Assembly (NCBI GenBank): GCA_963783385.1
Contig: CAWANJ010000001.1
Location: 717,154-781,153 of the forward strand
Source: an uncultured Gemmatimonadales bacterium
GTDB lineage: Bacteria > Gemmatimonadota > Gemmatimonadetes > Palauibacterales > Palauibacteraceae
Reading direction: 5' to 3'
Length of the DNA stretch: 64,000 bases
In this document: positions 1 through 64,000 of the stretch, piece after piece
How the letters are laid out: every line of letters starts with the position of its first letter
Position numbering within the stretch: position 1 is the first letter of the stretch
Notes under the pieces: model-generated
What the model saw: the letters and a program-made list of their open reading frames with translations, nothing else
What the model was told of the DNA's origin: nothing
The model's database searches: none
Translations under genes and position numbers: made by a program

Positions 1-1557
1 ACCAGGTAGCCGCGCTCCGCCAGGAGCTGCGGCAGGATGGAGAAGCGCGCCGTGGACGCGCCCTCCGGGCCGCCGTGGATCACGAGGACCAGGGGTAGCT
101 TCGTCCCCTTCCGGTAGTCGGGCGGATAGGTGAGGACGCCGTCCTCGTGGAAGCCGCCCGGGCCCGTCCACGCCACCGTGTCCACGCGCCCCAGGTGCAG
201 GGAGTCGAGGAAGGCGTTGAAATGCGTGAGCTGCCTGGGCTTCGCGTCCGGGGAGGCCAGGTAGTAGAGCTGGCCCGGCTGGTCGGACGTCGCGCCGACG
301 AAGGCCACGGCGCCCCCGTCCGAGACGCTCATCCCGCGAGTGGGCTGCACGTCGCCCAGGTCGAGGACCCGGGCCGGCCCGTCGGCCGGCTTCTCCCACA
401 GGGCCGAGCGACCGCCGAGCGCGCCGGCCAGCAGGAAGGACTTACCGTCGGGGAGCCACTCGAAGCCCCCGATATCACGGGCCATGTCCGCCGTCACGTC
501 GCGCACCCGCCCGTCGCGCAGCACGTACACGGCGTTGCCGTTGTTCATGTCGCCGCCGCGGTCGCGGCTGGAAGGCGAGCGCGCCCCCCTTGGGGGCGAA
601 CTTCGGCCCTCCGGCGCCCTCGCCGGCCAGCAGCGTGTCGCCGGTCGTGCCGATGCGGACGGCGGCCGTGTCGGGCACCCCCACCGCCAGGGAGACCGCT
701 CCGCCCGACGAGTCGGCCGCCACCGTGTCCACCCGGATCAGGGTCGAGCGGTAGGCGTTCCCGAACCACACGCCGGGATGGCGGACGACCAGGATCGACG
801 CGCCGTCCGGGCTCCAGGCGGGCGGGGCCGCCCCGCCCGGCACCGTCTGCAGGCTCCAGCTCCCCGAGGTGAGGCGCTTCGCCTTCCCGCCGTCGGCCGG
901 GATCATCCACAGGTGCCAGGGCTGGACGGCCTTGCGCACCTGGTAGTTGTTGAGGGTGACCTGGAAGGCGTCCTCGTGGTGCTTGATGGCCTTGGGGTCG
1001 GGGACCGTGTCCTGGGCGATGTAGGCGATCGAGCGACCGTCGGGGCTCCACGAGTAGGAGGAGATGCCGGTCTTCGAGTCGGTGAGCCGCATGGGGTCGC
1101 CGCCGTCCATGTGCAGCACCCACACCTGCGACTCCTTGGTGGCCGTGTCCCGCGCCACGAAGGCCAGGCGGTCCCCGGAGGGCGACCAGCGCGGCGAGGA
1201 CACGCCATTGCGCCGGTAGGTGAGCGGCCGCATGGAGCCGCTGGCCACGTCGACCAGGTCCAGCTCGCGGCGCGACTTGTCCTTCTCCCAGTCCTGGCGG
1301 CTCACCAGCACCGCGATCTTCTTCCCGTCCGGGCTGATCTCCGGGCTCCCCACCTGCACCAGCCGGCGCACGTCGGTGAGCCGGAAGGTGGTGTGCGGAC
1401 CCGCCGTGTCGGCCGCGGCCGCCGTGTCGACGGGCACGCGGGCGGCGGGGGGCCGCGCCACGGACCGGGACGCGGGGCCCGCCGCGCCCGGCCCGGCGGG
1501 CGCGTGCGGGGACAGGGCCAGGACGAGGGCGAGCGCGGACAGGCTGGCGACGTTCAT
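1..1557 (-). CDS. S9 (prolyl oligopeptidase/acylaminoacyl peptidase) family protein; runs off the window start; apparent frameshift near 545
   Basis: Signal peptide, repeated WSPDG beta-propeller motifs; IHGGP motif in another minus-strand frame near 60-90. Confidence 0.8.
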
Positions 1558-1800
1558 GCTTCCTCCCTGGTTCCGCGGCCGGCTCCAGGCATTCCGTCTT
1601 CCCGCGGTCGAAGACCGGCCCAACGTCGCGCGCCGGCGGGAGGTCGGTCAAGTCCCGGCGCCGCGACGTGGCTCGTTTCGCGACTCCCGGGTATGTTCGG
1701 GGAAGCTTCGCCCCGGCCGGGCGCGCCGACCGGCGCCCGCGCCCGGGGCGCCGACGAGACAGCGATCGCGATCCACCCGGAAAGGCGACCTCTCCAGTCC

Positions 1801-3657
1801 ATGCAGACCAGCCCCGACGGCCCGTACCGCGAGGAGGACGCGCTCGGAAAGGCGTACGACGCCCGCCTCATGCGCCGCTTGCTGGCCTACGTGGGCCCCT
1901 ACCGGAGGCAGGTGGTGGCGGCCGTCGGCATGCTGATCGCCGCCTCGGGGCTGGAGCTGGTGGGCCCGGGGATCACCAAGTTCGCCATCGACAACGCCTT
2001 CCCGAACCAGGACACCTCGCTCCTGGCCCTGCTGGCCGGCGCCTACGTGCTGTCGCTCGTCCTGTCCGCGGGGCTCTCCTACGCCAACACGATCCTCACC
2101 ACGTGGATCGGCCAGTCCGTCATGAAGGACCTGCGGGGCGAGATCTTCTCGCACCTGCAGGGCCTGGACACCGCCTACTTCGACCGGAACCCGGTGGGGC
2201 GGCTGATGACCCGGGTGACCAGCGACGTCGAGGTGCTGAACGAGATGTTCACCTCGGGCGTGGTGACCATCTTCGGCGACGTGTTCACGCTGGTGTTCAT
2301 CATGGCCGCCATGCTGATCATGGACTGGCGGCTGGCCCTGGTCACCTTCACCGTGCTGCCGCTGGTGACCGTGGCCGCGTGGCTGTTCCGGGTGCGCGTG
2401 CGCCAGGCCTACCGCGACATCCGCGTGCGGCTGGCCCGCATCAACGCCTTCCTGCAGGAGCGGATCAGCGGCATGTCCGTGGTCCAGCTGTTCCGGCAGG
2501 AGGCGCCCACCACGGACCGGTTCCGCGACATCAACGACGACTACCTGGAGGCGCACCTCCGGTCGATCACCTACTACGCCCTGTTCTTCCCGGTCGTCTC
2601 CTTCCTGTCCTCGCTGGCCCTGGCCCTGATCATCTGGTACGGCGGGAGCGCGGCCCTCAGGGGCGCGGTCACGCTGGGGACGATCGCCGCCTTCCTGCAG
2701 TACGCGCAGCGCTTCTTCCGGCCCATCCAGGACCTGTCGGAGAAGTACAACGTCCTGCAGGGGGCGATGGCCAGCTCGGAGCGCATCTTCCGCCTCCTGG
2801 ACGAGGAGCCGACGATCCGCGAGCCACGGGCCCCGGCGGCCCTCCCCACGCCGGTGCGCGGGCGGATCGCGTTCGAGGACGTGTGGTTCCGCTACCTGGA
2901 GCCGGACGAGGCCACGCCCCCCACGCCGGCCGCGCTCGAGGGCGAGGGGCCGCGGCGCCAGTGGGTGCTGGAGGGCGTCGACTTCACGGTCGAGCCCGGC
3001 CAGCGGGTGGCCATCGTGGGCCCCACCGGGGAGGGGAAGACCACGATCATCAACCTCCTGATGCGATTCTACGAGCCGCAGAAGGGCCGGATCACCCTGG
3101 ACGGGGTGGACGTGCGGGACATCCCGCTGGCCACGCTGCGCTCCCAGATGGGGCTCGTGCTCCAGGACATCTACCTGTTCTCGGGCTCGGCCGCGCACAA
3201 CGTGCGGCTGGACCGCCCCGAGGTGACCGAGGAGCGCATGGAGGAGGCCGCCCGCCGCGTGGGCGTGAACCGGCACGTCGAGCGACTCGAGGGGGGGTGG
3301 GACCGGCCGCTGGGCGAGCGCGGCAGCCACCTGAGCGTGGGCGAGCGCCAGCTCCTGAGCTTCGCGCGCGCCCTGGCCGGGGACCCGCCCATCCTCCTGC
3401 TGGACGAGGCGACCAGCTCGGTGGACTCGGAGATCGAGGCCCAGATCGAGGCGGCCCTCGAGGAGCTCATGGCGGACCGCACCAGCCTGGTGGTGGCGCA
3501 CCGCCTGTCCACGATCCGGCACGCCGACGCCATCCTGGTCCTGCACCACGGGAAGATCCGCGAGGCCGGGACGCACGAGGAGCTCCTGGAGCGGGGCGGC
3601 CTATACGCCCGTCTGCACCGGCTGCAGTTCGCCTCGGCGCAGACCACTGCCGCGTAG
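1801..3657 (+). CDS. ABC transporter, fused permease/ATP-binding (MsbA/MdlB-like)
   Basis: TM domain, Walker A GPTGEGKT, LSVGERQ signature, LLLDEATS Walker B. Confidence 0.93.
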   Translation: MQTSPDGPYREEDALGKAYDARLMRRLLAYVGPYRRQVVAAVGMLIAASGLELVGPGITKFAIDNAFPNQDTSLLALLAGAYVLSLVLSAGLSYANTILTTWIGQSVMKDLRGEIFSHLQGLDTAYFDRNPVGRLMTRVTSDVEVLNEMFTSGVVTIFGDVFTLVFIMAAMLIMDWRLALVTFTVLPLVTVAAWLFRVRVRQAYRDIRVRLARINAFLQERISGMSVVQLFRQEAPTTDRFRDINDDYLEAHLRSITYYALFFPVVSFLSSLALALIIWYGGSAALRGAVTLGTIAAFLQYAQRFFRPIQDLSEKYNVLQGAMASSERIFRLLDEEPTIREPRAPAALPTPVRGRIAFEDVWFRYLEPDEATPPTPAALEGEGPRRQWVLEGVDFTVEPGQRVAIVGPTGEGKTTIINLLMRFYEPQKGRITLDGVDVRDIPLATLRSQMGLVLQDIYLFSGSAAHNVRLDRPEVTEERMEEAARRVGVNRHVERLEGGWDRPLGERGSHLSVGERQLLSFARALAGDPPILLLDEATSSVDSEIEAQIEAALEELMADRTSLVVAHRLSTIRHADAILVLHHGKIREAGTHEELLERGGLYARLHRLQFASAQTTAA

Positions 3658-3665
3658 GGGGAGGC

Positions 3666-3935
3666 GTGAACCCCGTCGCCGTCGCCGCCCGCATCGACAC
3701 CCGCTGGCTCCTGGTCCTCCTGGTCGTGGTGCTGGACGTGTGGTCCGCCGGCCTCGCGCTGCGCTCCCGCGCCTCCCGGCGCGAGCGCCTCCTGTGGGCC
3801 GCGGTCATCGTGCTGTGCCCGATCATCGGGCTGATGATCTGGTTCGTGCTGGGACCCAAGCCGCTGCTGGTGCCCGGGCGGCAGGGTGGCGACGGGAGCT
3901 GGCCCCGGCGCGAGGACGACGACGCGGGCGACTGA
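3666..3935 (+). CDS. Small membrane protein (PLDc_N-like)
   Basis: GTG after GGAGG; two TM segments, LLWAAVIVLCPIIGLMIWFVLG motif. Confidence 0.7.
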   Translation: MNPVAVAARIDTRWLLVLLVVVLDVWSAGLALRSRASRRERLLWAAVIVLCPIIGLMIWFVLGPKPLLVPGRQGGDGSWPRREDDDAGD

Positions 3936-3982
3936 CGGAGGGGCGGCGGGCTGACGGAGGGCGGCGGCCCAGCGGCCGGCCC

Positions 3983-5362
3983 TCAGCCCCCGCCGCGCTC
4001 CACGAGCCGCTCGATGAGGTCCGCCGTGCGCTCGGCCGCCCCCCGCCCTTCCTCGACGTAGGACCGCGCGGCGGCGCCGTGCCGTGCGCGCTCCGCCCCG
4101 TCCGACAGGAGTCGCGCCAGCACCTCCGCCGCCGTCGAGGGGCCGACCTCGAGCGCCCCGCCCCGCTCCAGGAGGTCGGCAGCCTCGCGGCGCGCGTGCC
4201 GGCGCCCGAACAGCACCGGGATCCCGGCGGCGGCCGGCTCGACCACCGAGTGGAGCCCGTCCGTTCCGAGCCCGCCCCCCACGTAGGCCAGGTCCGCGAA
4301 CGCGTACAGCCCGGCCAGGAGGCCGACCCGGTCGATCACGAGGGGGGTGAGCGCCCGACCCGCATCGTTCGCGGGGTCGCCGTCCGCCGCCGGCCCGGCC
4401 TCGGACCAGAGCCGCGGCCGCACGCCCAGGATCCGTAGGCTGGCCTCCGACACGCGCTCGAGGGCGGCGCGGTCGGGCTCGTGCGGGACCAGGACGAGGG
4501 CCACCGGCCGCCCGGCCGCCCGGGCCGCGGCCACCGCCGAGAGGAGGAGGGCCTCGTCGCGCGGCCACGTCGAGCCGCCCACGAGCACCGGGACGCGACC
4601 ATCGGTCGCCTCCGCCCGACCCTCGAGCCCCAGCGCCGCCGGCAGGCGCGACGCCTCCGAGCCGGGCTCGCGGGCCTCGCGCACCCGGGCCGCGGCCCGA
4701 TCGAAGGCGGCATCCCCCGTGACCACCACCGCCCCGGGCCGGGCGCCGAGGAGGCGGAGGCGCGCGGCGTCCTCCTCGGACACGGCGCCGGCCAGGTCGA
4801 GGCGGGCGTAGGTGCCGGCCAGGAGCTGGACCGCCGGCCAGTGGAGGCGGGAGCTGCGCGGGCCGACCGTCCCGTTCACGAGGCCGAGGGGCACGCCCCG
4901 GACCGACGCCGAGGCCACCAGCCCGGGCCACAGGTCCGCCTTGGCGAACACGAGGGCCGACGGACGCACGGCGTCCAGGGCGCGGCCCGTCTCGCGCAGC
5001 GTGTCGAGCGGGAGGGCCCCGGACCCGTCGGGCGACAGGGCGGGCACGGCCGCCTCGGCCGAGGGGGAGAACCAGGTGACGACGAGCTGGAGGTCGAGCC
5101 GCTCGCGGAGGCGCTCGACGGCGGGCACGGCCCCGAGGAGCTCGCCCGCCGACGCGCCATGCAGCCACACGGCCGGACGGGTCGGGTCGCGGCCGGCCGC
5201 CGCCCACGCCTCGAGCCGGGCCACGGCGCCGCGGCGGGCCGCCACGCCCCGGGCCCGCTTGGGGGAGCCGAGGCCGGCCAGGGGGAGGAGGGGCCGTGAC
5301 GCCTCCACGGCCAGGCTCCAGGCGCGGATCCCGAGGCCGGGCTTCACGCGGCCGGGCGTCAC
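3983..5362 (-). CDS. waaA: 3-deoxy-D-manno-octulosonic acid (Kdo) transferase
   Basis: WLHGASAGE, GSTWPRDE, LVPHEP and AYVGGG...HSVVEPAA motifs. Confidence 0.9.
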   Translation of the reverse strand: MTPGRVKPGLGIRAWSLAVEASRPLLPLAGLGSPKRARGVAARRGAVARLEAWAAAGRDPTRPAVWLHGASAGELLGAVPAVERLRERLDLQLVVTWFSPSAEAAVPALSPDGSGALPLDTLRETGRALDAVRPSALVFAKADLWPGLVASASVRGVPLGLVNGTVGPRSSRLHWPAVQLLAGTYARLDLAGAVSEEDAARLRLLGARPGAVVVTGDAAFDRAAARVREAREPGSEASRLPAALGLEGRAEATDGRVPVLVGGSTWPRDEALLLSAVAAARAAGRPVALVLVPHEPDRAALERVSEASLRILGVRPRLWSEAGPAADGDPANDAGRALTPLVIDRVGLLAGLYAFADLAYVGGGLGTDGLHSVVEPAAAGIPVLFGRRHARREAADLLERGGALEVGPSTAAEVLARLLSDGAERARHGAAARSYVEEGRGAAERTADLIERLVERGGG

Positions 5363-5424
5363 GCGGCGCCTCCCGCGGCCGGCGGGTCTGGCTCGCGGCG
5401 CCGGCCCGTCCCCATCTTGGGGCC

Positions 5425-6486
5425 ATGCGCTTCCTGGGCAACAAGACCCGCCTCCTCCCCTTCCTGCTGGACAGCGTCGAGGCGCTCGGCATCGAGCCGG
5501 GCGTGGCCTGCGACCCGTTCGCGGGAACGGCGAGCGTGGCGCGCGCGCTCAAGCAGCGCGGCTGGCGGGTGCACGCCGGCGACCTGCTGGCCTGCTCCTA
5601 CGCGCTCCAGGTGGCGCGCGTCGAGCTGGACCGCACGCCCGGGTTCCGGGTGCCGGCCCGCCTGTCCTACGCGGCCCTCCTCGAGCGGCTCGAGGACCTG
5701 GAGCCCCGGCACGGCTTCGTGACCGAGCACTACACGACGGCCGGGGAGGCCGGGGCGCGGCACGGGCGCATGTACTTCACCCCCGAGAACGCGCGCCGCA
5801 TCGACGCGGTGCGGGAGAGGGTCGCGGCCTGGAGCGCGGCCGGGCACCTGGACGAGGCGCGCGAGCAGCTCCTGCTGGCGACCCTGATCGAGGCGGCCGA
5901 CCGGGTGGCCAACACGACGGGCGTATACGCCTCCTTCGTGAAGACCCTGCAGCCCAACGCCGTGAAGCCCCTGGAGCTCCGGGCGATCCGGCCGACGCCG
6001 GCGCGGAACGGCTCGGCCGGGTGCACGGCCTCGCGGAGGCCGGCCGCCGACCTGCTGGCCGAGCGCGGGAGCGTGGACCTGGTCTACCTGGACCCTCCCT
6101 ACAACGAGCGCCAGTACCCCGCCTACTACCACATTCCCGAGCTGCTGGCGGAGGGGTGGGGGGAGGAGCCGGAGCTGCGCGGCAAGACGGGGCTCATCCC
6201 GGACGAGGACCGGCGCTCGGACTGGTGCCGGCGCCGGGAGTGCGAGGACGCGCTGCGGACGCTGCTGGAGGCGGCGGACACCCGGCATCTCCTCCTCAGC
6301 TACAACGACGAGGGGCTCCTGGAGTCGGGGCGTATCGAGGCGGCGCTGCGGGCGTGGGGGGATCCGGACAGCTACGACTGCCTGGAGCGGCCCTACCGCC
6401 GCTACCGGAGCGATGGGGACGGGCCCAACCGGCGCTATACCCGCGACCGGGTGCGCGAGCGGCTCCACTACGTGCGGGGGCGCTGA
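5425..6486 (+). CDS. DNA adenine methyltransferase (D12/Dam-like class), orphan
   Basis: MRFLGNK start, DPFAGTASV SAM-binding motif, YLDPPY catalytic motif. Confidence 0.88.
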   Translation: MRFLGNKTRLLPFLLDSVEALGIEPGVACDPFAGTASVARALKQRGWRVHAGDLLACSYALQVARVELDRTPGFRVPARLSYAALLERLEDLEPRHGFVTEHYTTAGEAGARHGRMYFTPENARRIDAVRERVAAWSAAGHLDEAREQLLLATLIEAADRVANTTGVYASFVKTLQPNAVKPLELRAIRPTPARNGSAGCTASRRPAADLLAERGSVDLVYLDPPYNERQYPAYYHIPELLAEGWGEEPELRGKTGLIPDEDRRSDWCRRRECEDALRTLLEAADTRHLLLSYNDEGLLESGRIEAALRAWGDPDSYDCLERPYRRYRSDGDGPNRRYTRDRVRERLHYVRGR

Positions 6487-6501
6487 GCACGCACCGCGGC
6501 G

Positions 6502-6849
6502 CTACGCCCCGTCCGGACCCTCCTCCGGGTCGGGGCCCCCGTCGAACTCCTCGAGGCCCGACTCCAGCTCCTCGAACAGCTCCCGGTCGCGCTCGAGCGC
6601 CTCGCGCACGATGCGGCGGGACTCGCGCTCGACCGGGTCCTCGATGGGGAGGAGGCGCTCGGTGAAGCGGACCTCGTAGTCGAACAGCAGGCGGCGCAGG
6701 TCGCCCAGCCGCCCCAGGAGAAGGGGCGTGGCCTTCGTGAGCCGCCCCTCCCGCTCCAGCCGCTGCACCAGCTCCGCGAAGCCGAGCAGGGCCCGGCGGA
6801 CCCGGCTCTCCTCCGGCTGCGCTTCGTGCTCGATCTCGTCGTCCCTCAC
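6502..6849 (-). CDS. Hypothetical protein
   Basis: 115-aa acidic helical ORF with host-like codon usage, downstream of infC. Confidence 0.6.
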   Translation of the reverse strand: MRDDEIEHEAQPEESRVRRALLGFAELVQRLEREGRLTKATPLLLGRLGDLRRLLFDYEVRFTERLLPIEDPVERESRRIVREALERDRELFEELESGLEEFDGGPDPEEGPDGA

Positions 6850-6889
6850 GGCGTCCTCCGGGCCGGGCGCTGCGCCCGGCCTCCCCGTT

Positions 6890-7408
6890 CTACACTTCCC
6901 ACCCCTGCGGGACCAGCATCATGGTCATGTTGCGGCCCTCGAGCCCCGAGCGGGACTGGACCTGGGCGATGTCGCCGAGCTGTTCCGTGATGCGGTCCAG
7001 GAGCTCGATGCCCAGCTCCGGCCTGCGCAGCTCGCGGTACCGGAACATGATCGTGACTTTGACCTTGTTGCCCTGCTCGATGAACTCGCGGGCATGGCGC
7101 GTCTTGAAGTCGAAGTCGTGGTCCTCGATCTTGGGTCGGAACTTGACTTCCTTGACCTCGACCGTGTGCTGGTGCTTCTTGGCCTCCTTCTCGGCCTTGG
7201 CCTGCTCGTACTTGAACCGTCCGTAGTCCATCAGACGGACCACCGGCGGCCTCGCGTTGGGCGCCACCTCCACCATGTCCAGGTTCCGGTCCGCGGCCAG
7301 CTCTCTCGCCTCGTCCAGGGAGACCACCCCGACCTGCTCCCCTTCCTCGTCCACCAGCCGCACCGGGCTCACCCGGATGTCTTCGTTCACTCTGTGCTCG
7401 TTAGTGAT
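6890..7408 (-). CDS. infC: Translation initiation factor IF-3, probable ATC start
   Basis: VNEDIR...VRL, PPVVRLMDYGRFKY, KEVKFRPKI motifs; GGAGG 7 nt before in-frame ATC at 7408-7406. Confidence 0.93.
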   Translation of the reverse strand: MTNEHRVNEDIRVSPVRLVDEEGEQVGVVSLDEARELAADRNLDMVEVAPNARPPVVRLMDYGRFKYEQAKAEKEAKKHQHTVEVKEVKFRPKIEDHDFDFKTRHAREFIEQGNKVKVTIMFRYRELRRPELGIELLDRITEQLGDIAQVQSRSGLEGRNMTMMLVPQGWEV

Positions 7409-7476
7409 GCTCCAACCTCCTTCTCGGGTACACGGTCACGTCACGATAGGGACGCCGCGGGGCGGAAGGCCCCGGA

Positions 7477-7803
7477 TCAGGCGTCCACGTCCTCCGGCTC
7501 CAGGAACGACACGTCCGGCGTCTGGAGCGCCCCGGCCATGAAGCCGAGCGCCAGGATGGCCACGCCGAACACGAGCAGGTTCCAGGGCCGACGCGCCCAG
7601 TCGATGCCGGACGACAGGGCCAGCCACCCGCCGGCCACCACCAGGAGCGACGGCCCCCAGCCGGCCAGGGTAAGCAAGCCGCAGGCCGCCGCGGCCAATC
7701 CCCCGGCCAGCGGCACCCAGGCGGGCGCGTACGAGTACAGGCCCGCCACCACGAGGGCCGCCCCGATCACGCTCGCGGCGTACCCGAAGCCGTCACGACT
7801 CAT
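7477..7803 (-). CDS. Hypothetical membrane protein
   Basis: 108-aa hydrophobic ORF with GGAGG-like RBS. Confidence 0.6.
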   Translation of the reverse strand: MSRDGFGYAASVIGAALVVAGLYSYAPAWVPLAGGLAAAACGLLTLAGWGPSLLVVAGGWLALSSGIDWARRPWNLLVFGVAILALGFMAGALQTPDVSFLEPEDVDA

Positions 7804-7906
7804 CCGATGCCTCTCCGCGTATGTGCGGGGACGCCGCTTGCCGCGCGTCGCCCTTTCGCTTCACTTGCTCGCTGGAAACCCCAACGATTCGGATTCAGAA
7901 AGATAG

Positions 7907-8200
7907 ATGACAGAGGCCGATCGAATCCAGTGCGCGCGCTGCGGACGCGAGGACGCGCCCGCCCTTCCCTCGCCTCCGTTCCGGAACGAGCTGGGGGGCC
8001 GCATCCAGCGGGAGATCTGCCGGACCTGCTGGGAGGAGTGGAAGCAGCGCCAGATGCTGCTCATCAACCACTACGGCCTCAACCTGCAGGAGCCCGACGC
8101 GCGCGAGTTCCTGCTCGTCAACCTGCGCTCGTTCCTGTTCGGCGAGGGCCCCGACGGCGCCCCCATCGACAGCTCGAAGGAGGGCGACGTCTCCTGGTAG
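7907..8200 (+). CDS. yggX: Fe(II)-trafficking/oxidative damage protection protein
   Basis: PPFRNELGGRI...CWEEW...QMLLINHYGLN...REFL pattern. Confidence 0.85.
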   Translation: MTEADRIQCARCGREDAPALPSPPFRNELGGRIQREICRTCWEEWKQRQMLLINHYGLNLQEPDAREFLLVNLRSFLFGEGPDGAPIDSSKEGDVSW

Positions 8201-8209
8201 CGCGCCGGC

Positions 8210-10800
8210 TCACCCTTCTACCACCAGGTTGAGCAGACGGTCCGGCACATGCACCACGTGCCGGATGGCGGCGCCCTCCACGTGGCGGCGGACGTTGTCG
8301 TCCCGCAGGGCCGCCTCGCGCACCGCCTCCTGGCTGGCCCCCCGCTCCACCCGCACCGTGCCCCGCACCTTGCCGTTCACCTGCACCGGGATCTCGACCT
8401 CGTCGGCGTGCAGCTTGTCCGGGTCGTAGGCGGGCCACACCTCGCGGGCCCGCTCGCCGCCGCTCGGGCGCGAGGCGAGCAGCCGCTCCCCGTCCCCGGC
8501 CTTCTCCCATAGCTCCTCGGCCAGGTGCGGCACCACGGGTGCGGCCATGACGAGGAGGGGACGCACCTCGTCCAGGGTGGGCGTGCGGCCGCCGGCGCGC
8601 AGCTCGTTGAGGCACTCCATGAGGGCGGCGATGGCCGTGTTGTAGGAGAGGCGCTCGAAGTCGTCGGTGACCTGCCGGATGGTGCGGTGCACCTTGCGCT
8701 CGACCGCCTCGTCCGGGAAGCCCTCCGCCCCCGCCCCGACCGCCTCGTGCACGCTGTCCCACAGGCGGGCCAGGAAGCGCTCGATCCCCACGATCCCCTC
8801 GTCGCGGAAGTCGCCCCCCTCCTGGTAGGGACCCAGGAACATCAGGTAGGCGCGGAACACGTCCGCCCCGTGCCGGTCCATGTAGGCGTCGGGCACGACC
8901 ACGTTGCCGCGCGACTTGGACATTTTGGCCCCGTCCTTGATGAGGAGGCCGTGCTTCCGGAAGCGCTGGTAGGGCTCCTCGAAGCCCACGTGTCCCGTGT
9001 CGTGGAGCACCATGGTCACGAAGCGCGAGTACAGGAGGTGGAGGACGGCGTGCTCCTCCCCGCCGATGTACATGTCCACCGGGAGCCAGCGCTCCGTGCG
9101 CGCCTCGTCGAAGGGATGGTCGGAGAAGTCCGTGCTCGGGTAGCGCAGGAAGTACCAGGCGCTGTCCAGGAAGGTGTCCGACACGTCCGTCTCCCGACGC
9201 GCCTCCCCGCCGCACTTCGGGCAGCGGGTCCGGTAGAAGGACTCGACCCGCGCCAGGGGCGAGAGGCCCTCGTCGTCGGGGCGGAAGTTCTCCACGTACG
9301 GGAAGCTCGACCGGCAGGTCCTCCTCCGGGACCGGCACCGTCCCGCACGCGTCGCAGTAGACGATCGGGATGGGCGGGCCCCAGTAGCGCTGGCGCGAGA
9401 TGCACCAGTCGTGCAGCCGGTACTGGACGCGGGGCTCGGCCCGCTCCCGGGCCGCCAGCCACTCGATGATGGCCATGGCGCCCTGGCCCGGGCGCAGGCC
9501 GCTGAACTTCCCGGAGTTCACCAGACGCACGTCGCCCGTGTCGGCCAGCGCCTCCTCGCCCGCCTCGAGGTCGACGTGCGCCGGGTCGTCGGCCGACTCG
9601 GCCACCTCGCGCGGGGCGACCACGACCGGGATCGGAAGGCCGAACTGGCGCGCGAACTCGAAGTCGCGCTGGTCGTGGGCGGGCACCGCCATGATGGCGC
9701 CGGTACCGTACTCCATGAGCACGTAGTCGGCGATCCACACCGGCACGTCCTCGGCCGGTGGCCGGGTTTCGGGCCGTGCCGCCCGTGAACACGCCCGTCT
9801 TGGTGCGGTCGGTCTTCCGGCGCTGCACCAGGTCGGTAGCCACCACCTTCTCCCGGTACGCCTCGACCTCGGCGCGGCATTCCTCCGTGGTCAGACGGTC
9901 GACGAGCGGGTGCTCGGGGGCCAGCACCATGAAGCTGGCCCCGAACACGGTGTCCGGCCGTGTCGTGAACACCTCGATGGCGGCGTCATCCGCGCCGGCC
10001 GCACCGCCATGCTCGCGCGCGGCGCCCGGTCCGGCCGCGCCGGCTCCCGACGCCACCTCGGCACGCGTGGGCGGAGGCGAGGTCACCGGGAAGCGCAGCA
10101 GGGCGCCCTCGGAGCGGCCGATCCAGTTCCGCTGGGCCGTCTTGGTGGTCTCCGACCAGTCGATCCAGTCGAGGTCGTCCAGGAGCCGGCCGGCGTACTC
10201 GGTGATCCTGAAGAACCACTGGCTGAGGAACCGCGTGCCGACCGGGGTGCCGCAGCGCTCGCACGCCCCGGCGATCACCTGCTCGTTGGCGAGCACGGTC
10301 TTGCAGGAGGGGCACCAGTTGACCGGCGCCTCCTTCTTCTCGGCCAGCCCCGCCTCGTACAGCTGCAGGAAGATCCACTGCGTCCAGCGGTAGTAGCCGG
10401 GGTCGGTGGTGTCGACCGTGTGGGACCAGTCGTACATGATCCCGGCCCGGTGGAGCTGGCGCGTGAAGTTCCGGATGTTGGACGGGATCAGCTCCATCGG
10501 GTGGGTGTCCACCTTCAGGGCGTAGTTCTCCGAGTGGATCCCGAACGCGTCGAAGCCGATGGGCTGGAACACCTCGTCTCCGCGCAGCCGGCGGTAGCGG
10601 CCGTACAGGTCGGCGCCCGTGAAGGCGTACAGATTGCCGACGTGCAGCCCCTCCGCGGAGGGATAGGGATACATCATCAGGTTGTAGAATGGCCGCTCGG
10701 GCGCGTCGAGGTCGGGCTCGTCGGCCCGCTCCTCGCGCCAGCGCCGCTGCCACTTCTCCTCGATCTTCTGCGGATCGTACATCGATTCCCGTTCGGTCAA
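8210..10800 (-). CDS. leuS: Leucine--tRNA ligase, split over three frames (indels near 9750 and 9300)
   Basis: MYPYPSAEGLHVGN (HIGH-like), FTTRPDT editing motif, DWCISRQRYWG, KMSKS. Confidence 0.95.
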
Positions 10801-10819
10801 GCTTGCCCTGGCCCCGCGC

Positions 10820-11323
10820 TCACGCCGACCGCCGCCGCGAGCTGATCACGCCCGTGTCGAAGCCGGCCATGTGGAGCCCGCCGTGGAAGCGGGCGTGCTC
10901 GATCTTCAAGCACCGGTCCATCACCACCTTCATCCCGGCATCCAGCGCGATCCGGGCCGCCTCGGGGCTCCAGATCCCGAGCTGCAGCCACAACGTGCCC
11001 GCGCCCACCGCGGCCGCCTCGCGGGCCACCTCCGGGCACGCCCCGGCGCGGCGGAACACGTCCACGATGTCCGGAACGACCGGGAGCGCCTCCAGGGACG
11101 GGACCACCTTCCGCCCCAGGACCTCCGTCTCGGCCGGGTTCACGAAATACACCTCGAGGTCCGCCGCGGCCGAGCTGGTCAGGTAGGTGGCCACGAAGTG
11201 GCTGGCCCGCTCGGGCTTCGAGGACACGCCCACCATGGCCACGGTGCGGGCGGCCTGGAGGATGGCCAGCCGCTCGCGCGCGGTGGGCTCCGTCCACCCC
11301 TCGACGGGGGTGTGGGCGATCAT
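10820..11323 (-). CDS. CoA-binding protein (YccU-like)
   Basis: VAMVGVS, DIVDVFR, LWLQLGI, MDRCLKIEH motifs. Confidence 0.88.
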   Translation of the reverse strand: MIAHTPVEGWTEPTARERLAILQAARTVAMVGVSSKPERASHFVATYLTSSAAADLEVYFVNPAETEVLGRKVVPSLEALPVVPDIVDVFRRAGACPEVAREAAAVGAGTLWLQLGIWSPEAARIALDAGMKVVMDRCLKIEHARFHGGLHMAGFDTGVISSRRRSA

Positions 11324-11363
11324 GGTCACGGGCGCGCCTCCGGCGGCCGCACGGCGCGTCCGC

Positions 11364-12698
11364 TCACGACGCCATCCCGAGCGCGCGGTCCAGGTCCCAG
11401 AGGATGTCGTCGATGTCCTCGAGGCCGATCGAGATGCGCACCATGTCCGGCGTGACCCCCGTCGCCAGCAGGTCGTCGTCGGAGAGCTGCTGGTGGGTGG
11501 TCGAGGCCGGGTGGATGACCAGCGTGCGGACGTCCCCCACGTTGGCCAGGTGGCTGATCATCGACAGCGACTCGATGAAGCGCGCCCCCGCCTCGCGGCC
11601 CCCGGCCACGCCGAAGGTGAAGATCCCGCCGCCCGGCCCGTTCGGCATGTAGCGCAGCGCGAGCTCGTGGTCGGGCGAGTCGGGCAGCCCGGCGTAGCGC
11701 ACCCAGGCGACCCCGGGGTGCTCGGACAGCCACTCGGCCACCGCCGTCGCGCCGCGCACGTGCGCGTCCATGCGCACCGGCAGCGTCTCGAGCCCCTGCA
11801 GGAACATGAACGCGTTGAAGGGGGAGAGGCAGGCGCCGATGTCGCGGAGCTGCTCGGCGCGGAGCTTCGTGCAGAAGGCGTACTCGCCGAAGTTCCCCCA
11901 CCAGCGGAGGTCCCTGTAGCTGGGGATCTCCTCGGTCAGGTGCGGGAAGCGCCCCGAGTCCCACGGGAAGGTCCCCGACTCGACCGCCACCCCCCCGATC
12001 GTGGTGCCGTTGCCGGCGATGTACTTGGTGGCCGAGTGCACCACGATGTCCGCCCCGTGCTCGATGGGGCGGCACAGGTAGGGGCTGGCGAAGGTGTTGT
12101 CCACCACGAGCGGGAGGCCGTCGGCGTGCGCCATCTCGGCGAGGGGGGCCAGGTCGGCCATGGCGCCCGACGGGTTCCCGATCGTCTCGGTGTAGACGAG
12201 CTTCGTCTCGGGCCGCACCTGGCTCGCGAACGCGTCCGGATCCCGGCCGTCCACGAACGTGCAGTCGATCCCCAGGCGGCGGAGGGTGACGTTGAACTGG
12301 TTGTAGGTGCCGCCGTACAGGGCCGAGCTGGCCAGGATGTGGTCTCCCGCGTCGGCGAGAGCCGCCACGACGAGGAACTCGGCCGCCTGCCCGCTGGCCG
12401 CGGCCACGCCCCCGATCCCCCCCTCCAGGCTGGCCATGCGCTCCTCGAACGCCGACACGGTGGGGTTCGAGATACGGGTGTAGATGTGCCCGTACTTCTG
12501 GAGCGCGAACAGGTCGGCCGCGTCCTTCGTGTCCTCGAACACGAAGGACGTGGTCTGGTAGATCGGGACGTTGCGGGCGCCGGTCGTGGGGTCGGGGCGC
12601 GCCCCGGCGTGGATGGCCCGCGTGCGGAAGCCCCACGCCCGGTCCTGGGGGGCTCCGGAGCCCGCGCCGCGCTCGCCTGTGCCGGAAGGTCCGCTCAC
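11364..12698 (-). CDS. metY: O-acetylhomoserine aminocarboxypropyltransferase
   Basis: PIYQTTSF, YTRISNPT, HSATKY PLP lysine, HLANVGD, HPASTTHQQL. Confidence 0.9.
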   Translation of the reverse strand: MSGPSGTGERGAGSGAPQDRAWGFRTRAIHAGARPDPTTGARNVPIYQTTSFVFEDTKDAADLFALQKYGHIYTRISNPTVSAFEERMASLEGGIGGVAAASGQAAEFLVVAALADAGDHILASSALYGGTYNQFNVTLRRLGIDCTFVDGRDPDAFASQVRPETKLVYTETIGNPSGAMADLAPLAEMAHADGLPLVVDNTFASPYLCRPIEHGADIVVHSATKYIAGNGTTIGGVAVESGTFPWDSGRFPHLTEEIPSYRDLRWWGNFGEYAFCTKLRAEQLRDIGACLSPFNAFMFLQGLETLPVRMDAHVRGATAVAEWLSEHPGVAWVRYAGLPDSPDHELALRYMPNGPGGGIFTFGVAGGREAGARFIESLSMISHLANVGDVRTLVIHPASTTHQQLSDDDLLATGVTPDMVRISIGLEDIDDILWDLDRALGMAS

Positions 12699-12804
12699 CA
12701 CATCTCCTCGGAAGTCTCGCCCGGGTCGGGCCGAACGGGAACCGCCAACCTGCCGCCGGCCGGCGGAGGCTGCAAGCCGGGACCGCGTCCCGGGGAGGGG
12801 GCCC

Positions 12805-13587
12805 TCACGCCCCGGCGTGCGCCGCCAGGAACCAGCCCACCGCAGCACCCGCGCAGGTGCCGGCCAGATTGACCACGTCGTTCCCCACCCACCGCACGCG
12901 CCGCTCCAGCGTGGCGCCGAGGAGGGAGTCGACCGACATCCCCGTCGCCCCCGCCACCAGCGAGGCGAGGGCGGCGCGGGGCGCGGGCGGGCCGCCCAGG
13001 GCGCCCCACAGGAGCCCGAGGGCGACCGCTCCGGCCAGCCCGGCCGCCGTCCCGGCCACGGACAGACCGCCCGAGTGGCCGGGCGACACCCGCTCGCCGG
13101 TGGTGATGAGCCAGGTCGGCCCGGCCGCCGTGCGCCCGAGCTCCGAGGCCCAGGTGTCCGCAGTGGCCGCGGCCAGGGCGCCGGCCACCGCGCCCACCGC
13201 GGCCGCGATCCCGAAGGCGCCGGCCACCAGCGCGGCCACGGAGGCCGCCGCCCCGTTGGCCAGCACCTGCCGCCCGTTCCGTGGAGAGCGGTGGTGGGGG
13301 ACACGGCGATGGTAGTCGGCCCGCGCCCGCCAGCGCCGCAGGCGCGTCAAAGCCGACGAAGTCACGAAGAAGAACAGGAGGAGGCCGACGCCGGCCGGGC
13401 CGGCGCCCCACCACACCGCCGCGCCGACCAGCGCCGCCACCGGCAGCGCCCCCCAGGTGAGCCACGCGCGGCCCCAGGCCAGCCCCAGGCTGCCGAGCGC
13501 CGCCGCCAGGACCACGCCGTCCGCCGGGCTCAGGCTGGCCTCCGGGCCGGAGCTTGCCGCCGGACGGTGGGGGGCATAGCCTTCCAA
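12805..13587 (-). CDS. DUF92 integral membrane protein
   Basis: RNGRQVLANG, ADTWASELG, DSLLGATLE, NDVVN motifs. Confidence 0.85.
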   Translation of the reverse strand: MEGYAPHRPAASSGPEASLSPADGVVLAAALGSLGLAWGRAWLTWGALPVAALVGAAVWWGAGPAGVGLLLFFFVTSSALTRLRRWRARADYHRRVPHHRSPRNGRQVLANGAAASVAALVAGAFGIAAAVGAVAGALAAATADTWASELGRTAAGPTWLITTGERVSPGHSGGLSVAGTAAGLAGAVALGLLWGALGGPPAPRAALASLVAGATGMSVDSLLGATLERRVRWVGNDVVNLAGTCAGAAVGWFLAAHAGA

Positions 13588-13592
13588 CCGCC

Positions 13593-14255
13593 ATGACCGA
13601 AGGCCCTTCCCGCGCCCCGAACCCGCTCGAAGAGATCAGCGCCTCGCCCCTCGTGGCCCTGGCGCTGCTGGAAGCCATGCGCTCGGCGGACACGCCGATC
13701 GAGACCCTCGAGGACGAGAATGTCCAGCGCAGCCTTCCGCGCCGCTTCGGCCTGAGTGACGTGGTCGAGGGCCAGATCCGCCGCTTCGGCGAGCTCACCG
13801 ACCGCGGCGGCACGACGCACGCCCAGCAGCTGGCCGACCTGTTCGCGCTGGTGGACCGGCGCACCGACGCGCCGATCGTGTTCGGGCGGGCGGGACGGTG
13901 GCTGGTAGCTCACGAGGTGACCCGGGGCAAGGAGCGCGCCGGGGTGGCCCGGCTCCCGATCCCGGGGGCCATGCGGCGGCGCCTGGCCCTGCGCTCGGCG
14001 CGCAGCGTGGCGACCCTGGTGAGCCCCGGCTCGGTGGTCGCCACCGAGCGCGACCCGATGGCCCTGTCGGTGGCCGGCTGCCTGCCCGCATACGCGTGCG
14101 GGACCTCCACGGGATGCCAGCTCATCACGGCCGCCTTCGCCGCCGCGCTCGCCGCGTTCGACGTGGAGGAGGCCCGCGACGACCGGGACCCCGTGTCCCA
14201 CCCGCTGTGCGAGTCGCGGGGCGACGCGGCCTGCATCTGGCGCGTCTCGGAGTGA
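13593..14255 (+). CDS. Hypothetical protein with V4R-like C-terminus
   Basis: C-terminal HPLCESRGDAAC motif. Confidence 0.6.
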   Translation: MTEGPSRAPNPLEEISASPLVALALLEAMRSADTPIETLEDENVQRSLPRRFGLSDVVEGQIRRFGELTDRGGTTHAQQLADLFALVDRRTDAPIVFGRAGRWLVAHEVTRGKERAGVARLPIPGAMRRRLALRSARSVATLVSPGSVVATERDPMALSVAGCLPAYACGTSTGCQLITAAFAAALAAFDVEEARDDRDPVSHPLCESRGDAACIWRVSE

Positions 14256-14271
14256 GCCGCCGGCCGCGCGG

Positions 14272-15150
14272 CTAGCCGCGGTCCGGGGGCGCCCCCCGGG
14301 GGTCCGCCGGCTCGGCGGCCGGCTCCACGTGCACGGTGACGCCCGAGAAGCCCCCTTCCTCCTCCAGCAGCCGCTCCACCCGGTCCGCCACCTCGTGCGC
14401 CTCCCGCACGCCCGCTTCCGGGTCCACGTGGATGGTGAGCTCGGCGAACGCCTCGCCCGGTCGGCCGCGCGAGCGGATCCCCGACGCCTGCCGCACCCCG
14501 TCCTGCTGCGTCACCAGGGCCCGGATGCGGTCGGGATGGACGGCGCGGCGGTCGACCAGGATCGGCACGGTGTCCCGGAGGATCTGGTAGCCCGAATAGG
14601 CGATGAGCACGACCACGACGAGGGCGAGCCACGCGTCGCCCTGCGTCCAGCCGCGGGCGACCAGCACCAGGCCGCCGAGCACGGCCGTCGTGATGAGCAC
14701 GTCGGCCCCCGTGTGGCGCGCGTCCGCCTGGAGGATCTCGCTCTCCAGCTTCCGGCCCATGCGCTGCTCGGTGAGCGTGACCGCGACGTTCACGGCCATG
14801 GTCCCGCCCAGGATCCAGAAGGTGCCGGCCTCGAGGTGAGGCGGGGGCGCCCCGGAGAGCAGGCGGGCGACCGCGGCGCGGGCCACTTCGAAACAGGTGA
14901 TGGACAGGAAGCTTACGATGGCCAGGGCGCCCAGCGTCTCGAACTTGCCGTGGCCGTAGGGGTGCTCGGCGTCGGCGGGCGCGGCCGCGATCCACACGGC
15001 CATGAGGGCGACGACGTTGTTGAAGGCGTCCAGCCCCGAGTCGGCCGCGATCCCGAGGACCGCCATGGAGCCGGAGTGGAGGCCCGCCGCCAGCTTGGCC
15101 GCCACCACCACCAGGTTGGCCACCAGGATCCAGGCCAGGACGAGGTTCAC
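14272..15150 (-). CDS. Cation diffusion facilitator transporter (FieF-like)
   Basis: PADAEHPYGHGKFE, ADARHTGAD, VTVHVEP motifs. Confidence 0.9.
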   Translation of the reverse strand: MNLVLAWILVANLVVVAAKLAAGLHSGSMAVLGIAADSGLDAFNNVVALMAVWIAAAPADAEHPYGHGKFETLGALAIVSFLSITCFEVARAAVARLLSGAPPPHLEAGTFWILGGTMAVNVAVTLTEQRMGRKLESEILQADARHTGADVLITTAVLGGLVLVARGWTQGDAWLALVVVVLIAYSGYQILRDTVPILVDRRAVHPDRIRALVTQQDGVRQASGIRSRGRPGEAFAELTIHVDPEAGVREAHEVADRVERLLEEEGGFSGVTVHVEPAAEPADPRGAPPDRG

Positions 15151-15245
15151 CCTGCCGCGCCGCTCGCGCGCGTTCCCCTCGCCGGCGCCGCGCCGCTCGG
15201 CCGCGCTCCGGCGCCGTTTCCCTTCGGTGGCCGATCGGACGGACG

Positions 15246-15443
15246 TCAGTCGATCTCCTTCTTCCCGCGGCCGTCGAGGATCGTCACCACCCAGTCGGCG
15301 AAGATCTCCGACGGCGAGCGGCGGCGGGCGGTGGACTCGTGCCTGTCATACAGGCCCGGGTAGCCCAGCCCCACCCACAATCCGAAGGCGAGGGCCAGCA
15401 CCATGGGGGCGATGATGAGGAAGACCTGTACCCGCTCGCTCAT
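15246..15443 (-). CDS. Small membrane protein
   Basis: 65-aa ORF with N-terminal TM helix, RBS GGGAG. Confidence 0.5.
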   Translation of the reverse strand: MSERVQVFLIIAPMVLALAFGLWVGLGYPGLYDRHESTARRRSPSEIFADWVVTILDGRGKKEID

Positions 15444-15539
15444 GGTCGTCGACTCCCGGTCCCTACTGGAATTGGCGTACGGCTCCCCGTTCGGGCAAGG
15501 CGGCGGGCCCCGCCCGGAGCGCGCCGCGCGCCCCCCGGC

Positions 15540-16181
15540 TCACACCCCGCGCGTCGCCGGGTCCCAGATGAACTTGTGGATCTGGAGGTTGAGTCGGGCC
15601 GGAAGCCCGTCCTCCAGCATCCACTCCGCCAGCTCGCGCGGCTCCATCTCCCCGAAGGAGGGGGACAGGTGTAGTACGAACCGTCCTAAATCGCGTTCCT
15701 CGACCTGGCGCCGGACCCACTCGTAGTCGGCCCGGTCGAGGACGACGAACTTGAGCTCGTCGCGGGCCGAATCGAGGCGGGCGAGGTTGGACCAGTCGTT
15801 GGACTCCGCCTCACCGCTCCCCGGGCACTTGACGTCCATGATCTTGACCACCGCCTCCGGCACCCGGTCCACCGGGACGCTGCCGCTCGTCTCGCACAGG
15901 ACCGTGTAGCCCGCGTCCAGGAGCCGCCGCGCCAGCTCGCCAATGTCGTGCTGGAGGAGCGGCTCGCCTCCCGTGAGCTCGACCAGCCGGCACCCGCCGC
16001 CCAGGCGGCCGACCTCGGCCACGATCTCGTCCACCGACAGCTCCTCGCCCCCGTGGAAGGCGTAGGCCGTGTCGCACCACACGCACCGGAGGTTGCAGCC
16101 GGTGGTGCGAACGAAGATGCAGGGCCGGCCGGCGTAGCTGGACTCGCCCTGGATGGACAGGAAGATCTCGGTGATGCGCAT
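15540..16181 (-). CDS. queE: 7-carboxy-7-deazaguanine synthase (radical SAM)
   Basis: EIFLSIQGE, GCNLRCVWCDT, LTGGEPLLQ, LQIHKFIW. Confidence 0.92.
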   Translation of the reverse strand: MRITEIFLSIQGESSYAGRPCIFVRTTGCNLRCVWCDTAYAFHGGEELSVDEIVAEVGRLGGGCRLVELTGGEPLLQHDIGELARRLLDAGYTVLCETSGSVPVDRVPEAVVKIMDVKCPGSGEAESNDWSNLARLDSARDELKFVVLDRADYEWVRRQVEERDLGRFVLHLSPSFGEMEPRELAEWMLEDGLPARLNLQIHKFIWDPATRGV

Positions 16182-16330
16182 CGAGGGAAATTACCCGCCC
16201 GCGGCGGCGGCGGTCCCGGGCGGCAGGGTGGGGGCCCTCCCGCGACTATCGAGACAAGCCATGGCTTGCATCCGCCTCACATATTGACAAGCTATTACTT
16301 GCGCACATCCCAACAAGACGCTATCTATAC

Positions 16331-16357
16331 CTTGCGCGTATAGCACATATGCGCAAG
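16331..16357. promoter_or_regulatory. Imperfect palindrome, candidate operator in the AT-rich leader of the XRE/Fic pair
   Basis: CTTGCGCGTAT-AGCAC-ATATGCGCAAG; TTGACA near 16284. Confidence 0.45.
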
Positions 16358-16412
16358 CCATCACTTGCTCCCATCAGGACCCGGCGTCTGGAATCATTCA
16401 GGACACGACACG

Positions 16413-16895
16413 ATGACTGATGCACAGAACCCTGTACGAGAGCTGGCTCGCCGACAACTCGACCAGCGACTGGAGCGCGTACGAGACGTCCTGCCCGATC
16501 TCCGCGCACCGGGGGGCGGATGGATCGGTACCCTGCGGTCCGCCCTCGGGATGAGCCAGGAGGACCTGGCGCGACGCCTGGGAGTGACGCGTCAAGCGAT
16601 CAGCCAGCTCGAGCACCGAGAGGTGGAGGGGTCCGCCACCCTGAACGCCCTCAAGGCGGCGGCAGAAGCCCTCGAAGGCGAGCTCGCGTACACCATCGTG
16701 CCCGCGCGCTCCATCCAGGAGACACTGGAGGCGCGCGCCCGGGATCTCGCGCTCGGCATGCTCGAGTCGGTCCGCCATACGATGCGGTTGGAGGACCAGG
16801 AGCCCGACGTGGACCTCGAGGCACGTCTCGAACGACTGACGAACGAGCTGCTCGCCTCGCCGGAGAAGCTCTGGTCGCAGCCGGATGACGCCTGA
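16413..16895 (+). CDS. XRE-family HTH protein (mobile mystery protein A type)
   Basis: GWIGTLRSALGMSQEDLARRLGV...HTMRLEDQ pattern, overlaps the Fic gene. Confidence 0.85.
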   Translation: MTDAQNPVRELARRQLDQRLERVRDVLPDLRAPGGGWIGTLRSALGMSQEDLARRLGVTRQAISQLEHREVEGSATLNALKAAAEALEGELAYTIVPARSIQETLEARARDLALGMLESVRHTMRLEDQEPDVDLEARLERLTNELLASPEKLWSQPDDA

Positions 16896-17481
16896 CCTTC
16901 CACAGGGGACCACTCCCCTGGATCCGGACGAGGCCGAGGGCCTGCGGTTTCCGCACGTGAGGACGCGCCGTGAGCTCGACGAGCTGGAGGAGGCGAACGT
17001 CCAGTCGGGCCTCGAGTGGGCCCGCGACCGGGCCGTGATGGGGAGGCGTACGACGGACGTGCTTAGCGAGGAATTCCTTTACGAGCTGCACCGGAGAATG
17101 TTCGGGGAGGTGTGGGACTGGGCCGGGGCGTCACGCCGAACCGACAAGAACATCGGAATCGACAAGTTCGAGGTTCCGCAGGAGGTCCGAAAGCTGATCC
17201 AGGACGCGCGCCACTGGCGAGAGCACCGCGTCTACGACGCCGACGAACTCGCGGTCCGGCTGCATCATCGACTCACGCAAATCCACCCGTTCCCCAACGG
17301 CAACGGACGCCACGCCCGGATGATGGCGGACCTGGTCGCGCAGCAGCTCGGACGCCCGTCCTTCTCGTGGGGAGGACGCAGCCTCACCACGACGTCGGAG
17401 CTTCGGCGATCCTACATCGCGGCATTGCAGGAGGCCGACGGCGGCGACCTCGACCCCCTGATCTCGTTCGCCCGCTCCTGA
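16885..17481 (+). CDS. Fic-domain protein (mobile mystery protein B type)
   Basis: TPLDPDE start, HPFPNGNGRHAR Fic motif. Confidence 0.88.
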   Translation: MTPDLPQGTTPLDPDEAEGLRFPHVRTRRELDELEEANVQSGLEWARDRAVMGRRTTDVLSEEFLYELHRRMFGEVWDWAGASRRTDKNIGIDKFEVPQEVRKLIQDARHWREHRVYDADELAVRLHHRLTQIHPFPNGNGRHARMMADLVAQQLGRPSFSWGGRSLTTTSELRRSYIAALQEADGGDLDPLISFARS

Positions 17482-17569
17482 CGCTTCTGAGGCCGACCTG
17501 CGCTCGGGGGCGATCGGCCTCCGGCTGCAATAGCGCCGGGCGCCGACGTGCGGCCGACCGTCCGCTCCC

Positions 17570-19791
17570 TCAGGCCTGCGGCAGCACCGGCAGCTCGCGG
17601 ACCCGGGTCCCGGTGAGCGCGAACCAGGCGTTGGTGAGCGCCGGGGCCGCGGGCGGGAGGGCCGGCTCGCCGACCCCGCCCGGGTCCTCGCGGCTGTCCA
17701 CGATGTGGACGTCGACCGCGGGCGCCTCGTCCATGCGCAGGAGCGGGTAGCCGCCGAAGTTCCCCTGCACCACGCTTCCCTCCCGGAGCGTGATCTTCCC
17801 GTACAGGGCGGCGGCGAGCCCCGCGATCACCGAGCCGGCGTATTGCGACTCGACAATGTTGGGGTGGACGACGATGCCGCAGTCGGCCACCACGGTCACC
17901 CGGTGCACGCGCGGCTGGCCGTTCTCGCTGGAGACCTCGGCGATCTCCGCCACCCGGCCGCCCTTGTCGCGCACGAGGGCGACGCCGCGGGCCCGGCCGG
18001 CCGGGAGCGGCTTCCCCCAGCCCGCCCGCTCGGCGGCCATCTCCAGCACGCGCTTCACGCGCGGCTCGCCGTCCAGGAGCTCGAGCCGGAACTCGACCGG
18101 GTCGCGCCCGGCGGCGTGGGCGAGCTCGTCGACGAAGCTCTCCATGACCCACGTGTTCTGGGAGGGGCCCACCGAGCGCCAGTAGCCGGTCGGCACCGGG
18201 ATGCCCGAGTAGCGGTAGTCGACCCGGAGGTTGGGGATCGAGTAGGCGCTGTTCGCGATGCCGTCCACCGCGCTCCGGTTCACCTCGCCCGCGCGGCCGC
18301 GGCCGTCCTGCACCCCAATGGGCGGGGCGGCCACGCGCGCGTCGAGGGCCGAGAGGCGCCCCTTCGCATCGACCGCGCCCTGCATGCGGTAGTGGCTGAT
18401 GGGCCGGTACTCGTCGTGGCGCATGTCCTCCTCGCGCGTCCACACGAGCTGCACCGGCGCGCCGACCGCCTTGGCGGTCTCGACCGCGTCCCTCACGTAG
18501 TCGACGCTGCCGCGCCGGCCCCAGCCGCAGCCGACGAAGGTCACGTGCACGTCCACGTTCGGACACGTCGAGGCCGGTGACGTCGGCCGCCACGCGCTGG
18601 GCGCCCTGCGGGTTCTGGGTGGAGGCCCACACCTCGCAGCGGCCCTTCTCCACCCGGGCCGTGGTCACCATGGGCTCCATGGTGGCGTGGGCCAGGTAGG
18701 GGGTGACGTAGCGCGCCTGGACCCGGTGCGCGCCCGAGGCGAGCGCGCTCGGCCACGTCGCCGTCGTTCCTGGCCACCGCGGCCTTCGACCCCTCGAGCA
18801 GCCCGTCGAGCTCGGCGGCGATCGCCTTCGAGTCCATGCCGAAGCCGCCGTCCTTCCAGGTGGCCTCCAGCGCCTCGGCGCCGCGGAAGGCGGCCCACGT
18901 GTGGTCGGCCACCACGGCGAGGCCCGCCGAGATCGGGACGACCTTGCGGACGCCCGGCACCGCCAGCGCCTTCGACGCGTCGAAGCTCCCGACCGCGTCG
19001 CCGAAGCGGGGCGGGTGGACGACCGTGGCCTGCAGCATCCCGTCCACGCGCACGTCCGCCCCGAAGTCGGCCTTCCCCCGCACCTTGGCGGGCGTATCCC
19101 GCCGGGCGGGGCTGGTGCCGATGAGGGTGAACCCCGAGGGGTCCTTGAGCTTCGGGTCGGCCGGCACGGACAGCCTCGCGGCCTCTTCGGCGAGCTCGCC
19201 GTAGCCGAGCGAGCGGCCGGACGCTCCGTGCGTGACCCGGCCCTTCGAGGTAGCGCACTGGCCCGCCGGGACGCCCCAGCGCTTCGCCGCGGCGGCCACG
19301 AGCATGGCGCGCGCCGCCGCGCCGGCCTTCCGCAGGTTGAGCCACGCGCCGTTCCGCACGCTCGAGCTCCCGACCGTGGTCTGGCGGCCGTACTTGTGGG
19401 GGTCGGCCCCCGCCTGCTGGATGCGGACCGAGTCCCAGTCGGCGTCCAGCTCCTCGGCCACCAGCATCGGAAGCGCCGTGAGCACTCCCTGCCCCATCTC
19501 GGCCCGCGCCATCCAGATGATGACGCTACCGTCGGTGGCCACCTGCACGAAGGCGTTGAGGGTGGCGGCGTCCGCCGCGTCCGCGCCCTCCGCGTCTCCG
19601 GCCGTCTCCCACGCTTTCAGCCCGCGCGGGAAGGCGACGCCGAGCACGAGCCCGCCGCCGGCCATGGCGCCGAGCTTCACGAAGTCGCGCCGGTCGAGCT
19701 TGAAGACGCCGGACGAGCCGGCCGCGACGGCGGTCCCGGCGGCCGGGTCGATGTCGGGAACGAGGGGCCTGACCTCCGGTTCGCGCTCCAT
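17570..19791 (-). CDS. Molybdopterin-binding subunit of a xanthine dehydrogenase/isoquinoline 1-oxidoreductase-family enzyme; indels near 18745 and 18560
   Basis: Tat motif DRRDFVK, EMGQGV, HATMEP, WTREEDM, GGVGEP in three successive frames. Confidence 0.88.
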
Positions 19792-19795
19792 GGCC

Positions 19796-20263
19796 CTAAC
19801 CCTCCTTCCCGTCGCCCGCGGCGCGGTGGATCGCCTTCCGGATGCGGTCGTAGGTCCCGCAGCGGCACAGGTTGCCGGACATGGCCTGGTCGATGTCGTC
19901 GTCGGTGGGCGAGGAGGTCCGCGCCAGGAGCGCGGCCGCCGACATGATCTGGCCCGGCTGGCAGTAGCCGCACTGGGGGACGTCCTCTTCGACCCAGGCG
20001 CGCTGCACCGGGTGCGAGCCGTCCTCCGACAGCCCCTCGATCGTGGTCACCTCGGCCCGTCCCACGGCCGACACCGGCGTCACGCAGGAGCGCACGGCGT
20101 TCCCGCCCATGTGGACCGTGCAGGCCCCGCACTGCGACACCCCGCAGCCGTACTTGGTGCCCGTGAGCCCGAGGAGGTCGCGGAGCACCCAGAGGAGCGG
20201 CATGTCGGGGGGCGCGTCCACCGGGTGCGAGGATCCGTTGACGCGAAGCGTGAAGCGGGCCAT
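19796..20263 (-). CDS. 2Fe-2S subunit of the same oxidoreductase
   Basis: [32 protein letters not shown]. Confidence 0.93.
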
Positions 20264-20514
20264 GAGGCCTCCAGCGCTGGTAGCCGGCGTGCGGCGGGCA
20301 GGGGGCGGCGATGCGCCGCTCCCATCGCCCGGTCCTGCCCGTTCAGGATGGTCCGGAACGCGGGGCAGGAGCAAGGGGAGAGGGGCGGACGGGGGGCCGC
20401 GCGCGCTCGTCCGGGGCGGCCCGCCTTTCGCATCGTCCGTCATCGACCGGGCGGCACACGAACACGGCGAGGCCGTGTGCCCGGACCCGCGATCCACGAC
20501 CCGAGAGGAGAGCC

Positions 20515-21342
20515 ATGAACTACGCCGAGCGGTTCCGCGTCGAGCCCGGGAGCCGGGTGGACCTGTCGTCGATCGACCCGGGCTTCCGCGGCGACGAGTC
20601 GAAGGGCGACGCGAAGGAGGCGCTGGAGGGGGACCGAGACCGCCTGCGCGAGCTGCAGGGCCTCCTGTACGCCGGCGACCGGCACTCCCTCCTCCTCTGC
20701 CTTCAGGGTATGGACACGGCCGGCAAGGATGGCACGATCAACCACGTGTTCAGCGCCATGAACCTGCAGGGCTGCCGCGTGGTGAACTTCCGGCAGCCCT
20801 CGGCCGAGGAGCTGGCGCACGACTTCCTGTGGCGCGTCCACCGGAAGGCGCCCGGCCGCGGTGAGGTGGTGGTGTTCAACCGCTCGCACTACGAGGACGT
20901 GCTCGTGGTGCGCGTGCACTCGCTGGTGCCCGAGGAGGTCTGGTCCCTGCGCTACGACCGGATCAACGCGTTCGAGCGCGGCCTGGCCGACCACGACACG
21001 ATCGTCCTCAAGTTCTTCCTCCACATCTCCAGGGAGGAGCAGCTCGAGCGGTTCGGGGACCGGATCGACGAGCCCGACAAGCGCTGGAAGATCAGCGAGT
21101 CCGACTACGCGGAGCGCACGCGGTGGGACGCGTACACGGAGGCGTACGAGGACGCGCTCTCCCGGTGCAGCACCGAGCGCGCTCCCTGGTACGTGATCCC
21201 CTCCGACCACAAGTGGTTCCGGAACCGGGCCATCGCGCGCATCGTGGTCGAGCGGCTGGAGGCGCTCGGCATGGGCTACCCCGAGCCCACCGTCGACCTC
21301 GAGCGCGTTCGGCGGGAGTACCACGCGGCGAAGGAGGAGTAG
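20515..21342 (+). CDS. ppk2: Polyphosphate kinase 2 family protein
   Basis: [41 protein letters not shown]. Confidence 0.92.
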
Positions 21343-21503
21343 CTCGGGGGGAGGACGGCGAGCCGCCGCGGAGCTGCGTGCCCTCGCGGTCTCTCCGCAC
21401 CTCCGGGGGCTCCACGGCACAGCCCACGCCATGACGCTCCGATGACGCCCCGCCGGAGGGATGGGGTTCGGAAACGCGTCCCGGGAGGCACCCGGGACGA
21501 CGG

Positions 21504-22667
21504 ATGTCGCGAAGCCTGGAGGCCGCCATGGCGGACGCGGACGCGGGCCGCCGCGCGCCCCTCGAGATCCGGCCCGGACCGGAGGGCCGCCTGATCGTCA
21601 AGCTCCCCTACGATCCCGCGCTCGTGCGCCGGATCCGCGGGATCGCGGGGCGGCACTGGAATCCGGCGGAGAAGCACTGGACGGTGCCCCGAACGCCCGG
21701 AACGGTAGGGCACCTCCTGGAGATGTTCGAGGGCGAGCCCGTGGTGCTGGACCCGGGTCTGGGCGGCTCGGGGCCGGTGGCGGCGATTCCCGCCGGGGAA
21801 GGAGACGCCGGCGAGCTCCTGGCCCGCACCCGCGAGGAGCTCGGGCTCCGGGGCTACAGCCCCAAGACCCGCCGGGCCTACGCCGGCCACGTGCGCCGCT
21901 TCCTGGAATGGCTGGCGAGGGAAGGAGGCGACACCGGGGACCCGGGCCAGGACGACCTCCGCCGGCACGTGGCCCGCCTCCTGGAGCGGAAGGGCGTGTC
22001 CCACTCCTACGCCAACCAGTGCGTGAGCGCGCTCAAGTTCCTGTACGAGCACGTGCTCGAGCGCCCGATCGGCCAGCTCCGGCTGCCGAGGCCCAAGATC
22101 GAGCGCAAGCTCCCCGTGGTCCTCTCGCGCGAGGAGGTCCGGCAGATCTTCCGGGCCGTCCCCAACCGGAAGCACCGCGCCCTCCTCATGCTCGTCTACT
22201 CCGCGGGGCTCCGGGTGGGGGAAGTGGTGCGCCTGCGGCCCGACGACCTGGACACCGGGCGAGGACTCCTGCACGTGCGGCAGGGAAAAGGCCGGAAGGA
22301 CCGGTACGTCATGCTGTCGGCCGTGGCCGTCGAGGCCGTCGAGGAGTACGTCCGCTTCTTCGAGCCCACGCGGTGGCTGTTCCCGGGCGCGAGGCCGCGC
22401 CGCCACCTGCACGAGCGCTCCGTGCAGCACCTGTTCGCCCGGGCGTGCCGCAAGGCGGGCATCCGGAAGCACGCCACCGTGCACACATTGCGGCACTCCT
22501 TCGCCACCCATCTTCTGGAAAAAGGCGTGAACCTGCGGTACATTCAGGAGCTTCTGGGCCACAAGAGCCCCAAGACCACCCAGGTCTACACCCGCGTCGC
22601 CGAAGGAGACCTGGCACGAATACAGAGCCCCCTGGACGATCTCATGCGGGACAAAGGCGCCGGCTAG
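21504..22667 (+). CDS. Tyrosine recombinase; candidate integrase of the downstream cassette array
   Basis: YSPKTRRAY SAM-like domain, KLPVVLSREEV, YSAGLRVGE, GKGRKDR, HTLRHSFATHLLE, LLGH...TTQVYT; no IntI-type insertion. Confidence 0.93.
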   Translation: MSRSLEAAMADADAGRRAPLEIRPGPEGRLIVKLPYDPALVRRIRGIAGRHWNPAEKHWTVPRTPGTVGHLLEMFEGEPVVLDPGLGGSGPVAAIPAGEGDAGELLARTREELGLRGYSPKTRRAYAGHVRRFLEWLAREGGDTGDPGQDDLRRHVARLLERKGVSHSYANQCVSALKFLYEHVLERPIGQLRLPRPKIERKLPVVLSREEVRQIFRAVPNRKHRALLMLVYSAGLRVGEVVRLRPDDLDTGRGLLHVRQGKGRKDRYVMLSAVAVEAVEEYVRFFEPTRWLFPGARPRRHLHERSVQHLFARACRKAGIRKHATVHTLRHSFATHLLEKGVNLRYIQELLGHKSPKTTQVYTRVAEGDLARIQSPLDDLMRDKGAG

Positions 22668-23242
22668 CGAGCCCGGCGGCCTCCCTGCTGCTGCTGGCGG
22701 CCGCGGGCGCCCTGGCCTGCGCCGGAGAGCGCGGAGCCGCGCCCGGGGCCGCCGCCTGCGCCGCCCCCGATACCACGGCGACGGCGCACGTCGACCCCTC
22801 GCACCTCCGCGGCGTCTTCTCCCTCTCCATGCACGTGACCGCCGGCCGGCGGCCGGACTCCGTGGTCGAGGCCCGCCTGTGGCTCCGGCCGAGCGGGCGC
22901 GGCGACAGCCTCCCGAACGACCTGCCGTGGATCGTGGAGGGCCGGACGACCCTGGCCATCACCTCCGCGTCCCTCGCCACGGACGACCCCTCGGGCGCCC
23001 TCCTCACCTCGGACTCCGTCGCCCCGCGCCACGTGGTCGGCTTCTGGGACCCCAACGAGCGCTCGATCGCGCTCCTCCGCACGCGCGACCCGGGCGACGA
23101 CACGACCCGCGTCCAGCGCGGCGTCGCCCTCCGGGTCCTGGACACGAGCGCGGACGGCTTCCGCGGCACCTGGCACACCGCGTTCTGGAGGCCGCCGCTG
23201 CCGTCGGGGTTCTTCTGCGCGCGGCGGGCGGGAGGAGAGTGA
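22644..23242 (+). CDS. Hypothetical lipoprotein, start uncertain (possible indel at 5' end)
   Basis: LLLLAAAGALAC lipobox-like segment; no in-frame start immediately upstream. Confidence 0.45.
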
Positions 23243-23244
23243 CG

Positions 23245-23532
23245 ATGGTGCCGCGGACGAGAATCCCGACCCATCCCGGCGTGATCCTGCTGAGGGAGTT
23301 CCTGAGGCCGCTGGAACTGACCCGGGTGGCGTTCGCGGAGCACATCGGCGTCCCCGTTCAGCGAGTCAATGAAATCGTGAACGGGAAGCGAGCATTGACA
23401 CCCGCGACGGCCTGGCTTCTGTCCGGCGCGTTCGGGACGAGCCCCGAGTTCTGGCTCAGGCTCCAGAATGCATACGACCTGGCCGTGAGTCACCCGGCAC
23501 GTACGGTCGAGCGCCTCACCGGCAGGGTTTGA
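23245..23532 (+). CDS. higA: HigA-family antitoxin (no adjacent toxin gene)
   Basis: PTHPGVIL...VNEIVNGKRALT...FGTSPEFWLRLQ. Confidence 0.85.
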   Translation: MVPRTRIPTHPGVILLREFLRPLELTRVAFAEHIGVPVQRVNEIVNGKRALTPATAWLLSGAFGTSPEFWLRLQNAYDLAVSHPARTVERLTGRV

Positions 23533-23563
23533 CCCCCGCAGGGGGACACACGAGCTTTCAAGC

Positions 23564-23851
23564 ATGAAGATCGATCGTGAGGCCATGGCCGCTATCTGCC
23601 GGCGCAACGACATCGCGCGGCTGAGACTGTTCGGGTCGTTCGCCCGCGGCGAGGCGGACGACGGCAGCGACGTGGACCTCATCGCCGATTTCCTGCGTCC
23701 CAAGAGCCTGCTCGAGCTCGTGCGCATCCAGCGGGAATTCTCGGAGGCCCTGGGTCGCGACGTCGACCTCCTCACGGAGCGATCGATCAGCCCACACCTT
23801 CGGGAGCGAATCGTCCGGGACGCGCGGATCGTGTATGAGCGCGCCGCGTGA
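23564..23851 (+). CDS. Minimal nucleotidyltransferase (MNT) antitoxin
   Basis: LFGSFARGE...SDVDL. Confidence 0.88.
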   Translation: MKIDREAMAAICRRNDIARLRLFGSFARGEADDGSDVDLIADFLRPKSLLELVRIQREFSEALGRDVDLLTERSISPHLRERIVRDARIVYERAA

Positions 23852-24182
23852 CGACTCCGTCTATGTGGCGCACATCCGGGAAGCCATCCATCGCGTCCAG
23901 TCGTACATCCGCGGCCTGACGAAGGAAGCGTTCCTCGAGACGCCTCTCGTGCAAGACGCCGTCATTCGCCAGCTGCAGATCATCGGAGAAGCCGCGAAAC
24001 GTCTGTCGTCCGACTACCGGGCACGCACATCGGATGTCCCGTGGTCGGACATCACGGGGATGCGAGAGAAGTTGGTGCACGACTACATGGGCGTGGATCT
24101 CGAGGCGGTGTGGGAGACGGTCGTGCGGGATCTCCCGGAGCTGAGGGAGTGGCTGGAAGAGGCCGATGAATCTAAAGCTTGA
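23835..24182 (+). CDS. HEPN/DUF86 toxin
   Basis: DAVIRQLQIIGEA, PWSDITGMREKLVHDY (R-x4-H). Confidence 0.88.
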   Translation: MSAPRDDSVYVAHIREAIHRVQSYIRGLTKEAFLETPLVQDAVIRQLQIIGEAAKRLSSDYRARTSDVPWSDITGMREKLVHDYMGVDLEAVWETVVRDLPELREWLEEADESKA

Positions 24183-24250
24183 CATAGGGAGCATCCCTCA
24201 AAGGCATCGCAAGCCAGCCCACCACGCCATCATCCCAGATACCGAGTCAC

Positions 24251-24269
24251 GCCAACGAACGAGTTAAGC
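24251..24269 (+). promoter_or_regulatory. attI-like primary recombination site
   Basis: GCCAAC-GAACGA-GTTAAGC; the only cassette start not preceded by a folded attC-like site. Confidence 0.6.
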
Positions 24270-24300
24270 GCCACACGTATCCTTCAATACGGAGTGAATC

Positions 24301-24987
24301 ATGGCTGGTGAACGGCAAGGGTTTCCAATGATTCCCATCAGGGCATGGTGGGCGCTCAGAAAGAGGTTTCGGCTCACCATGCCTAAGGAGGTCACCGCGA
24401 CCTATGTCGCATCTGCGTTGGACATGACACCCCGTTCGGCAGAGGCCAACGTGCTTCCAAGCCTGCGCCAGATGGGACTTATCGACGCTGACGGCAAACC
24501 GAGTGACCTCGCCAACAGATGGCGCGATGACGACGAGTATGCTGACGTCGCCGAGACTATTCGAAGCGAGGTATACCCGAGGGAACTGCTCGATCTGGCA
24601 CCGGCGGGGCATGCCGATCGAAGTACCGTTCAATCTTGGTTTGCGCGTCATACGGGCGCAGGTGAGAGCGCGGCGAGGAAGATGGCAGCAGTCTACATGA
24701 TACTGATCGACGCCGATCCGGGTCATGCGCAGGGCAATAAGAGCGGAACTGGGACACCTCGCAGATCGAAGCGCAAGCCGTCCAAGAGGAAGAAGAAGAA
24801 GGAGACCGGGACCAGGCCGGACGCTCAAACGGATGCAGACAATCAGGATGATGAGCCGCGGCGACCTTCCCTTCCCCAGGTGGCATTCAACATTCAGGTT
24901 GTGCTGCCTTCCGATGGGAGCGCGGAGACCTACGATCAGATTTTTGCCAGCATCGCGAAGCACCTCCTGAGCGGCCCGACTGAGTGA
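24301..24987 (+). CDS. Cassette 1 gene A: DUF5343-like protein
   Basis: LRQMGLIDADGKPS motif, basic linker, C-terminal NIQVVLP...YDQIFASI. Confidence 0.6.
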   Translation: MAGERQGFPMIPIRAWWALRKRFRLTMPKEVTATYVASALDMTPRSAEANVLPSLRQMGLIDADGKPSDLANRWRDDDEYADVAETIRSEVYPRELLDLAPAGHADRSTVQSWFARHTGAGESAARKMAAVYMILIDADPGHAQGNKSGTGTPRRSKRKPSKRKKKKETGTRPDAQTDADNQDDEPRRPSLPQVAFNIQVVLPSDGSAETYDQIFASIAKHLLSGPTE

Positions 24988-25574
24988 CGGAATCGTCTGG
25001 GAGTAAGTGGCTTCACGAGGCCGCCCTAAACGCCAAGGGCGCGCAAGACTCCATCGACGCATTGCTTGGCGCCAACGAGACTCCATCTACGAAGAACTTG
25101 CGTGTCGAGGATGTTGAGGGTATCGGCTCAGCGGCCATCAGGGCTGCACTTGAGAGGGTCTCACCAGAGTTAGCGCGCAGCTACGATCAAATCCTCGAGG
25201 ACATTGCCGACCGCTCCCGTAAGTCATGGGCGGGTACTGCGCACGAGATCCGTGAGACGCTTGCTGCACTGCTAAGGTATATGGCCTCTGACGAGGAGGT
25301 CCAAGCACAGGCGTGGTACATTCAAAATTCGAACACCAATGGGCCCACACAGAAGCAGCGAGTCCGCTACATCTTGGAGACTCAATCTCCCTCGTCCAAG
25401 AGGGCAGATGTGGTCAAAGAGGTGTCGGTCCTTGAAGATCGAATTGGAAGGCTGGTTCGCGCCACATACGCACGAGCGAGCGATGCGGCACACCGTTTCA
25501 AGGGGCGGCGCGAGGTTATTCGAATACTCCGATACTTTGAGGTGTTCGCCCGCGATCTCATGGATCTTGACTAG
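24984..25574 (+). CDS. Cassette 1 gene B: predicted nuclease (pPIWI-associating nuclease/HEPN-like)
   Basis: AHEIRE...DEEV...WY...PTQKQRVRYIL and C-terminal SDAAH; GTGA overlap with gene A. Confidence 0.5.
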   Translation: MTESSGSKWLHEAALNAKGAQDSIDALLGANETPSTKNLRVEDVEGIGSAAIRAALERVSPELARSYDQILEDIADRSRKSWAGTAHEIRETLAALLRYMASDEEVQAQAWYIQNSNTNGPTQKQRVRYILETQSPSSKRADVVKEVSVLEDRIGRLVRATYARASDAAHRFKGRREVIRILRYFEVFARDLMDLD

Positions 25575-25588
25575 TGAGGACGTGCAGC

Positions 25589-25690
25589 GCTTAACACGAC
25601 GGGTGCCGCTTCACCGCCTGCGGCGGCTCGCCCTTCGGGACGCCCGCTCGCTGGGACTCGCGGGCGTCGGCAACCGCGGGGACGTTAGAC
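25589..25690 (+). repeat. attC-like site family A (~100 bp, 12 copies)
   Basis: TAACACGACGG(G/C)TGCCGC...GGCAACCGC..GGACGTTA; copies start 25589, 31971, 41789, 44180, 48153, 55519, 56927, 58770, 59521, 60912, 61696, 63221 (last has AGC for AAC). Confidence 0.88.
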
Positions 25691-25876
25691 GCCAGGTCCC
25701 CAAGACGGGGGTGATCGATTCCCGATTCGGAGGCGATGTCCCGAACCGCTGCCGCGAGAGGCGCAGCTCAGGCCGACCCCCGCTCGGAGGGAGAGAGAGC
25801 CTCCGAATCGAAGCTGAAGAGCGAATCGCTTAGCAGGTTGGAAGACAGGGCCACCGCTTGGATCGGGGGACCCGGC

Positions 25877-26032
25877 GTCTAACAGGATGGGTAGCGGCTC
25901 GCGCGCGAGGGCGCGCTCGCTTCAACCTGCTAGGCTTTTCGAAGGCGGGGATTCGGTGCGGGCTGCTAATCGAGGATCGGTCCGGCAGCGCAGAGCGGGC
26001 CAAGCAGGTTCGCTACCCACCGGACGTTAAGC
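25877..26032 (+). repeat. attC-like site family B (~156 bp, 7 copies)
   Basis: TAACAGGAYGGGTAGCG...AACCTGC...GCAGGTTCGCTACCCACCGGACGTTA; starts 25877, 27833, 28518, 29308, 32603, 34446, 62346. Confidence 0.88.
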
Positions 26033-26082
26033 GTCACGCTTATATCTCACCAACCTTGCTCAACGGATGTGGGCACCGGCCA

Positions 26083-26712
26083 ATGGAAACACTCAAGCCA
26101 CTTGACGAGATCTGCGAACCGGACACGCGACATACGATCTTCGGGGGATTTGATCCCGAGGGAGTCAAGGGCGAGGAGGGCGTTAGCCTTCAGACACAGT
26201 ATGCACAGATGGAGCGCCTGGAATTGCCAAAGTCTGTGCCCGAGACCGTTCGCTCGGCTTATGCGGTCACCCGCATGCTATGGGTCTACGGATGGTTCTA
26301 TTGGCCCTTCTACACACTCGCGCTCCTCCACGCCAACACCTGCCTTGAGATGGCACTCCATCAACGCTTCCTCAAGGACGGCTTGTACGATGAAGAGGGC
26401 GACTCATCTAGGAAGGCAAAGAACCGGACGCTAAGCTGGCTGATAAAGAGAGCCGTTGAGATGGGCTGGTTGGAGGACGAGGCTTTCGAGCACATTCGAT
26501 GGTGGACCCGGCAGACGCCTCCGTTCGAGAATGAGGGAGACGAATCGGGACACCAGACCGCACCCGATCCTCAGCGGTATGCGAAGACGCTGGCCTCGAC
26601 CATTCCGAGCACCCGAAATGCGCAAGCCCATCCGGGGCACTATTCGCACGGCTTCCCGCAGGTACTGCCACTTCAGAACGCTCGGGACATCATTGTGCAG
26701 TTGTTCATGTAG
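26083..26712 (+). CDS. Cassette hypothetical protein with a HEPN-like R-x4-H motif
   Basis: LEMALHQRF...TLSWLI...TRNAQAHP. Confidence 0.6.
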   Translation: METLKPLDEICEPDTRHTIFGGFDPEGVKGEEGVSLQTQYAQMERLELPKSVPETVRSAYAVTRMLWVYGWFYWPFYTLALLHANTCLEMALHQRFLKDGLYDEEGDSSRKAKNRTLSWLIKRAVEMGWLEDEAFEHIRWWTRQTPPFENEGDESGHQTAPDPQRYAKTLASTIPSTRNAQAHPGHYSHGFPQVLPLQNARDIIVQLFM

Positions 26713-26731
26713 CGCATTGGGGACGCGCGAC

Positions 26732-26887
26732 GCTTAACAGGACGTGTGGCGGCTCGCGCGCCAAGGCGCGCTCGCTTCAACCTGCGGAATGCTGGATGAA
26801 GCAGTCAGGGGAAACGAGACATGTAGCATATATCAGTCAGGCGAACGAGAGTGGCCCGCAGGTTCGCCACCCGCCAGAACGTTATCG
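26732..26887 (+). repeat. attC-like site family D (3 copies); further families listed in evidence
   Basis: B-like outer arms with ATGTAGCATATRTCAGTCAGGC interior at 26732, 27491, 31133; related family at 28883, 35153, 45086; singleton sites at 33754, 36366, 42651, 46409, 47153, 51956, 54595. Confidence 0.85.
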
Positions 26888-26994
26888 GACCTGAGCCGCT
26901 CGGCTAGCACGAGTGGATTGGTGGTTGGAACCCCTACGGCCCGGTGTACAGGTATCTGCTTGAGCAAGTGCCCGCGGCGGGAGGACTTCACTCA

Positions 26995-27558
26995 ATGTCG
27001 ATCCAAGCCTCGATCGCATCCTTATGCACGGTGCTGGCGGCTGTCTTCATGACCTTCGCGGTGCCCCCCAGGGGGACCCAGGCCCAGTCGGTCAAACTCC
27101 CGGCGCCGAACGTTCGTCTATGCTATGCGGACTGTGACAGCATCCCCTCGCTCCCCGATCACGCGGAGCCACACCTCGCGAACCCCTCCGTCATGTTTCA
27201 GGCCATGACGGAGGCGTACCGACAGAGACCCAAGACGGCTGCGATCGGTGGCAGCGCTACCGTGGCGATCCTCATTGGCCAAGATGGTTCGGTCCGAGAG
27301 GTTCGTCTCATCACCAGCTCTGGCCACGCTACAATCGACACCATGGCCGTAGCGGTCGGCAGCGTGATCCGGGCCGCCCCCCGGCCTGGAAGCAAGAAGG
27401 TGCATGCCCGCTGGTACGAGATGCCCATCGCCTTCGAGACGAGAGATGATGCGAGACAGCCGGTCTACGCCCCGTGTCGGAGATCAAGTCCGATAACAGG
27501 TCGGGTGGCGGCTCGCGCGCCAAGGCGCGCTCGCTTCAACCTGCGGGATGTCGCTTGA
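26995..27558 (+). CDS. TonB C-terminal-domain-like secreted protein; stop codon falls inside the downstream site
   Basis: Signal peptide, GSATVAILIGQDGSVREVRLITSSGH...PIAF. Confidence 0.6.
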   Translation: MSIQASIASLCTVLAAVFMTFAVPPRGTQAQSVKLPAPNVRLCYADCDSIPSLPDHAEPHLANPSVMFQAMTEAYRQRPKTAAIGGSATVAILIGQDGSVREVRLITSSGHATIDTMAVAVGSVIRAAPRPGSKKVHARWYEMPIAFETRDDARQPVYAPCRRSSPITGRVAARAPRRARFNLRDVA

Positions 27559-28175
27559 AGCCGTCAGCGAAGACGGCCCATGTAGCATATATCAGTCAGG
27601 CGGACGCGGCGGGCCCGCAGGTTCGCCACCCGCAAGGACGTTAGACGCCAGGTCCCCAAGACGGGGGTGATCGATTCCCGATTCGGAGGCAATGTCCCGA
27701 GCCGCTGCCTCCAGAAGCGCAGCTCGAGCCGAGTTCCGCCCGGAGGGAGAGAGAGCCTCCGAATCGAAGCTGAAGAGCGAATCGCTTAGCAGGTTGGGAG
27801 GCAGGGCCGCCGCTTGGATCGGGGGACCCGGCGTCTAACAGGATGGGTAGCGGCTCGCGCGCAAAGGCGCGCTCGCTTTAACCTGCTGAGGCCTCTCGCA
27901 GATGGGGATCCGATGCGGGCTGCTGATCGAGGATCGGTCCGGCATCCGAGAGCGGGCCAAGCAGGTTCGCTACCCACCGGACGTTAGGCGCCAGGTCCCC
28001 AAGACGGGGGTGATCGATTCCTGATTCGGAGGCGAGGTCCCGAGCCGCGGCCTCAAGAGGCGCAGCTCGAGCCGGACTCCGCTCGAAGGGAGAGAGAGCC
28101 TCCGAATCGAGGCTGAAGAGCGAATCGCTTAGCAGGTTGGAAGGCAGGGCCACCGCTTGGATCGGGGGACCCGGC

Positions 28176-28331
28176 GCCTAACAGGATGGGTGGTGGCTCG
28201 CGCGCGCTCGCGCGCTCGCAGCAACCTGCGGTAGCTTTTCGAAAAGGGGAGGCGATGTCGGCGGTCGATTCGGACGCGTCCAGCCCTACGGGTCAGTCCA
28301 GCGCAGGTTCACCACCCACCGGACGTTAGAC
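28176..28331 (+). repeat. attC-like site family C (~152-157 bp, 9 copies, all attached to gene-less cassettes)
   Basis: TAACAGGATGGGTGGTG...GCAGGTTCACCACCCACCGGACGTTA; starts 28176, 29650, 29990, 30328, 32260, 32945, 34789, 35497, 36712 (split by IS1595). Confidence 0.88.
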
Positions 28332-28706
28332 GCCAGGTCCCCAAGACAGGGGTGATCGATGCCCGATTCGGAGGCGATGTCCCGAACCGCGGCCGCGAGA
28401 GGCGCAGCTCAGGCCGACCCCCGCTCGGAGGGAGAGAGAGCCTCCGAATCGAGGCTGAAGATCGAATCGCTTCGCAGGTGAGCAGGCAGGGCCGCCGCTT
28501 GGATCGGGGGACCCAGCGTCTAACAGGATGGGTAGCGGCTCGCGCGCGAGGGCGCGCTCGCTTCAACCTGCTGAGGCTTCTCGAAGGTGGGGATTCGATG
28601 CGGGCTGCTGATCGAGGATCGGTCCGGCAGCGCAGAGCGGGCCAAGCAGGTTCGCTACCCACCGGACGTTAGACGGAATTCCAAAGGATTCTGAGGGAGC
28701 AGAGGA

Positions 28707-28871
28707 ATGCGCACACCGAGGCCACAGGGCTGGAGACCCACAATGTCCGCAGCCGCAGCAGCCGGTGCTGCCGGTCTCGGGGTCCCGACACACTCCCCTG
28801 TCTGGACCGCCTTCGGCGCACTCGTCGGTGCCACGATCGGTTACCTCGTCGCACTTCGACTAGACAAGTAG
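28707..28871 (+). CDS. 54-aa small membrane peptide (glycine-zipper-like), not in the ORF track
   Basis: MRTPRPQGWRPTMSAAAAAGAAGLGVPTHSPVWTAFGALVGATIGYLVALRLDK; purine-rich RBS; fills cassette 28668-28889. Confidence 0.6.
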   Translation: MRTPRPQGWRPTMSAAAAAGAAGLGVPTHSPVWTAFGALVGATIGYLVALRLDK

Positions 28872-29064
28872 AGAGGAACTCCGTCTAACAGGACGGGCGG
28901 CGGCTCGCGCGCTCTCGCGCGCTCGACCCAACCTGCGGTAGCTTTTCAGAAATCGGAACGGTGAGGTGGCGACCGGTGGAGAACCGCTCCGCCCTGCTCT
29001 TCAGGCCACCGCAGGTTCGCCACCCGCCGGGACGTTATCCGCAATCTCAAGAGGGTTAGGTTCG

Positions 29065-29283
29065 ATGCGCCGGTTTGACGTCTTCGGTCGAATGATGGGA
29101 GTCGATCGAAAGGACGACCGTTGGCAGGTCTACGATCTCGGGCCCGACGGCAAGCGTCGCGAAGCCCGCGACATCATGATCCCGGCATCGGTCCCCGAGG
29201 AGCAGCTCGCTCTCTACCTTGCGGAGATCTTCCATGAGTCAGCGTCGCCACGACGGCCCGAGGTGCTGGAACTGGACCCCTGA
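29065..29283 (+). CDS. 72-aa hypothetical cassette protein
   Basis: MRRFDVFGR...GPDGKRR...YLAEIFHE; fills cassette 29034-29314. Confidence 0.65.
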   Translation: MRRFDVFGRMMGVDRKDDRWQVYDLGPDGKRREARDIMIPASVPEEQLALYLAEIFHESASPRRPEVLELDP

Positions 29284-30531
29284 GCCAGCACGGGAGCGAG
29301 AGTCTGCGGATAACAGGATGGGTAGCGGCTCGCGCGCTGCGCGCACTCGCTTCAACCTGCTGAAGCTGTTCGGAGGTGGGGATTCGGTGCGGGCAGCTGA
29401 TCGAAGATCGGTCCGGCAGCGGAGAACCGGCCAAGCAGGTTCGCTACCCACCGGACGTTAGGCGCCAGGTCCCCGAAACGGGATGTGCCGGGTTCCGATT
29501 CGGAGGCGAGGTCCCGAGCCGCTGCCTCTAGAAACGCAGCTCAGGCTGAGCTCCACTCGGAGGGAGAGGATGCCTCCGAATCGAGGCTGAAGAGCGAATC
29601 ACTTAGCGAGATGACAGGCAGGGCCACCGCTTGGATCGGGGGACCCGGCGCCTAACAGGATGGGTGGTGGCTCGCGCGCTCGCGCGCTCGCAGCAACCTG
29701 CGGTAGCTTTTCGAAAAGGGGAGGCGATGTCGGCGGTCGATTCGGTCGCGTCCAATCCAGCGATTCAGGCCAACGCAGGTTCACCACCCACCGGACGTTA
29801 GGCGCCAGGTCCCCGAAACTGGATGTGCCGGGTTCCGATTCGGAGGCGGGGTCCCGAGCCACTGCCTAGAGAGGCGCAGCTCAGGCTGAGCTCCACTCGG
29901 AGGGACAGAATGCCTCCGAATCGAGGCTGAAGAGCGAGTCGCTTAGCGAGAGGGAAGGCAGGGCCACCGCTTGGATCGGGGGACCCGGCGCCTAACAGGA
30001 TGGGTGGTGGCTCGCGCTCGCGCGCTCGCGGCAACCTGCGGTAGCTTTTCGAAAAGGGGAGGCGATGCCGGCGGTCGATTCGGACGCGTCCAATCGAGCG
30101 AATCAGGCCAACGCAGGTTCACCACCCACCGGACGTTAGGCGCCAGGTCCCCAAGACGGGGGTGATCGATTCCTGATTCGGAGGCGAGGTCCCGAGCCGC
30201 GGCCTCAAGAGGCGCAGCTCGAGCCGGACTCCGCTCGAAGGGAGAGAGAGCCTCCGAATCGAGGCTGAAGAGCGAATCGCTTAGCAGGTTGGAAGGCAGG
30301 GCCACCGCTTGGATCGGGGGACCCGGCGCCTAACAGGATGGGTGGTGGCTCGCGCGCGCTCGCGCGCTCGCAGCAACCTGCGGTAGCTTTTCGAAAAGGG
30401 GAGGCGATGTCGGCGGTCGATTCGGACGCGTCCAGCCCTACGGGTCAGTCCAGCGCAGGTTCACCACCCACCGGACGTTATCAGAAACGCGCCCCAGCTG
30501 ATTGGAAATAGGAGATTGGTACTGCAGCGCC

Positions 30532-30819
30532 CTAGGTGGAGGACGCAGCCTTCCTGGCTGGCGGAGGAGCCGGGGTACCATCCAGCATGCCGCGGATGCT
30601 GATGTCTTCGTCAACGTCGGGCCAGTGAATGCCTTGACCAGCTCCGATAAGACGGAAGTTGGTGCGCTGTTGGGGCGTGGCTTCGCTCAAGCGCCACGAC
30701 CACGCGAGCGGGACACTGATCGTACGGCCGTCTGTCAGGCGCGCGATGATCTCATTGTCGGTCACCTCGACGTCGGTCGCCAAGGGTTCAGACGTGGCCG
30801 CAGTGTTCGTCCCAGGCAT
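30532..30819 (-). CDS. DUF2442 protein (TA-like pair)
   Basis: LTDGRTISVPLAWSWRL...GIHWPDVDEDISI. Confidence 0.85.
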   Translation of the reverse strand: MPGTNTAATSEPLATDVEVTDNEIIARLTDGRTISVPLAWSWRLSEATPQQRTNFRLIGAGQGIHWPDVDEDISIRGMLDGTPAPPPARKAASST

Positions 30820-31030
30820 TCGAGATCCTCTGGATGTGGGACTCAATCAAGCCCCGGATCCTGTTGAGCTCGCGCGGAGCGAAGCCATGGTTGCGAGCGA
30901 GAACCAACGGGTCCAGCCAGAACTTGCACGTGGACCGATCACGCTCGACATGCACATGCTTTGGCTCCCTGCAATCGAAGCTGTAGAAGAAGAACCGGTA
31001 CGGTCCGGAGATGTCTGAAATGGTTGGCAT
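30788..31030 (-). CDS. DUF4160 protein (TA-like pair)
   Basis: MPTI...GPYRFFFYS...EPKHVHV...KFWL. Confidence 0.85.
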   Translation of the reverse strand: MPTISDISGPYRFFFYSFDCREPKHVHVERDRSTCKFWLDPLVLARNHGFAPRELNRIRGLIESHIQRISNAWDEHCGHV

Positions 31031-31328
31031 CACGCGTCCCGGCCCGAGGCTTCTCTACCCTCAGATGCTAGCATACACCGAGGCGCCTCGCCAAGAGCCG
31101 CGTTGGCCTCGAGGTCCACGGTCGCGCGAATCTGATAACAGGACGGGTGGCGGCTCGCGCGCCAAGGCGCGCTCGCTTCAACCTGCGGAATGTCGGTTGA
31201 AGCAGTCACTGGAAGCGGGCAATGTAGCATATGTCAGTCAGGCAAACGAGGGTGGCCCGCAGGTTCGCCACCCACCGGGGCGTTATGTCAAATGGCGCGC
31301 CATTGGCCTACGAGGCTAGATTTCTCGT

Positions 31329-31616
31329 ATGACACCGGCGGTGGCTGAGCTTCGGGAGCAGGTGCGAGACGTCATGCGGAAGCGTGGGGTCGTCCGAGCC
31401 AGTGTGTTCGGGTCCGTGGCCCGCGGGGAGGATCACCCGGCGAGCGATGTGGACTTCCTCGTCGAGCTGGAAGAGGGACGGACCCTCCTCGACCTGGCTG
31501 GCCTGCGGCTGGATCTCGAGGACCTTCTGGAGCGCGACGTTGACGTAGCCACACCGGCTTCTCTCCATCCCCAGCTCCGCGAACGTATCCTCGAGCAGCA
31601 GGTCCCGATCTTGTGA
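31329..31616 (+). CDS. MNT antitoxin (copy 1)
   Basis: VFGSVARGE...SDVDFLVE. Confidence 0.88.
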   Translation: MTPAVAELREQVRDVMRKRGVVRASVFGSVARGEDHPASDVDFLVELEEGRTLLDLAGLRLDLEDLLERDVDVATPASLHPQLRERILEQQVPIL

Positions 31617-31957
31617 CGCGCTCGGCTCGGATCCTTCTCGGGGACATCCTTGAGGCAGCCGAGCTGCTCGAACGCTACACGGCCGGCATCTCCCACCAGC
31701 AATTCGCGAACAACCTCGAGAAGCAGGACGCCGTCGCCCGCCGGATCGAGGTCATTGGGGAAGCCGTCAAAGGCCTCCCCGAGTCCCTTCGCCAGCGGCA
31801 CCCCGAAGTGCCGTGGCGGGAGATTGCCGGAGCGAGGGATGTCCTGATTCACGAATACTTCCGAATCGACGTCAGGCTCGCCTGGGAGATGGTTCAGAAG
31901 GACATCCCGGACCTGGCAGCCAAGGTCCGGAAGATCCTGGGTGAACTCGAAGACTGA
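31613..31957 (+). CDS. HEPN/DUF86 toxin (copy 1)
   Basis: DAVARRIEVIGEA, PWREIAGARDVLIHEY. Confidence 0.88.
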   Translation: MTRSARILLGDILEAAELLERYTAGISHQQFANNLEKQDAVARRIEVIGEAVKGLPESLRQRHPEVPWREIAGARDVLIHEYFRIDVRLAWEMVQKDIPDLAAKVRKILGELED

Positions 31958-33207
31958 GGTCTGCCACTTCACATAACACGACGGCTGCCGCTTCGCCGCC
32001 TGCGGCGGCTCGCCCTGCGGGACGCCCGCTCGCTGAGACTCGCGGGCGTCGGCAACCGCGGGGACGTTAGACGCCAGGTCCCCGAAACAGGGGATGGTCG
32101 GTTCCCGATTCGGAGGCGATGTCCCGTAGCGCTGCCTCGGTGAACGCAGCTCAGGCTGAGCTCCACTCGGAGGGAGAGGATGCCTCCGAATCGAGGCTGA
32201 AGAGCGAATCGCTTAGCGAGATGGAAGGCAGGGCCACCGCTTGGATCGGGGGACCCGGCGCCTAACAGGATGGGTGGTGGCTCGCGCGCGCTCGCGCGCT
32301 CGCAGCAACCTGCGGTAGCTTTTCGAAAAGGGGGAGGCGATGTCGGCGGTCGATTCGGACGCGTCCAGCCCAACGAGTCAGGCCAGCGCAGGTTCACCAC
32401 CCACCGGACGTTAGACGCCAGGTCCCCAAGACGGGGGTGATCGATTCCCGATTCGGAGGCGATGTCCCGAACCGCTGCCGCGAGAGGCGCAGCTCAGGCC
32501 GACCCCCGCTCGGAGGGAGAGAGAGCCTCCGAATCGAAGCTGAAGATCGAATCGCTTAGCAGGTTGGGAGGCAGGGCCGCCGCTTGGATCGGGGGACCCG
32601 GCGTCTAACAGGATGGGTAGCGGCTCGCGCGCGAGAGCGCGCTCGCTTCAACCTGCTAGGCTTTTCGAAGGTGGGGATCCGATACGGGCTGCTGATCGAG
32701 GATCGGTCCGGCAGCGGAGAGCGGGCCAAGCAGGTTCGCTACCCACCGGACGTTAGGCGCCAGGTCCCCGAAACAGGGTGTGCCGGGTTCCGATTCGGAG
32801 GCGATGTCCCGAACCGCTGCCTCCAGAAGCGCAGCTCGAGCCAGCTTCCGCTCGGAGGGAGAAAGAGCCTCCGAATCGAGGCTGAAGAGCGAATCGCTTG
32901 GCGAGATGGCAGGCAGGGCCACCGCTTGGATCGAGGGACCCGGCGCCTAACAGGATGGGTGGTGGCTCGCGCGCGCTCGCGCGCTCGCAGCAACCTGCGG
33001 TAGCTTTTCGAAAAGGGGAGGCGATGTCGGCGGTCGATTCGGACGCGTCCAGCCCAACGAGTCAGGCCAGCGCAGGTTCACCACCCACCGGACGTTATAA
33101 GACATGCCATAGACGGGTGGGCCGATGGACCGATATCTACGTTGGCCTTGCGCCCCTTCGTGTCCGATGGGGAGCTGGGCAGCCGCTCTGGCCCGATCGG
33201 AGATGAG

Positions 33208-33606
33208 ATGACAGACCTCAACGAGTTCACGCTGGAGCAGGCCGAGGCGGCGGCCGCGAAGTTGTGGGCGTTCGGCAGCGCCCCTTTCCCGATGGCGGAC
33301 GGCGCGGTCATACAGGGTCATGTTGAGAAAGCTGTGACTGATACGGCCATCGCTTTCGCCATCCACGTGCGCCGCCTCCTAGATAATCACGGCATCCGTA
33401 CCCGATTCACGCTTGATGAGCCGTTTGTGCACTGGTCACCAACCGGCTCTGCGCCGAAGGTGGCGGTTCTTCGGGATGCCTTGAATCGAATCGTGCATGC
33501 CATTGATTTCGAGGTCGGCTTTGAGCGTCTACCGGATGATCAACACAAGATCAAAGGTGGCGCGATCACGGTCCTGGTACCTTCGGACCAGAACCGACCA
33601 ACGTGA
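33208..33606 (+). CDS. Hypothetical cassette protein, probably frameshifted at the 3' end
   Basis: LRDALNRIVHA motif; protein-like sequence continues in another frame. Confidence 0.5.
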   Translation: MTDLNEFTLEQAEAAAAKLWAFGSAPFPMADGAVIQGHVEKAVTDTAIAFAIHVRRLLDNHGIRTRFTLDEPFVHWSPTGSAPKVAVLRDALNRIVHAIDFEVGFERLPDDQHKIKGGAITVLVPSDQNRPT

Positions 33607-33875
33607 GGAAGGGCTGATCGACGTGTTCGCGCTTGCGTCCTGGCTTCTACCACCAGGTCTTGCCCGCGGTGCGTGGTCTTGGCCCCGATATGGCGTAACT
33701 TCCAGGTGGCGGAATGCTATTGATGCCTGGGTGTGCGGTGTGGTGGGCACGTCTTATAACAAACGGGTGCCGCCTTCGCTCGCTGCGCTCGCTCCGGAGA
33801 ACACGGCCCGCGGTGCGGGCCGCGTCGGCACCCTAGGACGTTATGTGCAAGTTCGGAACTAGCGCGAAGGTAGGA

Positions 33876-34145
33876 TCAGAGACGAGATAGTAGGTCATCA
33901 TAGTCGGCGTGGGAGCCGATCCAAAACCAGACGAGATCCTCCTGATCGCGGACACAGAGGGCCCGGTAGCCGCGACCGACGCGCGCGGAGTAGACCGGCC
34001 GGGAGGGATGAACCTGCTTGAACTGAAGGCTCGGATGCGTCGGGTCACGCTGAAATCGACGGTAGGCAATCCGGGCCTGCCGTTGAACGTGCGCTGGAAG
34101 TTGTGCGAAGGCCTTACGAAAGCGCGAGGTCGTGTGGGACGTCAC
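33876..34145 (-). CDS. RelE/ParE-fold toxin
   Basis: RFRKAFAQLP...PTHPSLQFK...YSARVGRGYRAL...WFWIGSHADYD. Confidence 0.85.
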   Translation of the reverse strand: MTSHTTSRFRKAFAQLPAHVQRQARIAYRRFQRDPTHPSLQFKQVHPSRPVYSARVGRGYRALCVRDQEDLVWFWIGSHADYDDLLSRL

Positions 34146-34360
34146 AGCGCATCGGGCTCGAGCGGCTTGGTCCGCCCGCGTCGATGCTCTTCCAGGGCTT
34201 CGTCGGCTAGGGACTCAAGGTGGCTTGCCGACGCGGCGAAGGAGCGGTCCCACTCCTCATCCGACTCGATCTCGTCGAGGAGAATCGCCGCTAGGGCGTC
34301 CTGCTGCTCGGAGGGCAGCCTCCTGGCCGCCTCGATCGCCTTCTTCAGTAGCTCGGTCAT
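34142..34360 (-). CDS. Antitoxin partner of the RelE/ParE-like toxin
   Basis: MTELLKKAIEAARRLPSEQQDALA...WDRSF; GTGA overlap. Confidence 0.8.
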   Translation of the reverse strand: MTELLKKAIEAARRLPSEQQDALAAILLDEIESDEEWDRSFAASASHLESLADEALEEHRRGRTKPLEPDAL

Positions 34361-34976
34361 CGTTTCCTCCGCCGTTCGGTGAATTCTACGCCGGCAGCCT
34401 GCACAAGTGCCAGCGGCCAGGCGAGCCACTCGGCGCCAAACCTGCACATAACAGGACGGGTAGCGGCTCGCGCGCGGAAGCGCGCTCGCTTCAACCTGCT
34501 GAAGCACTTCGGAGGTGGGGATCGGATGCGGGCTGCTGATCAGGGACCGGTCCGGCAGCGGAGAGCCTGCCAAGCAGGTTCGCTACCCACCGGACGTTAG
34601 GCGCCAGGTCCCCGAAACAGGGTGTGCCGGGTTCCGATTCGGAGGCAATGTCCCGAACCGCTGCCTCCAGAAGCGCAGCTCGAGCCAGCTTCCGCTCGGA
34701 GGGAGAAAGAGCCTCCGAATCGAGGCTGAAGAGCGAATCGCTTGGCGAGATGGCAGGCAGGGCCACCGCTTGGATCGAGGGACCCGGCGCCTAACAGGAT
34801 GGGTGGTGGCTCGCGCGCGCTCGCGCGCTCGCAGCAACCTGCGGTAGCTTTTCGAAAAGGGGAGGCGATGTCGGCGGTCGATTCGGACGCGTCCAGCCCA
34901 ACGAGTCAGGCCAGCGCAGGTTCACCACCCACCGGACGTTAGACGGAATTCCAAAGGATTCTGAGGGAGCAGAGGA

Positions 34977-35141
34977 ATGCGCACACCGAGGCCACAGGGC
35001 TGGAGACCCACAATGTCCGCAGCCGCAGCAGCCGGTGCTGCCGGTCTCGGGGTCCCGACACACTCCCCTGTCTGGACCGCCTTCGGCGCACTCGTCGGTG
35101 CCACGATCGGTTACCTCGTCGCACTTCGACTAGACAAGTAG
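34977..35141 (+). CDS. 54-aa small membrane peptide, second copy
   Basis: Cassette 34938-35159 appears identical to 28668-28889, including the downstream site. Confidence 0.6.
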   Translation: MRTPRPQGWRPTMSAAAAAGAAGLGVPTHSPVWTAFGALVGATIGYLVALRLDK

Positions 35142-35781
35142 AGAGGAACTCCGTCTAACAGGACGGGCGGCGGCTCGCGCGCTCTCGCGCGCTCGACCCA
35201 ACCTGCGGTAGCTTTTCAGAAATCGGAACGGTGAGGTGGCGACCGGTGGAGAACCGCTCCGCCCTGCTCTTCAGGCCACCGCAGGTTCGCCACCCGCCGG
35301 GACGTTAGGCGCCAGGTCCCCAAGACGGGGGTGATCGATTCCTGATTCGGAGGCGAGGTCCCGAGCCGCGGCCTCAAGAGGCGCAGCTCGAGCCGGACTC
35401 CGCTCGAAGGGAGAGAGAGCCTCCGAATCGAGGCTGAAGAGCGAATCGCTTAGCAGGTTGGAAGGCAGGGCCACCGCTTGGATCGGGGGACCCGGCGCCT
35501 AACAGGATGGGTGGTGGCTCGCGCGCGCTCGCGCGCTCGCAGCAACCTGCGGTAGCTTTTCGAAAAGGGGAGGCGATGTCGGCGGTCGATTCGGACGCGT
35601 CCAGCCCTACGGGTCAGTCCAGCGCAGGTTCACCACCCACCGGACGTTAACTGAAAGGTGCCTGTGGATTCAGAACGGGGCCTGAGACAGAGAGAGATGG
35701 ATGCTGGAGGAGGCGTGGCGACCCAACTCAAGGGACACGTGCGGACGGCTGGCCACGGCCGACGTATCAAGAGGAGGCGCG

Positions 35782-36279
35782 ATGCGAAGAGGCACGTCAG
35801 CGACGGTGGCTGAATTCCTCGGGAGTCTTCCAGTTGACCGGCAGACGACCGTGGAGGCGGTGCGGGCCGTGATTCGTCGACACCTGCCCCAGGGCTACGA
35901 GGAGGTGGTGGCAAAAAACATGCTGGTCTATCAGGTGCCGCTCAGCCGGTATGCGGACACCTACAACGGCCATCCGCTGTGGTATGTGGCGTTGGCGTCG
36001 GAAAAGTCGTACCTCTCGCTGCATTTGATGCCGGTATACGGGAGCGCTATCTACGCGGAGCGCCTAGCAGAGGGCTTCCGAAAGGAAGGCAAACGCCTGG
36101 ACATGGGTAAGGCATGCGTACGGTTCCGGAAGATTGAGGACCTAGCCCTCGCTCCGATCGGTGAAATAGTTGAAAGCGTGCCGGTGGATCGTTGGGTGGA
36201 GATTGCCAAGAGCGCGCGATCTCGAAGATCGCGGGACGGATCTGCTGGCCGCGCCACACCGGGTGCAGGCGACGGATAG
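35782..36279 (+). CDS. DUF1801 (YdhG-like) protein
   Basis: VAEFLGSLP...LPQGYEE...DMGKACVRF; GAGGAGG RBS. Confidence 0.8.
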   Translation: MRRGTSATVAEFLGSLPVDRQTTVEAVRAVIRRHLPQGYEEVVAKNMLVYQVPLSRYADTYNGHPLWYVALASEKSYLSLHLMPVYGSAIYAERLAEGFRKEGKRLDMGKACVRFRKIEDLALAPIGEIVESVPVDRWVEIAKSARSRRSRDGSAGRATPGAGDG

Positions 36280-36793
36280 AGGCGGTCCGGAAGCATTGGT
36301 AGAGGATTGTTAGCGCCGAGGTGGTGTGGCGACGAGCGGTGCTGTAGTACGCACCGGCACCCATCAGTTAACAAACAAGTTGCGCCTACGCCGCGCATGC
36401 GCGGCTCCGGGGAACACCGGCGCAAGGCACGCGGGCCGTGGGAAGCGTGCCGAGAATGTGTCGAAGAGCGGTGCTCGACGGGCCGTGACGGACGCGCCGG
36501 CGTCGCAACTTTAGGAACGTTAGGCGCCAGGTCCCCGAAACAGGGTGTGCCGGGTTCCGATTCGGAGGCGATGTCCCGAACCGCTGCCTCCAGAAGCGCA
36601 GCTCGAGCCAGCTTCCGCTCGGAGGGAGAGAGAGCCTCCGAATCGAGGCTGAAGAGCGAATCGCTTGGCGAGATGGCAGGCAGGGCCACCGCTTGGATCG
36701 AGGGACCCGGCGCCTAACAGGATGGGTGGTGGCTCGCGCGCGCTCGCGCGCTCGCAGCAACCTGCGGTAGCTTTTCGAAACGGAACTATGCAC

Positions 36794-36822
36794 TTGACAA
36801 ACCCATGCGCCCATGGTACCTT
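36794..36822 (+). promoter_or_regulatory. Sigma70-type promoter for the transposase, overlapping the left TIR
   Basis: TTGACA-17 nt-TACCTT with TGn extension. Confidence 0.6.
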
Positions 36823-36845
36823 TCATAGTAGAAAGGGGAGCTACC

Positions 36846-37754
36846 ATGAGCATGACGTTCGCGGAAGCATTGGCTCTGTCGGAGAGCGAGGCAAGGACCT
36901 ATCTGGAGCGCATCCGCTGGCCGGAAGGTCCCGTGTGCCCCCATTGCGGCGCGTCGGACCGGATCTATGACCTCCAGGGTAGCGCGCACCGCGAGGGCCT
37001 CTACAAGTGCGGATCCTGCCGGAAGCAGTTCACGGTCACGGTCGGTACCGTCATGCACCGGACCAAGATCCCGCTCCGCAAGTGGGTTCTGGCCTTCCAG
37101 ATCCTGTGCGCGTCCAAGAAGGGTGTCTCGGCCCTGCAGCTCCAGCGGATGCTGGACCTCGGGTCCTACCGGACCGCATGGCACATGGCGCACCGCATCC
37201 GGCTTGCCATGCGGGAAGAGCCACTCGCCACCATGCTCCATGGGCACGTGGAGGTCGATGAGACCTACATTGGCGGCAAGACACGGAAGGGCATCCGTGG
37301 GCGGGGCTCGGAGCGGAAGACCCCGGTCCTGGCACTCGTGGAGCGGAACGGCCGCGTGCGGTCGCAGCCCGTCCAGCGCGTGTCCGGCAAGGAACTCAAG
37401 GCCGCGATCCGGGAGCAGGTTCACAAGTCGGCCGCGATCCACACCGACGAACTGGCCTCCTACAAGGGCATTGGTGCCGAGTTCGAGGGCGGACATCACG
37501 TGGTGCGGCACGGACGGGGCGAGTACGTTGCCGGTCCGGCGAGCACCAACACCGCTGAGAGCTACTTTGCCCTGCTCAAGCGGTCGATCCACGGAGCCTA
37601 TCACAGCGTGTCGAAGAAGCATCTGGGGCGCTACCTCGACCACCAGGGCTTCCTGTGGAACACCAGGGACCTTCCGGATGGGGCGAGAGTGGATGCGGCG
37701 GTCCGCGGAGTCGGTGGCAAGCGGCTTACGTATTCGACGCCACGTAACCGGTGA
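36846..37754 (+). CDS. IS1595-family transposase
   Basis: RWPEGPVCPHCG zinc ribbon, VEVDETYIGG, IHTDE, TNTAESYF. Confidence 0.95.
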   Translation: MSMTFAEALALSESEARTYLERIRWPEGPVCPHCGASDRIYDLQGSAHREGLYKCGSCRKQFTVTVGTVMHRTKIPLRKWVLAFQILCASKKGVSALQLQRMLDLGSYRTAWHMAHRIRLAMREEPLATMLHGHVEVDETYIGGKTRKGIRGRGSERKTPVLALVERNGRVRSQPVQRVSGKELKAAIREQVHKSAAIHTDELASYKGIGAEFEGGHHVVRHGRGEYVAGPASTNTAESYFALLKRSIHGAYHSVSKKHLGRYLDHQGFLWNTRDLPDGARVDAAVRGVGGKRLTYSTPRNR

Positions 37755-37830
37755 GGATTGCGTGTTACAACGTAACCTTGTTACAGCTAACAGCGATGAC
37801 TAGATTCGATGGGCTACTTGACAGCGGCAA

Positions 37831-37932
37831 TGCGGGCGACCGGCTTTGCACCGGCACGGGGCAGCCTCGGGTAAGGGTTTGCGCCCCACCGACTCCCAAG
37901 GTCGGCGTGTCTACTAGTTCCACCACGCCCGC
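37831..37932 (-). tRNA. tRNA-like element: class II (Leu-type) body, TGG (Pro) anticodon, atypical T-loop, no encoded CCA
   Basis: GCGGGCG/CGCCCGC-A acceptor; GTG-GAACTAGTAGA-CAC D-arm; CCGAC-CTTGGGA-GTCGG anticodon arm; GGGGC...GCCCC long variable arm; GCCGG-TGCAAAG-CCGGT T-arm. Confidence 0.7.
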
Positions 37933-38094
37933 AGCGGAGGTCCAGGCCGGGCTGGTGCGGCGTACCGTACCGCCCATTCGGGGCGCGTACCCAACGCCCC
38001 TTACCCGGTCCTGGCCCGTCAACCGGTCGCGGCTACGCCCGCGCCCGGCCCCTCACGGCCCTCACGGACACCACCCGTGGGGGCCGTCTTCATC

Positions 38095-38505
38095 CTATCG
38101 GATCTTGTACCGTTTCTCGCGGCTTCCCTTCACGGGATCCAGCTTTACGTACACGTTGTCCTCGGTGGTCCCGTGATGCAGGTCCCAGCGCACGGAGTTC
38201 TTATTGAGCACCTCTCCCGTGCTGGCGCTCCGCTCCACGATCTCATTGATCGTAAGTGGGCTGTCCGCTCCGCGAAGGATGGTGGTGACTCGCTCTCGAA
38301 TGCTGACATCTCCGGCAGCACCGGCCGATGCGTGGGCCTTTCCATTGCGCCCGGCACCGGCTGCACCCGTCTTCTGGACGGCGTCAACCAGCTCCTTCAG
38401 CGTCTCGTGGACCAACCGCTGGAGTTCCAGTTTGCGCTCCGCCTGCCGGATCTCCACCTCGCTATCCTCGAGCTTCTTCCGGAGCAGATCCATGACTTCT
38501 GTCAT
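38095..38505 (-). CDS. IS passenger: coiled-coil plus winged-HTH-like protein
   Basis: Heptad-like N-terminus; IRERVTTIL...PLTINEIVE...KNSVRWDL. Confidence 0.55.
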   Translation of the reverse strand: MTEVMDLLRKKLEDSEVEIRQAERKLELQRLVHETLKELVDAVQKTGAAGAGRNGKAHASAGAAGDVSIRERVTTILRGADSPLTINEIVERSASTGEVLNKNSVRWDLHHGTTEDNVYVKLDPVKGSREKRYKIR

Positions 38506-38630
38506 TGTTTCGGAACTCCTTTCGGCGGGCCAGCCATCACTCAGTGTTGGTGGACTGATGGAAGGTAAGCGCTCAGGCATGGAGGAGCAAGGAGGCCATC
38601 CGATGGGCCATCACTCGAGGAGGGCATCCT

Positions 38631-38801
38631 ATGAGTAAGCCGCATGACAAGGAGTCAGGAGAGCGGGATTCGCTCTCCCTTCATCCCCTGGAGTTGGATG
38701 AAGCCATGGCCGGTTTCCTTCAAGTGGACCCCAAGAAGGTGAAGGAGGCGGAACATGAAAGGCAGCATGAAGACGAGAATGACACTCGGGAGGACCGATG
38801 A
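38631..38801 (+). CDS. 56-aa IS passenger peptide, ATGA-coupled to the RM gene (not in the ORF track)
   Basis: GAGGAGG RBS; MSKPHDKESGERDSLSLHPLELDEAMAGFLQVDPKKVKEAEHERQHEDENDTREDR. Confidence 0.6.
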   Translation: MSKPHDKESGERDSLSLHPLELDEAMAGFLQVDPKKVKEAEHERQHEDENDTREDR

Positions 38802-41347
38802 GGTCGCTCGTCGTTGACGCCCTATCTGGCCGAGAAGTAATCGCCGGCCCAGAGGAACGGGACGCAACGCAGCCTTTTGTCTTCTATCTGACGCAGCGCC
38901 TCGGCTGGCATCCGAAGCAGATCATTACTCGTCCTCAGTGGCGAGTACCCAAGTCCCCGTCGTCGCCAAGAAGCTCGGGCTATCCAGTAGACATTGCCAT
39001 CTTTGACTCAGAGGAGTACGCGGGAGACCCCGACCACATCCAGATCATTGTAGAGTGCAAAGCGCCAAGCGAGGATCAGGGAATAGGGGAGCTCAAGACC
39101 TACCTGGGCTTAGAGCCAGAAGCACGCCTTGGCATTTGGTTCAACGGTGAGAAGCATGTGCTGGTATGGAAGGTGGCGGACGGCTTCTCGGTCGACAGAT
39201 ATGGACCAGTGCCGCGCTCAACCGACCCGTTAGCGCCAACCGAATCGCAGCCTCCGCTTCGATATGTAGACCTCGTACCGCCGCCCAACCTAGGCGAGAT
39301 TTTCCGTAGGCTTCGGGACCGCATTGCCGCGCAGGACACGCACGTCAACAGGGATGAGTTCATTCTAAACGATCTTGCCAACCTACTCGTGTGCAAGATA
39401 GCCGACGAGCAGGAAGGACAATTGGAGCCCAATCGGCCGATGGCGTTTCAGCTGGCGGGTTCGCAGAAAGCCACAGCGGAGTCGATTCGCCGCTACTTCA
39501 CGGAGATCAAGAATCGACTAACATCCGTGTTCACGGACAGAGATGAGCGATTGCACATTGACGACGAGAGCTTGGAAGAAGTGGTGCGAACACTTCAAGC
39601 CTACATTTTGCTCGACCATGACAGACATGCCGTGGGCACGGCGTTTCAGGTCCTTCGCGGTCGAGCGTTAAAGGGCGAGGAGGGCTCCTATTTCACCCCG
39701 CCGCCGCTCGTTGACTGCGTGGTGTCCATCCTAGACCCTGATCACGGCACTCGACTCGTTGATCCGGCTTGTGGAACGGGCGGATTCTTGGCGGCTGCTC
39801 TCGATCACGTTTTCACTGGGATCGACAACAAGAAGCTGTCCGCCGATGCGAAGACACGCGCTAAGACCACATGGGCGGGCGAATCTCTCATTGCGGTAGA
39901 CAAGGATGCAGTATCCACGAAGCTATGCAAGGCATACCTCACCCTTCTTGGAGATGGGCGGTCACACGTCTACCGGGCAGATGCGATTGACCGGACCGCG
40001 TGGGGCGAGCGGGCCGATGACCTGCAACGGGTTGTGGCGAGCGGGACCTTCGACCAGGTCATGACTAACCCGCCGTTCGGATCGAAGCTCAAGATTAGCG
40101 CGGATACCGGTCGCCAGGAGCAGTTGCTGGTATGCAGGAGGTGGGTCGACGCAGGATCTGAATGGAAACCAACCGACGAATGGACGGACCAGCAGCTCGG
40201 CATCGCATTCTTTGAGCGTGCTGTGGATCTCCTAAGCAACGGAGGAAATCTCGCCATCGTTCTTCCGGAGACCTTTCTGTTCTCCCCAAGCTTCAAATGG
40301 TTCATTGACTGGATTTGCCGAACTCTTACAGTTACCCATGTTGTCGACGTTCCCATGGTAGCATTCGAGGAGTTTTGCCGCGCCAAGACGTGCCTCGTCT
40401 TCGTCCGAAAGACCAAGCCATCCCCCGGACATTGCACGGTCATGAGCTTCCCACGATCTATCGGACAAGACAAGCGGGGCAAGCCTCTCTTCGCGCTCAA
40501 TGGAGAGGGCGTAAGAAAGGAGGGGGAGGGCCTTGACAATGAAATGGCGGAGGCCGTGAAGGAGATCGTTTCGAGGGGCTACAGGGGCAAGACGAAAACG
40601 GATCGCAAGGGAAGCCATGGTCGCTATTGCTTCACAGTAGCTCAAGCGGACATCAGGAGGCGTGGCGTTCTTGTCCCCCGCTTTTGGTGGAGGTCACATA
40701 CTGACGATGCTTTACATGAATGGTCAGAGAAGCACGACAGCCGGATACTGAGCCTCGGTGAGCTTGCAGACCGCGGAGCGATTGAAGCCTTCAGCGGACA
40801 TGGCTCGCCACCAGGAAATGCGAGGGGAACCGGAAAGGTCCCTTATGTGAAGGTTACCGATCTGAAGAACTGGCGCATCAACGAAAACCCGACAAACTTC
40901 ATTCACCAGAGCATCGCAGAGAAGTATTGGGCACGCGGACCGTCACTTGAGTACGGAGATTTGATCTCTCCCGCTCGCGCTTCATTGAACATCGGACAGT
41001 TTTCGATGGTGCTACCGTGGCAGACTCGCATCGTGGTGACTCGTGAGGTGCTAATCTTACGCGTCCACGACAACGATCTAGGGATAGACCCGTTCCTGCT
41101 GCTTGTGCTCCTTTCCTTGAAAGTGGTGCAGGACCAATACGAGAACCTCGCTCTCATGCAGACCAACAGGGAGCATTGAGGAGACCACTGGCGCGAAGTC
41201 CAAATCCCGATACCGGCCACAGAGTCTGCCAGGAAGCAACTGTCGCGTCCCGTGCGGGATTACTTCGATGCGATCATAGCGGCTCGCGAGTCATACCGAA
41301 GAATCTTCACCAAGTACGACCGTCAGGATTTCGGCACAAGGCCATGA
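38798..41347 (+). CDS. Fused restriction endonuclease/N6-adenine methyltransferase/specificity protein (Type IIG-like); in-frame TGA at 41177-41179
   Basis: VDIAIF...VECK nuclease motif, YFTP, DPACGTGGFL, NPPF, TRD-like tail; frame stays open for 55 codons after the TGA. Confidence 0.85.
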
Positions 41348-41521
41348 CGGCGGCGCACTGGGTTTGTCAACGCCATAGTTCCGTTTCGAAAAGGGGAGGC
41401 GATGTCGGCGGTCGATTCGGACGCGTCCAGCCCAACGAGTCAGGCCAGCGCAGGTTCACCACCCACCGGACGTTATGCGAAAACCGATGAATGGCCAGAT
41501 CCTTCTGGACTACAGAGGCCC

Positions 41522-41707
41522 TTAGACTATGCCGGTCGTAGCCGTCGAACTCATGCCTAGGCTCGGAACAACGTACATCGGCTGAATCGTGATAGTCGGG
41601 TGGGTAGGAACGTGGCCGCCCACGATGGCGAGGGTCTCGGGCAGGTAGGATGCTGCGAGGGATGTTCCGAGCACCACTGCGAGCCATCGCCGTCTTCCGT
41701 CGTCCAT
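41522..41707 (-). CDS. 61-aa hypothetical peptide, antisense in its cassette
   Basis: AAGGAGG RBS; RRR plus hydrophobic N-terminus. Confidence 0.45.
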   Translation of the reverse strand: MDDGRRRWLAVVLGTSLAASYLPETLAIVGGHVPTHPTITIQPMYVVPSLGMSSTATTGIV

Positions 41708-41934
41708 TCTCAACCTCCTTGCTCAAGGTATGGTGAAGAACCTCAAGATTCAAAATATTTGGCTATGCAAGGAGCGCTGTCAGTCTTCGCATAACACGAC
41801 GGGTGCCGCTTCGCCGCCTGCGGCGGCTCGCCCTTCGGGACGCCCGCTCGCTGAGACTCGCGGGCGTCGGCAACCGCGAGGACGTTATACGCCACCGCCG
41901 TGCGAACTGGGATTCCTATAACGGGACAAATACG

Positions 41935-42633
41935 GTGAGAGCGATTGTAGCGGCGTTTCCGGTTGCCATCGCACTTGTGGTCGTTGGCAGTGTCGCCGCA
42001 ACCACGGGACGGCCACGCGCGAACCAGACCATGAGATCGGTCAAGCTCCCGGTCCGAGTGCTGATGACTTCTGATGCCATGTCGGGCGATAGTCTCTACG
42101 CTAACCAGTATCCTGATACTGTTGCGATCATTTGTCCTGAGGAGATGGCCCGGCTGGTCGGAGCGTACGGGGCGGTATATCAGGTGTGGATCGCCCCGAA
42201 GGGTTGGACGGGTGGAGGGGGGATAGGTGCGGATGGCGGTACGGGTGTGAATCTCCATCCCGTAGGGGGTTCCGATACCACCGGTCCGCGCATTGGTATC
42301 ACTGAAGTCCCTGCCTGCCAAGCGTGCATGCTGGGAGGAGCTGCTGTCTACTTTCCCGCCGCAATGTCCGAGTACAATCAGGAATTCAATCAACAAGGAG
42401 AGGTCCCGGTTAGAAAGCCAAGTGGTCTCGTGATCACTCGACTATCCAGGAGCTTGGTGACGTACACCCTTCCAGACGAAGGCTCGCTCAGCGTTCGTGG
42501 AGTCGCATACTTTGACAGCACGCAAACTGCAGACGAGCCGTTCATCGATGCACAATTTGTCTTCGAGCGCCGCGACAGCCTTTTGGCGAGTCTCCTGGTG
42601 ACCACATTCATCAGGCGGAAGAAACTGAAGTAA
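41935..42633 (+). CDS. Secreted hypothetical protein (DUF4850-like)
   Basis: Signal peptide; APKGW...GADG...PACQACM...YFP. Confidence 0.6.
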   Translation: MRAIVAAFPVAIALVVVGSVAATTGRPRANQTMRSVKLPVRVLMTSDAMSGDSLYANQYPDTVAIICPEEMARLVGAYGAVYQVWIAPKGWTGGGGIGADGGTGVNLHPVGGSDTTGPRIGITEVPACQACMLGGAAVYFPAAMSEYNQEFNQQGEVPVRKPSGLVITRLSRSLVTYTLPDEGSLSVRGVAYFDSTQTADEPFIDAQFVFERRDSLLASLLVTTFIRRKKLK

Positions 42634-43017
42634 CGTCAGGAACTGGCGGCGTATAACAAACGGTGGCCGGCTGCGCGGCCTGCGGCCGCTCCGCGCAACT
42701 GGCGCGCACACGTTGCGCATCTGGAGAGCTGCGGTGTCATTAGGCGTTGTGCTGAGACGCGGCCACGGCGCGCCAGTTCGGCAACCTAGGAACGTTATGC
42801 GAAAGCCAGCAAGATCCCCGATCGATGCTTGTAGAGGAAGTCTGGACTTGCTGAGAGGCCAGAAACGGCAGCCTAGGATTGGGCGTTTGAGACTGACGTT
42901 ACGAATGGGCCTGCGGTGCTGATGAGGAACTCTCTCGCGACTCGTACGCGGCAGCCCGGTGTTCGAACACCGCTACCCGAGCACCCTATAGCCGTCGACT
43001 CGCAGCTACCAGAGCCT

Positions 43018-44090
43018 ATGAGGCGCAAGACGAAACACCTACGACTGCGGCTTCGTCTCCTCCTGCTACCGATTGCCTTGGTCGGGTGCCAGGGGCGACG
43101 GTCGCCCCCCTTCCTGCACCCGCCACCGAGGTCCTCTTCCCGGTCGATAGCCTTTCGCTACCCCCGGAACTGTGGCTCGGGTTCGCGGCCGATATGGTAC
43201 TGTGGCCGTCTCATGGCGCCCTGTTGGCCGCTGATGGGGTCGGCAGCAGAATCATCCGTATTGATCTGGCTCGCCGGAGTTCGCAGGTGATCTGTTCGAC
43301 CGGGTCCGGACCGAACGAAGTACGCAATCCCACCGCGCTGGAAGTCGTGGGTGATCGCCTCTGGATCGTCGACAGCGGGAACGGCCGCATCCTGCTTGTG
43401 TCCGCGAACTGTGCGGATGGCCGTTCCTTTCCTCTCGAGGCTCGTGCCTATGCAACCAACACGGCGCTGGGCCCGACGGGTGTCGTGCTCAATCCTACGG
43501 GCGGATTCGACGGCCATTTGCTCACACTCCATGACTCCGCCGGGAGACTGGGCAGTCTGGTACCTGTACCGCCGCTTCTTCTTCCCCTCTCTCCGACGGA
43601 TGTCAAGCGCGAGGTGGCCCGTCACGAGTTGCCCCAGCTGTTCGCCAACAACGTGCTGGTGGCACAGGACGCCTCGGAAGATGTGTACGTCGCCTCTCTG
43701 GGCGCCGGGTGGTTGAGGAAGTACTCGCGCGATTCGACGCTGGTTTGGGGGACGACGCTGGACGATCCGTTGTTCACGAAGCTCTTGGAAGCGTACAGGG
43801 CCCAGAACCTGAACGAGCCGAATCCCCGACGGATACATCCCTACCGACTCTTCGCCGATCTCGAGCTCGCCGAGAAGGACGAGGAGGTCTGGCTCTTGAG
43901 CTCGCCGGACGCCGACTCCGCCATCGTATGGCAGTTCGCCTCCGGGACAGGCCATCTCGATCGGCGCCTGAGCCTTCATGGGGTGTCGTCTCCCGGGGCC
44001 TTGACGGTGGATGACCACGGAGGTCGGTTCTTCGTGATGGCGGACAACGGTGAGAGGGTCTTTGTCTTTTCGACCGACAGCAGCCAATGA
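43018..44090 (+). CDS. Beta-propeller (NHL/6-bladed) lipoprotein, frameshift near 43105
   Basis: LLLLPIALVGC lipobox in one frame; GSGPNEVRNP...LWIVDSGNGRI in the next. Confidence 0.65.
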
Positions 44091-44330
44091 TTAGGATATT
44101 CGAACGGGGGCGGGCCCTGGGAATGCTCGTCGTTGGAGTACGCATATGCCGTTGCAGGGGAGATGCTCGGGCGACCTTCGCATAACACGACGGGTGCCGC
44201 TTCGCCGCCCGCGGCGGCTCGCCCTTCGGGACGCCCGCTCGCCGAGACTCGCGGGCGTCGGCAACCGCAAGGACGTTATCCGAGAGTGGGCCTTTGACGA
44301 TTCGATGCTAGCGGGACGACAAGAGTCTGC

Positions 44331-45038
44331 ATGATCCTAGTCTACTTCGATGAGTCCAAGAGTGAACCGGATCATGAGCACTACCATCTCGGGGCTGTTT
44401 GCGTTGACGAGTCAAACATCAGGGCAGTGGAGGATCGAGTAGCCGACATTGCGAAGCAGGCTCTTGGGAGCTCAGCACTCACGTCTGATACTGAACTGCA
44501 CGCCGCCGAAATATATCACCGAAAGAGACACTTCAAGGACTGGACCGACTTTCAAGACCGTATCGATCTCTTAGGCGAGCTTGTCGACGTCCTGAGCCTG
44601 CCTGAAGTGATGCTGATCGACATCCAGATCAACTGTAAGCTCCTCTACACGAGCCAGCCGGCCAGCGACATAGCCTTCATGTACCTCTGCGAGAAGGCGA
44701 ACAGCCTAGTAGGGGAATGTGACACGCTCGGCATGCTCATTGGAGACCGCGAAAGCGACCGCTTCGCAGAGCGGTATGCTATCGCTCTCTCCGAATACCG
44801 TTTAGAGGGCACAGGCTTCCAGTTTGGACGCGAAATATCGCACTTGGTCGATTCGGTGCACTTCACGCACTCGCATCTAAGCCGCTTACTGCAGCTCGCC
44901 GATATCTATTGCTGGCTCCTGCAGTTTCAACTTCGCAATGCCGACTCCGACAACGTCCATCACCGGACTGTCTTCAACATGCTGGGACGAAACAACGTGG
45001 ACCTGTTCCCAAGGAGGTACAAAGAGTGGCCTCGCTAG
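44331..45038 (+). CDS. DUF3800 protein (RNase H-like fold)
   Basis: LVYFDES, ELHAAEI, LLQLADI motifs. Confidence 0.8.
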   Translation: MILVYFDESKSEPDHEHYHLGAVCVDESNIRAVEDRVADIAKQALGSSALTSDTELHAAEIYHRKRHFKDWTDFQDRIDLLGELVDVLSLPEVMLIDIQINCKLLYTSQPASDIAFMYLCEKANSLVGECDTLGMLIGDRESDRFAERYAIALSEYRLEGTGFQFGREISHLVDSVHFTHSHLSRLLQLADIYCWLLQFQLRNADSDNVHHRTVFNMLGRNNVDLFPRRYKEWPR

Positions 45039-45274
45039 CCCCTGACGGCGGCCACATGACTGGGGCTCAGACGGTCACCACCCTCGGATAACAGGACGGG
45101 CGGCGGCTCGCGCGCTAGCGCGCTCGCAGCAACCTGCGGTAGCTTTTTGGAAACCCGCACCGGACCCGGTGACTGACGGAGGACCGCCCTGCCATGGCCT
45201 TCGGGCCACCGCAGTTTCGCCACCCGCCGGGGACGTTATGCACCACTGCACTTTGCATCGGGGAGCGCCGGTCG

Positions 45275-46219
45275 GTGATTGACATTTTCCTTTCCTATTC
45301 CCATTGAGATGCAGGGATGCGAGATGAGCTTGAGGTACATTCCGCAATTCTGAAGCGCCAAGGACTCGTCCGGCTCTGGCATGACCGTCGAATTGCTCCT
45401 GGGGGGGATATCCGCCACGAGATCGACGCCCAACTTGAGAGTGCCGACGTTATCCTCCTGCTGGTAAGCCCGTACTTCCTCGCATCCGATTACTGCTACG
45501 ATGTTGAAATGACTCGAGCCTTAGCCCGCCACGAGGCTGGGGAAGCTATAGTGATCCCGGTAATACTCGAAGCATGTGAATGGAAGAACACGCCGTTTGG
45601 TGGACTGCGGGCCACTCCCGAGGATGGCAGGCCGATCTCGAAATTCGGCAACATGCATGACGCGTTTCTTCAGGTCACAACTGACATTCGCTGGGCCGCC
45701 GAGCAACTTGGGAAGGCCGAGCAAAGAGCAATGGAACCGGTCGACGCTCAAGAGGTGAGGGCTGACACATCCGTTCGCACCAGCAACTTGAGGCTCCGCA
45801 AGAGCTTCTTGGATCGTGACAGAGATCTCTTTCGAGATGAAGCCTTCGACTATGCTGCAACGTTCTTTGAGAATTCTCTCATAGAACTGACCGCCCGCAA
45901 TCCGGAGATCGAGTATCGCTTTAGACGATCCGGGGATGATGAGTTCACTGTGGCCGTCTACGTCGAGGGAGAGAAGAGGAGTAGCTGCCGGATCTGGTTG
46001 CCCCACAGGGATGCCTTTGGTGGCGATATTGCCTACGCCTCGAGCGAACGGGTAGAGGCGGGAGCTTCAATGATTCGATGCAGATTGAGGACAATGGCTA
46101 CAAACTGGGATTCAGGCCTTTGGGCCTCGCCTACATGGGCCAACAGAGTGATCGAGTTGCTGACACCACATGGCGCGGCAGAGTACTTCTGGTCTGTGCT
46201 GATAGCTCCTCTACAGTAG
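45275..46219 (+). pseudogene. TIR-domain protein with in-frame TGA at codon 11 and probable compensating indels near 46060-46155
   Basis: IFLSYSH*D...LWHDRRIAPG...LLLVSPYFLASDYCYDVEM...VIPVIL. Confidence 0.75.
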
Positions 46220-46229
46220 GTGACGATCA

Positions 46230-46373
46230 ATGGTTAAGAAGCGGTTCATCTGTCATCGTTGTGAGAAGTCCTTTGTGGTGGAAGTTCTTGAGCCCGGTGA
46301 GGCTGAAGCCAAGAACGTGCGACCGGTCCCGGTCAGATGTCCGGACTGTGGAGGACCGGTAGTAGCAGAATGA
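46230..46373 (+). CDS. 47-aa zinc-ribbon peptide (not in the ORF track)
   Basis: MVKKRFICHRCEKSFVVEVLEPGEAEAKNVRPVPVRCPDCGGPVVAE; two CxxC; AGGTGA RBS. Confidence 0.7.
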   Translation: MVKKRFICHRCEKSFVVEVLEPGEAEAKNVRPVPVRCPDCGGPVVAE

Positions 46374-46543
46374 GTCGAAACAAGTCCGGATCAGGCAATA
46401 GCTGCGGTGCATAACAGGTCCGCTGGCGGCCCGAGGCTGTGCCTCGGGCCTACACCTGCCCTCGCTCGTCGCTCGGGCAGGCGTCGCCAGCTGCCGGGAC
46501 GTTAGGCGAGAGACCGCTTCATTTGCTGCAGTCAGGAGGCGTG

Positions 46544-46690
46544 ATGCCAGGCAAGAAGAAGAGCTCGGTCCCGAAGAGGCCGGCTCCCAAAAAGAAGGCA
46601 ACCAAGAAGACCGGGACACACAGCACCGGAGCACGAAAGGCTCCTAAGAAGAAGGCCACAAAGAAGACTAAGAAGAAGCCATCACGCTAG
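46544..46690 (+). CDS. 48-aa lysine-rich histone-H1-like peptide
   Basis: AGGAGG RBS; repeated APKKKATKKT. Confidence 0.65.
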   Translation: MPGKKKSSVPKRPAPKKKATKKTGTHSTGARKAPKKKATKKTKKKPSR

Positions 46691-46745
46691 GTGCGATTGG
46701 CCCGACCCGCCGAGTTCAGGCGATGCCACTAAGCCGGGGATCGGA

Positions 46746-47138
46746 GTGAAGTTAAAGGACGTAAGAGAGGCGTATCAGTTCTACACTGGTAAGGCCAGCG
46801 ACATCGTTCGCCAGCTTTCCTTTGCAGGCTTAGCTACGATCTGGCTTTTCAAGGAAGGGGTCGGGCAACGGCAGCACGTGCCGCACGAGCTCTTCATGCC
46901 TGGGGCGCTGATCGTCTCGGCGTTAGCAGCTGATTTCCTTCATTACCTCGTGGGCTCGGCGGTCTGGGGCTCCTATAACCGCCACAAGGAGCGATCGGGA
47001 ACAGCGGTCACCGATGAGTTCGAGGCACCACCGGCGCTCAACTGGCCCACCATGGTTCTCTTCTGGCTCAAGGTAGCTTTCCTGCTCCTCTCGTACGGGC
47101 TGCTTCTCAGCTTCCTCATCCACAGGATTGTCGACTAA
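46746..47138 (+). CDS. Three-TM membrane protein
   Basis: YTGKASDIVRQLSFAGLATIWLF; three hydrophobic segments. Confidence 0.7.
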   Translation: MKLKDVREAYQFYTGKASDIVRQLSFAGLATIWLFKEGVGQRQHVPHELFMPGALIVSALAADFLHYLVGSAVWGSYNRHKERSGTAVTDEFEAPPALNWPTMVLFWLKVAFLLLSYGLLLSFLIHRIVD

Positions 47139-47275
47139 TGCCGCGCCCCCTCGCCTAACATGACGGGTCCCGGCTCGGACGCTGCGCGCCCTCGCACACG
47201 CCGCCTCGCAACCGCTCGGCAGCGTCGGGACCCGCAAGGACGTTATGTGAAATGCTCATACCCAGAGGCGTCTAG

Positions 47276-48138
47276 ATGAAGACATTCTTCATACGGCACC
47301 GTATCGGCGCTATTGATACAGCCGAGAACCGTGAGCTGTATGAGGCGAATCTCATCGCAATTCATTATCCTGGCGATGGACCCAGGACTCACAAAGCCTC
47401 GATCCCGATGATTACGATAAGAAGTCTGCGCATGTGATCCGACGCTTTCTCGACCTAGGCGTGTCTGGTGGCTATGTCTGGGCGCAGTATCGGGGCTTGC
47501 CGGGTGTTAAGATTGGTGTCATTGAACCAGGATCGAAGCCCGAGTTGCTGCGCCGCCGATGGACTAATCCTCGATACGTGTCGCGACTCGGGGATGTGGC
47601 GATCCTCAAGACGCTTAGGCTAACACGCGTTCGGGAGGTTGGGCCGGGTAAGCTTATGAGTCTCCGGGCTGCCCGACCTCGTCAAGGCACAGTCTGCCAG
47701 TGGCCGAGGATCGGGAGACGCCTCGAGAACATCCTGGAAGATCGACAGCAGGCGCTTCGATGGGAATCCTTGTCACCGGATCAACTTGAGGTCGCCTGCA
47801 GCGAGTTCCTCAGGGAACAAACACAGGCCGGGCTGCCCCGGCTTAGCATGCTCTTGATGCCGCCGGGACGAACCATGAAGGACGTAGACCTTTACGGCGT
47901 CACGCCTGACGACCAAGAAGTTTTCGCACAGGTGACGCAGCGAACAGCGACCGCTTCGAACAGCAAGTTGAGACACCTGCGCGACTATGCGGGGGACCGG
48001 GTGCACCTTCTGTTCTTCTGCGATGTGCGCACCGTGGAACAGCAGGATGGCGTTACGCTGGTGCCGAATGCACTAGTTGATGACTGGCTGCAGGCTAGGG
48101 TTCCTCAGTCACGTCGATTGCTGGATTGCTTAGACTGA
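47276..48138 (+). CDS. Putative PD-(D/E)xK (Mrr-like) endonuclease, frameshift near 47390
   Basis: LSPDQLEVACSEFL...GRTMKDVDLYG...FAQVT. Confidence 0.5.
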
Positions 48139-48352
48139 ACCGCCAGCACTTCACATAACATGACGGCTGCCGCTTCGCCGCCTGCGGCGGCTCGCCCTTC
48201 GGGACGCCCGCTCGCTGAGACTCGCGGACGTCGGCAACCGCAAGGACGTTAACTGACACCGTACCACCTATGCCGGCGCGAGTTGCAGCTGTCAGTGGCA
48301 TGGATGGCGGCTAAATTGAGGGCTTGCATGCCCCTTGCCGGAGGATCGGACC

Positions 48353-48847
48353 ATGGCCGAGTCGAAGCGCCGCCACGCTTTCATTAGCCATCATCATGCC
48401 GACGACGAACACGTCGACCGCATGACCTCCCTTCTGAGCCGAGCTGGGTACGACATCCGCAACAGTTCGATACGTGCCAAGCCTGCTAACCAGCGCCGGT
48501 TGGAGGAGGGGCGCGTCTCTGACGCGGTGATCCGACGCCTCCTCCGAATGAAGATCTCTTGGGCTGGCACGGTCGTGGTCCTCGTGGGGAAGGACACTCA
48601 CAGTCGGCAATGGGTGGACTGGGAGATCAACGAGGCTCACCAGCAGGGTAAGACGATCGTCGGGGTATACACGCGTGGAGGCAAAGAGGCCGACGTGCCA
48701 GAGGCCCTTGAAAAGTATGGCTCATCCATCGTTGGTTGGCACTCCGATAGCATCATGGCCGCTATCGATGGGCAGGAAAATCGGTTTGAGAACCCTGATG
48801 GGACACCGCGAGCGCCCGTCCACGCTGGCCGGTCTGTCAACTGCTAG
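48353..48847 (+). CDS. TIR-like protein (DUF1863/ThsB-like)
   Basis: HAFISHH, VVVLVG...SRQWVDWEI...GKTIVGV. Confidence 0.85.
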   Translation: MAESKRRHAFISHHHADDEHVDRMTSLLSRAGYDIRNSSIRAKPANQRRLEEGRVSDAVIRRLLRMKISWAGTVVVLVGKDTHSRQWVDWEINEAHQQGKTIVGVYTRGGKEADVPEALEKYGSSIVGWHSDSIMAAIDGQENRFENPDGTPRAPVHAGRSVNC

Positions 48848-48852
48848 ATCTG

Positions 48853-49497
48853 ATGCACTGTCTGATGTTTGTGGTCGCCCGAGACTTCGGGTTCGCGCCA
48901 AACCCCTTTCACGGCGTCTGTACCCTAGCAACTTGCAAGCCGGTGATCCGTCGCGTGGCGAGGATCGGGGACTGGCTCTTCGGGGTCGGTGGTGCTCGTC
49001 TGGGCGCCACCGGTCGTCTCATCTTTGCAATGGAAGTCACTGAGACCCTGACGTTCGACCAATACTGGCAAGATCCACGCTTTCGGCCGAAGCGTCCGGC
49101 CCGAAATGGCACTCGGAAGATGCTGGTTGGCGACAACATTTATCACAGCGATCCGAGTACGGGGCGTTGGGTGCAGGAAGACTCCCACCACAGCAATCCC
49201 GACGGCTCGGCAAACGAGGCAAACGTTCAGCATGACACCAAGACTGACCGCGTGTTGATTAGCCAGCGATTCTTCTACTTCGGCAAGGCCGCCCCTGACG
49301 TGCCAGTGGGCTTGGTGCAGGCTCTGGGCTACGAGAATGGACGTGGGCACCGCAGGTACACGTTGGATCAGTTCCAGCCCCTGATGCGTTGGCTCGAAGC
49401 GGAGTTCGGCAGCTCGTTGAACCGAGTGTCCGGCGATCCTTTCGAGTTCGAGAGCGGTGAGCGCCGGTACTCAGTTGCCAGCGACAGGGTTACATGA
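48853..49497 (+). CDS. Nucleotide-modification-associated domain 2 (Nmad2) protein
   Basis: DFGFAPNPFHGVCTLATCKPVIRR...GDNIY...RVLIS...FFYFG. Confidence 0.8.
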   Translation: MHCLMFVVARDFGFAPNPFHGVCTLATCKPVIRRVARIGDWLFGVGGARLGATGRLIFAMEVTETLTFDQYWQDPRFRPKRPARNGTRKMLVGDNIYHSDPSTGRWVQEDSHHSNPDGSANEANVQHDTKTDRVLISQRFFYFGKAAPDVPVGLVQALGYENGRGHRRYTLDQFQPLMRWLEAEFGSSLNRVSGDPFEFESGERRYSVASDRVT

Positions 49498-49501
49498 CGG
49501 T

Positions 49502-50524
49502 ATGGCGTCCTCTTCTAGCGTGCTCTCCGATCTCATGCCGACGGTTGTCTTCGAGACGTATTGGCGGTTCGCTCATCTTAGGCAGGAGATATACTATGGG
49601 CGGCTTCGATCCCTGAGCCCCCCCTGGACGAGCGACTCGATCCTGTCCACGTATCGGTTCACCAACGCCTTCCGAGCGGCCGATCGTGTCAGTCAGTATC
49701 TGATCTCAGAAGTCATCTATCACGACGATCACAGATCCGACACTGCTGACGACATTGTTCTCCGCGTCCTGCTCTTCAAGATCTTCAACCGGATTGAGAC
49801 GTGGGAATTGTTGCGCGAGCGGGTCGGGCGGATATCCGCCGCATCCTTTGAACCAAAACGCTATGCGAGGGTTCTCGAAGAGGAGATGACAGCCGGGCGC
49901 CCGATCTATTCAGCGGCCTACATCATGCCGTCACCTCGACAGTTTGGCGCCAGCCGAAAGCATGAGAACCATCTGGCTCTTCTTGCACAGATGATATCCG
50001 ACCGGGTCGGACCCCAACTCGCTGACGCGGCAGACATGAGGTCAGCGTTCTCGATCCTGCGGGCGTATCCGGGCATCGGCGACTTCCTGGCCTATCAGTA
50101 CGTAACCGACCTCAACTACAGCGAACTGACGGCGTTCTCGGAGAACGATTTCGTGGTACCCGGACCCGGTGCCCGAGAGGGTATTAGGAAGGCCTTCTCC
50201 AGCACTGCGGGACGAACTGACGCGGACGTAATCCGAATCGTGAGCGACGCCCAAGAAGAGCACTTCGCTCGGTTGGATCTGCCCTTCCAGGATCTGTTCG
50301 GACGTCCCCTGATGCATATCGATTGCCAGAACCTTTTCTGCGAGGTGGCGAAGTACTCTCGAGTCGCGCACCCTGGCTTCACCGCCGAGGGGGGACGAAA
50401 GCGTATCAAACAGCGTTTCCGGGCGAAGGGGCAGGTGCCGCGACCTTGGTTCCCGCCGAAATGGGGCATCAACGGTCAGGTAACGGAGGCTCTGGATCGG
50501 CAGGGGGAGGACAAATGGAGTTGA
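49502..50524 (+). CDS. 5-hmdU DNA kinase helical-domain (aGPT-Pplase1) family protein
   Basis: PPWTSDSILSTYRFTNAFRAADRVSQYLI, YSAAYI, GIGDFLAYQ, GPGA, DCQNLFCE. Confidence 0.8.
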   Translation: MASSSSVLSDLMPTVVFETYWRFAHLRQEIYYGRLRSLSPPWTSDSILSTYRFTNAFRAADRVSQYLISEVIYHDDHRSDTADDIVLRVLLFKIFNRIETWELLRERVGRISAASFEPKRYARVLEEEMTAGRPIYSAAYIMPSPRQFGASRKHENHLALLAQMISDRVGPQLADAADMRSAFSILRAYPGIGDFLAYQYVTDLNYSELTAFSENDFVVPGPGAREGIRKAFSSTAGRTDADVIRIVSDAQEEHFARLDLPFQDLFGRPLMHIDCQNLFCEVAKYSRVAHPGFTAEGGRKRIKQRFRAKGQVPRPWFPPKWGINGQVTEALDRQGEDKWS

Positions 50525-51393
50525 GCGAGTACCAAGCTTTAGCGCTCCGGACCGATCAGGCTCCTGCCTCAGAAGGCGTGCCGGAGATAGTGCCCCTGCT
50601 CGGACTCGCCGGTGAGGTGGGTGAGCTGCTTAGCGAGTTCAAGAAGCATTTGCGCGATGGAGAGGCTTATTGCCTGCATCCGACACGTGTTCAGGAAGAG
50701 CTGGGCGACATCCTCTGGTATGTCGCGGCCGTCAGCGATAGATACGGGCTAGAGCTCGAAGACGTGGCGGCGGCGAACCTAGTCAAGTGCGCCCAGACTT
50801 GGTTAGGAAGGAGCAAAGTTCCAGAACCCGCCAGTCTACGCTTCGATCGGGAGTTCCCCGAGGGAGAACGGTTCCCCGACCGCTTCGTAGTGCAGTTCCA
50901 GGAGGTGCTAGAGCGCGGGGAGAAGCGTGTCCGCACTACCTGGAGCGGGGGCCAAGTAGGGCAGACCCTCTCGGACAACTCTCACGAGGACGATGGGTAC
51001 CGCTTCCACGACGTGTTTCACTTCGGGCTAGTTGCTGGGCTGGGCTGGAGCCCTGTTAGTCGCCGTAACCTGGGGCTCAAGAGACGAAGCGTACCATCCG
51101 TCGACGAGGTTGAGGACGGCGGAAGGGCCATAGTCATCGAGGAGGGCATTACGGCGTTGGCGTTCGCCTACGCGGTCGAGCATGACTGGTTGCGGGGCGT
51201 GCGGCGAGTGGATCATGACTGGCTCCGGTTAGTGATGAAGATGACGTCGCACCTGGAGGTGGCGGAATGCTCTCTTGCTGAGTGGGAGGCAACCGTCTTA
51301 ATGGCGTGCCCCGTCTGGAAGACGATCAACGATCGGCGCGGAGGCAAGGTGGAGGTGGATCTGGAGAGCAGGCGCTTACGTTACCTGGAGTAG
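50515..51393 (+). CDS. MazG-like NTP pyrophosphohydrolase with C-terminal extension
   Basis: LGLAGEVGE...EELGDILWY; DGYRFHDVFH; DEVEDGGRAIVIEE. Confidence 0.85.
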   Translation: MELSEYQALALRTDQAPASEGVPEIVPLLGLAGEVGELLSEFKKHLRDGEAYCLHPTRVQEELGDILWYVAAVSDRYGLELEDVAAANLVKCAQTWLGRSKVPEPASLRFDREFPEGERFPDRFVVQFQEVLERGEKRVRTTWSGGQVGQTLSDNSHEDDGYRFHDVFHFGLVAGLGWSPVSRRNLGLKRRSVPSVDEVEDGGRAIVIEEGITALAFAYAVEHDWLRGVRRVDHDWLRLVMKMTSHLEVAECSLAEWEATVLMACPVWKTINDRRGGKVEVDLESRRLRYLE

Positions 51394-51445
51394 TCGTTCA
51401 GCTGCGAGTACTAGGTACCTCCAGGTCATACCTAGGAGTAACACG

Positions 51446-51916
51446 ATGAAGTGGCGAAAGTGGCTCGAAAACTGGGATATGACCTCCTTGAAGATCACGG
51501 CTCCATTCCTTGAGATGGAGTGGAACCCATCTGAGCCAGATCGCGACGCGGCGTGGGACATGTACATCGAGCTCTTGACGCGCGTTGCTATCCAGCCGCT
51601 CAGCGAAACGGGCGGCGATGAGCGCGCAGCGCTGGAGAGTGTGTACTCCTTGTTCCCAACGACTCGCGCAATCATCCGCGCTCGAGGCCGAGATTCCATC
51701 GAATTCACGAAGTTGGCCGTCGTCGTCCTGAATCAGGTGATCCGGCCCTTCACGACTAAGTGGCACAAAGCGTCGACATCTGGAGATCTTGAGGGTCCGG
51801 TCGTTATCCAGGAATTCCGACGGGAACTTGGGGATCTTCGTGAAGCCCTCGTGCGATACTCGAAGATGCTTGCCGACATGGCAGGGGTTGAAGACCTGAC
51901 GCAGCTCGAAGGCTAG
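51446..51916 (+). CDS. Hypothetical protein, last gene of the five-gene cassette
   Basis: AAWDMYIELLTRVA...LNQVIRPFTTKWH; AGGAG RBS. Confidence 0.7.
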   Translation: MKWRKWLENWDMTSLKITAPFLEMEWNPSEPDRDAAWDMYIELLTRVAIQPLSETGGDERAALESVYSLFPTTRAIIRARGRDSIEFTKLAVVVLNQVIRPFTTKWHKASTSGDLEGPVVIQEFRRELGDLREALVRYSKMLADMAGVEDLTQLEG

Positions 51917-52191
51917 GCATCGACTGTTCGAAGGCGGCCGCAAGGCCGCGGCGTCAGTTAACACACGGTGAGCGCCTGCGCGGCTGCGCCGCTCCGGGCC
52001 TTACGGCACACCGAATCCTCAGCGCCGCTGTGCGGCGCCTGCGGTTCGGCGTCGCTCACCTAGAAACGTTATGCGGCATCGCCGGAAACGGTGAGCCGAC
52101 TGTGCGGTCCTATAATGGTTGGCGACTTCTACCTTCAGTGCCAAAGTGACGGAGAACGGTGTCCCTGTTGGTTATTCGACGGTGCAGTCAA

Positions 52192-53852
52192 CCTGGATCC
52201 TGCGCCGAGGGACGCATAGGGGGATGAGAAACACCCGCCAAGTGCCTACGTTGTGGGGCGTTCCAGCATGAACGGTTCCCGAGACGGAGGTCACCCAGCG
52301 GGTGCGAAACCATCGTATTCCTTCCCGGCCCCATCTGCAAGGCGATCCGTCTCCCCTCCGGCTGCGTCACAGCGCGGGCGAGGTGACCGACGCGGGCGGC
52401 CTGGTGCTGCTGCGGCGGCTCTGGGACCGCTGGGAAGTGGGCTCGTGGCTCGACCGGCGGGCGGCCGGGGTGGCCGGTCACTACCGTCCCTCGCTGATGG
52501 TGGAGGCGTGGGCGGCGCTCCTGCTCTACGGGGGCGGCTGGATGGACGATTTGAAGCTCGTGGCCGCGCGGGGCATCCGGCGGCTGTTCGGCTGGGAGGC
52601 GGTGCCCGACCCGACGACCTTCGGCCGGTGGCTCCGGCGGGCGGGACCGGTGCTGGTCCCCATGCTCGACGAGCTCCTCTGGCGCCTCGTCGGGCTCCGG
52701 TGGCGCGAGGAGGGCGTCCCCGAGCGGCTCACCCTGGTGCTCGACTCGACGGTGGCGGTCCGCTACGGAGAGAAGCAGGCCGGGGCGGAGGTGGGCTACA
52801 ACCCCACCAAGCCGGGCCGGCCGAGCCACCATCCGCTCTTGGCCTTCGCGGCCGAGACGGGCGACTGTCTGGGCGTGCGCTGGCGGCCGGGCTCGGCGTG
52901 GTCGGGCGAGGGGGCGGCCGCATGGATCGAGGAGCTGGTGGGCCGGCTTCGGGGGGCCGGCGTACGGGAGATCACGGTGCGGCTCGACAAGGGCTTCTTC
53001 GCCCGGCGCGTGGTGCGCACCCTCCAGGACCTGGGCGTCTCCTACCTCCTCAAGGTGCCCAACCACCAGGTCGTCCGCAGGCAGCTGGGCCCCTGGCGCC
53101 GCTCGGTGCGGGCCGGGGGGATCTTCGAGGGGGCCCACTCGGTGTGGACCGCCTCGGGCACCCTGTGGGGCGGCCGGCTCCTCTCGCTCGAGGGCAGAAG
53201 GCCGCTTGCCGAGGCCGAGGGCACCCTTCCGCTCGACACTCACGAGGTCGTCGCCACCGCGCACATCCTGACCGATCGGGAGGAGATCCACGCGCTGACC
53301 GCCTGGCGGGCTTACAACCGGGGCGCGGTGGTCGAGCTCCGCATCAAGGAGCTCGGCCAGCTCCAGGTGGGCCAGACCGCCGTGGACGACCTGGACGGCA
53401 ACGCCCTCCTGTGGAGCCTGGGCGCCCTGGCCTACCAGCTTCTCCATACGATCCGCTCCCAGAGCCTCTCGGGGCCCTGGCGTACGGCCACGCCCGACCG
53501 GCTCCGCGCCTGGCTCTTCCGTCTGCCCGGCCGGCTCACCCGCCACGCCCGCAAGAGCTACCTCCAGCTCCGGCCCGACGAGCCGCTCCGCGCACGCCTG
53601 CTCCAGGCCCTGCGCCGCATCGGGCGGCTCCGCGCCCCGCCCCTGCTGGCCACCGGCTGAGACCTCGAGATGGTCGCCCACCTTCCAGGGGGTCGTGTCT
53701 CCCGGGCCCAGATCTGAGCCCCACGACCCCCTTTGCCCGGGCACCGATCGCTGCCAAAAACGCCCTGCGGGACTCCTTGAGTCGCCCGCAACGACCGACG
53801 CCCACGAGAGCCCCCAATTCGACGCTCAAGCGACCCCAGTGCAGGATTCAGG
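52192..53852 (+). mobile_element. IS1380-family insertion sequence
   Basis: TIRs CCTGGATCCTGC / GCAGGATTCAGG; 5-bp duplication GTCAA at 52187-52191 and 53853-53857. Confidence 0.9.
52302..53660 (+). CDS. IS1380-family transposase
   Basis: VTDAGGL, LVLDST...YGEKQ, VRLDKGF, YNRGAVVELRIKELG. Confidence 0.88.
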   Translation: MRNHRIPSRPHLQGDPSPLRLRHSAGEVTDAGGLVLLRRLWDRWEVGSWLDRRAAGVAGHYRPSLMVEAWAALLLYGGGWMDDLKLVAARGIRRLFGWEAVPDPTTFGRWLRRAGPVLVPMLDELLWRLVGLRWREEGVPERLTLVLDSTVAVRYGEKQAGAEVGYNPTKPGRPSHHPLLAFAAETGDCLGVRWRPGSAWSGEGAAAWIEELVGRLRGAGVREITVRLDKGFFARRVVRTLQDLGVSYLLKVPNHQVVRRQLGPWRRSVRAGGIFEGAHSVWTASGTLWGGRLLSLEGRRPLAEAEGTLPLDTHEVVATAHILTDREEIHALTAWRAYNRGAVVELRIKELGQLQVGQTAVDDLDGNALLWSLGALAYQLLHTIRSQSLSGPWRTATPDRLRAWLFRLPGRLTRHARKSYLQLRPDEPLRARLLQALRRIGRLRAPPLLATG

Positions 53853-53951
53853 GTCAAACAAGCTGCACATGACCGGAGATAGGGGGTTCGCAGAGAGGAG
53901 CATTCACTGTGAAATGAGCAGAAGCCGATGGTGGAAGCCACCAATCGCATG

Positions 53952-54335
53952 CTACTCGGCGTCCGCTTCCTTGGTCTTGAAGGGAACGACCTGGACGGCG
54001 CCCTCCGGCAACTGGACAGTGAAGTTCAGAAGTTGCCCGTCGGCCGCCTCGATATACTGCGTGAAGGTGCTCATGAGTAGATCACCACGCTTTTCGATCT
54101 GTGAGACGGCTGACTGCGTTCGCCCAAGCCGGGCGGCCATTTCCTCCTGCGAGATCTGTCGCGCTTCGCGCAACTCCCGTAAGCGTGGGCCGGTGATCAG
54201 GTCCTCTCGGCCTTCAGCGGATCGCTCGCGCCACCCCGAATCGACCTTGTCTCGGAAATCGGCTACCAGGTCCTTTGCCTGGTTGATCGCGTCCTTTTCT
54301 ATGGGAGCCAGTCTGTCCAAGAATCTCTTGCCCAT
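53952..54335 (-). CDS. XRE-family HTH protein (HigA2-like antitoxin)
   Basis: LRELREARQISQEEMAARLGRTQSAVSQIEKRGDLLMST. Confidence 0.82.
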   Translation of the reverse strand: MGKRFLDRLAPIEKDAINQAKDLVADFRDKVDSGWRERSAEGREDLITGPRLRELREARQISQEEMAARLGRTQSAVSQIEKRGDLLMSTFTQYIEAADGQLLNFTVQLPEGAVQVVPFKTKEADAE

Positions 54336-54412
54336 GATTTCTCCTCGGTCTCTCTTCCGGCATCACGCCGGAGGTTCGGTGAAGCCGGCAACTCGATAGC
54401 CGCCGCCGTAGG

Positions 54413-54441
54413 AGTATAAGGTGGAGCTAATATTATGTCAA
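54413..54441 (-). promoter_or_regulatory. Near-consensus sigma70 promoter upstream of the XRE gene
   Basis: TTGACA-17 nt-TATACT on the minus strand. Confidence 0.75.
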
Positions 54442-54710
54442 GCTAATGCAACGGGCGAGGACCCGATTGGCGGATTATTCGGATCGCCGGCTCAGGAGTC
54501 GCCTCACTGGGGCCACTCGATGCAGGTTCACCGGCTGAACGATCTCCTGCGGAGACTGGAGATTACAGACTCAGAGTGGGCCAGCATCGACGCCGCATAA
54601 CAAAAGAGTTGCCGCTTCCGCTCACTGCGTTCGCTCCAGTGAGCACGGCTCAAAGAGCCGCGCCGCCAACTCCTGAACGTTATGCGCCACGAACCTGGGG
54701 ACAATCAGTC

Positions 54711-55493
54711 GTGAATCGAGTTGCTGCGAGTCTACTCGGTCTTCTCTTCGTAGGTGGATGTGGAAATCCGCGGGCTACTCTGCGACGGTCCATTCCCAAG
54801 GGTGCCGACCGGTTCGCTAGAGACTACGTGGGCCTCCTGGCTCACGGCGAGCAGAAGCAGGCGCGCTCGCTACTCAGCCCGCGCGTGCAAGTGCCTCAAA
54901 TGGATAGCGCGCTCTCACAGATCGGCGACCTCGTGTCTGGCCACAAGCTCGGAACGCTCCGGCCAGTTGCGTTCCAGAAGGGCTTCACCGCAGGCACCCA
55001 CTTCAACGACATCACGTACGAGGCTCACCTGGACGACAAATGGCTCGTGGCGGATCTAGCACTTTCCCCCAAGGGTAGCGGTTACGACGTCCTGGGTGTG
55101 CATGCGGCGGTCTTGCCACGCTCCCTCGAAGAGACCAACGCGTTCACCTTGGTCGGGAAGCGGTTGGTGAACTATCTGGTCCTCCTCCTGGCGTGCGCAT
55201 CGGTAGCGTTCATCTTCTTCACGCTGATCCGTGTGATTCGCACGCCCGGCATACGACGATGGCCGTGGATCCTCGGAAGTGTCCTCGGCGTGGGCGTATT
55301 CAAGCTGAACTGGACCTTAGGAATCGGGCAGTTTCACCCCTTATCAGTGAACCTTTTCGGCGCAGGTATCTCGCGGACGGGAACCGCTGGACCGTGGATT
55401 CTCTCGTTTGGCGTGCCGATCTTCGCGATACTCTTTCACGTTAGGCGGCGCAGCCTCCTGAAGGCGGTACCGGAGTCCACAGGAGCGGAGTAG
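54711..55493 (+). CDS. Membrane-anchored hypothetical protein
   Basis: LLFVGGC lipobox-like start plus C-terminal TM segments. Confidence 0.65.
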   Translation: MNRVAASLLGLLFVGGCGNPRATLRRSIPKGADRFARDYVGLLAHGEQKQARSLLSPRVQVPQMDSALSQIGDLVSGHKLGTLRPVAFQKGFTAGTHFNDITYEAHLDDKWLVADLALSPKGSGYDVLGVHAAVLPRSLEETNAFTLVGKRLVNYLVLLLACASVAFIFFTLIRVIRTPGIRRWPWILGSVLGVGVFKLNWTLGIGQFHPLSVNLFGAGISRTGTAGPWILSFGVPIFAILFHVRRRSLLKAVPESTGAE

Positions 55494-55653
55494 AGCCGTG
55501 CCAACGCCGGTTCGCGGCGCATAACACGACGGCTGCCGCTTTGCCGCCTGCGGCGGCTCGCCCTTCGGGACGCTCGCTCGCTGGGACTCGCGGGCGTCGG
55601 CAACCGCGGGGACGTTAGCGGAAATCGTACCCTTCATCTGAGTTGGGAAGGGG

Positions 55654-56874
55654 ATGACTGAAGATCTGCCGGCTGCCCAGAGTTCTCGCGGGAGAGTCCG
55701 GATTCTCGTTGCTCTGAGCCTCCTGGCCGTCGGCTGTGGTCCTACCCAGCCCGGCCATGCCGCCACCACCCGCCGCGACAGCTCCGGCGTGGAGATCGTG
55801 GTCAGCGATCACGCCTCCTGGTCCAGCGAGCAAGCCTGGCGGCTGGCGTCTAAGCCCACGATCACAATCGGGAAGGCCGGGGGCGAGCCCGAGTACCTTC
55901 TCACAGGTGTGGCGGGCGCCCTTCGCCTGCCGACAGGCGTGATCGTGGTAGCCGAGAACGGCACGCGGCAGCTTCGGTTCTATGGCCAGCATGGCGAGTT
56001 CCGACGTGCCGTCGGCGGCAAGGGAGGGGGTCCGGGTGAGTTCCAGTACATCGACGGCCTTCTGCCATGCAGGTCCGACTCGCTGTTCGCCTTCGGCCTC
56101 TACTGGAAGCTCAAGGTGTTCACGACGGCCGGTGACTTCGTGCGTTCCTCCCGGATTCGTATGCCCGGCGCCGTGGGCATTCCGTACACGCTGGATTGCG
56201 ACTCGCAGGGACGGTTCTTGACCGCAGGCTGGGGGCCCGAGACGATGCAGCGCCGCATCGGTCTCTACAGGACTACGGCGCGCCTCACCCTGCTGAGCCG
56301 GGACGACTCGGTCCTTCATGACTTCGGGACCTTTCCCGGCGCAGAGCGCCTGGGAACTCGGAACGGCAGTCGTCCCCACCCGTTCGGGAAGTCGCTGGTA
56401 CACGCTCTGGGCCACGATCGGCTGTACGTCGGAACTGGTGACGCATACTCGATCCGAGTCTACACGCTCAGTGGAGCATTGGATCGGATCATCCGGCGAG
56501 TGGAGCCGAGCAAGACGATCACCAGCGAAATGATCAAGGAGTATCGGCGTCACGTTCTCTCACAGGCGAGCCCTGATCGACGCGCCGCATACCGCCAGAG
56601 CCTCGATGAAATGGAGTTCCCGAAGACCCTGCCGGCCTATACCGATTTCAGGCTTGATCCGGCCGGGAACCTCTGGGTCCGGGCCTTCGGGGTGCCAGGC
56701 GGGCCGGCGCCGGTCTGGTCCGTTTTCGACTCGACCGGAACCTACCTGGGAGACGTGCACACACCCGATCGTTTCCGTGTCGAGGAGATTGGAAGCGACT
56801 ACGTGCTCGGCGTGCAGCGGACACCCCTGGATGTTGAGAAGGTGGTACTCTACCGCTTGATCAAGCCTTCCTAG
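55654..56874 (+). CDS. 6-bladed beta-propeller lipoprotein
   Basis: LLAVGC lipobox, GGKGGGPGEFQ, DPAGNLWV...WSVFD. Confidence 0.78.
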   Translation: MTEDLPAAQSSRGRVRILVALSLLAVGCGPTQPGHAATTRRDSSGVEIVVSDHASWSSEQAWRLASKPTITIGKAGGEPEYLLTGVAGALRLPTGVIVVAENGTRQLRFYGQHGEFRRAVGGKGGGPGEFQYIDGLLPCRSDSLFAFGLYWKLKVFTTAGDFVRSSRIRMPGAVGIPYTLDCDSQGRFLTAGWGPETMQRRIGLYRTTARLTLLSRDDSVLHDFGTFPGAERLGTRNGSRPHPFGKSLVHALGHDRLYVGTGDAYSIRVYTLSGALDRIIRRVEPSKTITSEMIKEYRRHVLSQASPDRRAAYRQSLDEMEFPKTLPAYTDFRLDPAGNLWVRAFGVPGGPAPVWSVFDSTGTYLGDVHTPDRFRVEEIGSDYVLGVQRTPLDVEKVVLYRLIKPS

Positions 56875-57043
56875 TCCAGGAGGGTGCATCGATAGTGAGG
56901 CCGTCGCTAGCATCGTCGACGACTTCCGCTAACACGACGGCTGCCGCTTCGCCGCCTGGGGCGGCTCGCCCTCCGGGACGCCCGCTCGCTGGAACGCGCG
57001 GGCGTCGGCAACCGCAAGGACGTTATCTGCAATCGATTGGGCG

Positions 57044-57213
57044 ATGACTGAAAGGTGGTTTGACACGGAAGGCGACGACGCAGCTCAAAAGCGAAGCAAA
57101 GTTTTCTGGGATAGGATGCGTAACGATCTGCAGTCAGGCGAGTTCTGGGCGGATGAGATCAAGACGTTACGGGACCAACCGGAGGAACGCCTCAGACTCG
57201 CCCTCGAACACCT
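57044..57213 (+). pseudogene. 5' fragment of a cassette gene truncated by IS3
   Basis: ORF starts 22 nt into the cassette and runs into the IS end. Confidence 0.55.
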
Positions 57214-58530
<1,317 letters not shown>

Positions 58531-58953
58531 CTGGGGCAACGAGGGACTCAGTAGTGCCCTTGAACACAGCATTGGCTCTCTGATTCGCCACAGCGATGCC
58601 GTGCAGGAACAGGAAGACAACCCGAGCATCAAGCGGTACTTAAAGTTCTTGGTTAAGCTCGACCAAGTGATTGCTTTCAGCCTGCACGCGAAGGAGCTGC
58701 TCGCCCCTGTCGTTATGCACTTTCTTGGTTCGGGACAAGGTGGCCAGTAGCCTGTGGGACCGGGCCTTCGTCTAACACGACGGCTGCCGCGTCGCCGCCT
58801 GCGGCGGCTCGCCCTCCGGGACGCCCGCTCGCTGGGACTCGCGGGCGTCGGCAACCGCGGGGACGTTATGAGACATTGCCAGACCCGGGATGGATTGGGG
58901 GGCACGCGAGGGGTGGATTGACCGCGGAGCGCACCGGGGGGTAACGTTCACCC

Positions 58954-59181
58954 ATGGACTATCAGGATCGCATCACGATTGAGCCCGGGAAGCGCGGCGG
59001 AAAACCTTGCATCCGCGGCATGCGAATCACCGTGTCCGATGTTCTGGAGTACCTCGCGTCGGGCATGAGCGAAGATGAGATCCTCGCTGACTTTCCGGAT
59101 CTGGAGCGGGAAGACATCAAGGCGTGCCTCGCGTTTGCGGCTGACCGCGAGCGCAAGCTGATGACGTCGCCACCGTCGTGA
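58954..59181 (+). CDS. DUF433 antitoxin
   Basis: RITIEPGKRGGKPCIRGMRITV. Confidence 0.9.
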   Translation: MDYQDRITIEPGKRGGKPCIRGMRITVSDVLEYLASGMSEDEILADFPDLEREDIKACLAFAADRERKLMTSPPS

Positions 59182-59510
59182 AGCTCCTCCTCGACCAGAA
59201 TCTCGCCCCCCGTCTGGTCGAGTCACTCACTGAAGCCTTCCCCGGCTCACGCCACGTGCGGGAGCTCGGTCTCGCCAGAGCCTCGGATGCCGACGTCTGG
59301 GAGTTCGCCAAGGACAACGGGTTCACGATCACCTCGAAGGACTCCGACTTTCAGCAGCTGAGCTTCCTCTACGGAGCGCCGCCCAAGGTGATCTGGATCC
59401 GCCGCGGGAACTGCTCGGTCGCGGAGATCGAGCGGCTCCTCCAAACCAAAGTGGACCTGATCAAGGAATTCGAAGGGAACGCAGAAGCGGCGTACCTAAT
59501 CCTCTCGTAG
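59178..59510 (+). CDS. DUF5615 PIN-like toxin
   Basis: KLLLDQNL...SDADVW...SKDSDF. Confidence 0.88.
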   Translation: MKLLLDQNLAPRLVESLTEAFPGSRHVRELGLARASDADVWEFAKDNGFTITSKDSDFQQLSFLYGAPPKVIWIRRGNCSVAEIERLLQTKVDLIKEFEGNAEAAYLILS

Positions 59511-59689
59511 GGGCAACGTCTCATAACATGGCGGGTGCCGCTTCGCCGCCTGTGGCGGCTCGCCCTTCGGGACCCCCGCTCGCTGGGGCTCGCGGGCGTC
59601 GCCACCCGCAAGGACGTTATCTGAAATGCGTGCCAACGGTGCAGACAACGAAGGTGACGGTCGCTCCTCGGTCCCTTACTAGCCACTCG

Positions 59690-60883
59690 ATGAATCTCGC
59701 GTCACGGTTTCTGATGCTGGCGTGTCTTGCTCCCCTTATCGCCTGCGGCGAGCCCGAGGGCGCCACACAGTATCGCCTGCCTGAGTGGACACTCGACGTG
59801 GAGCAGCAAGTCGGCGGGGAGCAGTTGCCGCTGTCCTTCGTCACTGAGTTGGCGATCGGCCCGGCAGGTAGCTGGGCCGTGCTTGATTATCCCCCAGCTC
59901 AGGTCCGCCTGGTTCGGCAGGACGGAACTGTGATGCCGATCGGCCGTCAGGGCGGAGGGTCGGCCGAATACAGGTACGTCAACCAGATCGGCTTCGAGGG
60001 GGACACGTTGTGGATCGCGGCTGCCCACTCCGGCCGAGTGCTCTTCTTCGACCTGGAGGGAGCGTTCCTCGGGAGTGTGGGAGTACACGCAAAGTTCGGT
60101 GGAGCCTACCCGAAGCAAGCTGGCCCCGTCCGGCCCCTTTCGAACGGAGCGTGGCTCGTATCGGAGTCCGGCATCTCGGTCGACGAGGTCGTCGACGGGC
60201 TGCTGAAGGAGCGGACCTATGCCGTCTATTCAAAGGACTCACGGCTCGACACGCTCTTCGAGGTGCCTCTTCCGCCACACGACTACATGCGCGTAAAGCT
60301 CGGCAACCAGCACTTCATTGAGGGCGTTAGTCCGGTTCCATGGGCACCGTTGTTCATCCCGCTCCTCGACGGCTCGGGAGCCTGGGTCGTGGATCGATCG
60401 CCCCCGAAGAGCGCGGACCCGACCGACTTCACCATCCGGCGCATCGGTCTCAATGGCGATACCGCATGGAGCACTTCCATCAGGTACGAGCCGGTAGCCC
60501 TCAGCGAGAAATGGAAGACCGCATGGTACGAGTCCTTCGCTGCTACCGTTTTGGCCTCGGGCAGGATGAGCACCCCTCGGGGCAAGGTCATCGAGGCGCT
60601 TCACCAGGCCATTACCTTTCCAAAGTTCTTCCCGCCCGTTCGTGAGGCGCAGGCAGGCACCGACGGCCGACTGTGGCTCCGCCAGTGGAGTCCCGACAGG
60701 CAGCGTTCCCAGTGGTTGGTAATCGATTCGACGGGCCACAGCGAGGGTCGATTACGAGCTCCAGACGGATTTCGACTGCTAGCCGCCGACTCGAACGAGG
60801 TCTTCGGGGTAATGAAGGACTCTCTCAATGTACCGACCGTGATTCGAGGCGTCATCGAGAAGGCTCAGAGTGGCCTAGATTAG
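59690..60883 (+). CDS. Beta-propeller lipoprotein
   Basis: LAPLIAC lipobox, IGRQGGGSAEY, GTDGRLWL...WLVID. Confidence 0.72.
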   Translation: MNLASRFLMLACLAPLIACGEPEGATQYRLPEWTLDVEQQVGGEQLPLSFVTELAIGPAGSWAVLDYPPAQVRLVRQDGTVMPIGRQGGGSAEYRYVNQIGFEGDTLWIAAAHSGRVLFFDLEGAFLGSVGVHAKFGGAYPKQAGPVRPLSNGAWLVSESGISVDEVVDGLLKERTYAVYSKDSRLDTLFEVPLPPHDYMRVKLGNQHFIEGVSPVPWAPLFIPLLDGSGAWVVDRSPPKSADPTDFTIRRIGLNGDTAWSTSIRYEPVALSEKWKTAWYESFAATVLASGRMSTPRGKVIEALHQAITFPKFFPPVREAQAGTDGRLWLRQWSPDRQRSQWLVIDSTGHSEGRLRAPDGFRLLAADSNEVFGVMKDSLNVPTVIRGVIEKAQSGLD

Positions 60884-61053
60884 GCTGGCCGGGACAGCGG
60901 AGACGCACTTCAGATAACACGACGGGTGCCGCTTCGCCGCCTGCGGCGGCTCGCCCTTCGGGACGCCCGCTCGCTGAGACTCGCGGCCGTCGGCAACCGC
61001 AAGGACGTTATGTGAAATGGCGCTCGATCGGCCTACAAGGCTAGATTTCTGGC

Positions 61054-61341
61054 ATGACACCAGCGGTGGCCGAGCTTCGGGAGCAGGTGCGAGACGTCAT
61101 GCGGAAACGCGGCGTCGTCCGAGCCAGTGTGTTCGGGTCCGTAGCCCGCGGGGAGGATCACCCGGCGAGCGATGTGGACTTCCTCGTCGAGCTGGAAGAG
61201 GGACGGACCCTCCTCGACCTGGCTGGCCTGCGGCTGGATCTCGAGGACCTTCTGGAGCGCGACGTTGACGTAGCCACACCGGCTTCTCTCCATCCCCAGC
61301 TCCGCGAACGTATCCTCGAGCAGCAGGTCCCGATCTTGTGA
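61054..61341 (+). CDS. MNT antitoxin (copy 2)
   Basis: Protein identical to 31329-31616. Confidence 0.88.
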   Translation: MTPAVAELREQVRDVMRKRGVVRASVFGSVARGEDHPASDVDFLVELEEGRTLLDLAGLRLDLEDLLERDVDVATPASLHPQLRERILEQQVPIL

Positions 61342-61682
61342 CGCGCTCGGCTCGGATCCTTCTCGGGGACATCCTTGAGGCAGCCGAGCTGCTCGAACGC
61401 TACACGGCCGGCATCTCCCACCAGCAATTCGCGAACAACCTCGAGAAGCAGGACGCCGTCGCCCGCCGGATCGAGGTCATCGGGGAAGCCGTCAAGGGCC
61501 TCCCCGAGTCCCTTCGCCAGCGGCACCCCGAAGTGCCGTGGCGGGAGATTGCCGGAGCGAGGGATGTCCTGATTCACGAATACTTCCGAATCGACGTCAG
61601 GCTCGCCTGGGAGATGGTTCAGAAGGACATCCCGGACCTGGCAGCCAAGGTCCGGAAGATCCTGGGTGAACTCGAAGACTGA
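61338..61682 (+). CDS. HEPN/DUF86 toxin (copy 2)
   Basis: Protein identical to 31613-31957. Confidence 0.88.
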   Translation: MTRSARILLGDILEAAELLERYTAGISHQQFANNLEKQDAVARRIEVIGEAVKGLPESLRQRHPEVPWREIAGARDVLIHEYFRIDVRLAWEMVQKDIPDLAAKVRKILGELED

Positions 61683-61882
61683 GGTCTGCCACTTCACATA
61701 ACACGACGGCTGCCGCTTCGCCGCCTGCGGCGGCTCGCCCTGCGGGACGCCCGCTCGCTGAGACTCGCGGGCGTCGGCAACCGCGGGGACGTTATGTGAA
61801 ACCGCCCTTCGGCTGGATCGTCCTGGTTCGAAGGGGTACTGTACAGAGGGTTGTGTAGACACCAGGCACAGGACATTGACCC

Positions 61883-62092
61883 ATGCGATCCTTTACGGCT
61901 GTCATCGAACGAGATTCGGATACCGGCCTGTACGTTGGACACGTTCCGAGCTTCCCCGGAGCGCACACCCAGGCGGAGACGCTTGACGAACTGCAACGGA
62001 ACCTGCGAGAGGTGATCGAGCTCCTCCTGGAGGACGGCGAACCGGAACTCGAGGTGGAGTTCATCGGGGTCCAGCGAGTGGACGTGAGCTAG
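61883..62092 (+). CDS. hicB: HicB-family antitoxin
   Basis: YVGHVPSFPGAHTQAETLDELQRNLREVI. Confidence 0.88.
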   Translation: MRSFTAVIERDSDTGLYVGHVPSFPGAHTQAETLDELQRNLREVIELLLEDGEPELEVEFIGVQRVDVS

Positions 62093-62095
62093 CCG

Positions 62096-62320
62096 ATGGC
62101 GCGGCTCCCGGTCCTCAAGGCCCGAGAGGTGATTCGCATTTTGAACGCTCTTGGGTTTGAGGAGGTCCGGCAGCGAGGGTCCCACAAGCAGTTCCGGCAC
62201 CCCGATGGACGCGTGACCACGGTGCCGGTCCACCAGGGTCGAGACATCTCCCCCACGCTCCTGCGGCAAATCATCAAGGACGTCGGGCTCCCACACGATG
62301 AGTTTCGCAAGCACCGTTAG
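62096..62320 (+). CDS. hicA: HicA-family toxin
   Basis: GFEEVRQRGSHKQFRHPDGRVTTVPVH. Confidence 0.9.
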   Translation: MARLPVLKAREVIRILNALGFEEVRQRGSHKQFRHPDGRVTTVPVHQGRDISPTLLRQIIKDVGLPHDEFRKHR

Positions 62321-62608
62321 GGCTGGCTCTTCGGTGGGCAGATTCACATAACAGGACGGGTAGCGGCTCGCGCGCAGAAGCGCGCTCGCTTCAACCTGCT
62401 GCGGCATCTCGGAGGCGGGAATCCGATGCGGGCTGCTGATCGAGGATCGGTCCGGCAGCAGAGAGCGGGCCAAGCAGGTTCGCTACCCACCGGACGTTAA
62501 GCTACAGCCAGCGCTCATTCTGGGCTGTGGTTCTGGAATAGCTGAACCCATCGGCCCGAGAAGCTAGATTAGAGGCGCCGGTGTGGCTCGAGAGCTCATG
62601 GAGGGACG

Positions 62609-62830
62609 ATGCCGGAACTGATAACGTCGGACCCCGCCGTCATGGGGGGAAAGGCCGTGGTGACGGGCACGCGCATCACGGTTGAAACCATCCTGGAGCG
62701 GCTAGCAGCGGGCGAATCGATCGAGCAGCTCGTTGACGCGCTGCCCCATCTGACTCGCGAGGGCGTGCGTGCGGCTCTCGAATACGCCGCGGAATCGCTA
62801 GGCGCCGACGTCGTATACCCTTTGCCCTGA
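62609..62830 (+). CDS. DUF433 antitoxin
   Basis: ITSDPAVMGGKAVVTGTRITVE. Confidence 0.88.
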   Translation: MPELITSDPAVMGGKAVVTGTRITVETILERLAAGESIEQLVDALPHLTREGVRAALEYAAESLGADVVYPLP

Positions 62831-62839
62831 CCGAGCCAC

Positions 62840-63202
62840 GTGCGGCTCGTTTGCGACGAAGGCGTTGATCGACAGATCGTCGAGAGGCTTCGGGCTGGCG
62901 AGCACGAGGTCGTCTACATTGCCGAGGTGGCCCAGGGTGCCACCGACGAGGAGGTCTTGCGCCGCGCCGCTCAGGAGAAGGCGCTCCTCCTAACGACCGA
63001 CAAAGACTTTGGGGAGCTGGTATTTCGGCAGCAGCGGTCCCCTCATGGCGTCGTTCTCCTTCGCCTCGCCGGGCTATCCCAAGAGCGCAAAGCCGCAGCT
63101 GTAGCCACCGCGCTGGCGCGATACGGCCACGAGCTCGAGATGGCCTTCACCGTCATTCAGCCGGGGATCGTGAGGATCCGGCCCTTGCGCCACGGAGACT
63201 GA
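62840..63202 (+). CDS. DUF5615 PIN-like toxin
   Basis: RLVCDEGV...TDEEVL...TTDKDFGEL. Confidence 0.88.
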   Translation: MRLVCDEGVDRQIVERLRAGEHEVVYIAEVAQGATDEEVLRRAAQEKALLLTTDKDFGELVFRQQRSPHGVVLLRLAGLSQERKAAAVATALARYGHELEMAFTVIQPGIVRIRPLRHGD

Positions 63203-63464
63203 ATGTCGGCGCTGGCCATTGCTTAGCATGGCGGGTGCCGCTTCCCCGCCTGCGGCGGCTCGCCCTGCGGGACGCCCGCTCGCTGAAACTCGCGGGCGTC
63301 AGCAACCGCGGGGACGTTATCTGAAAGTGGTCCCGTGCTGAGTCAGGGCGCTGATGAGCTCAAGTCGAAAGGAAGACAGCACAGACTCATCTGGAGGCTA
63401 CGATGCTGACACGAACACTGTGTCTCGGCTTCCTGCTCGTGGCAGGAGTATGCCCGGCGGTCGC

Positions 63465-64000
63465 AGTTGAGTCCGTAAGGTTGTGTAACTTCGCTCCGGC
63501 GGGTAGAGGAGCCTTGCTGTAGAGAGGCCACCGCCCTCCGCTTGGTTGGTGAGAGTCAGTAGGCGCTGAACTCACACCCGCGCAGGAGGAGCGATGGCCG
63601 GCATGAAGTTACATCGATCGGGACGAGGTCCAAGGGCTGCTTCAGAGGGACGAAGGGCTGACGGCCCTGGTGGGAGCGGGTCCTGAACCAGGTGCTCGAG
63701 GCGGAGCTCACCGAACACCTGCGGGCGGAGCCCCACGAGCGCACGCCCGAGCGCAGGGGCCGCAGGAACGGCCACTACCGGCGGGGGCTCACCACGCGGG
63801 TGGGGACGCTGGAGCTGGAGGTGCCCCGGGACCCGGAGGGCCGGCCGGACGGAGCTGTTCGAGCGCTACCAGCGCTCGGAGAAGGCGCTGGTGCTGACGC
63901 TGATGGAAATGGTGGTGAACGGCGTCTCGACGCGGAAGGTCGGCCGGATCACCCGGGAGCTGTGCGGCCGGGCGTTCAAGCGCTCCACGGTGAGCGAGCT
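63465..64000 (+). mobile_element. IS256-family element, partial; transposase from ~63594 with indels
   Basis: AGTCCGTAAGGTTGTGTAA end motif; RNGHYRRGLTTRVGTLELEVPR, FERYQRSE, GVSTRKV. Confidence 0.85.

Follow-up and report, generated by a model that had tools for sequence, protein, structure and literature searches.

The window, a stretch of 64,000 nucleotides from a Gemmatimonadota genome, holds what is probably a chromosomal integron cassette array of a variant kind. On the plus strand, a gene for an IntI-like tyrosine recombinase (P0001, 387 aa; 21504..22667), assigned from TIGR02249, an alignment to PDB 2a3v and its catalytic residues, is followed by a platform (22668..24262, +) that contains an HTH ORF and, by Pfam matches, a nucleotidyltransferase (23564-23851) and HepT (23835-24182). 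The array itself (24263..63326, +) comprises 41 cassettes and 41 tandem attC sites of two main types (~90 and ~145 nt), with R'' (..AAC) and R' (GTT..) boxes and inner L''/L' pairing, and it probably continues beyond the end of the window. The sites were located through their conserved inner sequences between an R'' box ending ...TAAC and an R' box beginning GTTA..., with the outer flanks unused; a palindrome-alignment attC finder missed every true site because the central spacers are asymmetric (5 versus 8 nt). The platform is 93% identical over 1681 bp to that of a relative, L085, where the shared left flank runs up to GTTA and leads into a different first cassette. A conserved junction with different first cassettes suggests an attI-type insertion point with cassette turnover, and the right end of the platform would act as that site. 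One attC is split by an insertion (approximately 36790..41330, +) that carries an IS1595-family transposase and an N6-methylase ORF and stands outside the stem grammar described below, and an IS3-family element (57229..58480, minus strand) lies within the sole cassette with badly paired ends.

P0001 consists of an N-terminal HARP-like domain (residues ~20-82), a linker, a SAM-like core-binding domain and a catalytic domain. TIGR02249 matches it in two pieces with 223.7 bits, under the cut-off of 265. Its closest PDB relative is VchIntIA (2a3v), with query residues 104-276 aligning to chain residues 4-174 and 298-378 to 238-318, and the gap in this alignment indicates that ~42 residues, corresponding to I2, are missing from P0001. 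The spacing between the GKGxKxR and HxLRH motifs is 59-61 aa in the variant recombinases as against 100-101 in canonical IntI, a constant difference of 41 residues, and the catalytic R, K, H, R, H and Y are invariant across 17 homologues. P0001 is nearer in sequence to IntIA than to XerD (151.8 versus 102.6 bits); a whole-protein fold search confirmed the recombinase fold and gave nothing further, and a locus search with the recombinase as query returned only two related loci. A quick tree places the variant recombinases in one clade (SH-aLRT 97) and canonical IntI in another (100), and the variant lineage is present in 68 of 201 genomes (one Gemmatimonadota family).

The absence of I2 bears on how integrons are defined. 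The additional domain has been stated to be a defining feature of IntI, and integron search tools call IntI by it (PMC9668308). It is held to be essential, an innovation that enables recombination of single-stranded attC (PMC7790495, PMC9668308), and the I2 helix of canonical IntI docks the extrahelical bases of the site (PMC7790495). P0001 does not have this I2 additional domain around patch III. An insertion that “is not fully conserved” has been described for an integron-like subgroup, and the supplements of that study may list such proteins (PMC8138268). The integron and attC literature that was searched yielded no description of a wobble-marked attC or of an integron without I2.

The N-terminal domain of P0001 has a confidently predicted fold (pLDDT 92.9), with the order beta-beta-alpha, beta-beta-alpha. 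Its best Foldseek match, to the HARP substrate recognition domain of SMARCAL1 (PDB 4o66), is weak and not significant (E 0.17, TM 0.45-0.49), and PF07443 matches the window domain with 13.1 bits (E 0.073), below the 25-bit gathering cut-off. PF07443 matches eight of 17 homologues, with a best E of 2.6e-4. A profile of the 17 N-terminal domains finds P0008 (HARP, 40.5 bits) and P0060 (SNF2 plus HARP, 27.2 bits), along with many tyrosine recombinases that carry one to four copies; a word-based search that used this region as query found just four close relatives. The domain may resemble SMARCAL1-type HARP (PF07443, 4o66) in fold. It has a sequence motif in common with HARP, and its profile finds SNF2-HARP proteins, but it is fused here to a tyrosine recombinase and there to an annealing helicase. 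HARP domains bind branched or junction DNA. No description of an integron with a HARP domain was found in the literature searched, and a search for HARP together with tyrosine recombinase gave nothing relevant by title among the matches listed.

Evidence for an unusual site grammar came from the ends of the cassettes. A scan of the window for GTTANNNGNNA gave 39 matches, where 5.72 would be expected and the highest count among 100 shuffles was 14; 38 of the 39 lie on the plus strand within 24263-63326. Comparing each cassette start with the reverse-complemented sequence that flanks its own R'' showed that the first ~16 bases of the 41 cassettes mirror the bases preceding their own attC. The initial annotation had put this complementarity at ~13-18 bp, which the comparison of termini bears out, and the three end pairs that it gave as examples (54679/55525, 58865/59527 and 44275/45092) are exact. 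In the first of these, the left arm of the outer R stem is the cassette start GTTATGCGCCaCGAACC (54679..54695, +), with the A of position 11 at 54689, and the right arm is the flank and R'' box ending ...TAAC (55509..55525, +), where a C at 55515 mirrors position 11. The annotated counts at this position were likewise reproduced exactly: of 42 starts, 41 have A at +11, and of 41 ends, 38 have C at the mirrored site. In 38 of the 41 cassettes, A faces C on the top strand, which puts T·G on the bottom one. The three exceptions, C/A (26881), A/A (30477) and A/A (61791), are also mismatched, so position 11 is Watson-Crick in none of the 41. A crossover at position 10/11 was considered and rejected, since positions 1-10 match the downstream (own) R'' and not the upstream one.

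De-duplication (a single 342-bp cassette family accounts for 16 copies) and removal of the IS-containing cassette at 57022, which has fewer than 6/7 core matches, left 31 distinct cassettes. The same threshold, applied before counting, removed 1 of 32 cassettes in the window, 28 of 84 in other variant arrays and 21 of 104 in canonical arrays. Among the 31, positions 8, 9 and 10 are Watson-Crick in 29, 31 and 26, respectively, position 11 in none (29 A/C, 2 other), and positions 12-17 are paired in 30, 27, 28, 24, 18 and 13, over a background of ~8. The G that had been annotated as usual at +8 is present in 28 of the 31. Positions 12-16 include all four pair types, and there the two ends of the same cassette pair at a mean of 4.10 of 5 positions versus 1.51 for non-self pairs from the same array. 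Over 11 variable positions, a cassette’s own start matches 9.84, and the start of the next cassette, which is its context in the array, matches 4.66; the attC of a cassette is thus completed by its own start. The terminus alignment suggested with the initial annotation accordingly finds a stem that covaries around a non-Watson-Crick position 11, and the covariation and own-end specificity support the view that the outer stem is selected as a stem. The non-Watson-Crick combinations at positions 8-10 and 12-15 comprise 35 bottom-strand wobbles versus 6 top-strand wobbles. They agree with the single polarity annotated for the mismatch (A·C top, T·G bottom), and this shared polarity suggests that the bottom strand is marked as the folded substrate.

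The anatomy of the hairpins comes from minimum-energy predictions only. In these predictions, the R box closes in 35 of 35 window folds. The bottom-strand hairpin predicted for the 54679/55525 cassette closes via the outer R stem, and its type A attC (55519..55620 from R'' to R', +) is predicted to fold on the bottom strand with an R box, a 4-nt 5' bulge, 2 bp, an unpaired T, a 9-bp L stem and a branched tip. The type B sites (~145 nt) are exemplified by one from the 342-bp cassette family (25877..26032, +). At least two single-base bulges on the '' side were predicted for 59 of 87 canonical sites, versus 0 of 35 sites in the window and 0 of 56 variant sites in other genomes. Of the 35 predicted window folds, 21 retain an unpaired T beside the central spacer. 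Variant sites are therefore not free of unpaired landmarks, and this T adjoining the spacer could itself be one. The earlier suggestion that the mismatch acts in place of extrahelical bases thus stands in part: the bulge pair is absent from the predicted folds and I2 is absent from the recombinase, but one conserved unpaired T stays.

With a confidence slightly above even, the array and its recombinase are read as an integron dialect without I2, in which a bottom-strand wobble and a long R stem serve as a structural landmark for the integrase. According to this model, the excised cassette would form an attC hairpin closed by an R-box stem of 15-18 bp from its own two ends. Ten base pairs would lead out from the crossover G, including a fixed G:C pair at position 8, followed by T·G (bottom) at position 11 and then by 4-6 further covarying pairs. 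The folded bottom strand would be the substrate, with the wobble lying a helical turn away from the point of cleavage. Wobble and lengthened stem would jointly guide the integrase in its choice of strand and R arm, standing in for the canonical extrahelical bases plus I2. We infer read-out by a protein, a domain that does the reading and an effect on recombination; the observations themselves are that the ends pair and covary, that one position is fixed as non-Watson-Crick with a single polarity, and that these features go with integrase type.

Part of this pattern would also be expected from a purely thermodynamic strand bias, where A·C / T·G at position 11 weakens the top hairpin and no protein reads it. 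The predicted bottom-strand hairpins are more stable than the top-strand hairpins by 2.9-3.4 kcal/mol (0.9 for canonical sites), with the bottom strand favored at 30 of 35 sites in the window and at 52 of 57 in other genomes. In a DNA nearest-neighbour model, the asymmetry averaged -3.11 kcal/mol and shrank to -1.79 kcal/mol once position 11 was made Watson-Crick. While these predictions are consistent with the strand discrimination proposed in the initial annotation, the wobble contributes only ~1.3 of the 3.1 kcal/mol, and thermodynamics alone is therefore a weak explanation. Moreover, any stem position would serve such a bias, yet the wobble is fixed at position 11 (10 in some cassettes) in many genera, and the neighbouring fixed G:C pair at position 8 points to read-out of sequence or shape. 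A bias without a reader is thus unlikely.

A second alternative is ordinary attC behaviour combined with shared descent, such that the position-11 pattern is a frozen accident among copied cassettes. Pairing to 9-11 nt, beyond the 7-bp core, is ordinary for attC and has been described for most canonical cassettes (PMC2727003; Bouvier 2009), and the window holds its 16-copy cassette family. Data from other arrays make this account rather improbable. These arrays were found through recurrence of the inner attC sequence, which misses divergent sites, and related genomes are non-independent samples; an Anaerolineae locus, L086, was left out because it has too few sites. In 11 other variant arrays from other genera (56 distinct cassettes), position 11 is A/C in 50, other in 2 and Watson-Crick in 4, and positions 12-15 are paired in 47-52. 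Position 11 is therefore not absolutely fixed across the lineage; the 4 Watson-Crick cassettes have a wobble at position 10 or 13 instead. No fixed mismatch is present in nine Gemmatimonadota arrays with canonical IntI (83 distinct cassettes), where pairing at positions 8-14 declines through 78, 73, 58, 53, 44, 30 and 22, although position 12 is biased, more weakly, in the same direction (17 versus 2 of 83), which would fit this account. Six class 1 cassettes from three plasmids pair over 7-13 bp and do not follow the position-11 rule. Within this canonical set, which consists of the nine arrays, four more from Gemmatimonadota, the six class 1 cassettes and the 9-11 nt of the literature, extended pairing as such occurs, but the fixed wobble and the outer extension are missing. 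After de-duplication, the neighbours of position 11 vary freely and covary, while position 11 itself lacks a Watson-Crick pair in all 31 window cassettes and in 52 of the 56 from other genomes. A single transition would restore the pair, so drift should have done so, and the pattern splits by integrase type inside single genomes.

This split comes from four genomes with both integrases. Of 28 cassettes in their arrays beside canonical IntI, 24 have a Watson-Crick pair at position 11 and none has A/C; of 22 cassettes in their arrays beside the variant recombinase, 1 is Watson-Crick there and 19 are A/C. The wobble and the outer extension go with the type of the adjacent recombinase. The same data bear on a third alternative, that the neighbouring recombinase is unrelated, that canonical IntI serves the arrays in trans, and that the grammar is a property of the cassette pool. 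Eight of the 10 genomes that carry variant arrays encode a canonical IntI elsewhere as well, which might act on them in trans, and standard tools, which define IntI by its extra domain, would label such arrays CALINs (PMC9668308). However, no canonical IntI above the family cut-off was found in G000 (92% complete), G287, G249 (one contig) or G342. The variant recombinase gene is followed by at least one co-oriented cassette of variant grammar in 14 of 19 other genomes examined (no array was detectable downstream of it in the remaining 5), and beyond the gene, an attI-type junction is shared between two genomes whose first cassettes differ. Each grammar in the dual-type genomes also lies beside its own integrase, and service in trans is improbable. 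Recognition of duplex half-sites, with A versus G at position 11 distinguishing the R' and R'' arms and no hairpin, would suit an integrase that lacks I2, which in canonical IntI is linked to the recombination of single strands (PMC7790495), and would suit the sequence conservation of positions 8 and 11 on both arms, but it is very improbable, because separate binding of half-sites needs no complementarity between arms whose positions 5-10 and 12-16 are arbitrary yet complementary in own ends, and because the 35-to-6 wobble polarity is expected only with intrastrand pairing.

The preferred reading, an I2-less integron with a wobble-marked stem, has parallels with canonical integrons (IntI1; VchIntIA, 2a3v). 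Both have ...TAAC R'' and GTTA... R' boxes, a G|TT crossover-type junction, an R' box completed by the cassette’s own start, an imperfect hairpin with an asymmetric central spacer and a variable tip, and an attI-type junction, and the closest solved relative of the recombinase is IntIA. Unlike canonical integrases, the variant lacks I2, scores below the TIGR02249 cut-off and carries an extra N-terminal HARP-like domain. Its sites differ from canonical attC in an R stem of 15-18 rather than 9-11 bp, in T·G (bottom) at position 11 and G:C at position 8, and in predicted folds without the two extrahelical bases. Integrons with intI oriented as the cassettes are called “inverted” integrons. The gene here is likewise upstream and co-oriented, as it is in the other variant loci and in the nine canonical integrons of the phylum with an array, but the term is defined by gene order and is silent on site grammar or a missing domain. 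Similarities also exist with XerC/XerD acting on folded dif-like hairpins of CTX phage, where simple tyrosine recombinases without I2 use a hairpin that mimics duplex DNA (PMC7790495); those systems lack cassette arrays, the R''/L''/L'/R' architecture and a HARP-like domain. A broader proposal, to which we give somewhat less than even weight, is that these loci represent a second, I2-less class of integron, with a HARP-domain recombinase that recognises a lengthened, wobble-marked R stem where canonical integrases use extrahelical bases, orthogonal to the canonical integrons with which it coexists in single genomes and arising either as an independent solution to single-strand recombination or as a relic from before I2.

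The variant lineage, a widespread one, appears to break the I2 rule, with arrays, an attI-type junction, hairpin sites and a site grammar of its own. If this is true, many “clusters of attC without integrase” may be complete elements, and two cassette dialects would coexist in one cell, each with an enzyme of its own. Natural parts would then allow tests of how structure-specific recombination arose and what it minimally requires, and the position-11 wobble, a single base pair with a clear prediction, would be the most precise handle on the grammar.

The cassette array starts at 24263 and reaches the window end, in a source genome of 3.5 Mb that is 92% complete, and at 24 kb the G+C content falls from ~72% to 58–65%. 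It comprises 41 cassettes and 41 attC-like sites, each reading from ...TAAC (R'') to GTTA... (R'). Two types of site dominate: one of about 90 nt, TAAC-acgacggGtgccgc ... gtcggcaaccgcggggac-GTTA, and one of about 145 nt, TAAC-aggatgggtagcgg ... gttcgctacccaccggac-GTTA. The first cassette (24301-25574), which encodes a DUF5343 protein and a protein with a predicted pPIWI-associating nuclease domain, is possibly a defence cassette. Between 25684 and 36718, mixed among other cassettes, lie 16 near-identical copies of a 342-bp cassette made up of a 200-bp body and a 145-nt attC; its longest open reading frame (ORF) does not exceed 57 aa, and Rfam gave no match. Two insertions have disturbed the array. 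One, of ~4.6 kb (36718-41472), splits an attC in its variable tip, holds an IS1595-family transposase (36813-37754) together with an N6-methylase/Eco57I-like ORF of 793 aa (38798-41179), and leaves the R' half of the site to pick up again at 41472. The other is an IS3-family element, with an rve ORF (57229-58155) and an HTH_Tnp_1 ORF (58160-58480), both on the minus strand, and an ALIL frameshift pseudoknot (58086-58202; 109.8 bits), inside the cassette at 57022-58776. That cassette may be two cassettes fused, since it alone has ends that do not pair.

The initial annotation had proposed that a cassette's own two ends are complementary well past the 7-nt core, with a mismatch fixed at position 11. 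For each cassette, the start was compared with the reverse-complemented sequence flanking its own R'' box, counting positions inward from the start. The example cassettes matched exactly, and the counts given for A at position +11 (41 of 42 starts) and for the mirror C (38 of 41 ends) were reproduced; the three exceptions to A/C are likewise mismatches, so that position 11 is never Watson-Crick paired in the window. Removal of duplicates and of one IS-disrupted cassette left 31 distinct cassettes. Among these, positions 8, 9 and 10 are paired in 29, 31 and 26 cassettes, position 11 in none (A/C in 29, A/A in two), and positions 12-16 in 30, 27, 28, 24 and 18, with all four types of Watson-Crick pair represented at positions 12-16. 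Position +8 is G in 28 of 31, in line with the earlier reading that it is usually G, and GTTANNNGNNA occurs 39 times in the window against about 5.7 expected. The pairing is specific to each cassette's own ends: positions 12-16 form a mean of 4.10 of 5 pairs with self but 1.51 of 5 with other cassettes of the array, and over 11 variable positions the R'' flank makes 9.84 matches to its own cassette start versus 4.66 to the start of the next. These data confirm that the extended end pairing and the position-11 mismatch are real and not due to chance. Elsewhere in the stem there are 35 bottom-strand wobbles and 6 top-strand wobbles, the bias expected if the bottom strand must fold.

Only part of this grammar is shared by attC sites at large. 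Pairing past the core was already known, since a passage of Bouvier et al. (2009; PMC2727003) states that most cassettes self-pair beyond the 7-nt boxes, out to 9-11 nt, and to that extent the extended pairing is general among attC sites; the constant mismatch and the outward lengthening of the stem, judged from canonical arrays, are not. Canonical IntI, the integron integrase carrying the IntI-specific insertion (I2), was found above the TIGR02249 cut-off in 125 of 301 genomes of the Gemmatimonadota sample, with loci that include a Gemmatirosa kalamazoonensis plasmid. Arrays adjoining IntI in nine Gemmatimonadota genomes yielded 104 cassettes, of which 21 with fewer than 6 of 7 core matches were set aside, leaving 83 distinct ones. 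Here pairing falls smoothly over positions 8-14 (78, 73, 58, 53, 44, 30 and 22 cassettes), none of the positions in the 83 cassettes is a fixed mismatch, and pairing at positions 12-16 does not rise above background (1.70 of 5 self pairs versus 1.34 of 5 non-self). The position-11 rule is also absent from six class 1 cassettes on three plasmids, in which 7-13 bp are paired. A faint echo is seen at position 12 of the canonical arrays, where A/C-type mismatches number 17 versus 2 of the opposite type (n = 83). The canonical R boxes have fixed outer bases of their own, with G at position 9 and C at position 10 each in 62 of 83 cassettes, and in all nine canonical integrons with an array (among loci L066-L084) the array lies downstream of intI in the same orientation.

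A tyrosine recombinase gene (21504-22667; 387 aa) lies upstream of the window array and is co-oriented with it. Its best family match is the integron integrase, although at 223.7 bits, in two pieces, it falls under the 265-bit cut-off. Its closest solved relative is Vibrio cholerae IntIA, compared with which ~42 residues are absent exactly at the IntI-specific insertion. The spacing from GKGxKxR to HxLRH is 59-61 residues in 32 relatives versus 100-101 in 19 canonical IntI proteins, a set that includes a locus (L045) from the unpublished genome G097, and the catalytic residues are invariant in 17 homologues. In a quick maximum-likelihood tree the relatives group together (SH-aLRT 97) and fall outside the clade of canonical IntI (SH-aLRT 100); the tree does not resolve the order in which these two clades and a third, Xer-like group branch. 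The variant recombinases are frequent: 22 of the 301 genomes that sample the phylum have one, as do 68 of 201 within a single Gemmatimonadota family. A complete genome (G224:C1) has, at six places, near-identical copies of an Xer-like recombinase of 297 aa that shares 40% identity with the window protein; every copy contains an in-frame TAG, and the set looks like a multicopy mobile element.

Residues ~20-82 of the window recombinase form an N-terminal domain, conserved in the family, with the motif IRxxPGRRWDPxxRxWxVP and a predicted beta-beta-alpha, beta-beta-alpha, beta fold (pLDDT 92.9). Sub-threshold matches to Pfam HARP were obtained for 8 of 17 members, and the best structural match, a weak one (E 0.17), is the HARP substrate recognition domain of SMARCAL1. 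A profile of the domain retrieved 3460 proteins, some of them genuine HARP proteins and others tyrosine recombinases in which the domain is repeated up to four times. Five tyrosine recombinases of 583-789 aa (P0007, P0009, P0012, P0015 and P0022) have three or four tandem HARP-like domains preceding the SAM-like and catalytic domains. HARP domains are structure-specific DNA binders, as a PDB entry title also indicates.

Downstream of the variant recombinase gene in 19 other genomes, arrays of at least four sites were found in 11 and one or two cassettes of the variant grammar in three more; no array was found there in the remaining five. The 11 arrays gave 56 distinct cassettes, 28 of 84 having been dropped for a poor core match, mostly through missed sites. 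Position 11 is of the A/C type in 50, Watson-Crick in four and otherwise in two, and positions 12-15 are paired in 47-52. Eight of ten genomes with variant arrays also encode canonical IntI elsewhere, while none was found over the family cut-off in the source genome (G000) or in three others with variant arrays (G287, G249 and G342). Both arrays were readable in four genomes. Next to canonical IntI, 24 of 28 cassettes have a Watson-Crick pair at position 11 and none has A/C, and positions 14 and 15 are paired in 10 and 3; next to the variant recombinase, 1 of 22 has a Watson-Crick pair there and 19 have A/C, and positions 14 and 15 are paired in 18 and 16. Since the two grammars split by integrase type inside single genomes, the grammar goes with the adjacent enzyme and not with the host.

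The predicted hairpins, obtained with DNA folding parameters, also differ between the two types of array. Canonical Gemmatimonadota sites fold like attC (R box, 3-nt bulge, ~7 bp, single-base bulge, ~6 bp, second single-base bulge), and 59 of 87 have at least two single-base bulges, versus 0 of 35 variant hairpins in the window and 0 of 56 in other genomes. The usual variant fold is an R box, a 3-4-nt bulge, 2-3 bp, one unpaired T, an 8-9-bp stem and a branched tip. Predicted stability of the bottom over the top strand is 2.85 kcal/mol in the window and 3.41 in other genomes, versus 0.89 for canonical sites, and making position 11 Watson-Crick in silico lowers the strand asymmetry of the window sites from 3.11 to 1.79 kcal/mol.

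Comparison with a related locus, L085, whose recombinase is 80% identical in amino acids, bears on the start of the array. The 1.7-kb flank upstream of the junction at 24263 has 93% DNA identity with L085 up to ...cacgccaacgaacga|GTTA, past which the first cassettes differ; that of L085 is the 342-bp cassette. By this comparison, the junction behaves as an attI. The 1.6-kb platform between the recombinase gene and the junction (22668-24262; 93% identity with L085) encodes an HTH (HigA-like) ORF and a nucleotidyltransferase/HepT toxin-antitoxin pair. No attC sites flank this pair, which makes it part of the platform itself and not cassette cargo.

Integrons of Gemmatimonadota are already known (PMC8618304), and a passage of Smyshlyaev et al. 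(PMC8138268) says of their integron-like subgroup that the insertion "is not fully conserved". Searches of published articles turned up no account of an I2-less integrase that serves cassette arrays, of a recombinase fused to HARP in an integron setting, or of an R stem with a wobble at a fixed position. In the variant system the two ends of a cassette form a covarying stem of 15-18 bp, in which position 11, ten base pairs from the crossover, is fixed as a non-Watson-Crick position with a single polarity and position 8 is fixed as G:C. This grammar is tied to an integrase that lacks I2 and bears a HARP-like domain, and to predicted hairpins that lack the pair of extrahelical bases. The full outer stem is possible only in the excised cassette, because an R' box in the array is flanked by sequence of the following cassette. 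Positions 1-4, 8 and 11 alone stay the same in the two settings, and these are the ones available for excision. The substrate would be the folded bottom strand, and the landmarks for the choice of strand and arm would be the lengthened stem and its T·G wobble. Speculatively, what the HARP-like domain reads might be the wobble, the outer helix, or the junction of the helix with single-stranded DNA. The wobble and the lengthened stem would stand in for the extrahelical bases and I2 of canonical IntI, a system whose role is stated in a passage of PMC7790495.

Follow-up and report, generated by a model that had tools for sequence, protein, structure and literature searches.

The window analysed here, a stretch of 64,000 nucleotides, holds a chromosomal integron in which a gene-less element of ~340 bp recurs 13 times close to the attachment site attI. 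Each copy, taken together with its attC site, is a true integron cassette, and on balance we find it probable that these cassettes form a non-autonomous, gene-less family that multiplied through replicative excision by the integrase and subsequent reinsertion at attI.

The integrase gene and the attI junction adjoin the cassettes (Table 1). The best NCBIfam model for the intI product is that of integron integrases (TIGR02249; 223.7 bits, which lies under the model's 265-bit cut-off), and its named relatives are Gemmatimonadota recombinases and integron integrases. The ~75-nt sequence just before the attI junction is common to the window and the related loci L014 (from a genome of the same genus), L028 and the more diverged L022. 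All 13 copies begin with GTTAGRC and finish at the next GTTA core, with the crossover G|TTRRRY bounding them on both sides, and a unit measures 338-344 bp, made up of a 200-bp non-coding body and an attC of ~150 bp. The latter has the form GYCTAAC-AGGA-TGGGTGGTG ... CACCACCCA-CCGGAC-GTTAGRC, is predicted to pair on the bottom strand with probabilities of 0.93 for the L box and up to 0.9 for the R box, and contains an R'/R'' core pair that covaries across the 19 distinct copies (A-T in 9, G-C in 9, and one exception).

Table 1. Features of the integron and of its element-rich zone (positions in the window; cassettes 1-13 are the element copies).
Feature	Position	Strand	Remarks
Integron integrase gene intI	21504..22667	+	Orientation matches cassettes; Pfam Phage_integrase (2.5e-44) and Phage_int_SAM_4
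attI region	24190..24272	+	Crossover G|TT with G at 24266, start of first cassette; presumed extent
Cassette 1	25685..26026	+	Body 25684-25883; family B attC
Cassette 2	27641..27983	+	Body 27640-27839; family B attC
Cassette 3	27984..28325	+	Body 27983-28182; family C attC; identical to 7 and 12
Cassette 4	28326..28668	+	Body 28325-28524; family B attC
Cassette 5	29458..29797	+	Body 29457-29656; family C attC
Cassette 6	29798..30135	+	Body 29797-29996; family C attC
Cassette 7	30136..30477	+	Body 30135-30334; family C attC; identical to 3 and 12
Cassette 8	32067..32410	+	Body 32066-32266 (201 nt); family C attC
Cassette 9	32411..32752	+	Body 32410-32609; family B attC
Cassette 10	32753..33094	+	Body 32752-32951; family C attC
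Cassette 11	34597..34938	+	Body 34596-34795; family C attC
Cassette 12	35305..35646	+	Body 35304-35503; family C attC; identical to 3 and 7
Cassette 13	36520..36780	+	Body 36519-36718 and 5' part of family C attC
IS1595-family transposon (~4.6 kb)	36781..41384	+	Sits in attC of cassette 13

The element makes up 13 of the 24 attI-proximal cassettes and none of the ~18 distal ones (hypergeometric p ~1e-4 for the lack of any distal copy). The initial annotation had counted the same 13 copies among the first 24 cassettes, 12 with bodies of 200 bp and one of 201, and had divided their attC sites into four of family B (bodies at 25684, 27640, 28325 and 32410) and nine of family C; both counts were reproduced, and the genome-wide search that it had proposed returned no copy outside this array in 3.54 Mb (9 contigs). 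The 201-bp body, that of cassette 8, carries the sole indel among the copies, a single nucleotide at alignment column 29. Some of the other bodies are near-identical: that of cassette 9 differs from that of cassette 1 at 4 of 200 positions, and the bodies of cassettes 11 and 13 each depart from that of cassette 10 at a single position. In cassette 13, attC is interrupted at ~36781 and continues at ~41385-41472, the intervening transposon having terminal inverted repeats, TTTCGAAA repeated at either end, and genes for an IS1595-type transposase (DDE_Tnp_IS1595, 3.9e-37, at 36813-37754) and an N6_Mtase protein (38798-41179). This transposon is separate from the element and marks the distal edge of the element-rich zone.

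That the element is mobile follows from its contexts. The copies at 27983, 30135 and 35304, previously noted as looking identical, are so not only in their bodies but over the entire 342-bp cassette, in three different contexts, and the identity stops right after the GTTA of the crossover core, G|TT. Moreover, in L014, L028 and L022, attI is followed directly by the element and not by the first cassette of the window. These observations support the earlier proposal of a minimal, gene-less cassette moved by the recombinase. The attI-first cases are three only, two of which (L014 and L028) have one and the same platform with differing variants of the element. Eight of the 11 metagenome contigs that match the stem pattern hold the element and contribute eight further full copies, each of 200 nt, and a covariance model search found none in 113 other genomes of the family. 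The recent proliferation suggested by the initial annotation applies to some lineages, as judged by the identical or near-identical cassettes in different contexts, the clustering at attI and the attI-first copies of the three related loci, but not to all, as distinct copies differ at a median of 28 and a maximum of 43 of 200 positions.

The ~18-bp terminal arms reported for the element are indeed present, though most of their length is not its own. They are composed of the 7-bp R'/R'' core, an outer stem of 8 positions and 3 extra pairs. Among 21 distinct non-element cassettes of this integron lineage, 18-20 form Watson-Crick pairs at the outer-stem positions +1 to +3 and +5 to +8, and 18 have A·C in the top strand, or G·T in the bottom one, at position +4; past +8, pairing vanishes. 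Fifteen of the 18 arm positions are therefore the generic attC structure of this integron lineage and no peculiarity of the element. As a mismatch in the top strand that becomes a wobble only in the bottom, recombining strand, position +4 would favour folding of the latter. For the bottom strand, the predicted probability that the R and L boxes are paired is 0.19 without the arms and 0.84 with them; for the top strand, the corresponding values are 0.007 and 0.45.

The body between the arms is clearly constrained in length and sequence, which is not what a purely functionless passenger predicts. It has 72 variable columns as against one 1-nt indel, and the variation is unevenly spread: 1 of 18 columns varies in the arms, 15 of 22 in columns 19-40, 1 of 12 in the internal stem, 36 of 64 in columns 53-116, and 19 of 85 in columns 117-201. 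The internal stem noticed in the initial annotation (GATTCGGAGGC/GCCTCCGAATC, columns 41-52/117-128) is 12 bp long and paired in all 19 distinct copies. The picture of a rod-like, almost fully paired circle of ~340 nt did not hold, as the element, folded as circular single-stranded DNA, is predicted to be 65-73% paired (-0.23 to -0.27 kcal/mol per nt) and ordinary neighbouring cassettes 60-69% (-0.17 to -0.24 kcal/mol per nt). While the 200-nt body reaches folding z-scores of -5.7 and -6.3, these stem mostly from the arms, since the 165-nt core left after their removal (columns 19-183) behaves much like shuffled sequence (mean z of -0.8 to -1.4 against dinucleotide shuffles). Nor does attC folding set the element apart from ordinary cassettes: the predicted bottom-strand pairing probability of the R box is ~0.9 for all 23 cassettes in the context of the circular junction, so that we found no feature that makes the element more recombinogenic. 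In a model of linear single-stranded DNA, the arms pair with each other with a probability of 0.63-0.74 and the pairing of R and L boxes of an attC between two bodies drops to 3e-4; in such a state the arms, by out-competing the R box of attC, could reduce excision and not raise it.

The reading that we favour is one in which the element, which encodes nothing, would be moved in trans by the integron integrase as a non-autonomous passenger. The folded bottom strands of the two attC sites flanking a copy would recombine and free a circle from one daughter chromosome only, and this circle would then reinsert at the attI of the chromosome that still holds its copy. The duplication of cassettes by replicative resolution is described in the part of the work of Loot et al. 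(2012; PMC3458562) drawn on here. Because the element has no gene to express, its insertion near attI would probably cost the host little, and copies would consequently accumulate at the attI-proximal end. Behind the amplification we infer a selfish or neutral drive, next to a role for the conserved, length-fixed core. A proposal that we can hold tentatively at most combines an attC of three helices (the L box, the R box and the outer 8-position helix, with the wobble at +4 guiding the choice of strand) with an element that is an integron parasite, a minimal cassette pared down to the needs of recombination and a length-tuned spacer, which out-competes gene cassettes at attI and fills the expressed end of the array.

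The constraint on the body would be explained if the cassette carried a functional non-coding RNA or a cis-acting RNA element that the platform promoter transcribes together with the rest of the array, possibly as a transcript stabiliser, a polarity insulator or a small regulatory RNA, of which copies would be retained near attI as the place of highest expression. This we regard as rather unlikely, even if several features are in line with it: 20 of the 21 full copies have 200 nt despite up to 43 differences in 200 positions; the 12-bp stem, with GGAGG opposite CCTCC, is intact throughout; one-sided changes preserve G·U pairs on the + strand (e.g., columns 36/181, 39/179, 153/177 and 154/176); three related loci place the element first after attI; and 25 of 122 predicted-paired columns vary as compared to 47 of 79 unpaired ones (p=3e-8, a partly circular contrast, as the structure was predicted from the same sequences). 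Covariation, the check proposed with the earlier idea of a structured RNA, does not bear it out. The score of 0.071 compares to 0.067 for shuffled alignments and is reached by 49 of 500 shuffles, and two-sided changes occur in just 2 of 61 pairs, one being the R'/R'' core, as expected for an attC, and the other being broken in 6 of 19 copies, although the power is low, given 19 distinct sequences in which 39 of the 61 pairs are invariant. Further, Rfam 15 gave no family match at the gathering score (the best E-value, 4.6, is noise in a search up to E = 10), both strands fold alike as RNA (-102.3 and -102.4 kcal/mol), the arm-less core has z-scores of -1.0 to -1.4 with RNA parameters, some changes are tolerated on the opposite strand only (columns 10/192 in 6 copies and 159/172 in 4), and no antisense match to the integron platform was found.

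Other explanations fare worse than the integrase-driven passenger. A promoter-bearing cassette that drives its downstream neighbours, as in Vibrio superintegrons and Treponema integrons, would agree with the 3' 85 nt, adjoining attC, being the best-conserved part of the body, and most of the 29 gene-less Vibrio cassettes tested by Blanco et al. (2024; PMC11014356) had sense-strand promoter activity. It is nonetheless improbable, as a scan of positions 27600-30600 (7 full copies and part of one) for sigma-70-like sites, a consensus that may not be that of the host, gave none on either strand, the TAnnnT hexamer is absent from both strands of the body (alignment inspected by eye), and 13 copies, many side by side, would be unexpected for this role. 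The body is non-coding, as had been claimed before: none of the six frames stays free of stops across all copies, and variable columns show no phase bias (21/24/27, p=0.69). A small protein of ~48 codons in + frame 2, from an ATG after GGAGG to a TAA within the R'' core, is very improbable and largely refuted by the substitution pattern. In its favour, no indel falls within the frame, and 17 of 19 distinct copies keep it open between the ATG position and the TAA. Against it, the ATG is AGG or GGG in 6 of 19, among them the cassette found in triplicate, stops interrupt the frame in two copies, the spacing between GGAGG and ATG is only 2 nt, and third codon positions are the least variable (14 versus 19 and 21), the opposite of what is expected for coding sequence. 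That the copy number is an artefact of a collapsed or expanded repeat is equally hard to credit: a contig end does fall inside the array, at the end of the window, but the 13 copies comprise 11 distinct body sequences with unique cassettes in between, the genome was assembled in just 9 contigs, and neighbouring copies are found independently in three metagenome contigs (L024, L027 and L029). A miniature inverted-repeat transposable element (MITE), or any other transposase-dependent element, was rejected as a candidate, given the lack of end duplications, the location of all 13 copies in the array, and arms that are attC core plus outer stem.

The common view of integrons is that they store useful genes. 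That a gene-less cassette fills over half of the newest positions here, and repeatedly comes first after attI in relatives, shows the capture machinery to be open to passengers without cargo, which would dilute or insulate the expression of real cassettes. The outer stem with its strand-specific wobble, shared by unrelated cassettes, may outweigh the element itself in importance; its confirmation would widen what counts as an attC beyond the well-studied Proteobacteria, would open a new approach to strand selection, and could make cassette boundaries in metagenomes easier to predict.

A canonical attC is described as having an R box, an L box, an unpaired central spacer, extrahelical bases and a variable terminal structure in the sections of Nivina et al. 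(2016; PMC5027507) used here, which make no mention of an outer helix with a G·T at +4. The attC of the element is canonical in its R''/R' cores, its 4/6-nt unpaired spacer, its 9-bp L box and its long variable region, and differs in that the helix runs 8 positions beyond the R box, with the bottom-strand G·T at +4, and in the 3 pairs that the element adds. With MITEs, the element shares its short length, non-coding nature, terminal inverted repeats, high copy number and dependence on an enzyme encoded elsewhere; unlike in MITEs, its ends are integron core sites, there is no target-site duplication, copies are confined to the array, and the enzyme is a tyrosine recombinase acting on folded single strands. 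Gene-less cassettes of Treponema or oral-metagenome integrons were reportedly described by Tansirichaiya et al. in 2019. Such cassettes, and those of Vibrio superintegrons (Blanco et al. 2024; PMC11014356), resemble the element in being bounded by core sites, in having their own attC and no credible open reading frame, and in their place in a sedentary chromosomal integron. In contrast to them, the element yielded no promoter-like site, is present in 13 copies that make up over half of the attI-proximal cassettes, has a body fixed at 200 nt, and resides in a high-GC host that is Gemmatimonadota-like, going by the names of the integrase relatives. Closest in process are the duplicates that arise by replicative resolution, which, in the part of Loot et al. 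(2012; PMC3458562) relied on, have the same crossover-exact boundaries and the same clustering near attI; the element differs from these in being non-coding and in the greater scale of its amplification.

The element is present in 13 copies between 25684 and 36718, recovered by repeat and motif searches alike, of which 12 are 200 bp long and one 201 bp. Every copy starts with GTTAGRC and ends with GYCTAAC, and directly 3' of each body lies an imperfect palindrome of about 150 bp ending in ...GGACGTTA. Body and palindrome together make up an integron cassette, with a crossover core (G|TTRRRY), an inverse core (R'') and an attC site with L''/L' arms. By the list of core sites, the 13 copies rank among the first 24 cassettes, while the distal array, about 18 cassettes long on a contig whose end falls inside the array, holds none, an absence with a chance probability of about 1e-4; there are also no copies elsewhere in the 3.54-Mb genome (9 contigs). 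Comparison of the attC sites bore out the assignment of four copies to family B and nine to family C made in the initial annotation. A candidate enrichment of CGAATCG was dropped, as it is accounted for by the element copies themselves.

The clearest trace of movement is a set of three cassettes, starting at 27983, 30135 and 35304, which the initial annotation had taken to be identical and which are so over all 342 of 342 bp: they have different neighbours on both sides, and their identity stops right after the GTTA of the crossover core. Other bodies are nearly identical, with those at 32752, 34596 and 36519 differing by one or two positions and those at 25684 and 32410 by four. Considered overall, the element family is not young, with pairwise differences among the 19 distinct full copies that have a median of 28 and a maximum of 43 of 200 positions. 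The recent proliferation proposed in the initial annotation thus holds for some insertions, as the identical and near-identical cassettes indicate, but not for the whole family. Duplication is not restricted to the gene-less element, since a 366-bp cassette of the ordinary type, which holds a small ORF, likewise occurs twice, at 28668-29033 and 34938-35303, with 99-100% identity. Short metagenome contigs from four runs give, in some cases, other cassette orders, such as 31280 to 36518 (X1, X2), with matching sides of only about 25-30 letters, which makes them unreliable.

Beyond this genome, one same-genus genome out of three has the element, truncated by a contig end and placed directly 3' of the attI sequence. 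Of 11 metagenome contigs matching the pattern of the internal stem, 8 carry it as well; these contigs may derive from close relatives and are not independent contexts. They contribute 8 further full copies, all exactly 200 nt long, with copies side by side in three contigs (L024, L027, L029); the other three matches (L019, L021, L026) are unrelated low-GC sequences. In all three external loci with an integron platform, one in a same-genus genome (L014) and two in related integron loci (L022, L028), attI is followed first by an element cassette, and the integrase, where present, is 97-99% identical; L014 and L028 share a common platform and carry different element variants. Outside the genus, BLAST on 60 relatives did not find the element, and a covariance model (R1) gave no match in 113 other genomes of the family, a search that also missed the truncated copy BLAST had found in genome G003. 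Three matches to a 22-nt conserved block in GTDB representative genomes were discarded as chance, all lying inside a coding gene of alphaproteobacterial MAGs. Taken together, these data show that the element is an integrase-dependent cassette without cargo, inserted repeatedly, in part recently, and clustered at the entry end of the array.

The platform lies upstream (see table), with the integrase gene in the same direction as the cassettes. Between this gene and the junction with attI at 24266, within 21504-24270, lie an HTH gene and the two genes of an MNT/HepT toxin-antitoxin pair. No MNT/HepT pair was detected at L022, whose integrase is 99% identical, and the gene immediately upstream of attI is a different one there, by eye resembling a putative HigA-type antitoxin. 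The two genes of the first cassette are possibly defence-related. An IS1595-family transposon that has terminal inverted repeats and, at each end, an identical 8-bp sequence (TTTCGAAA) interrupts the attC of the 13th element copy.

Features of the integron platform and cassette array (window positions)
Feature	Coordinates	Strand	Remarks
Tyrosine recombinase gene	21504-22667	+	Best NCBIfam model 'integron integrase', 223.7 bits (cut-off 265)
First cassette	24301-25574		Two genes: DUF5343 and predicted pPIWI-associating nuclease domain (pP_pnuc_1)
Cassette with candidate reverse-oriented genes	33840-34595		Genes apparently on minus strand, as for a reverse-oriented toxin-antitoxin cassette (by eye)
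IS1595-family transposon	36781-41384		About 4.6 kb; inside attC of 13th element copy, which resumes at about 41385
Transposase of the transposon	36813-37754		
Large N6-adenine methyltransferase/restriction-like gene of the transposon	38798-41179		
ALIL pseudoknot match (RF01497)	58086-58202	-	109.8 bits; frameshift element of IS3-family insertion sequences; distal array

The element is non-coding, in line with its initial description as gene-less: none of the six reading frames is free of stops in all copies, and no phase holds an excess of variable columns (21/24/27, p=0.69). Most copies keep frame +2 open, behind a GGAGG; 6 of the 19 distinct copies, among them the cassette found three times, lack its ATG, two have stops in it, and variation is lowest at its third codon positions. 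A promoter role appears disfavoured, because a consensus scan of one stretch returned no site; a section heading in Blanco et al. (2024; PMC11014356) is to the effect that promoters of gene-less cassettes are not identifiable in silico. In family C attC sites (e.g., 28216-28241), a short GC hairpin followed by TAGCTTTTCG appeared terminator-like in the scan, which returned 4 such sites against 2.1 expected from shuffles.

A structured RNA, as suggested in the initial annotation, would find support in the folding of the 200-nt body, which is far more stable than shuffles on both the plus (z -5.7) and the minus strand (z -6.3). In the folding models almost all of this signal resides in the terminal arms, however, as the core alone (columns 19-183) has a mean z of -0.8 to -1.4 on either strand with RNA or DNA parameters, and the equally good predicted folding of both strands favours a symmetry at the DNA level over an RNA specific to one strand. 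The check on covariation among the copies gave no support to a structured RNA: 39 of the 61 pairs of the predicted consensus structure are invariant and only two change on both sides, one being the R'/R'' core pair, obligatory in an attC of any kind, and the other broken in 6 of 19 copies, and the covariation score was matched or exceeded in 49 of 500 shuffles, in a comparison whose power is low because it draws on 19 distinct sequences from one narrow lineage. Rfam returned no match for the element, and a search for antisense pairing with the intI/attI platform returned none. The one internal feature to stand out is the 12-bp stem (columns 41-52/117-128), which lies between variable flanks and is paired in 19 of 19 distinct copies. 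Similarity between the body and attC is no greater than in shuffles, and a derivation of the one from the other was rejected. The excised element had also been pictured as an almost fully paired circle, a claim that fails, since as circular single-stranded DNA (modelled with DNA parameters at 37 °C) element cassettes are predicted to be 65-73% paired, only slightly above their ordinary neighbours (60-69%).

The arms themselves are mostly generic to the cassettes of this integron lineage, and every cassette of the integron pairs the 8 nt that follow its crossover core with the 8 nt that precede R''. When the first bases after the core are compared with those just before R'', the 16 non-element cassettes of the window match between their own two ends at 7.2 of 11 positions, against 3.8 of 11 for ends from different cassettes, and the same pairing is clear in 7 of 8 cassettes from metagenome contigs (L024, L025, L027, L029). 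Over 21 distinct non-element cassettes (with ends within 24266-63316, plus metagenome contigs), 18-20 have Watson-Crick pairs at each of the positions +1 to +3 and +5 to +8 outward of the R box; the sequences differ between cassettes, which makes this true covariation. Position +4 is never Watson-Crick: in 18 of 21 the top strand has an A·C there, equivalent to a bottom-strand G·T wobble. Pairing does not extend past +8. The element arms have the same layout (GCC-A-GGTC... against ...GACC-C-GGC), with invariant A and C and three extra pairs. In the thermodynamic model (37 °C, DNA parameters), pairing of the R and L boxes becomes more probable when the arms are included, at 0.84 instead of 0.19 for the bottom strand and 0.45 instead of 0.007 for the top strand. 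When the outer stem was looked for in other genera, integrase relatives turned up in 10 of 89 other same-family genomes, where three stretches and five shorter loci held no recognisable cassette arrays.

How the element multiplies most likely follows from the recombination cycle. According to passages in Loot et al. (2012; PMC3458562), attC sites recombine as a folded bottom strand and the product is resolved by replication, so that excision from one daughter chromosome can be followed by reinsertion at the attI of the other, which duplicates the cassette. The element family would then be a non-autonomous passenger of the integron, accumulating probably because a gene-less insertion at an expressed position is cheap. 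Unusual foldability of the element's attC was rejected, the predicted probability of R box pairing being similar across all 23 cassettes tested. This counts against a simple 'super-recombinogenic' account, and so does a linear single-strand model in which arm pairing spans the body and withdraws the R boxes from the attC hairpins. Constraint on the body argues against its being functionless, as it shows one 1-nt indel against 72 variable columns and is strongly conserved in its arms, its 12-bp stem and its last 85 nt at the 3' end, while the variable region of attC in the same cassettes differs in length by up to 5 nt. This constraint may act either on DNA geometry during recombination or on RNA.

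In open-access text, we found no description of an amplified gene-less cassette or of an attC with an extended stem. The passages on attC architecture in Nivina et al. (2016; PMC5027507) list an R box, an L box, a spacer, extrahelical bases and a variable terminal structure, and mention nothing outside the R box, where the outer helix lies here; as far as the open-access literature goes, this helix with its bottom-strand wobble, seen within one lineage, is undescribed. The closest known counterparts of the element are gene-less cassettes described from Vibrio and Treponema integrons, which are of the same kind, and the duplicated cassettes in large chromosomal integrons. It is unusual in being amplified to this degree, in recurring as the first cassette at attI and in keeping a fixed length. 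By comparison with published descriptions, it is a new family of gene-less cassettes in a high-GC host, labelled Gemmatimonadota-like after the names of integrase relatives. While it acts as a non-autonomous mobile element, it is not a MITE.

Follow-up and report, generated by a model that had tools for sequence, protein, structure and literature searches.

What is a tRNA-like gene with a leucine-type body and a proline anticodon doing inside a transposon, and which amino acid, if any, would it carry? The gene in question lies in a stretch of 64,000 nucleotides from the genome of an uncultured Gemmatimonadales bacterium, referred to here as the window; all positions given below are window positions. 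An earlier note, made from the letters of the window without database searches, had placed this gene in an IS1595 element and proposed that it might be a mistranslating tRNA, a decoy, a regulatory mimic or a decayed tRNA-Leu. We examined the element, the gene, its relatives in environmental sequences and the known systems that it resembles.

The transposon and its tRNA-like gene

Comparison by blastn-short revealed an inverted match of 35 nt at 91% identity between 36771–36805 and 41359–41393 (E 1.2e-8). Simple inverted-repeat searches of the element had found nothing above chance, and a weak 13/15 repeat (36812–36826 / 38755–38769) was dropped in favour of the blastn-short repeats. The element so delimited, 36781–41383, is 4,603 bp long and has terminal inverted repeats of about 31 nt. 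Over 25 related loci keep the core GGAACTATGCACTTGACAAA at both or either of their element ends, and related elements also end in the core GGAAYTATGCACTTGACAAA. Uninterrupted paralogous copies at 34800–34920 and 35508–35628 carry a single TTTCGAAA each and represent empty sites, and from 41392 onward the flank matches, without a difference for 84 nt, what comes after the single TTTCGAAA of the copy at 34858. The transposon was inserted into a repeat of the host genome, and its inverted repeats, target duplication and empty sites together confirmed the placement of the gene inside an IS1595 element. The G+C content of the element is 59.5%, compared with 71.2% for the genome. The features are listed in Table 1.

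Table 1. Features of the IS1595-family transposon and its insertion site in the window
Feature	Position	Strand	Evidence
Left target-site duplication copy TTTCGAAA, 8 bp	36773–36780		single copy in uninterrupted paralogues
Left terminal inverted repeat, core GGAACTATGCACTTGACAAA	36781–36811	+	blastn-short; core shared with related loci
IS1595-family transposase, 313 aa	36813–37754	+	Pfam
Leu-type class II tRNA gene, anticodon UGG	37831–37932	-	minimum-free-energy fold, positional parse, covariance-model match, pattern match
Small ORF, coiled coil and probable HARE-HTH winged helix	38095–38580	-	HMMER, Pfam
N6-adenine DNA methyltransferase, Eco57I / type IIG-like, 793 aa, cargo	38798–41179	+	Pfam, PADLOC
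Right terminal inverted repeat	41352–41383	-	blastn-short, sequence comparison
Right target-site duplication copy TTTCGAAA	41384–41391		flank matches uninterrupted copy

The transposase matched the Pfam families DDE_Tnp_IS1595 (E 3.9e-37) and Zn_ribbon_IS1595 (E 3.2e-15) and is present as a single copy in the 3.5-Mb genome. No element-like DNA was found in 60 relatives, which gave only two matches shorter than 31 nt, and a plasmid search returned matches to the transposase core only. The tRNA-like gene lies on the strand opposite the transposase, 77 nt past the transposase stop codon. The small ORF, 162 nt upstream of the tRNA and on the same strand, encodes 161 aa when read from its first start and 136 aa in the version listed in the protein collection. 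HMMER searches found 10 remote relatives of its product, and Pfam HARE-HTH was matched by five of the ten aligned family members (the window protein and nine relatives; best E 3.3e-4). Its protein-atlas leads were winged-helix proteins, all scoring below 0.9 except clusters of hypothetical proteins, and a word-based protein search retrieved only the query itself. In our reading, the small ORF encodes a DNA-binding protein that partners the methyltransferase and not the tRNA. The methyltransferase matched Pfam N6_Mtase and Eco57I as well as PADLOC MTase_II, MTase_I and mad2; against NCBIfam MAD2 it scored 217.6 bits, under the cutoff of 720. Neither a sigma-70-like promoter nor an intrinsic terminator was found in 37600–38700, and a run search with 36800–38100 returned no RNA run and a small share in one soil DNA run only.

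The minimum-free-energy fold of the gene is a cloverleaf of 102 nt, and positional parsing placed standard pairs at 20 of 20 stem positions in the canonical 7/5 acceptor/T arrangement, which bears out the complete cloverleaf and intact stems described earlier. Pairs were counted by positional parse; a covariance-model alignment is distorted by the long arm. The acceptor stem GCGGGCG/CGCCCGC pairs at 7/7 positions and begins with G1:C72. Both U8 and A14 are kept, the D stem GTG/CAC is followed by the D loop GAACTAGTAGA with A18 and G19, and the anticodon stem CCGAC/GTCGG carries the loop CTTGGGA, which supplies U33, the anticodon TGG (37896–37898) and G37. The variable region, previously estimated at about 30 nt, measures 33 nt (37856–37888) and forms a hairpin of its own. 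The T stem GCCGG/CCGGT includes one G-U pair and closes the T loop TGCAAAG, with T54, G55, C56 and A58. The discriminator A73 is present and CCA is not encoded. Among the tertiary nucleotides, U8, A14, G19, U33, T54, C56 and A58 are thus retained, while G18 is changed to A and U55 to G. The folding-energy z-score is only -0.85, unexceptional for a G+C-rich sequence.

With tRNA-Leu the gene shares A73, the class II shape, the 3-bp D stem and the GAA..G(G)UAGA D loop, and departs from it in having TGG instead of a leucine anticodon (NAG or YAA). With tRNA-Pro it shares an NGG anticodon followed by G37, and it lacks the C1:G72 pair and the short class I variable loop of that family. The parse and the alignment to the host tRNA-Leu(TAG) support the description of a Leu-type body, class II in shape, that bears a Pro anticodon. 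ARAGORN, a check named in the earlier note, did not call the gene, and Rfam, run on 361 bases, returned nothing, be it at the gathering score or at E<=10. These misses probably stem from the 33-nt variable region, since ARAGORN calls the other members with an NGG anticodon 'tRNA-Pro'. A covariance model built from only two related tRNAs (loci L022 and L029, described below) detected the gene at 19.3 bits, with E 0.032 in 510 kb and E 0.0063 in a 100-kb search. The gene also fits exactly a D-arm/T-loop pattern of 24 specified bases, the reversed form of which gave no matches in 301 genomes. Over its first 30 nt it shares 93% identity with a canonical tRNA-Leu(CAA) from Methylobacterium bullatum, and its 5' half can be aligned with the host tRNA-Leu(TAG), from which the acceptor, D and anticodon stems differ by compensatory changes. 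On these comparisons the sequence is, beyond reasonable doubt, tRNA-derived, and it comes from a tRNA-Leu.

The host genome has the full set of five tRNA-Leu isoacceptors as well as three tRNA-Pro genes, UGG among them, and all of these are of the canonical G18G19/TTCRA type. The three tRNA-Pro genes are 75 nt long, with ends of the form CGGGG.../...CCCCG. Encoded CCA is missing from most host Leu, Pro and Ser tRNA genes, so its absence is no handicap for the transposon-borne gene. Elsewhere in the window, an ARAGORN 'tRNA-Thr' at 21150–21241 was set aside on inspection of its sequence.

Relatives in tRNA arrays and in other transposons

The 24-base pattern that the window tRNA fits, a strict one requiring a Leu-type D arm with A18 plus the T loop TGCAA, matched at least 119 metagenome loci, almost all of them tRNA-Leu genes, as well as 13 viral contigs. 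A18/G55 is present by construction in all 124 Leu-type pattern matches listed for the metagenomes, 108 of which have Leu anticodons (CAG 46, TAG 23, GAG 19, CAA 12, TAA 8). The metagenome and viral matches listed contain 84 distinct Leu-anticodon sequences, among which the stems are perfect in 68, A73 is present in 82 and CCA follows in 45. Around the class loci taken from the matches listed, ARAGORN called 1,313 tRNAs in 674 kb; 99 of these 132 loci hold at least four tRNAs and represent dense arrays, and a TGCRA T loop was found in 324 of their 946 distinct array tRNAs, across many isotypes. 'Ile(tat)' tRNAs of at least 82 nt (eight calls) share arrays with the A18/G55 class and may be of the allo-tRNA kind. 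The earlier observation that both partners of the G18/U55 contact are changed stands, although the change is not peculiar to the window tRNA. A18/G55 is accordingly not a sign of decay, since it is the hallmark of a large tRNA class in environmental tRNA arrays.

In the genomes sampled, nothing indicated that A18/G55 marks the housekeeping tRNA-Leu of some phylum. The strict pattern occurred in none of 300 other genomes of the window's own phylum, and a looser pattern gave no tRNA matches in 81 Acidobacteriota genomes (four matches fell in coding sequences) and nothing in four further genomes. In the 6.3-Mb genome that holds locus L022, the looser pattern found nothing but the L022 tRNA, and blastn against cultured phage genomes returned no match. 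The array loci, together with the absence of the pattern from the genomes sampled, place the window tRNA's body in a mobile, array-associated pool that is foreign to the host. Within the class the window tRNA is an outlier in two respects: it is the only one of the 100 distinct sequences among the matches listed that has G60 (T 98, C 1), and its 33-nt variable region is the longest, shared only with one poorly formed match among those listed.

Leu bodies with a Pro anticodon were found at six other loci, with AGG at L022, L120 and L137, CGG at L109, and TGG at L146 and L194 (tRNA L194a). The L194a tRNA, also of Leu type, has a canonical GG/TTCGAGT core, and its acceptor stem contains one G-G mismatch. 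NGG anticodons account for 4 of the 124 metagenome matches listed; the matches at L105, L106, L110 and L210, which are poorly formed or misparsed, were left out. We tabulated the stems of eight tRNAs, namely the seven with NGG and the L029 tRNA (CAG, C55). Standard pairs filled 157 of the 160 cells, and two-sided changes relative to the window tRNA were present at 16 of the 20 stem positions. Random decay of the stems in homologues, a possibility raised in the earlier note, is thus not what this table contains; the fold is kept by compensatory changes.

Nearest-neighbour comparison of the 100 distinct sequences among the matches listed paired the window tRNA with L137 and L120 with L146, each mutually, with L120 also tied to L124 (CAG). 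The anticodon stems of the window/L137 and L120/L146 pairs differ completely, by way of compensatory changes. This pattern weakly suggests, from few characters, that NGG-bearing lineages have persisted. The well-formed non-Leu members among the matches listed include position-35 changes to NGG (six), TTA (three) and TCA (one), as well as two with GTC; none is changed at anticodon position 36 alone. Changes at position 35 leave the 36–37 context as it was, and G37 is present in four of the seven NGG tRNAs (window, L022, L120 and L146). The fallback of a decayed tRNA-Leu(TAG), one substitution away, is weakened because Leu bodies with NGG recur at six other loci, and at two of these within related IS1595 transposons.

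Perfect 8-bp target duplications were found in 11 of 14 delimited related elements, including all three that carry a tRNA. The L022 tRNA (locus extended as L232) lies inside a 4.0-kb element with the duplication TAACACAG, the L029 tRNA inside a 2.9-kb element with AAAACAGT, and the 3.9-kb element at L194, with GAATCATG, has, upstream of its transposase, a Leu-like tRNA with TGG and a second, degenerate one. The earlier note proposed a search of related IS1595 elements for the fold and for anticodon variation; the anticodons found are AGG at L022, CAG at L029 and TGG in L194a. With the window included, Leu-type tRNA cargo is present in 4 of 21 delimited elements, or in 2 of 19 when the count is restricted to those retrieved by transposase similarity, and three of these four transposon-borne tRNAs (window, L022, L194a) have a Pro anticodon. 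In a quick tree of 74 rows, the transposases of the four tRNA-bearing elements fell into one well-supported clade of 25 rows and were not mutual closest relatives, which argues that the tRNA is an occasional cargo, repeatedly acquired or often lost.

The remaining cargo of this clade is, by its sequence matches, of a conflict kind, consisting of putative restriction-modification or toxin-antitoxin genes. L014, the closest relative of the window element, carries a type IIG-like methyltransferase, L027 and L034 carry PIN domains, and L194 carries a SocA/Panacea antitoxin pair; a PDC-M34A-like (DUF5343) protein adjoins the L022 tRNA, and DUF3800 and DUF7689 proteins also occur. At the four other NGG loci (L109, L120, L137 and L146), no IS1595 ends were found in the available sequence, and the neighbours are of mobile type (HTH with M78 peptidase, Fic, DUF5131, primase-like, type I S subunit). 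BLASTP revealed no flanking protein shared among L022, L029, L109, L137, L146 and the window, and hhalign of the window small-ORF family profile against an L137 ORF gave a probability of 16%. At L022 and L029, the tRNA lies between two same-strand ORFs.

Proposed leucine-charged decoding of proline codons and its alternatives

Our preferred reading, which we hold tentatively and at somewhat less than even confidence, is that LeuRS charges the window tRNA and that the tRNA reads CCN codons. The gene would be transcribed, probably jointly with the upstream small ORF, trimmed by RNase P and a 3' nuclease, and given CCA by the host enzyme. Aminoacylation would be mainly by LeuRS, which would recognise A73, the Leu-type D-arm and the tertiary core while ignoring the anticodon, and the charged tRNA would decode CCA/CCG (CCN), inserting leucine for proline at a low level. 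The gene would then be a mobile missense (mistranslating) tRNA travelling with defence and addiction cargo. Both the abstract of PMC11028032 and a passage of PMC11415595 say that LeuRS leaves the anticodon unread. A class that spreads in tRNA arrays must, we infer, be charged by whatever host LeuRS it meets; with a body that would have to be accepted by many LeuRS enzymes and an anticodon that goes unread, a leucine-charged CCN decoder is the simplest reading. G18 is important for E. coli LeuRS, so the host LeuRS may charge the window tRNA poorly, given that A18 replaces G18 and that the host tRNA-Leu genes are all of the G18G19/TTCRA type. Proteome-wide substitution of leucine for proline should moreover be harmful, which argues for low or no activity.

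ProRS relies on G35, G36 and A73 as determinants, all of which the window tRNA has, so this enzyme could charge it instead of LeuRS or in addition. We regard a functional proline tRNA built on the unusual chassis of a Leu-type A18/G55 body as unlikely. It could serve, for example, as a spare tRNA-Pro(UGG) that escapes tRNA-targeting toxins or nucleases, or in decoding CCA in the A/T-richer mobile genes. The recurrence of NGG in seven Leu-type tRNAs, four with a tRNA-Pro-like G37, is consistent with such a role, but G1:C72 replaces the C1:G72 of bacterial and host tRNA-Pro, LeuRS would compete for a body that is otherwise fully Leu-like, and the host already has a tRNA-Pro(UGG). CCA makes up 18 of the 64 Pro codons in three transposon genes (28%) and only 1,777 of 30,521 in 606 long host ORFs (5.8%); this raised share, however, follows automatically from the lower G+C of the element. 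Bacterial immune systems often hit tRNAs, and some viruses compensate with tRNAs of their own, according to the abstract of PMC12409363, and the abstract of PMC8421152 describes L-array tRNAs as induced by translational stress. Sister elements do carry PIN-domain toxins (L027, L034) and the Panacea/SocA pair (L194), whereas Pfam, PADLOC and NCBIfam detected no tRNA-targeting toxin in the window's own element. An RNA that does not decode at all, acting as a decoy or sponge for a nuclease or toxin directed at Pro anticodon loops, or as a tRNA-shaped 3' processing or stability signal of the small-ORF transcript, seems more doubtful still. It would account for a fold kept together with a recurrent NGG loop, for the setting among restriction-modification, toxin-antitoxin and candidate defence genes, and for the position of the L022 and L029 tRNAs between same-strand ORFs. 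Yet BLASTP of the flanking ORFs found no nuclease or toxin partner common to the loci, the cargo of the window element has no tie to tRNA cleavage, and a decoy that keeps A73 and a whole acceptor stem would go on being charged and decoded.

The remaining alternative, an inactive relic, is improbable to a slightly lesser degree. The gene would be an array tRNA-Leu(UAG) that has undergone A35G, T60G and an insertion of about 18–22 nt in the variable arm, and it would be neither expressed nor charged. It is a lone tRNA that ARAGORN and Rfam miss, with no promoter match in 37600–38700, and both its G60 and its 33-nt variable region stand out from the class among the matches listed. The variable arm of L137, its nearest relative among those matches, reads TGGGG-ATAT-CCCCGT, compared with a filling of 22 nt in the window tRNA. 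The second, visibly degenerate Leu-like tRNA of the L194 element indicates that such cargo does decay. A perfect target duplication and an intact transposase suggest a young insertion, so intact stems need not show selection in this host. On the other hand, none of the 20 stem pairs is broken, the inserted segment lengthens the arm as a hairpin, NGG sits on intact Leu bodies at six other loci with compensatory divergence, and Pro anticodons are found in three of the four transposon-borne Leu-type tRNAs.

The leucine-charged decoder can be extended to a broader proposal that we consider speculative and unlikely to hold in full. A horizontally mobile mistranslation module may exist, in which IS1595-type transposons and other defence-island cargo spread a LeuRS-charged tRNA(NGG) that turns Pro codons into Leu in any cell that they reach. 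It might act as a conditional weapon or addiction device, for instance by poisoning phage or host translation upon induction, or it might rescue ribosomes stalled at CCN when tRNA-Pro is under attack. The G55 T loop, present in a third of array tRNAs, would then be an adaptation that sets the mobile tRNA pool apart from host tRNAs.

Known systems and significance

The allo-tRNAs and irregular tRNA polycistrons of soil bacteria (Mukai et al. 2017) comprise class II-shaped tRNAs that combine mismatched bodies and anticodons, come from soil metagenomes and often lie near toxin-antitoxin genes, as described in parts of PMC5389517 and of the review PMC7609411; one of them overlaps a transposon-related ORF (a passage of PMC5389517). 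The same passages give allo-tRNAs 8/4 or 9/3 acceptor/T stems and serine identity, whereas the window tRNA has neither and shows instead a 7/5 arrangement, A73 and a Leu-type D arm. The passages of PMC5389517 consulted describe neither a Leu body with a Pro anticodon nor a tRNA in a delimited insertion-sequence transposon. The tRNAProX / ProRSx system of Streptomyces and Kitasatospora is another case of hybrid identity, with sense-codon mistranslation predicted or shown (a part of PMC11415595). In that account the arrangement is reversed, with a Pro body, Ala/Asn/Thr anticodons and a dedicated synthetase, in contrast to the Leu body and Pro anticodon here; A34, present in the tRNAProX family according to the same source, also occurs in three of our NGG tRNAs (AGG). 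Pfam, PADLOC and NCBIfam revealed no synthetase gene in the window element. The nematode nev-tRNAs (Hamashima et al. 2012) reportedly combine a Leu-type class II body with a non-Leu anticodon and are charged with leucine. Unlike the window tRNA, they are encoded in eukaryotic nuclear DNA, have the anticodons of Gly and Ile, and do not belong to a mobile element.

The dense arrays on environmental and viral contigs that share the body type of the window tRNA (A18/G55, TGCAA) resemble the horizontally spread tRNA arrays treated in a part of PMC8421152. The terms T-loop and G18 do not occur in the available text of PMC8421152, where the G55 hallmark goes unmentioned. What sets the window tRNA apart from the arrays is the uptake of one lone tRNA by a DDE transposon. 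Within the IS1595 family, elements that carry passenger genes are known and are placed in ISfinder groupings such as ISPna2+ and ISNwi1+. The window element resembles them in its DDE_Tnp_IS1595 and zinc-ribbon domains, inverted repeats, 8-bp duplications and extra genes, and differs from them in having a tRNA gene as passenger. In the literature, exclusive of supplementary files, we found no report of tRNA cargo in IS1595 or any other insertion-sequence family, of a bacterial tRNA with a Leu body and a Pro anticodon, or of the A18/G55 tRNA class.

The window tRNA is a hybrid-identity tRNA, and thus of a known kind, in a new genetic vehicle. A mismatch between body and anticodon is rare in natural tRNAs, and the tRNAs that have it are the material from which changes of the genetic code and deliberate mistranslation can arise. 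To this the locus adds a tRNA gene inside an insertion-sequence-type transposon with proven ends, and a recurrent bacterial combination of Leu body and Pro anticodon, known from seven examples, of which three lie in related transposons from different bacteria. It further adds a large array-borne tRNA class in which the near-universal G18/U55 contact has become A18/G55. Should leucine prove to be the amino acid that the tRNA carries, a jumping gene would be able to alter the reading of a sense-codon family in a new host, and the cost of mistranslation, its control and its possible use in phage-host or transposon-host conflict would be testable with a gene of 100 nt.

The repeat array and other features of the window

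The IS1595-family transposon lies inside one copy of an approximately 267-bp repeat, whose array continues on both sides of the element. At least 13 copies were identified, all on the same strand and sharing 84–99% identity, with an irregular spacing of about 340–900 bp. Every copy ends in ...GCTTTTCGAAAAGGGGAGGCGATG; after it comes a conserved short reading frame of 24–60 codons, MSAVDSDASSPT..GSPPTGR.

Rfam also detected an ALIL pseudoknot, the element that directs frameshifting in IS3-family insertion sequences; therefore, the window contains a second mobile element that is unrelated to the IS1595 transposon. The tRNA-Thr(GGT) called by ARAGORN received no support in the Rfam scan of the window and may be a false positive, and the genome-wide ARAGORN run returned three further over-long tRNA calls that seem equally doubtful.

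Features of the window and of the compared loci
Feature	Locus	Position	Strand	Remark
Repeat array, ~267 bp	Window	About 25660-36780, resuming from 41392		
Short matches to the repeat	Window	Near 45089 and near 62349		
ALIL pseudoknot	Window	58086-58202	-	Rfam, 109.8 bits
tRNA-Thr(GGT) call, 92 nt	Window	21150-21241	-	ARAGORN
Second Leu-like A18/G55 tRNA	L194	1539-1640		
Leu-type A18/G55 tRNA, anticodon TTA	L095, L119, L203			
Leu-type A18/G55 tRNA, anticodon TCA	L140/L225			Within tRNA array of viral contig
Leu-type A18/G55 tRNA, anticodon GTC (Asp)	L101, L168			

Related IS1595-type elements and their cargo

The nearest relative of the window's element, with transposases 65% identical, was found on one contig of an Acidobacteriota MAG as two inverted copies (L014 and L015), which are 99.97% identical and about 10 kb apart. 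Each copy carries a 621-aa HSDR_N_2 + N6_Mtase + Eco57I gene; thus, a type IIG-like methyltransferase is cargo common to the sub-branch that includes these copies and the window element.

The IS1595-type element L194 harbors a second Leu-like tRNA of the A18/G55 class (A18 for G18 and G55 for U55) immediately after its TGG tRNA, within the same transposon. This second tRNA looks like a copy in decay, because its anticodon loop has 6 nt and its acceptor stem contains mismatches.

Anticodon and T-loop variation in array tRNAs

Among Leu-type A18/G55 tRNAs, anticodons reading stop codons (UUA and UCA) and an Asp anticodon were observed, in most cases on intact stems. One identical tRNA-Leu(CAG) occurred in four separate metagenome contigs (L124, L155, L159, and L185), with the loop CCCAGAC, in which C33 replaces the near-universal U33.

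T loops were counted over the distinct ARAGORN-called tRNAs of the metagenome and viral loci L094–L225, which comprise dense environmental tRNA arrays. The loop TGCRA, with G55 for U55, was present in 324 of these 946 tRNAs and affected many isotypes, including Leu (118/176), Cys (20/32), Phe (16/30), Met (25/55), and Pro (20/60). U55 is nearly universal in tRNAs, and the TGCRA T loop of array tRNAs departs from it across the class.
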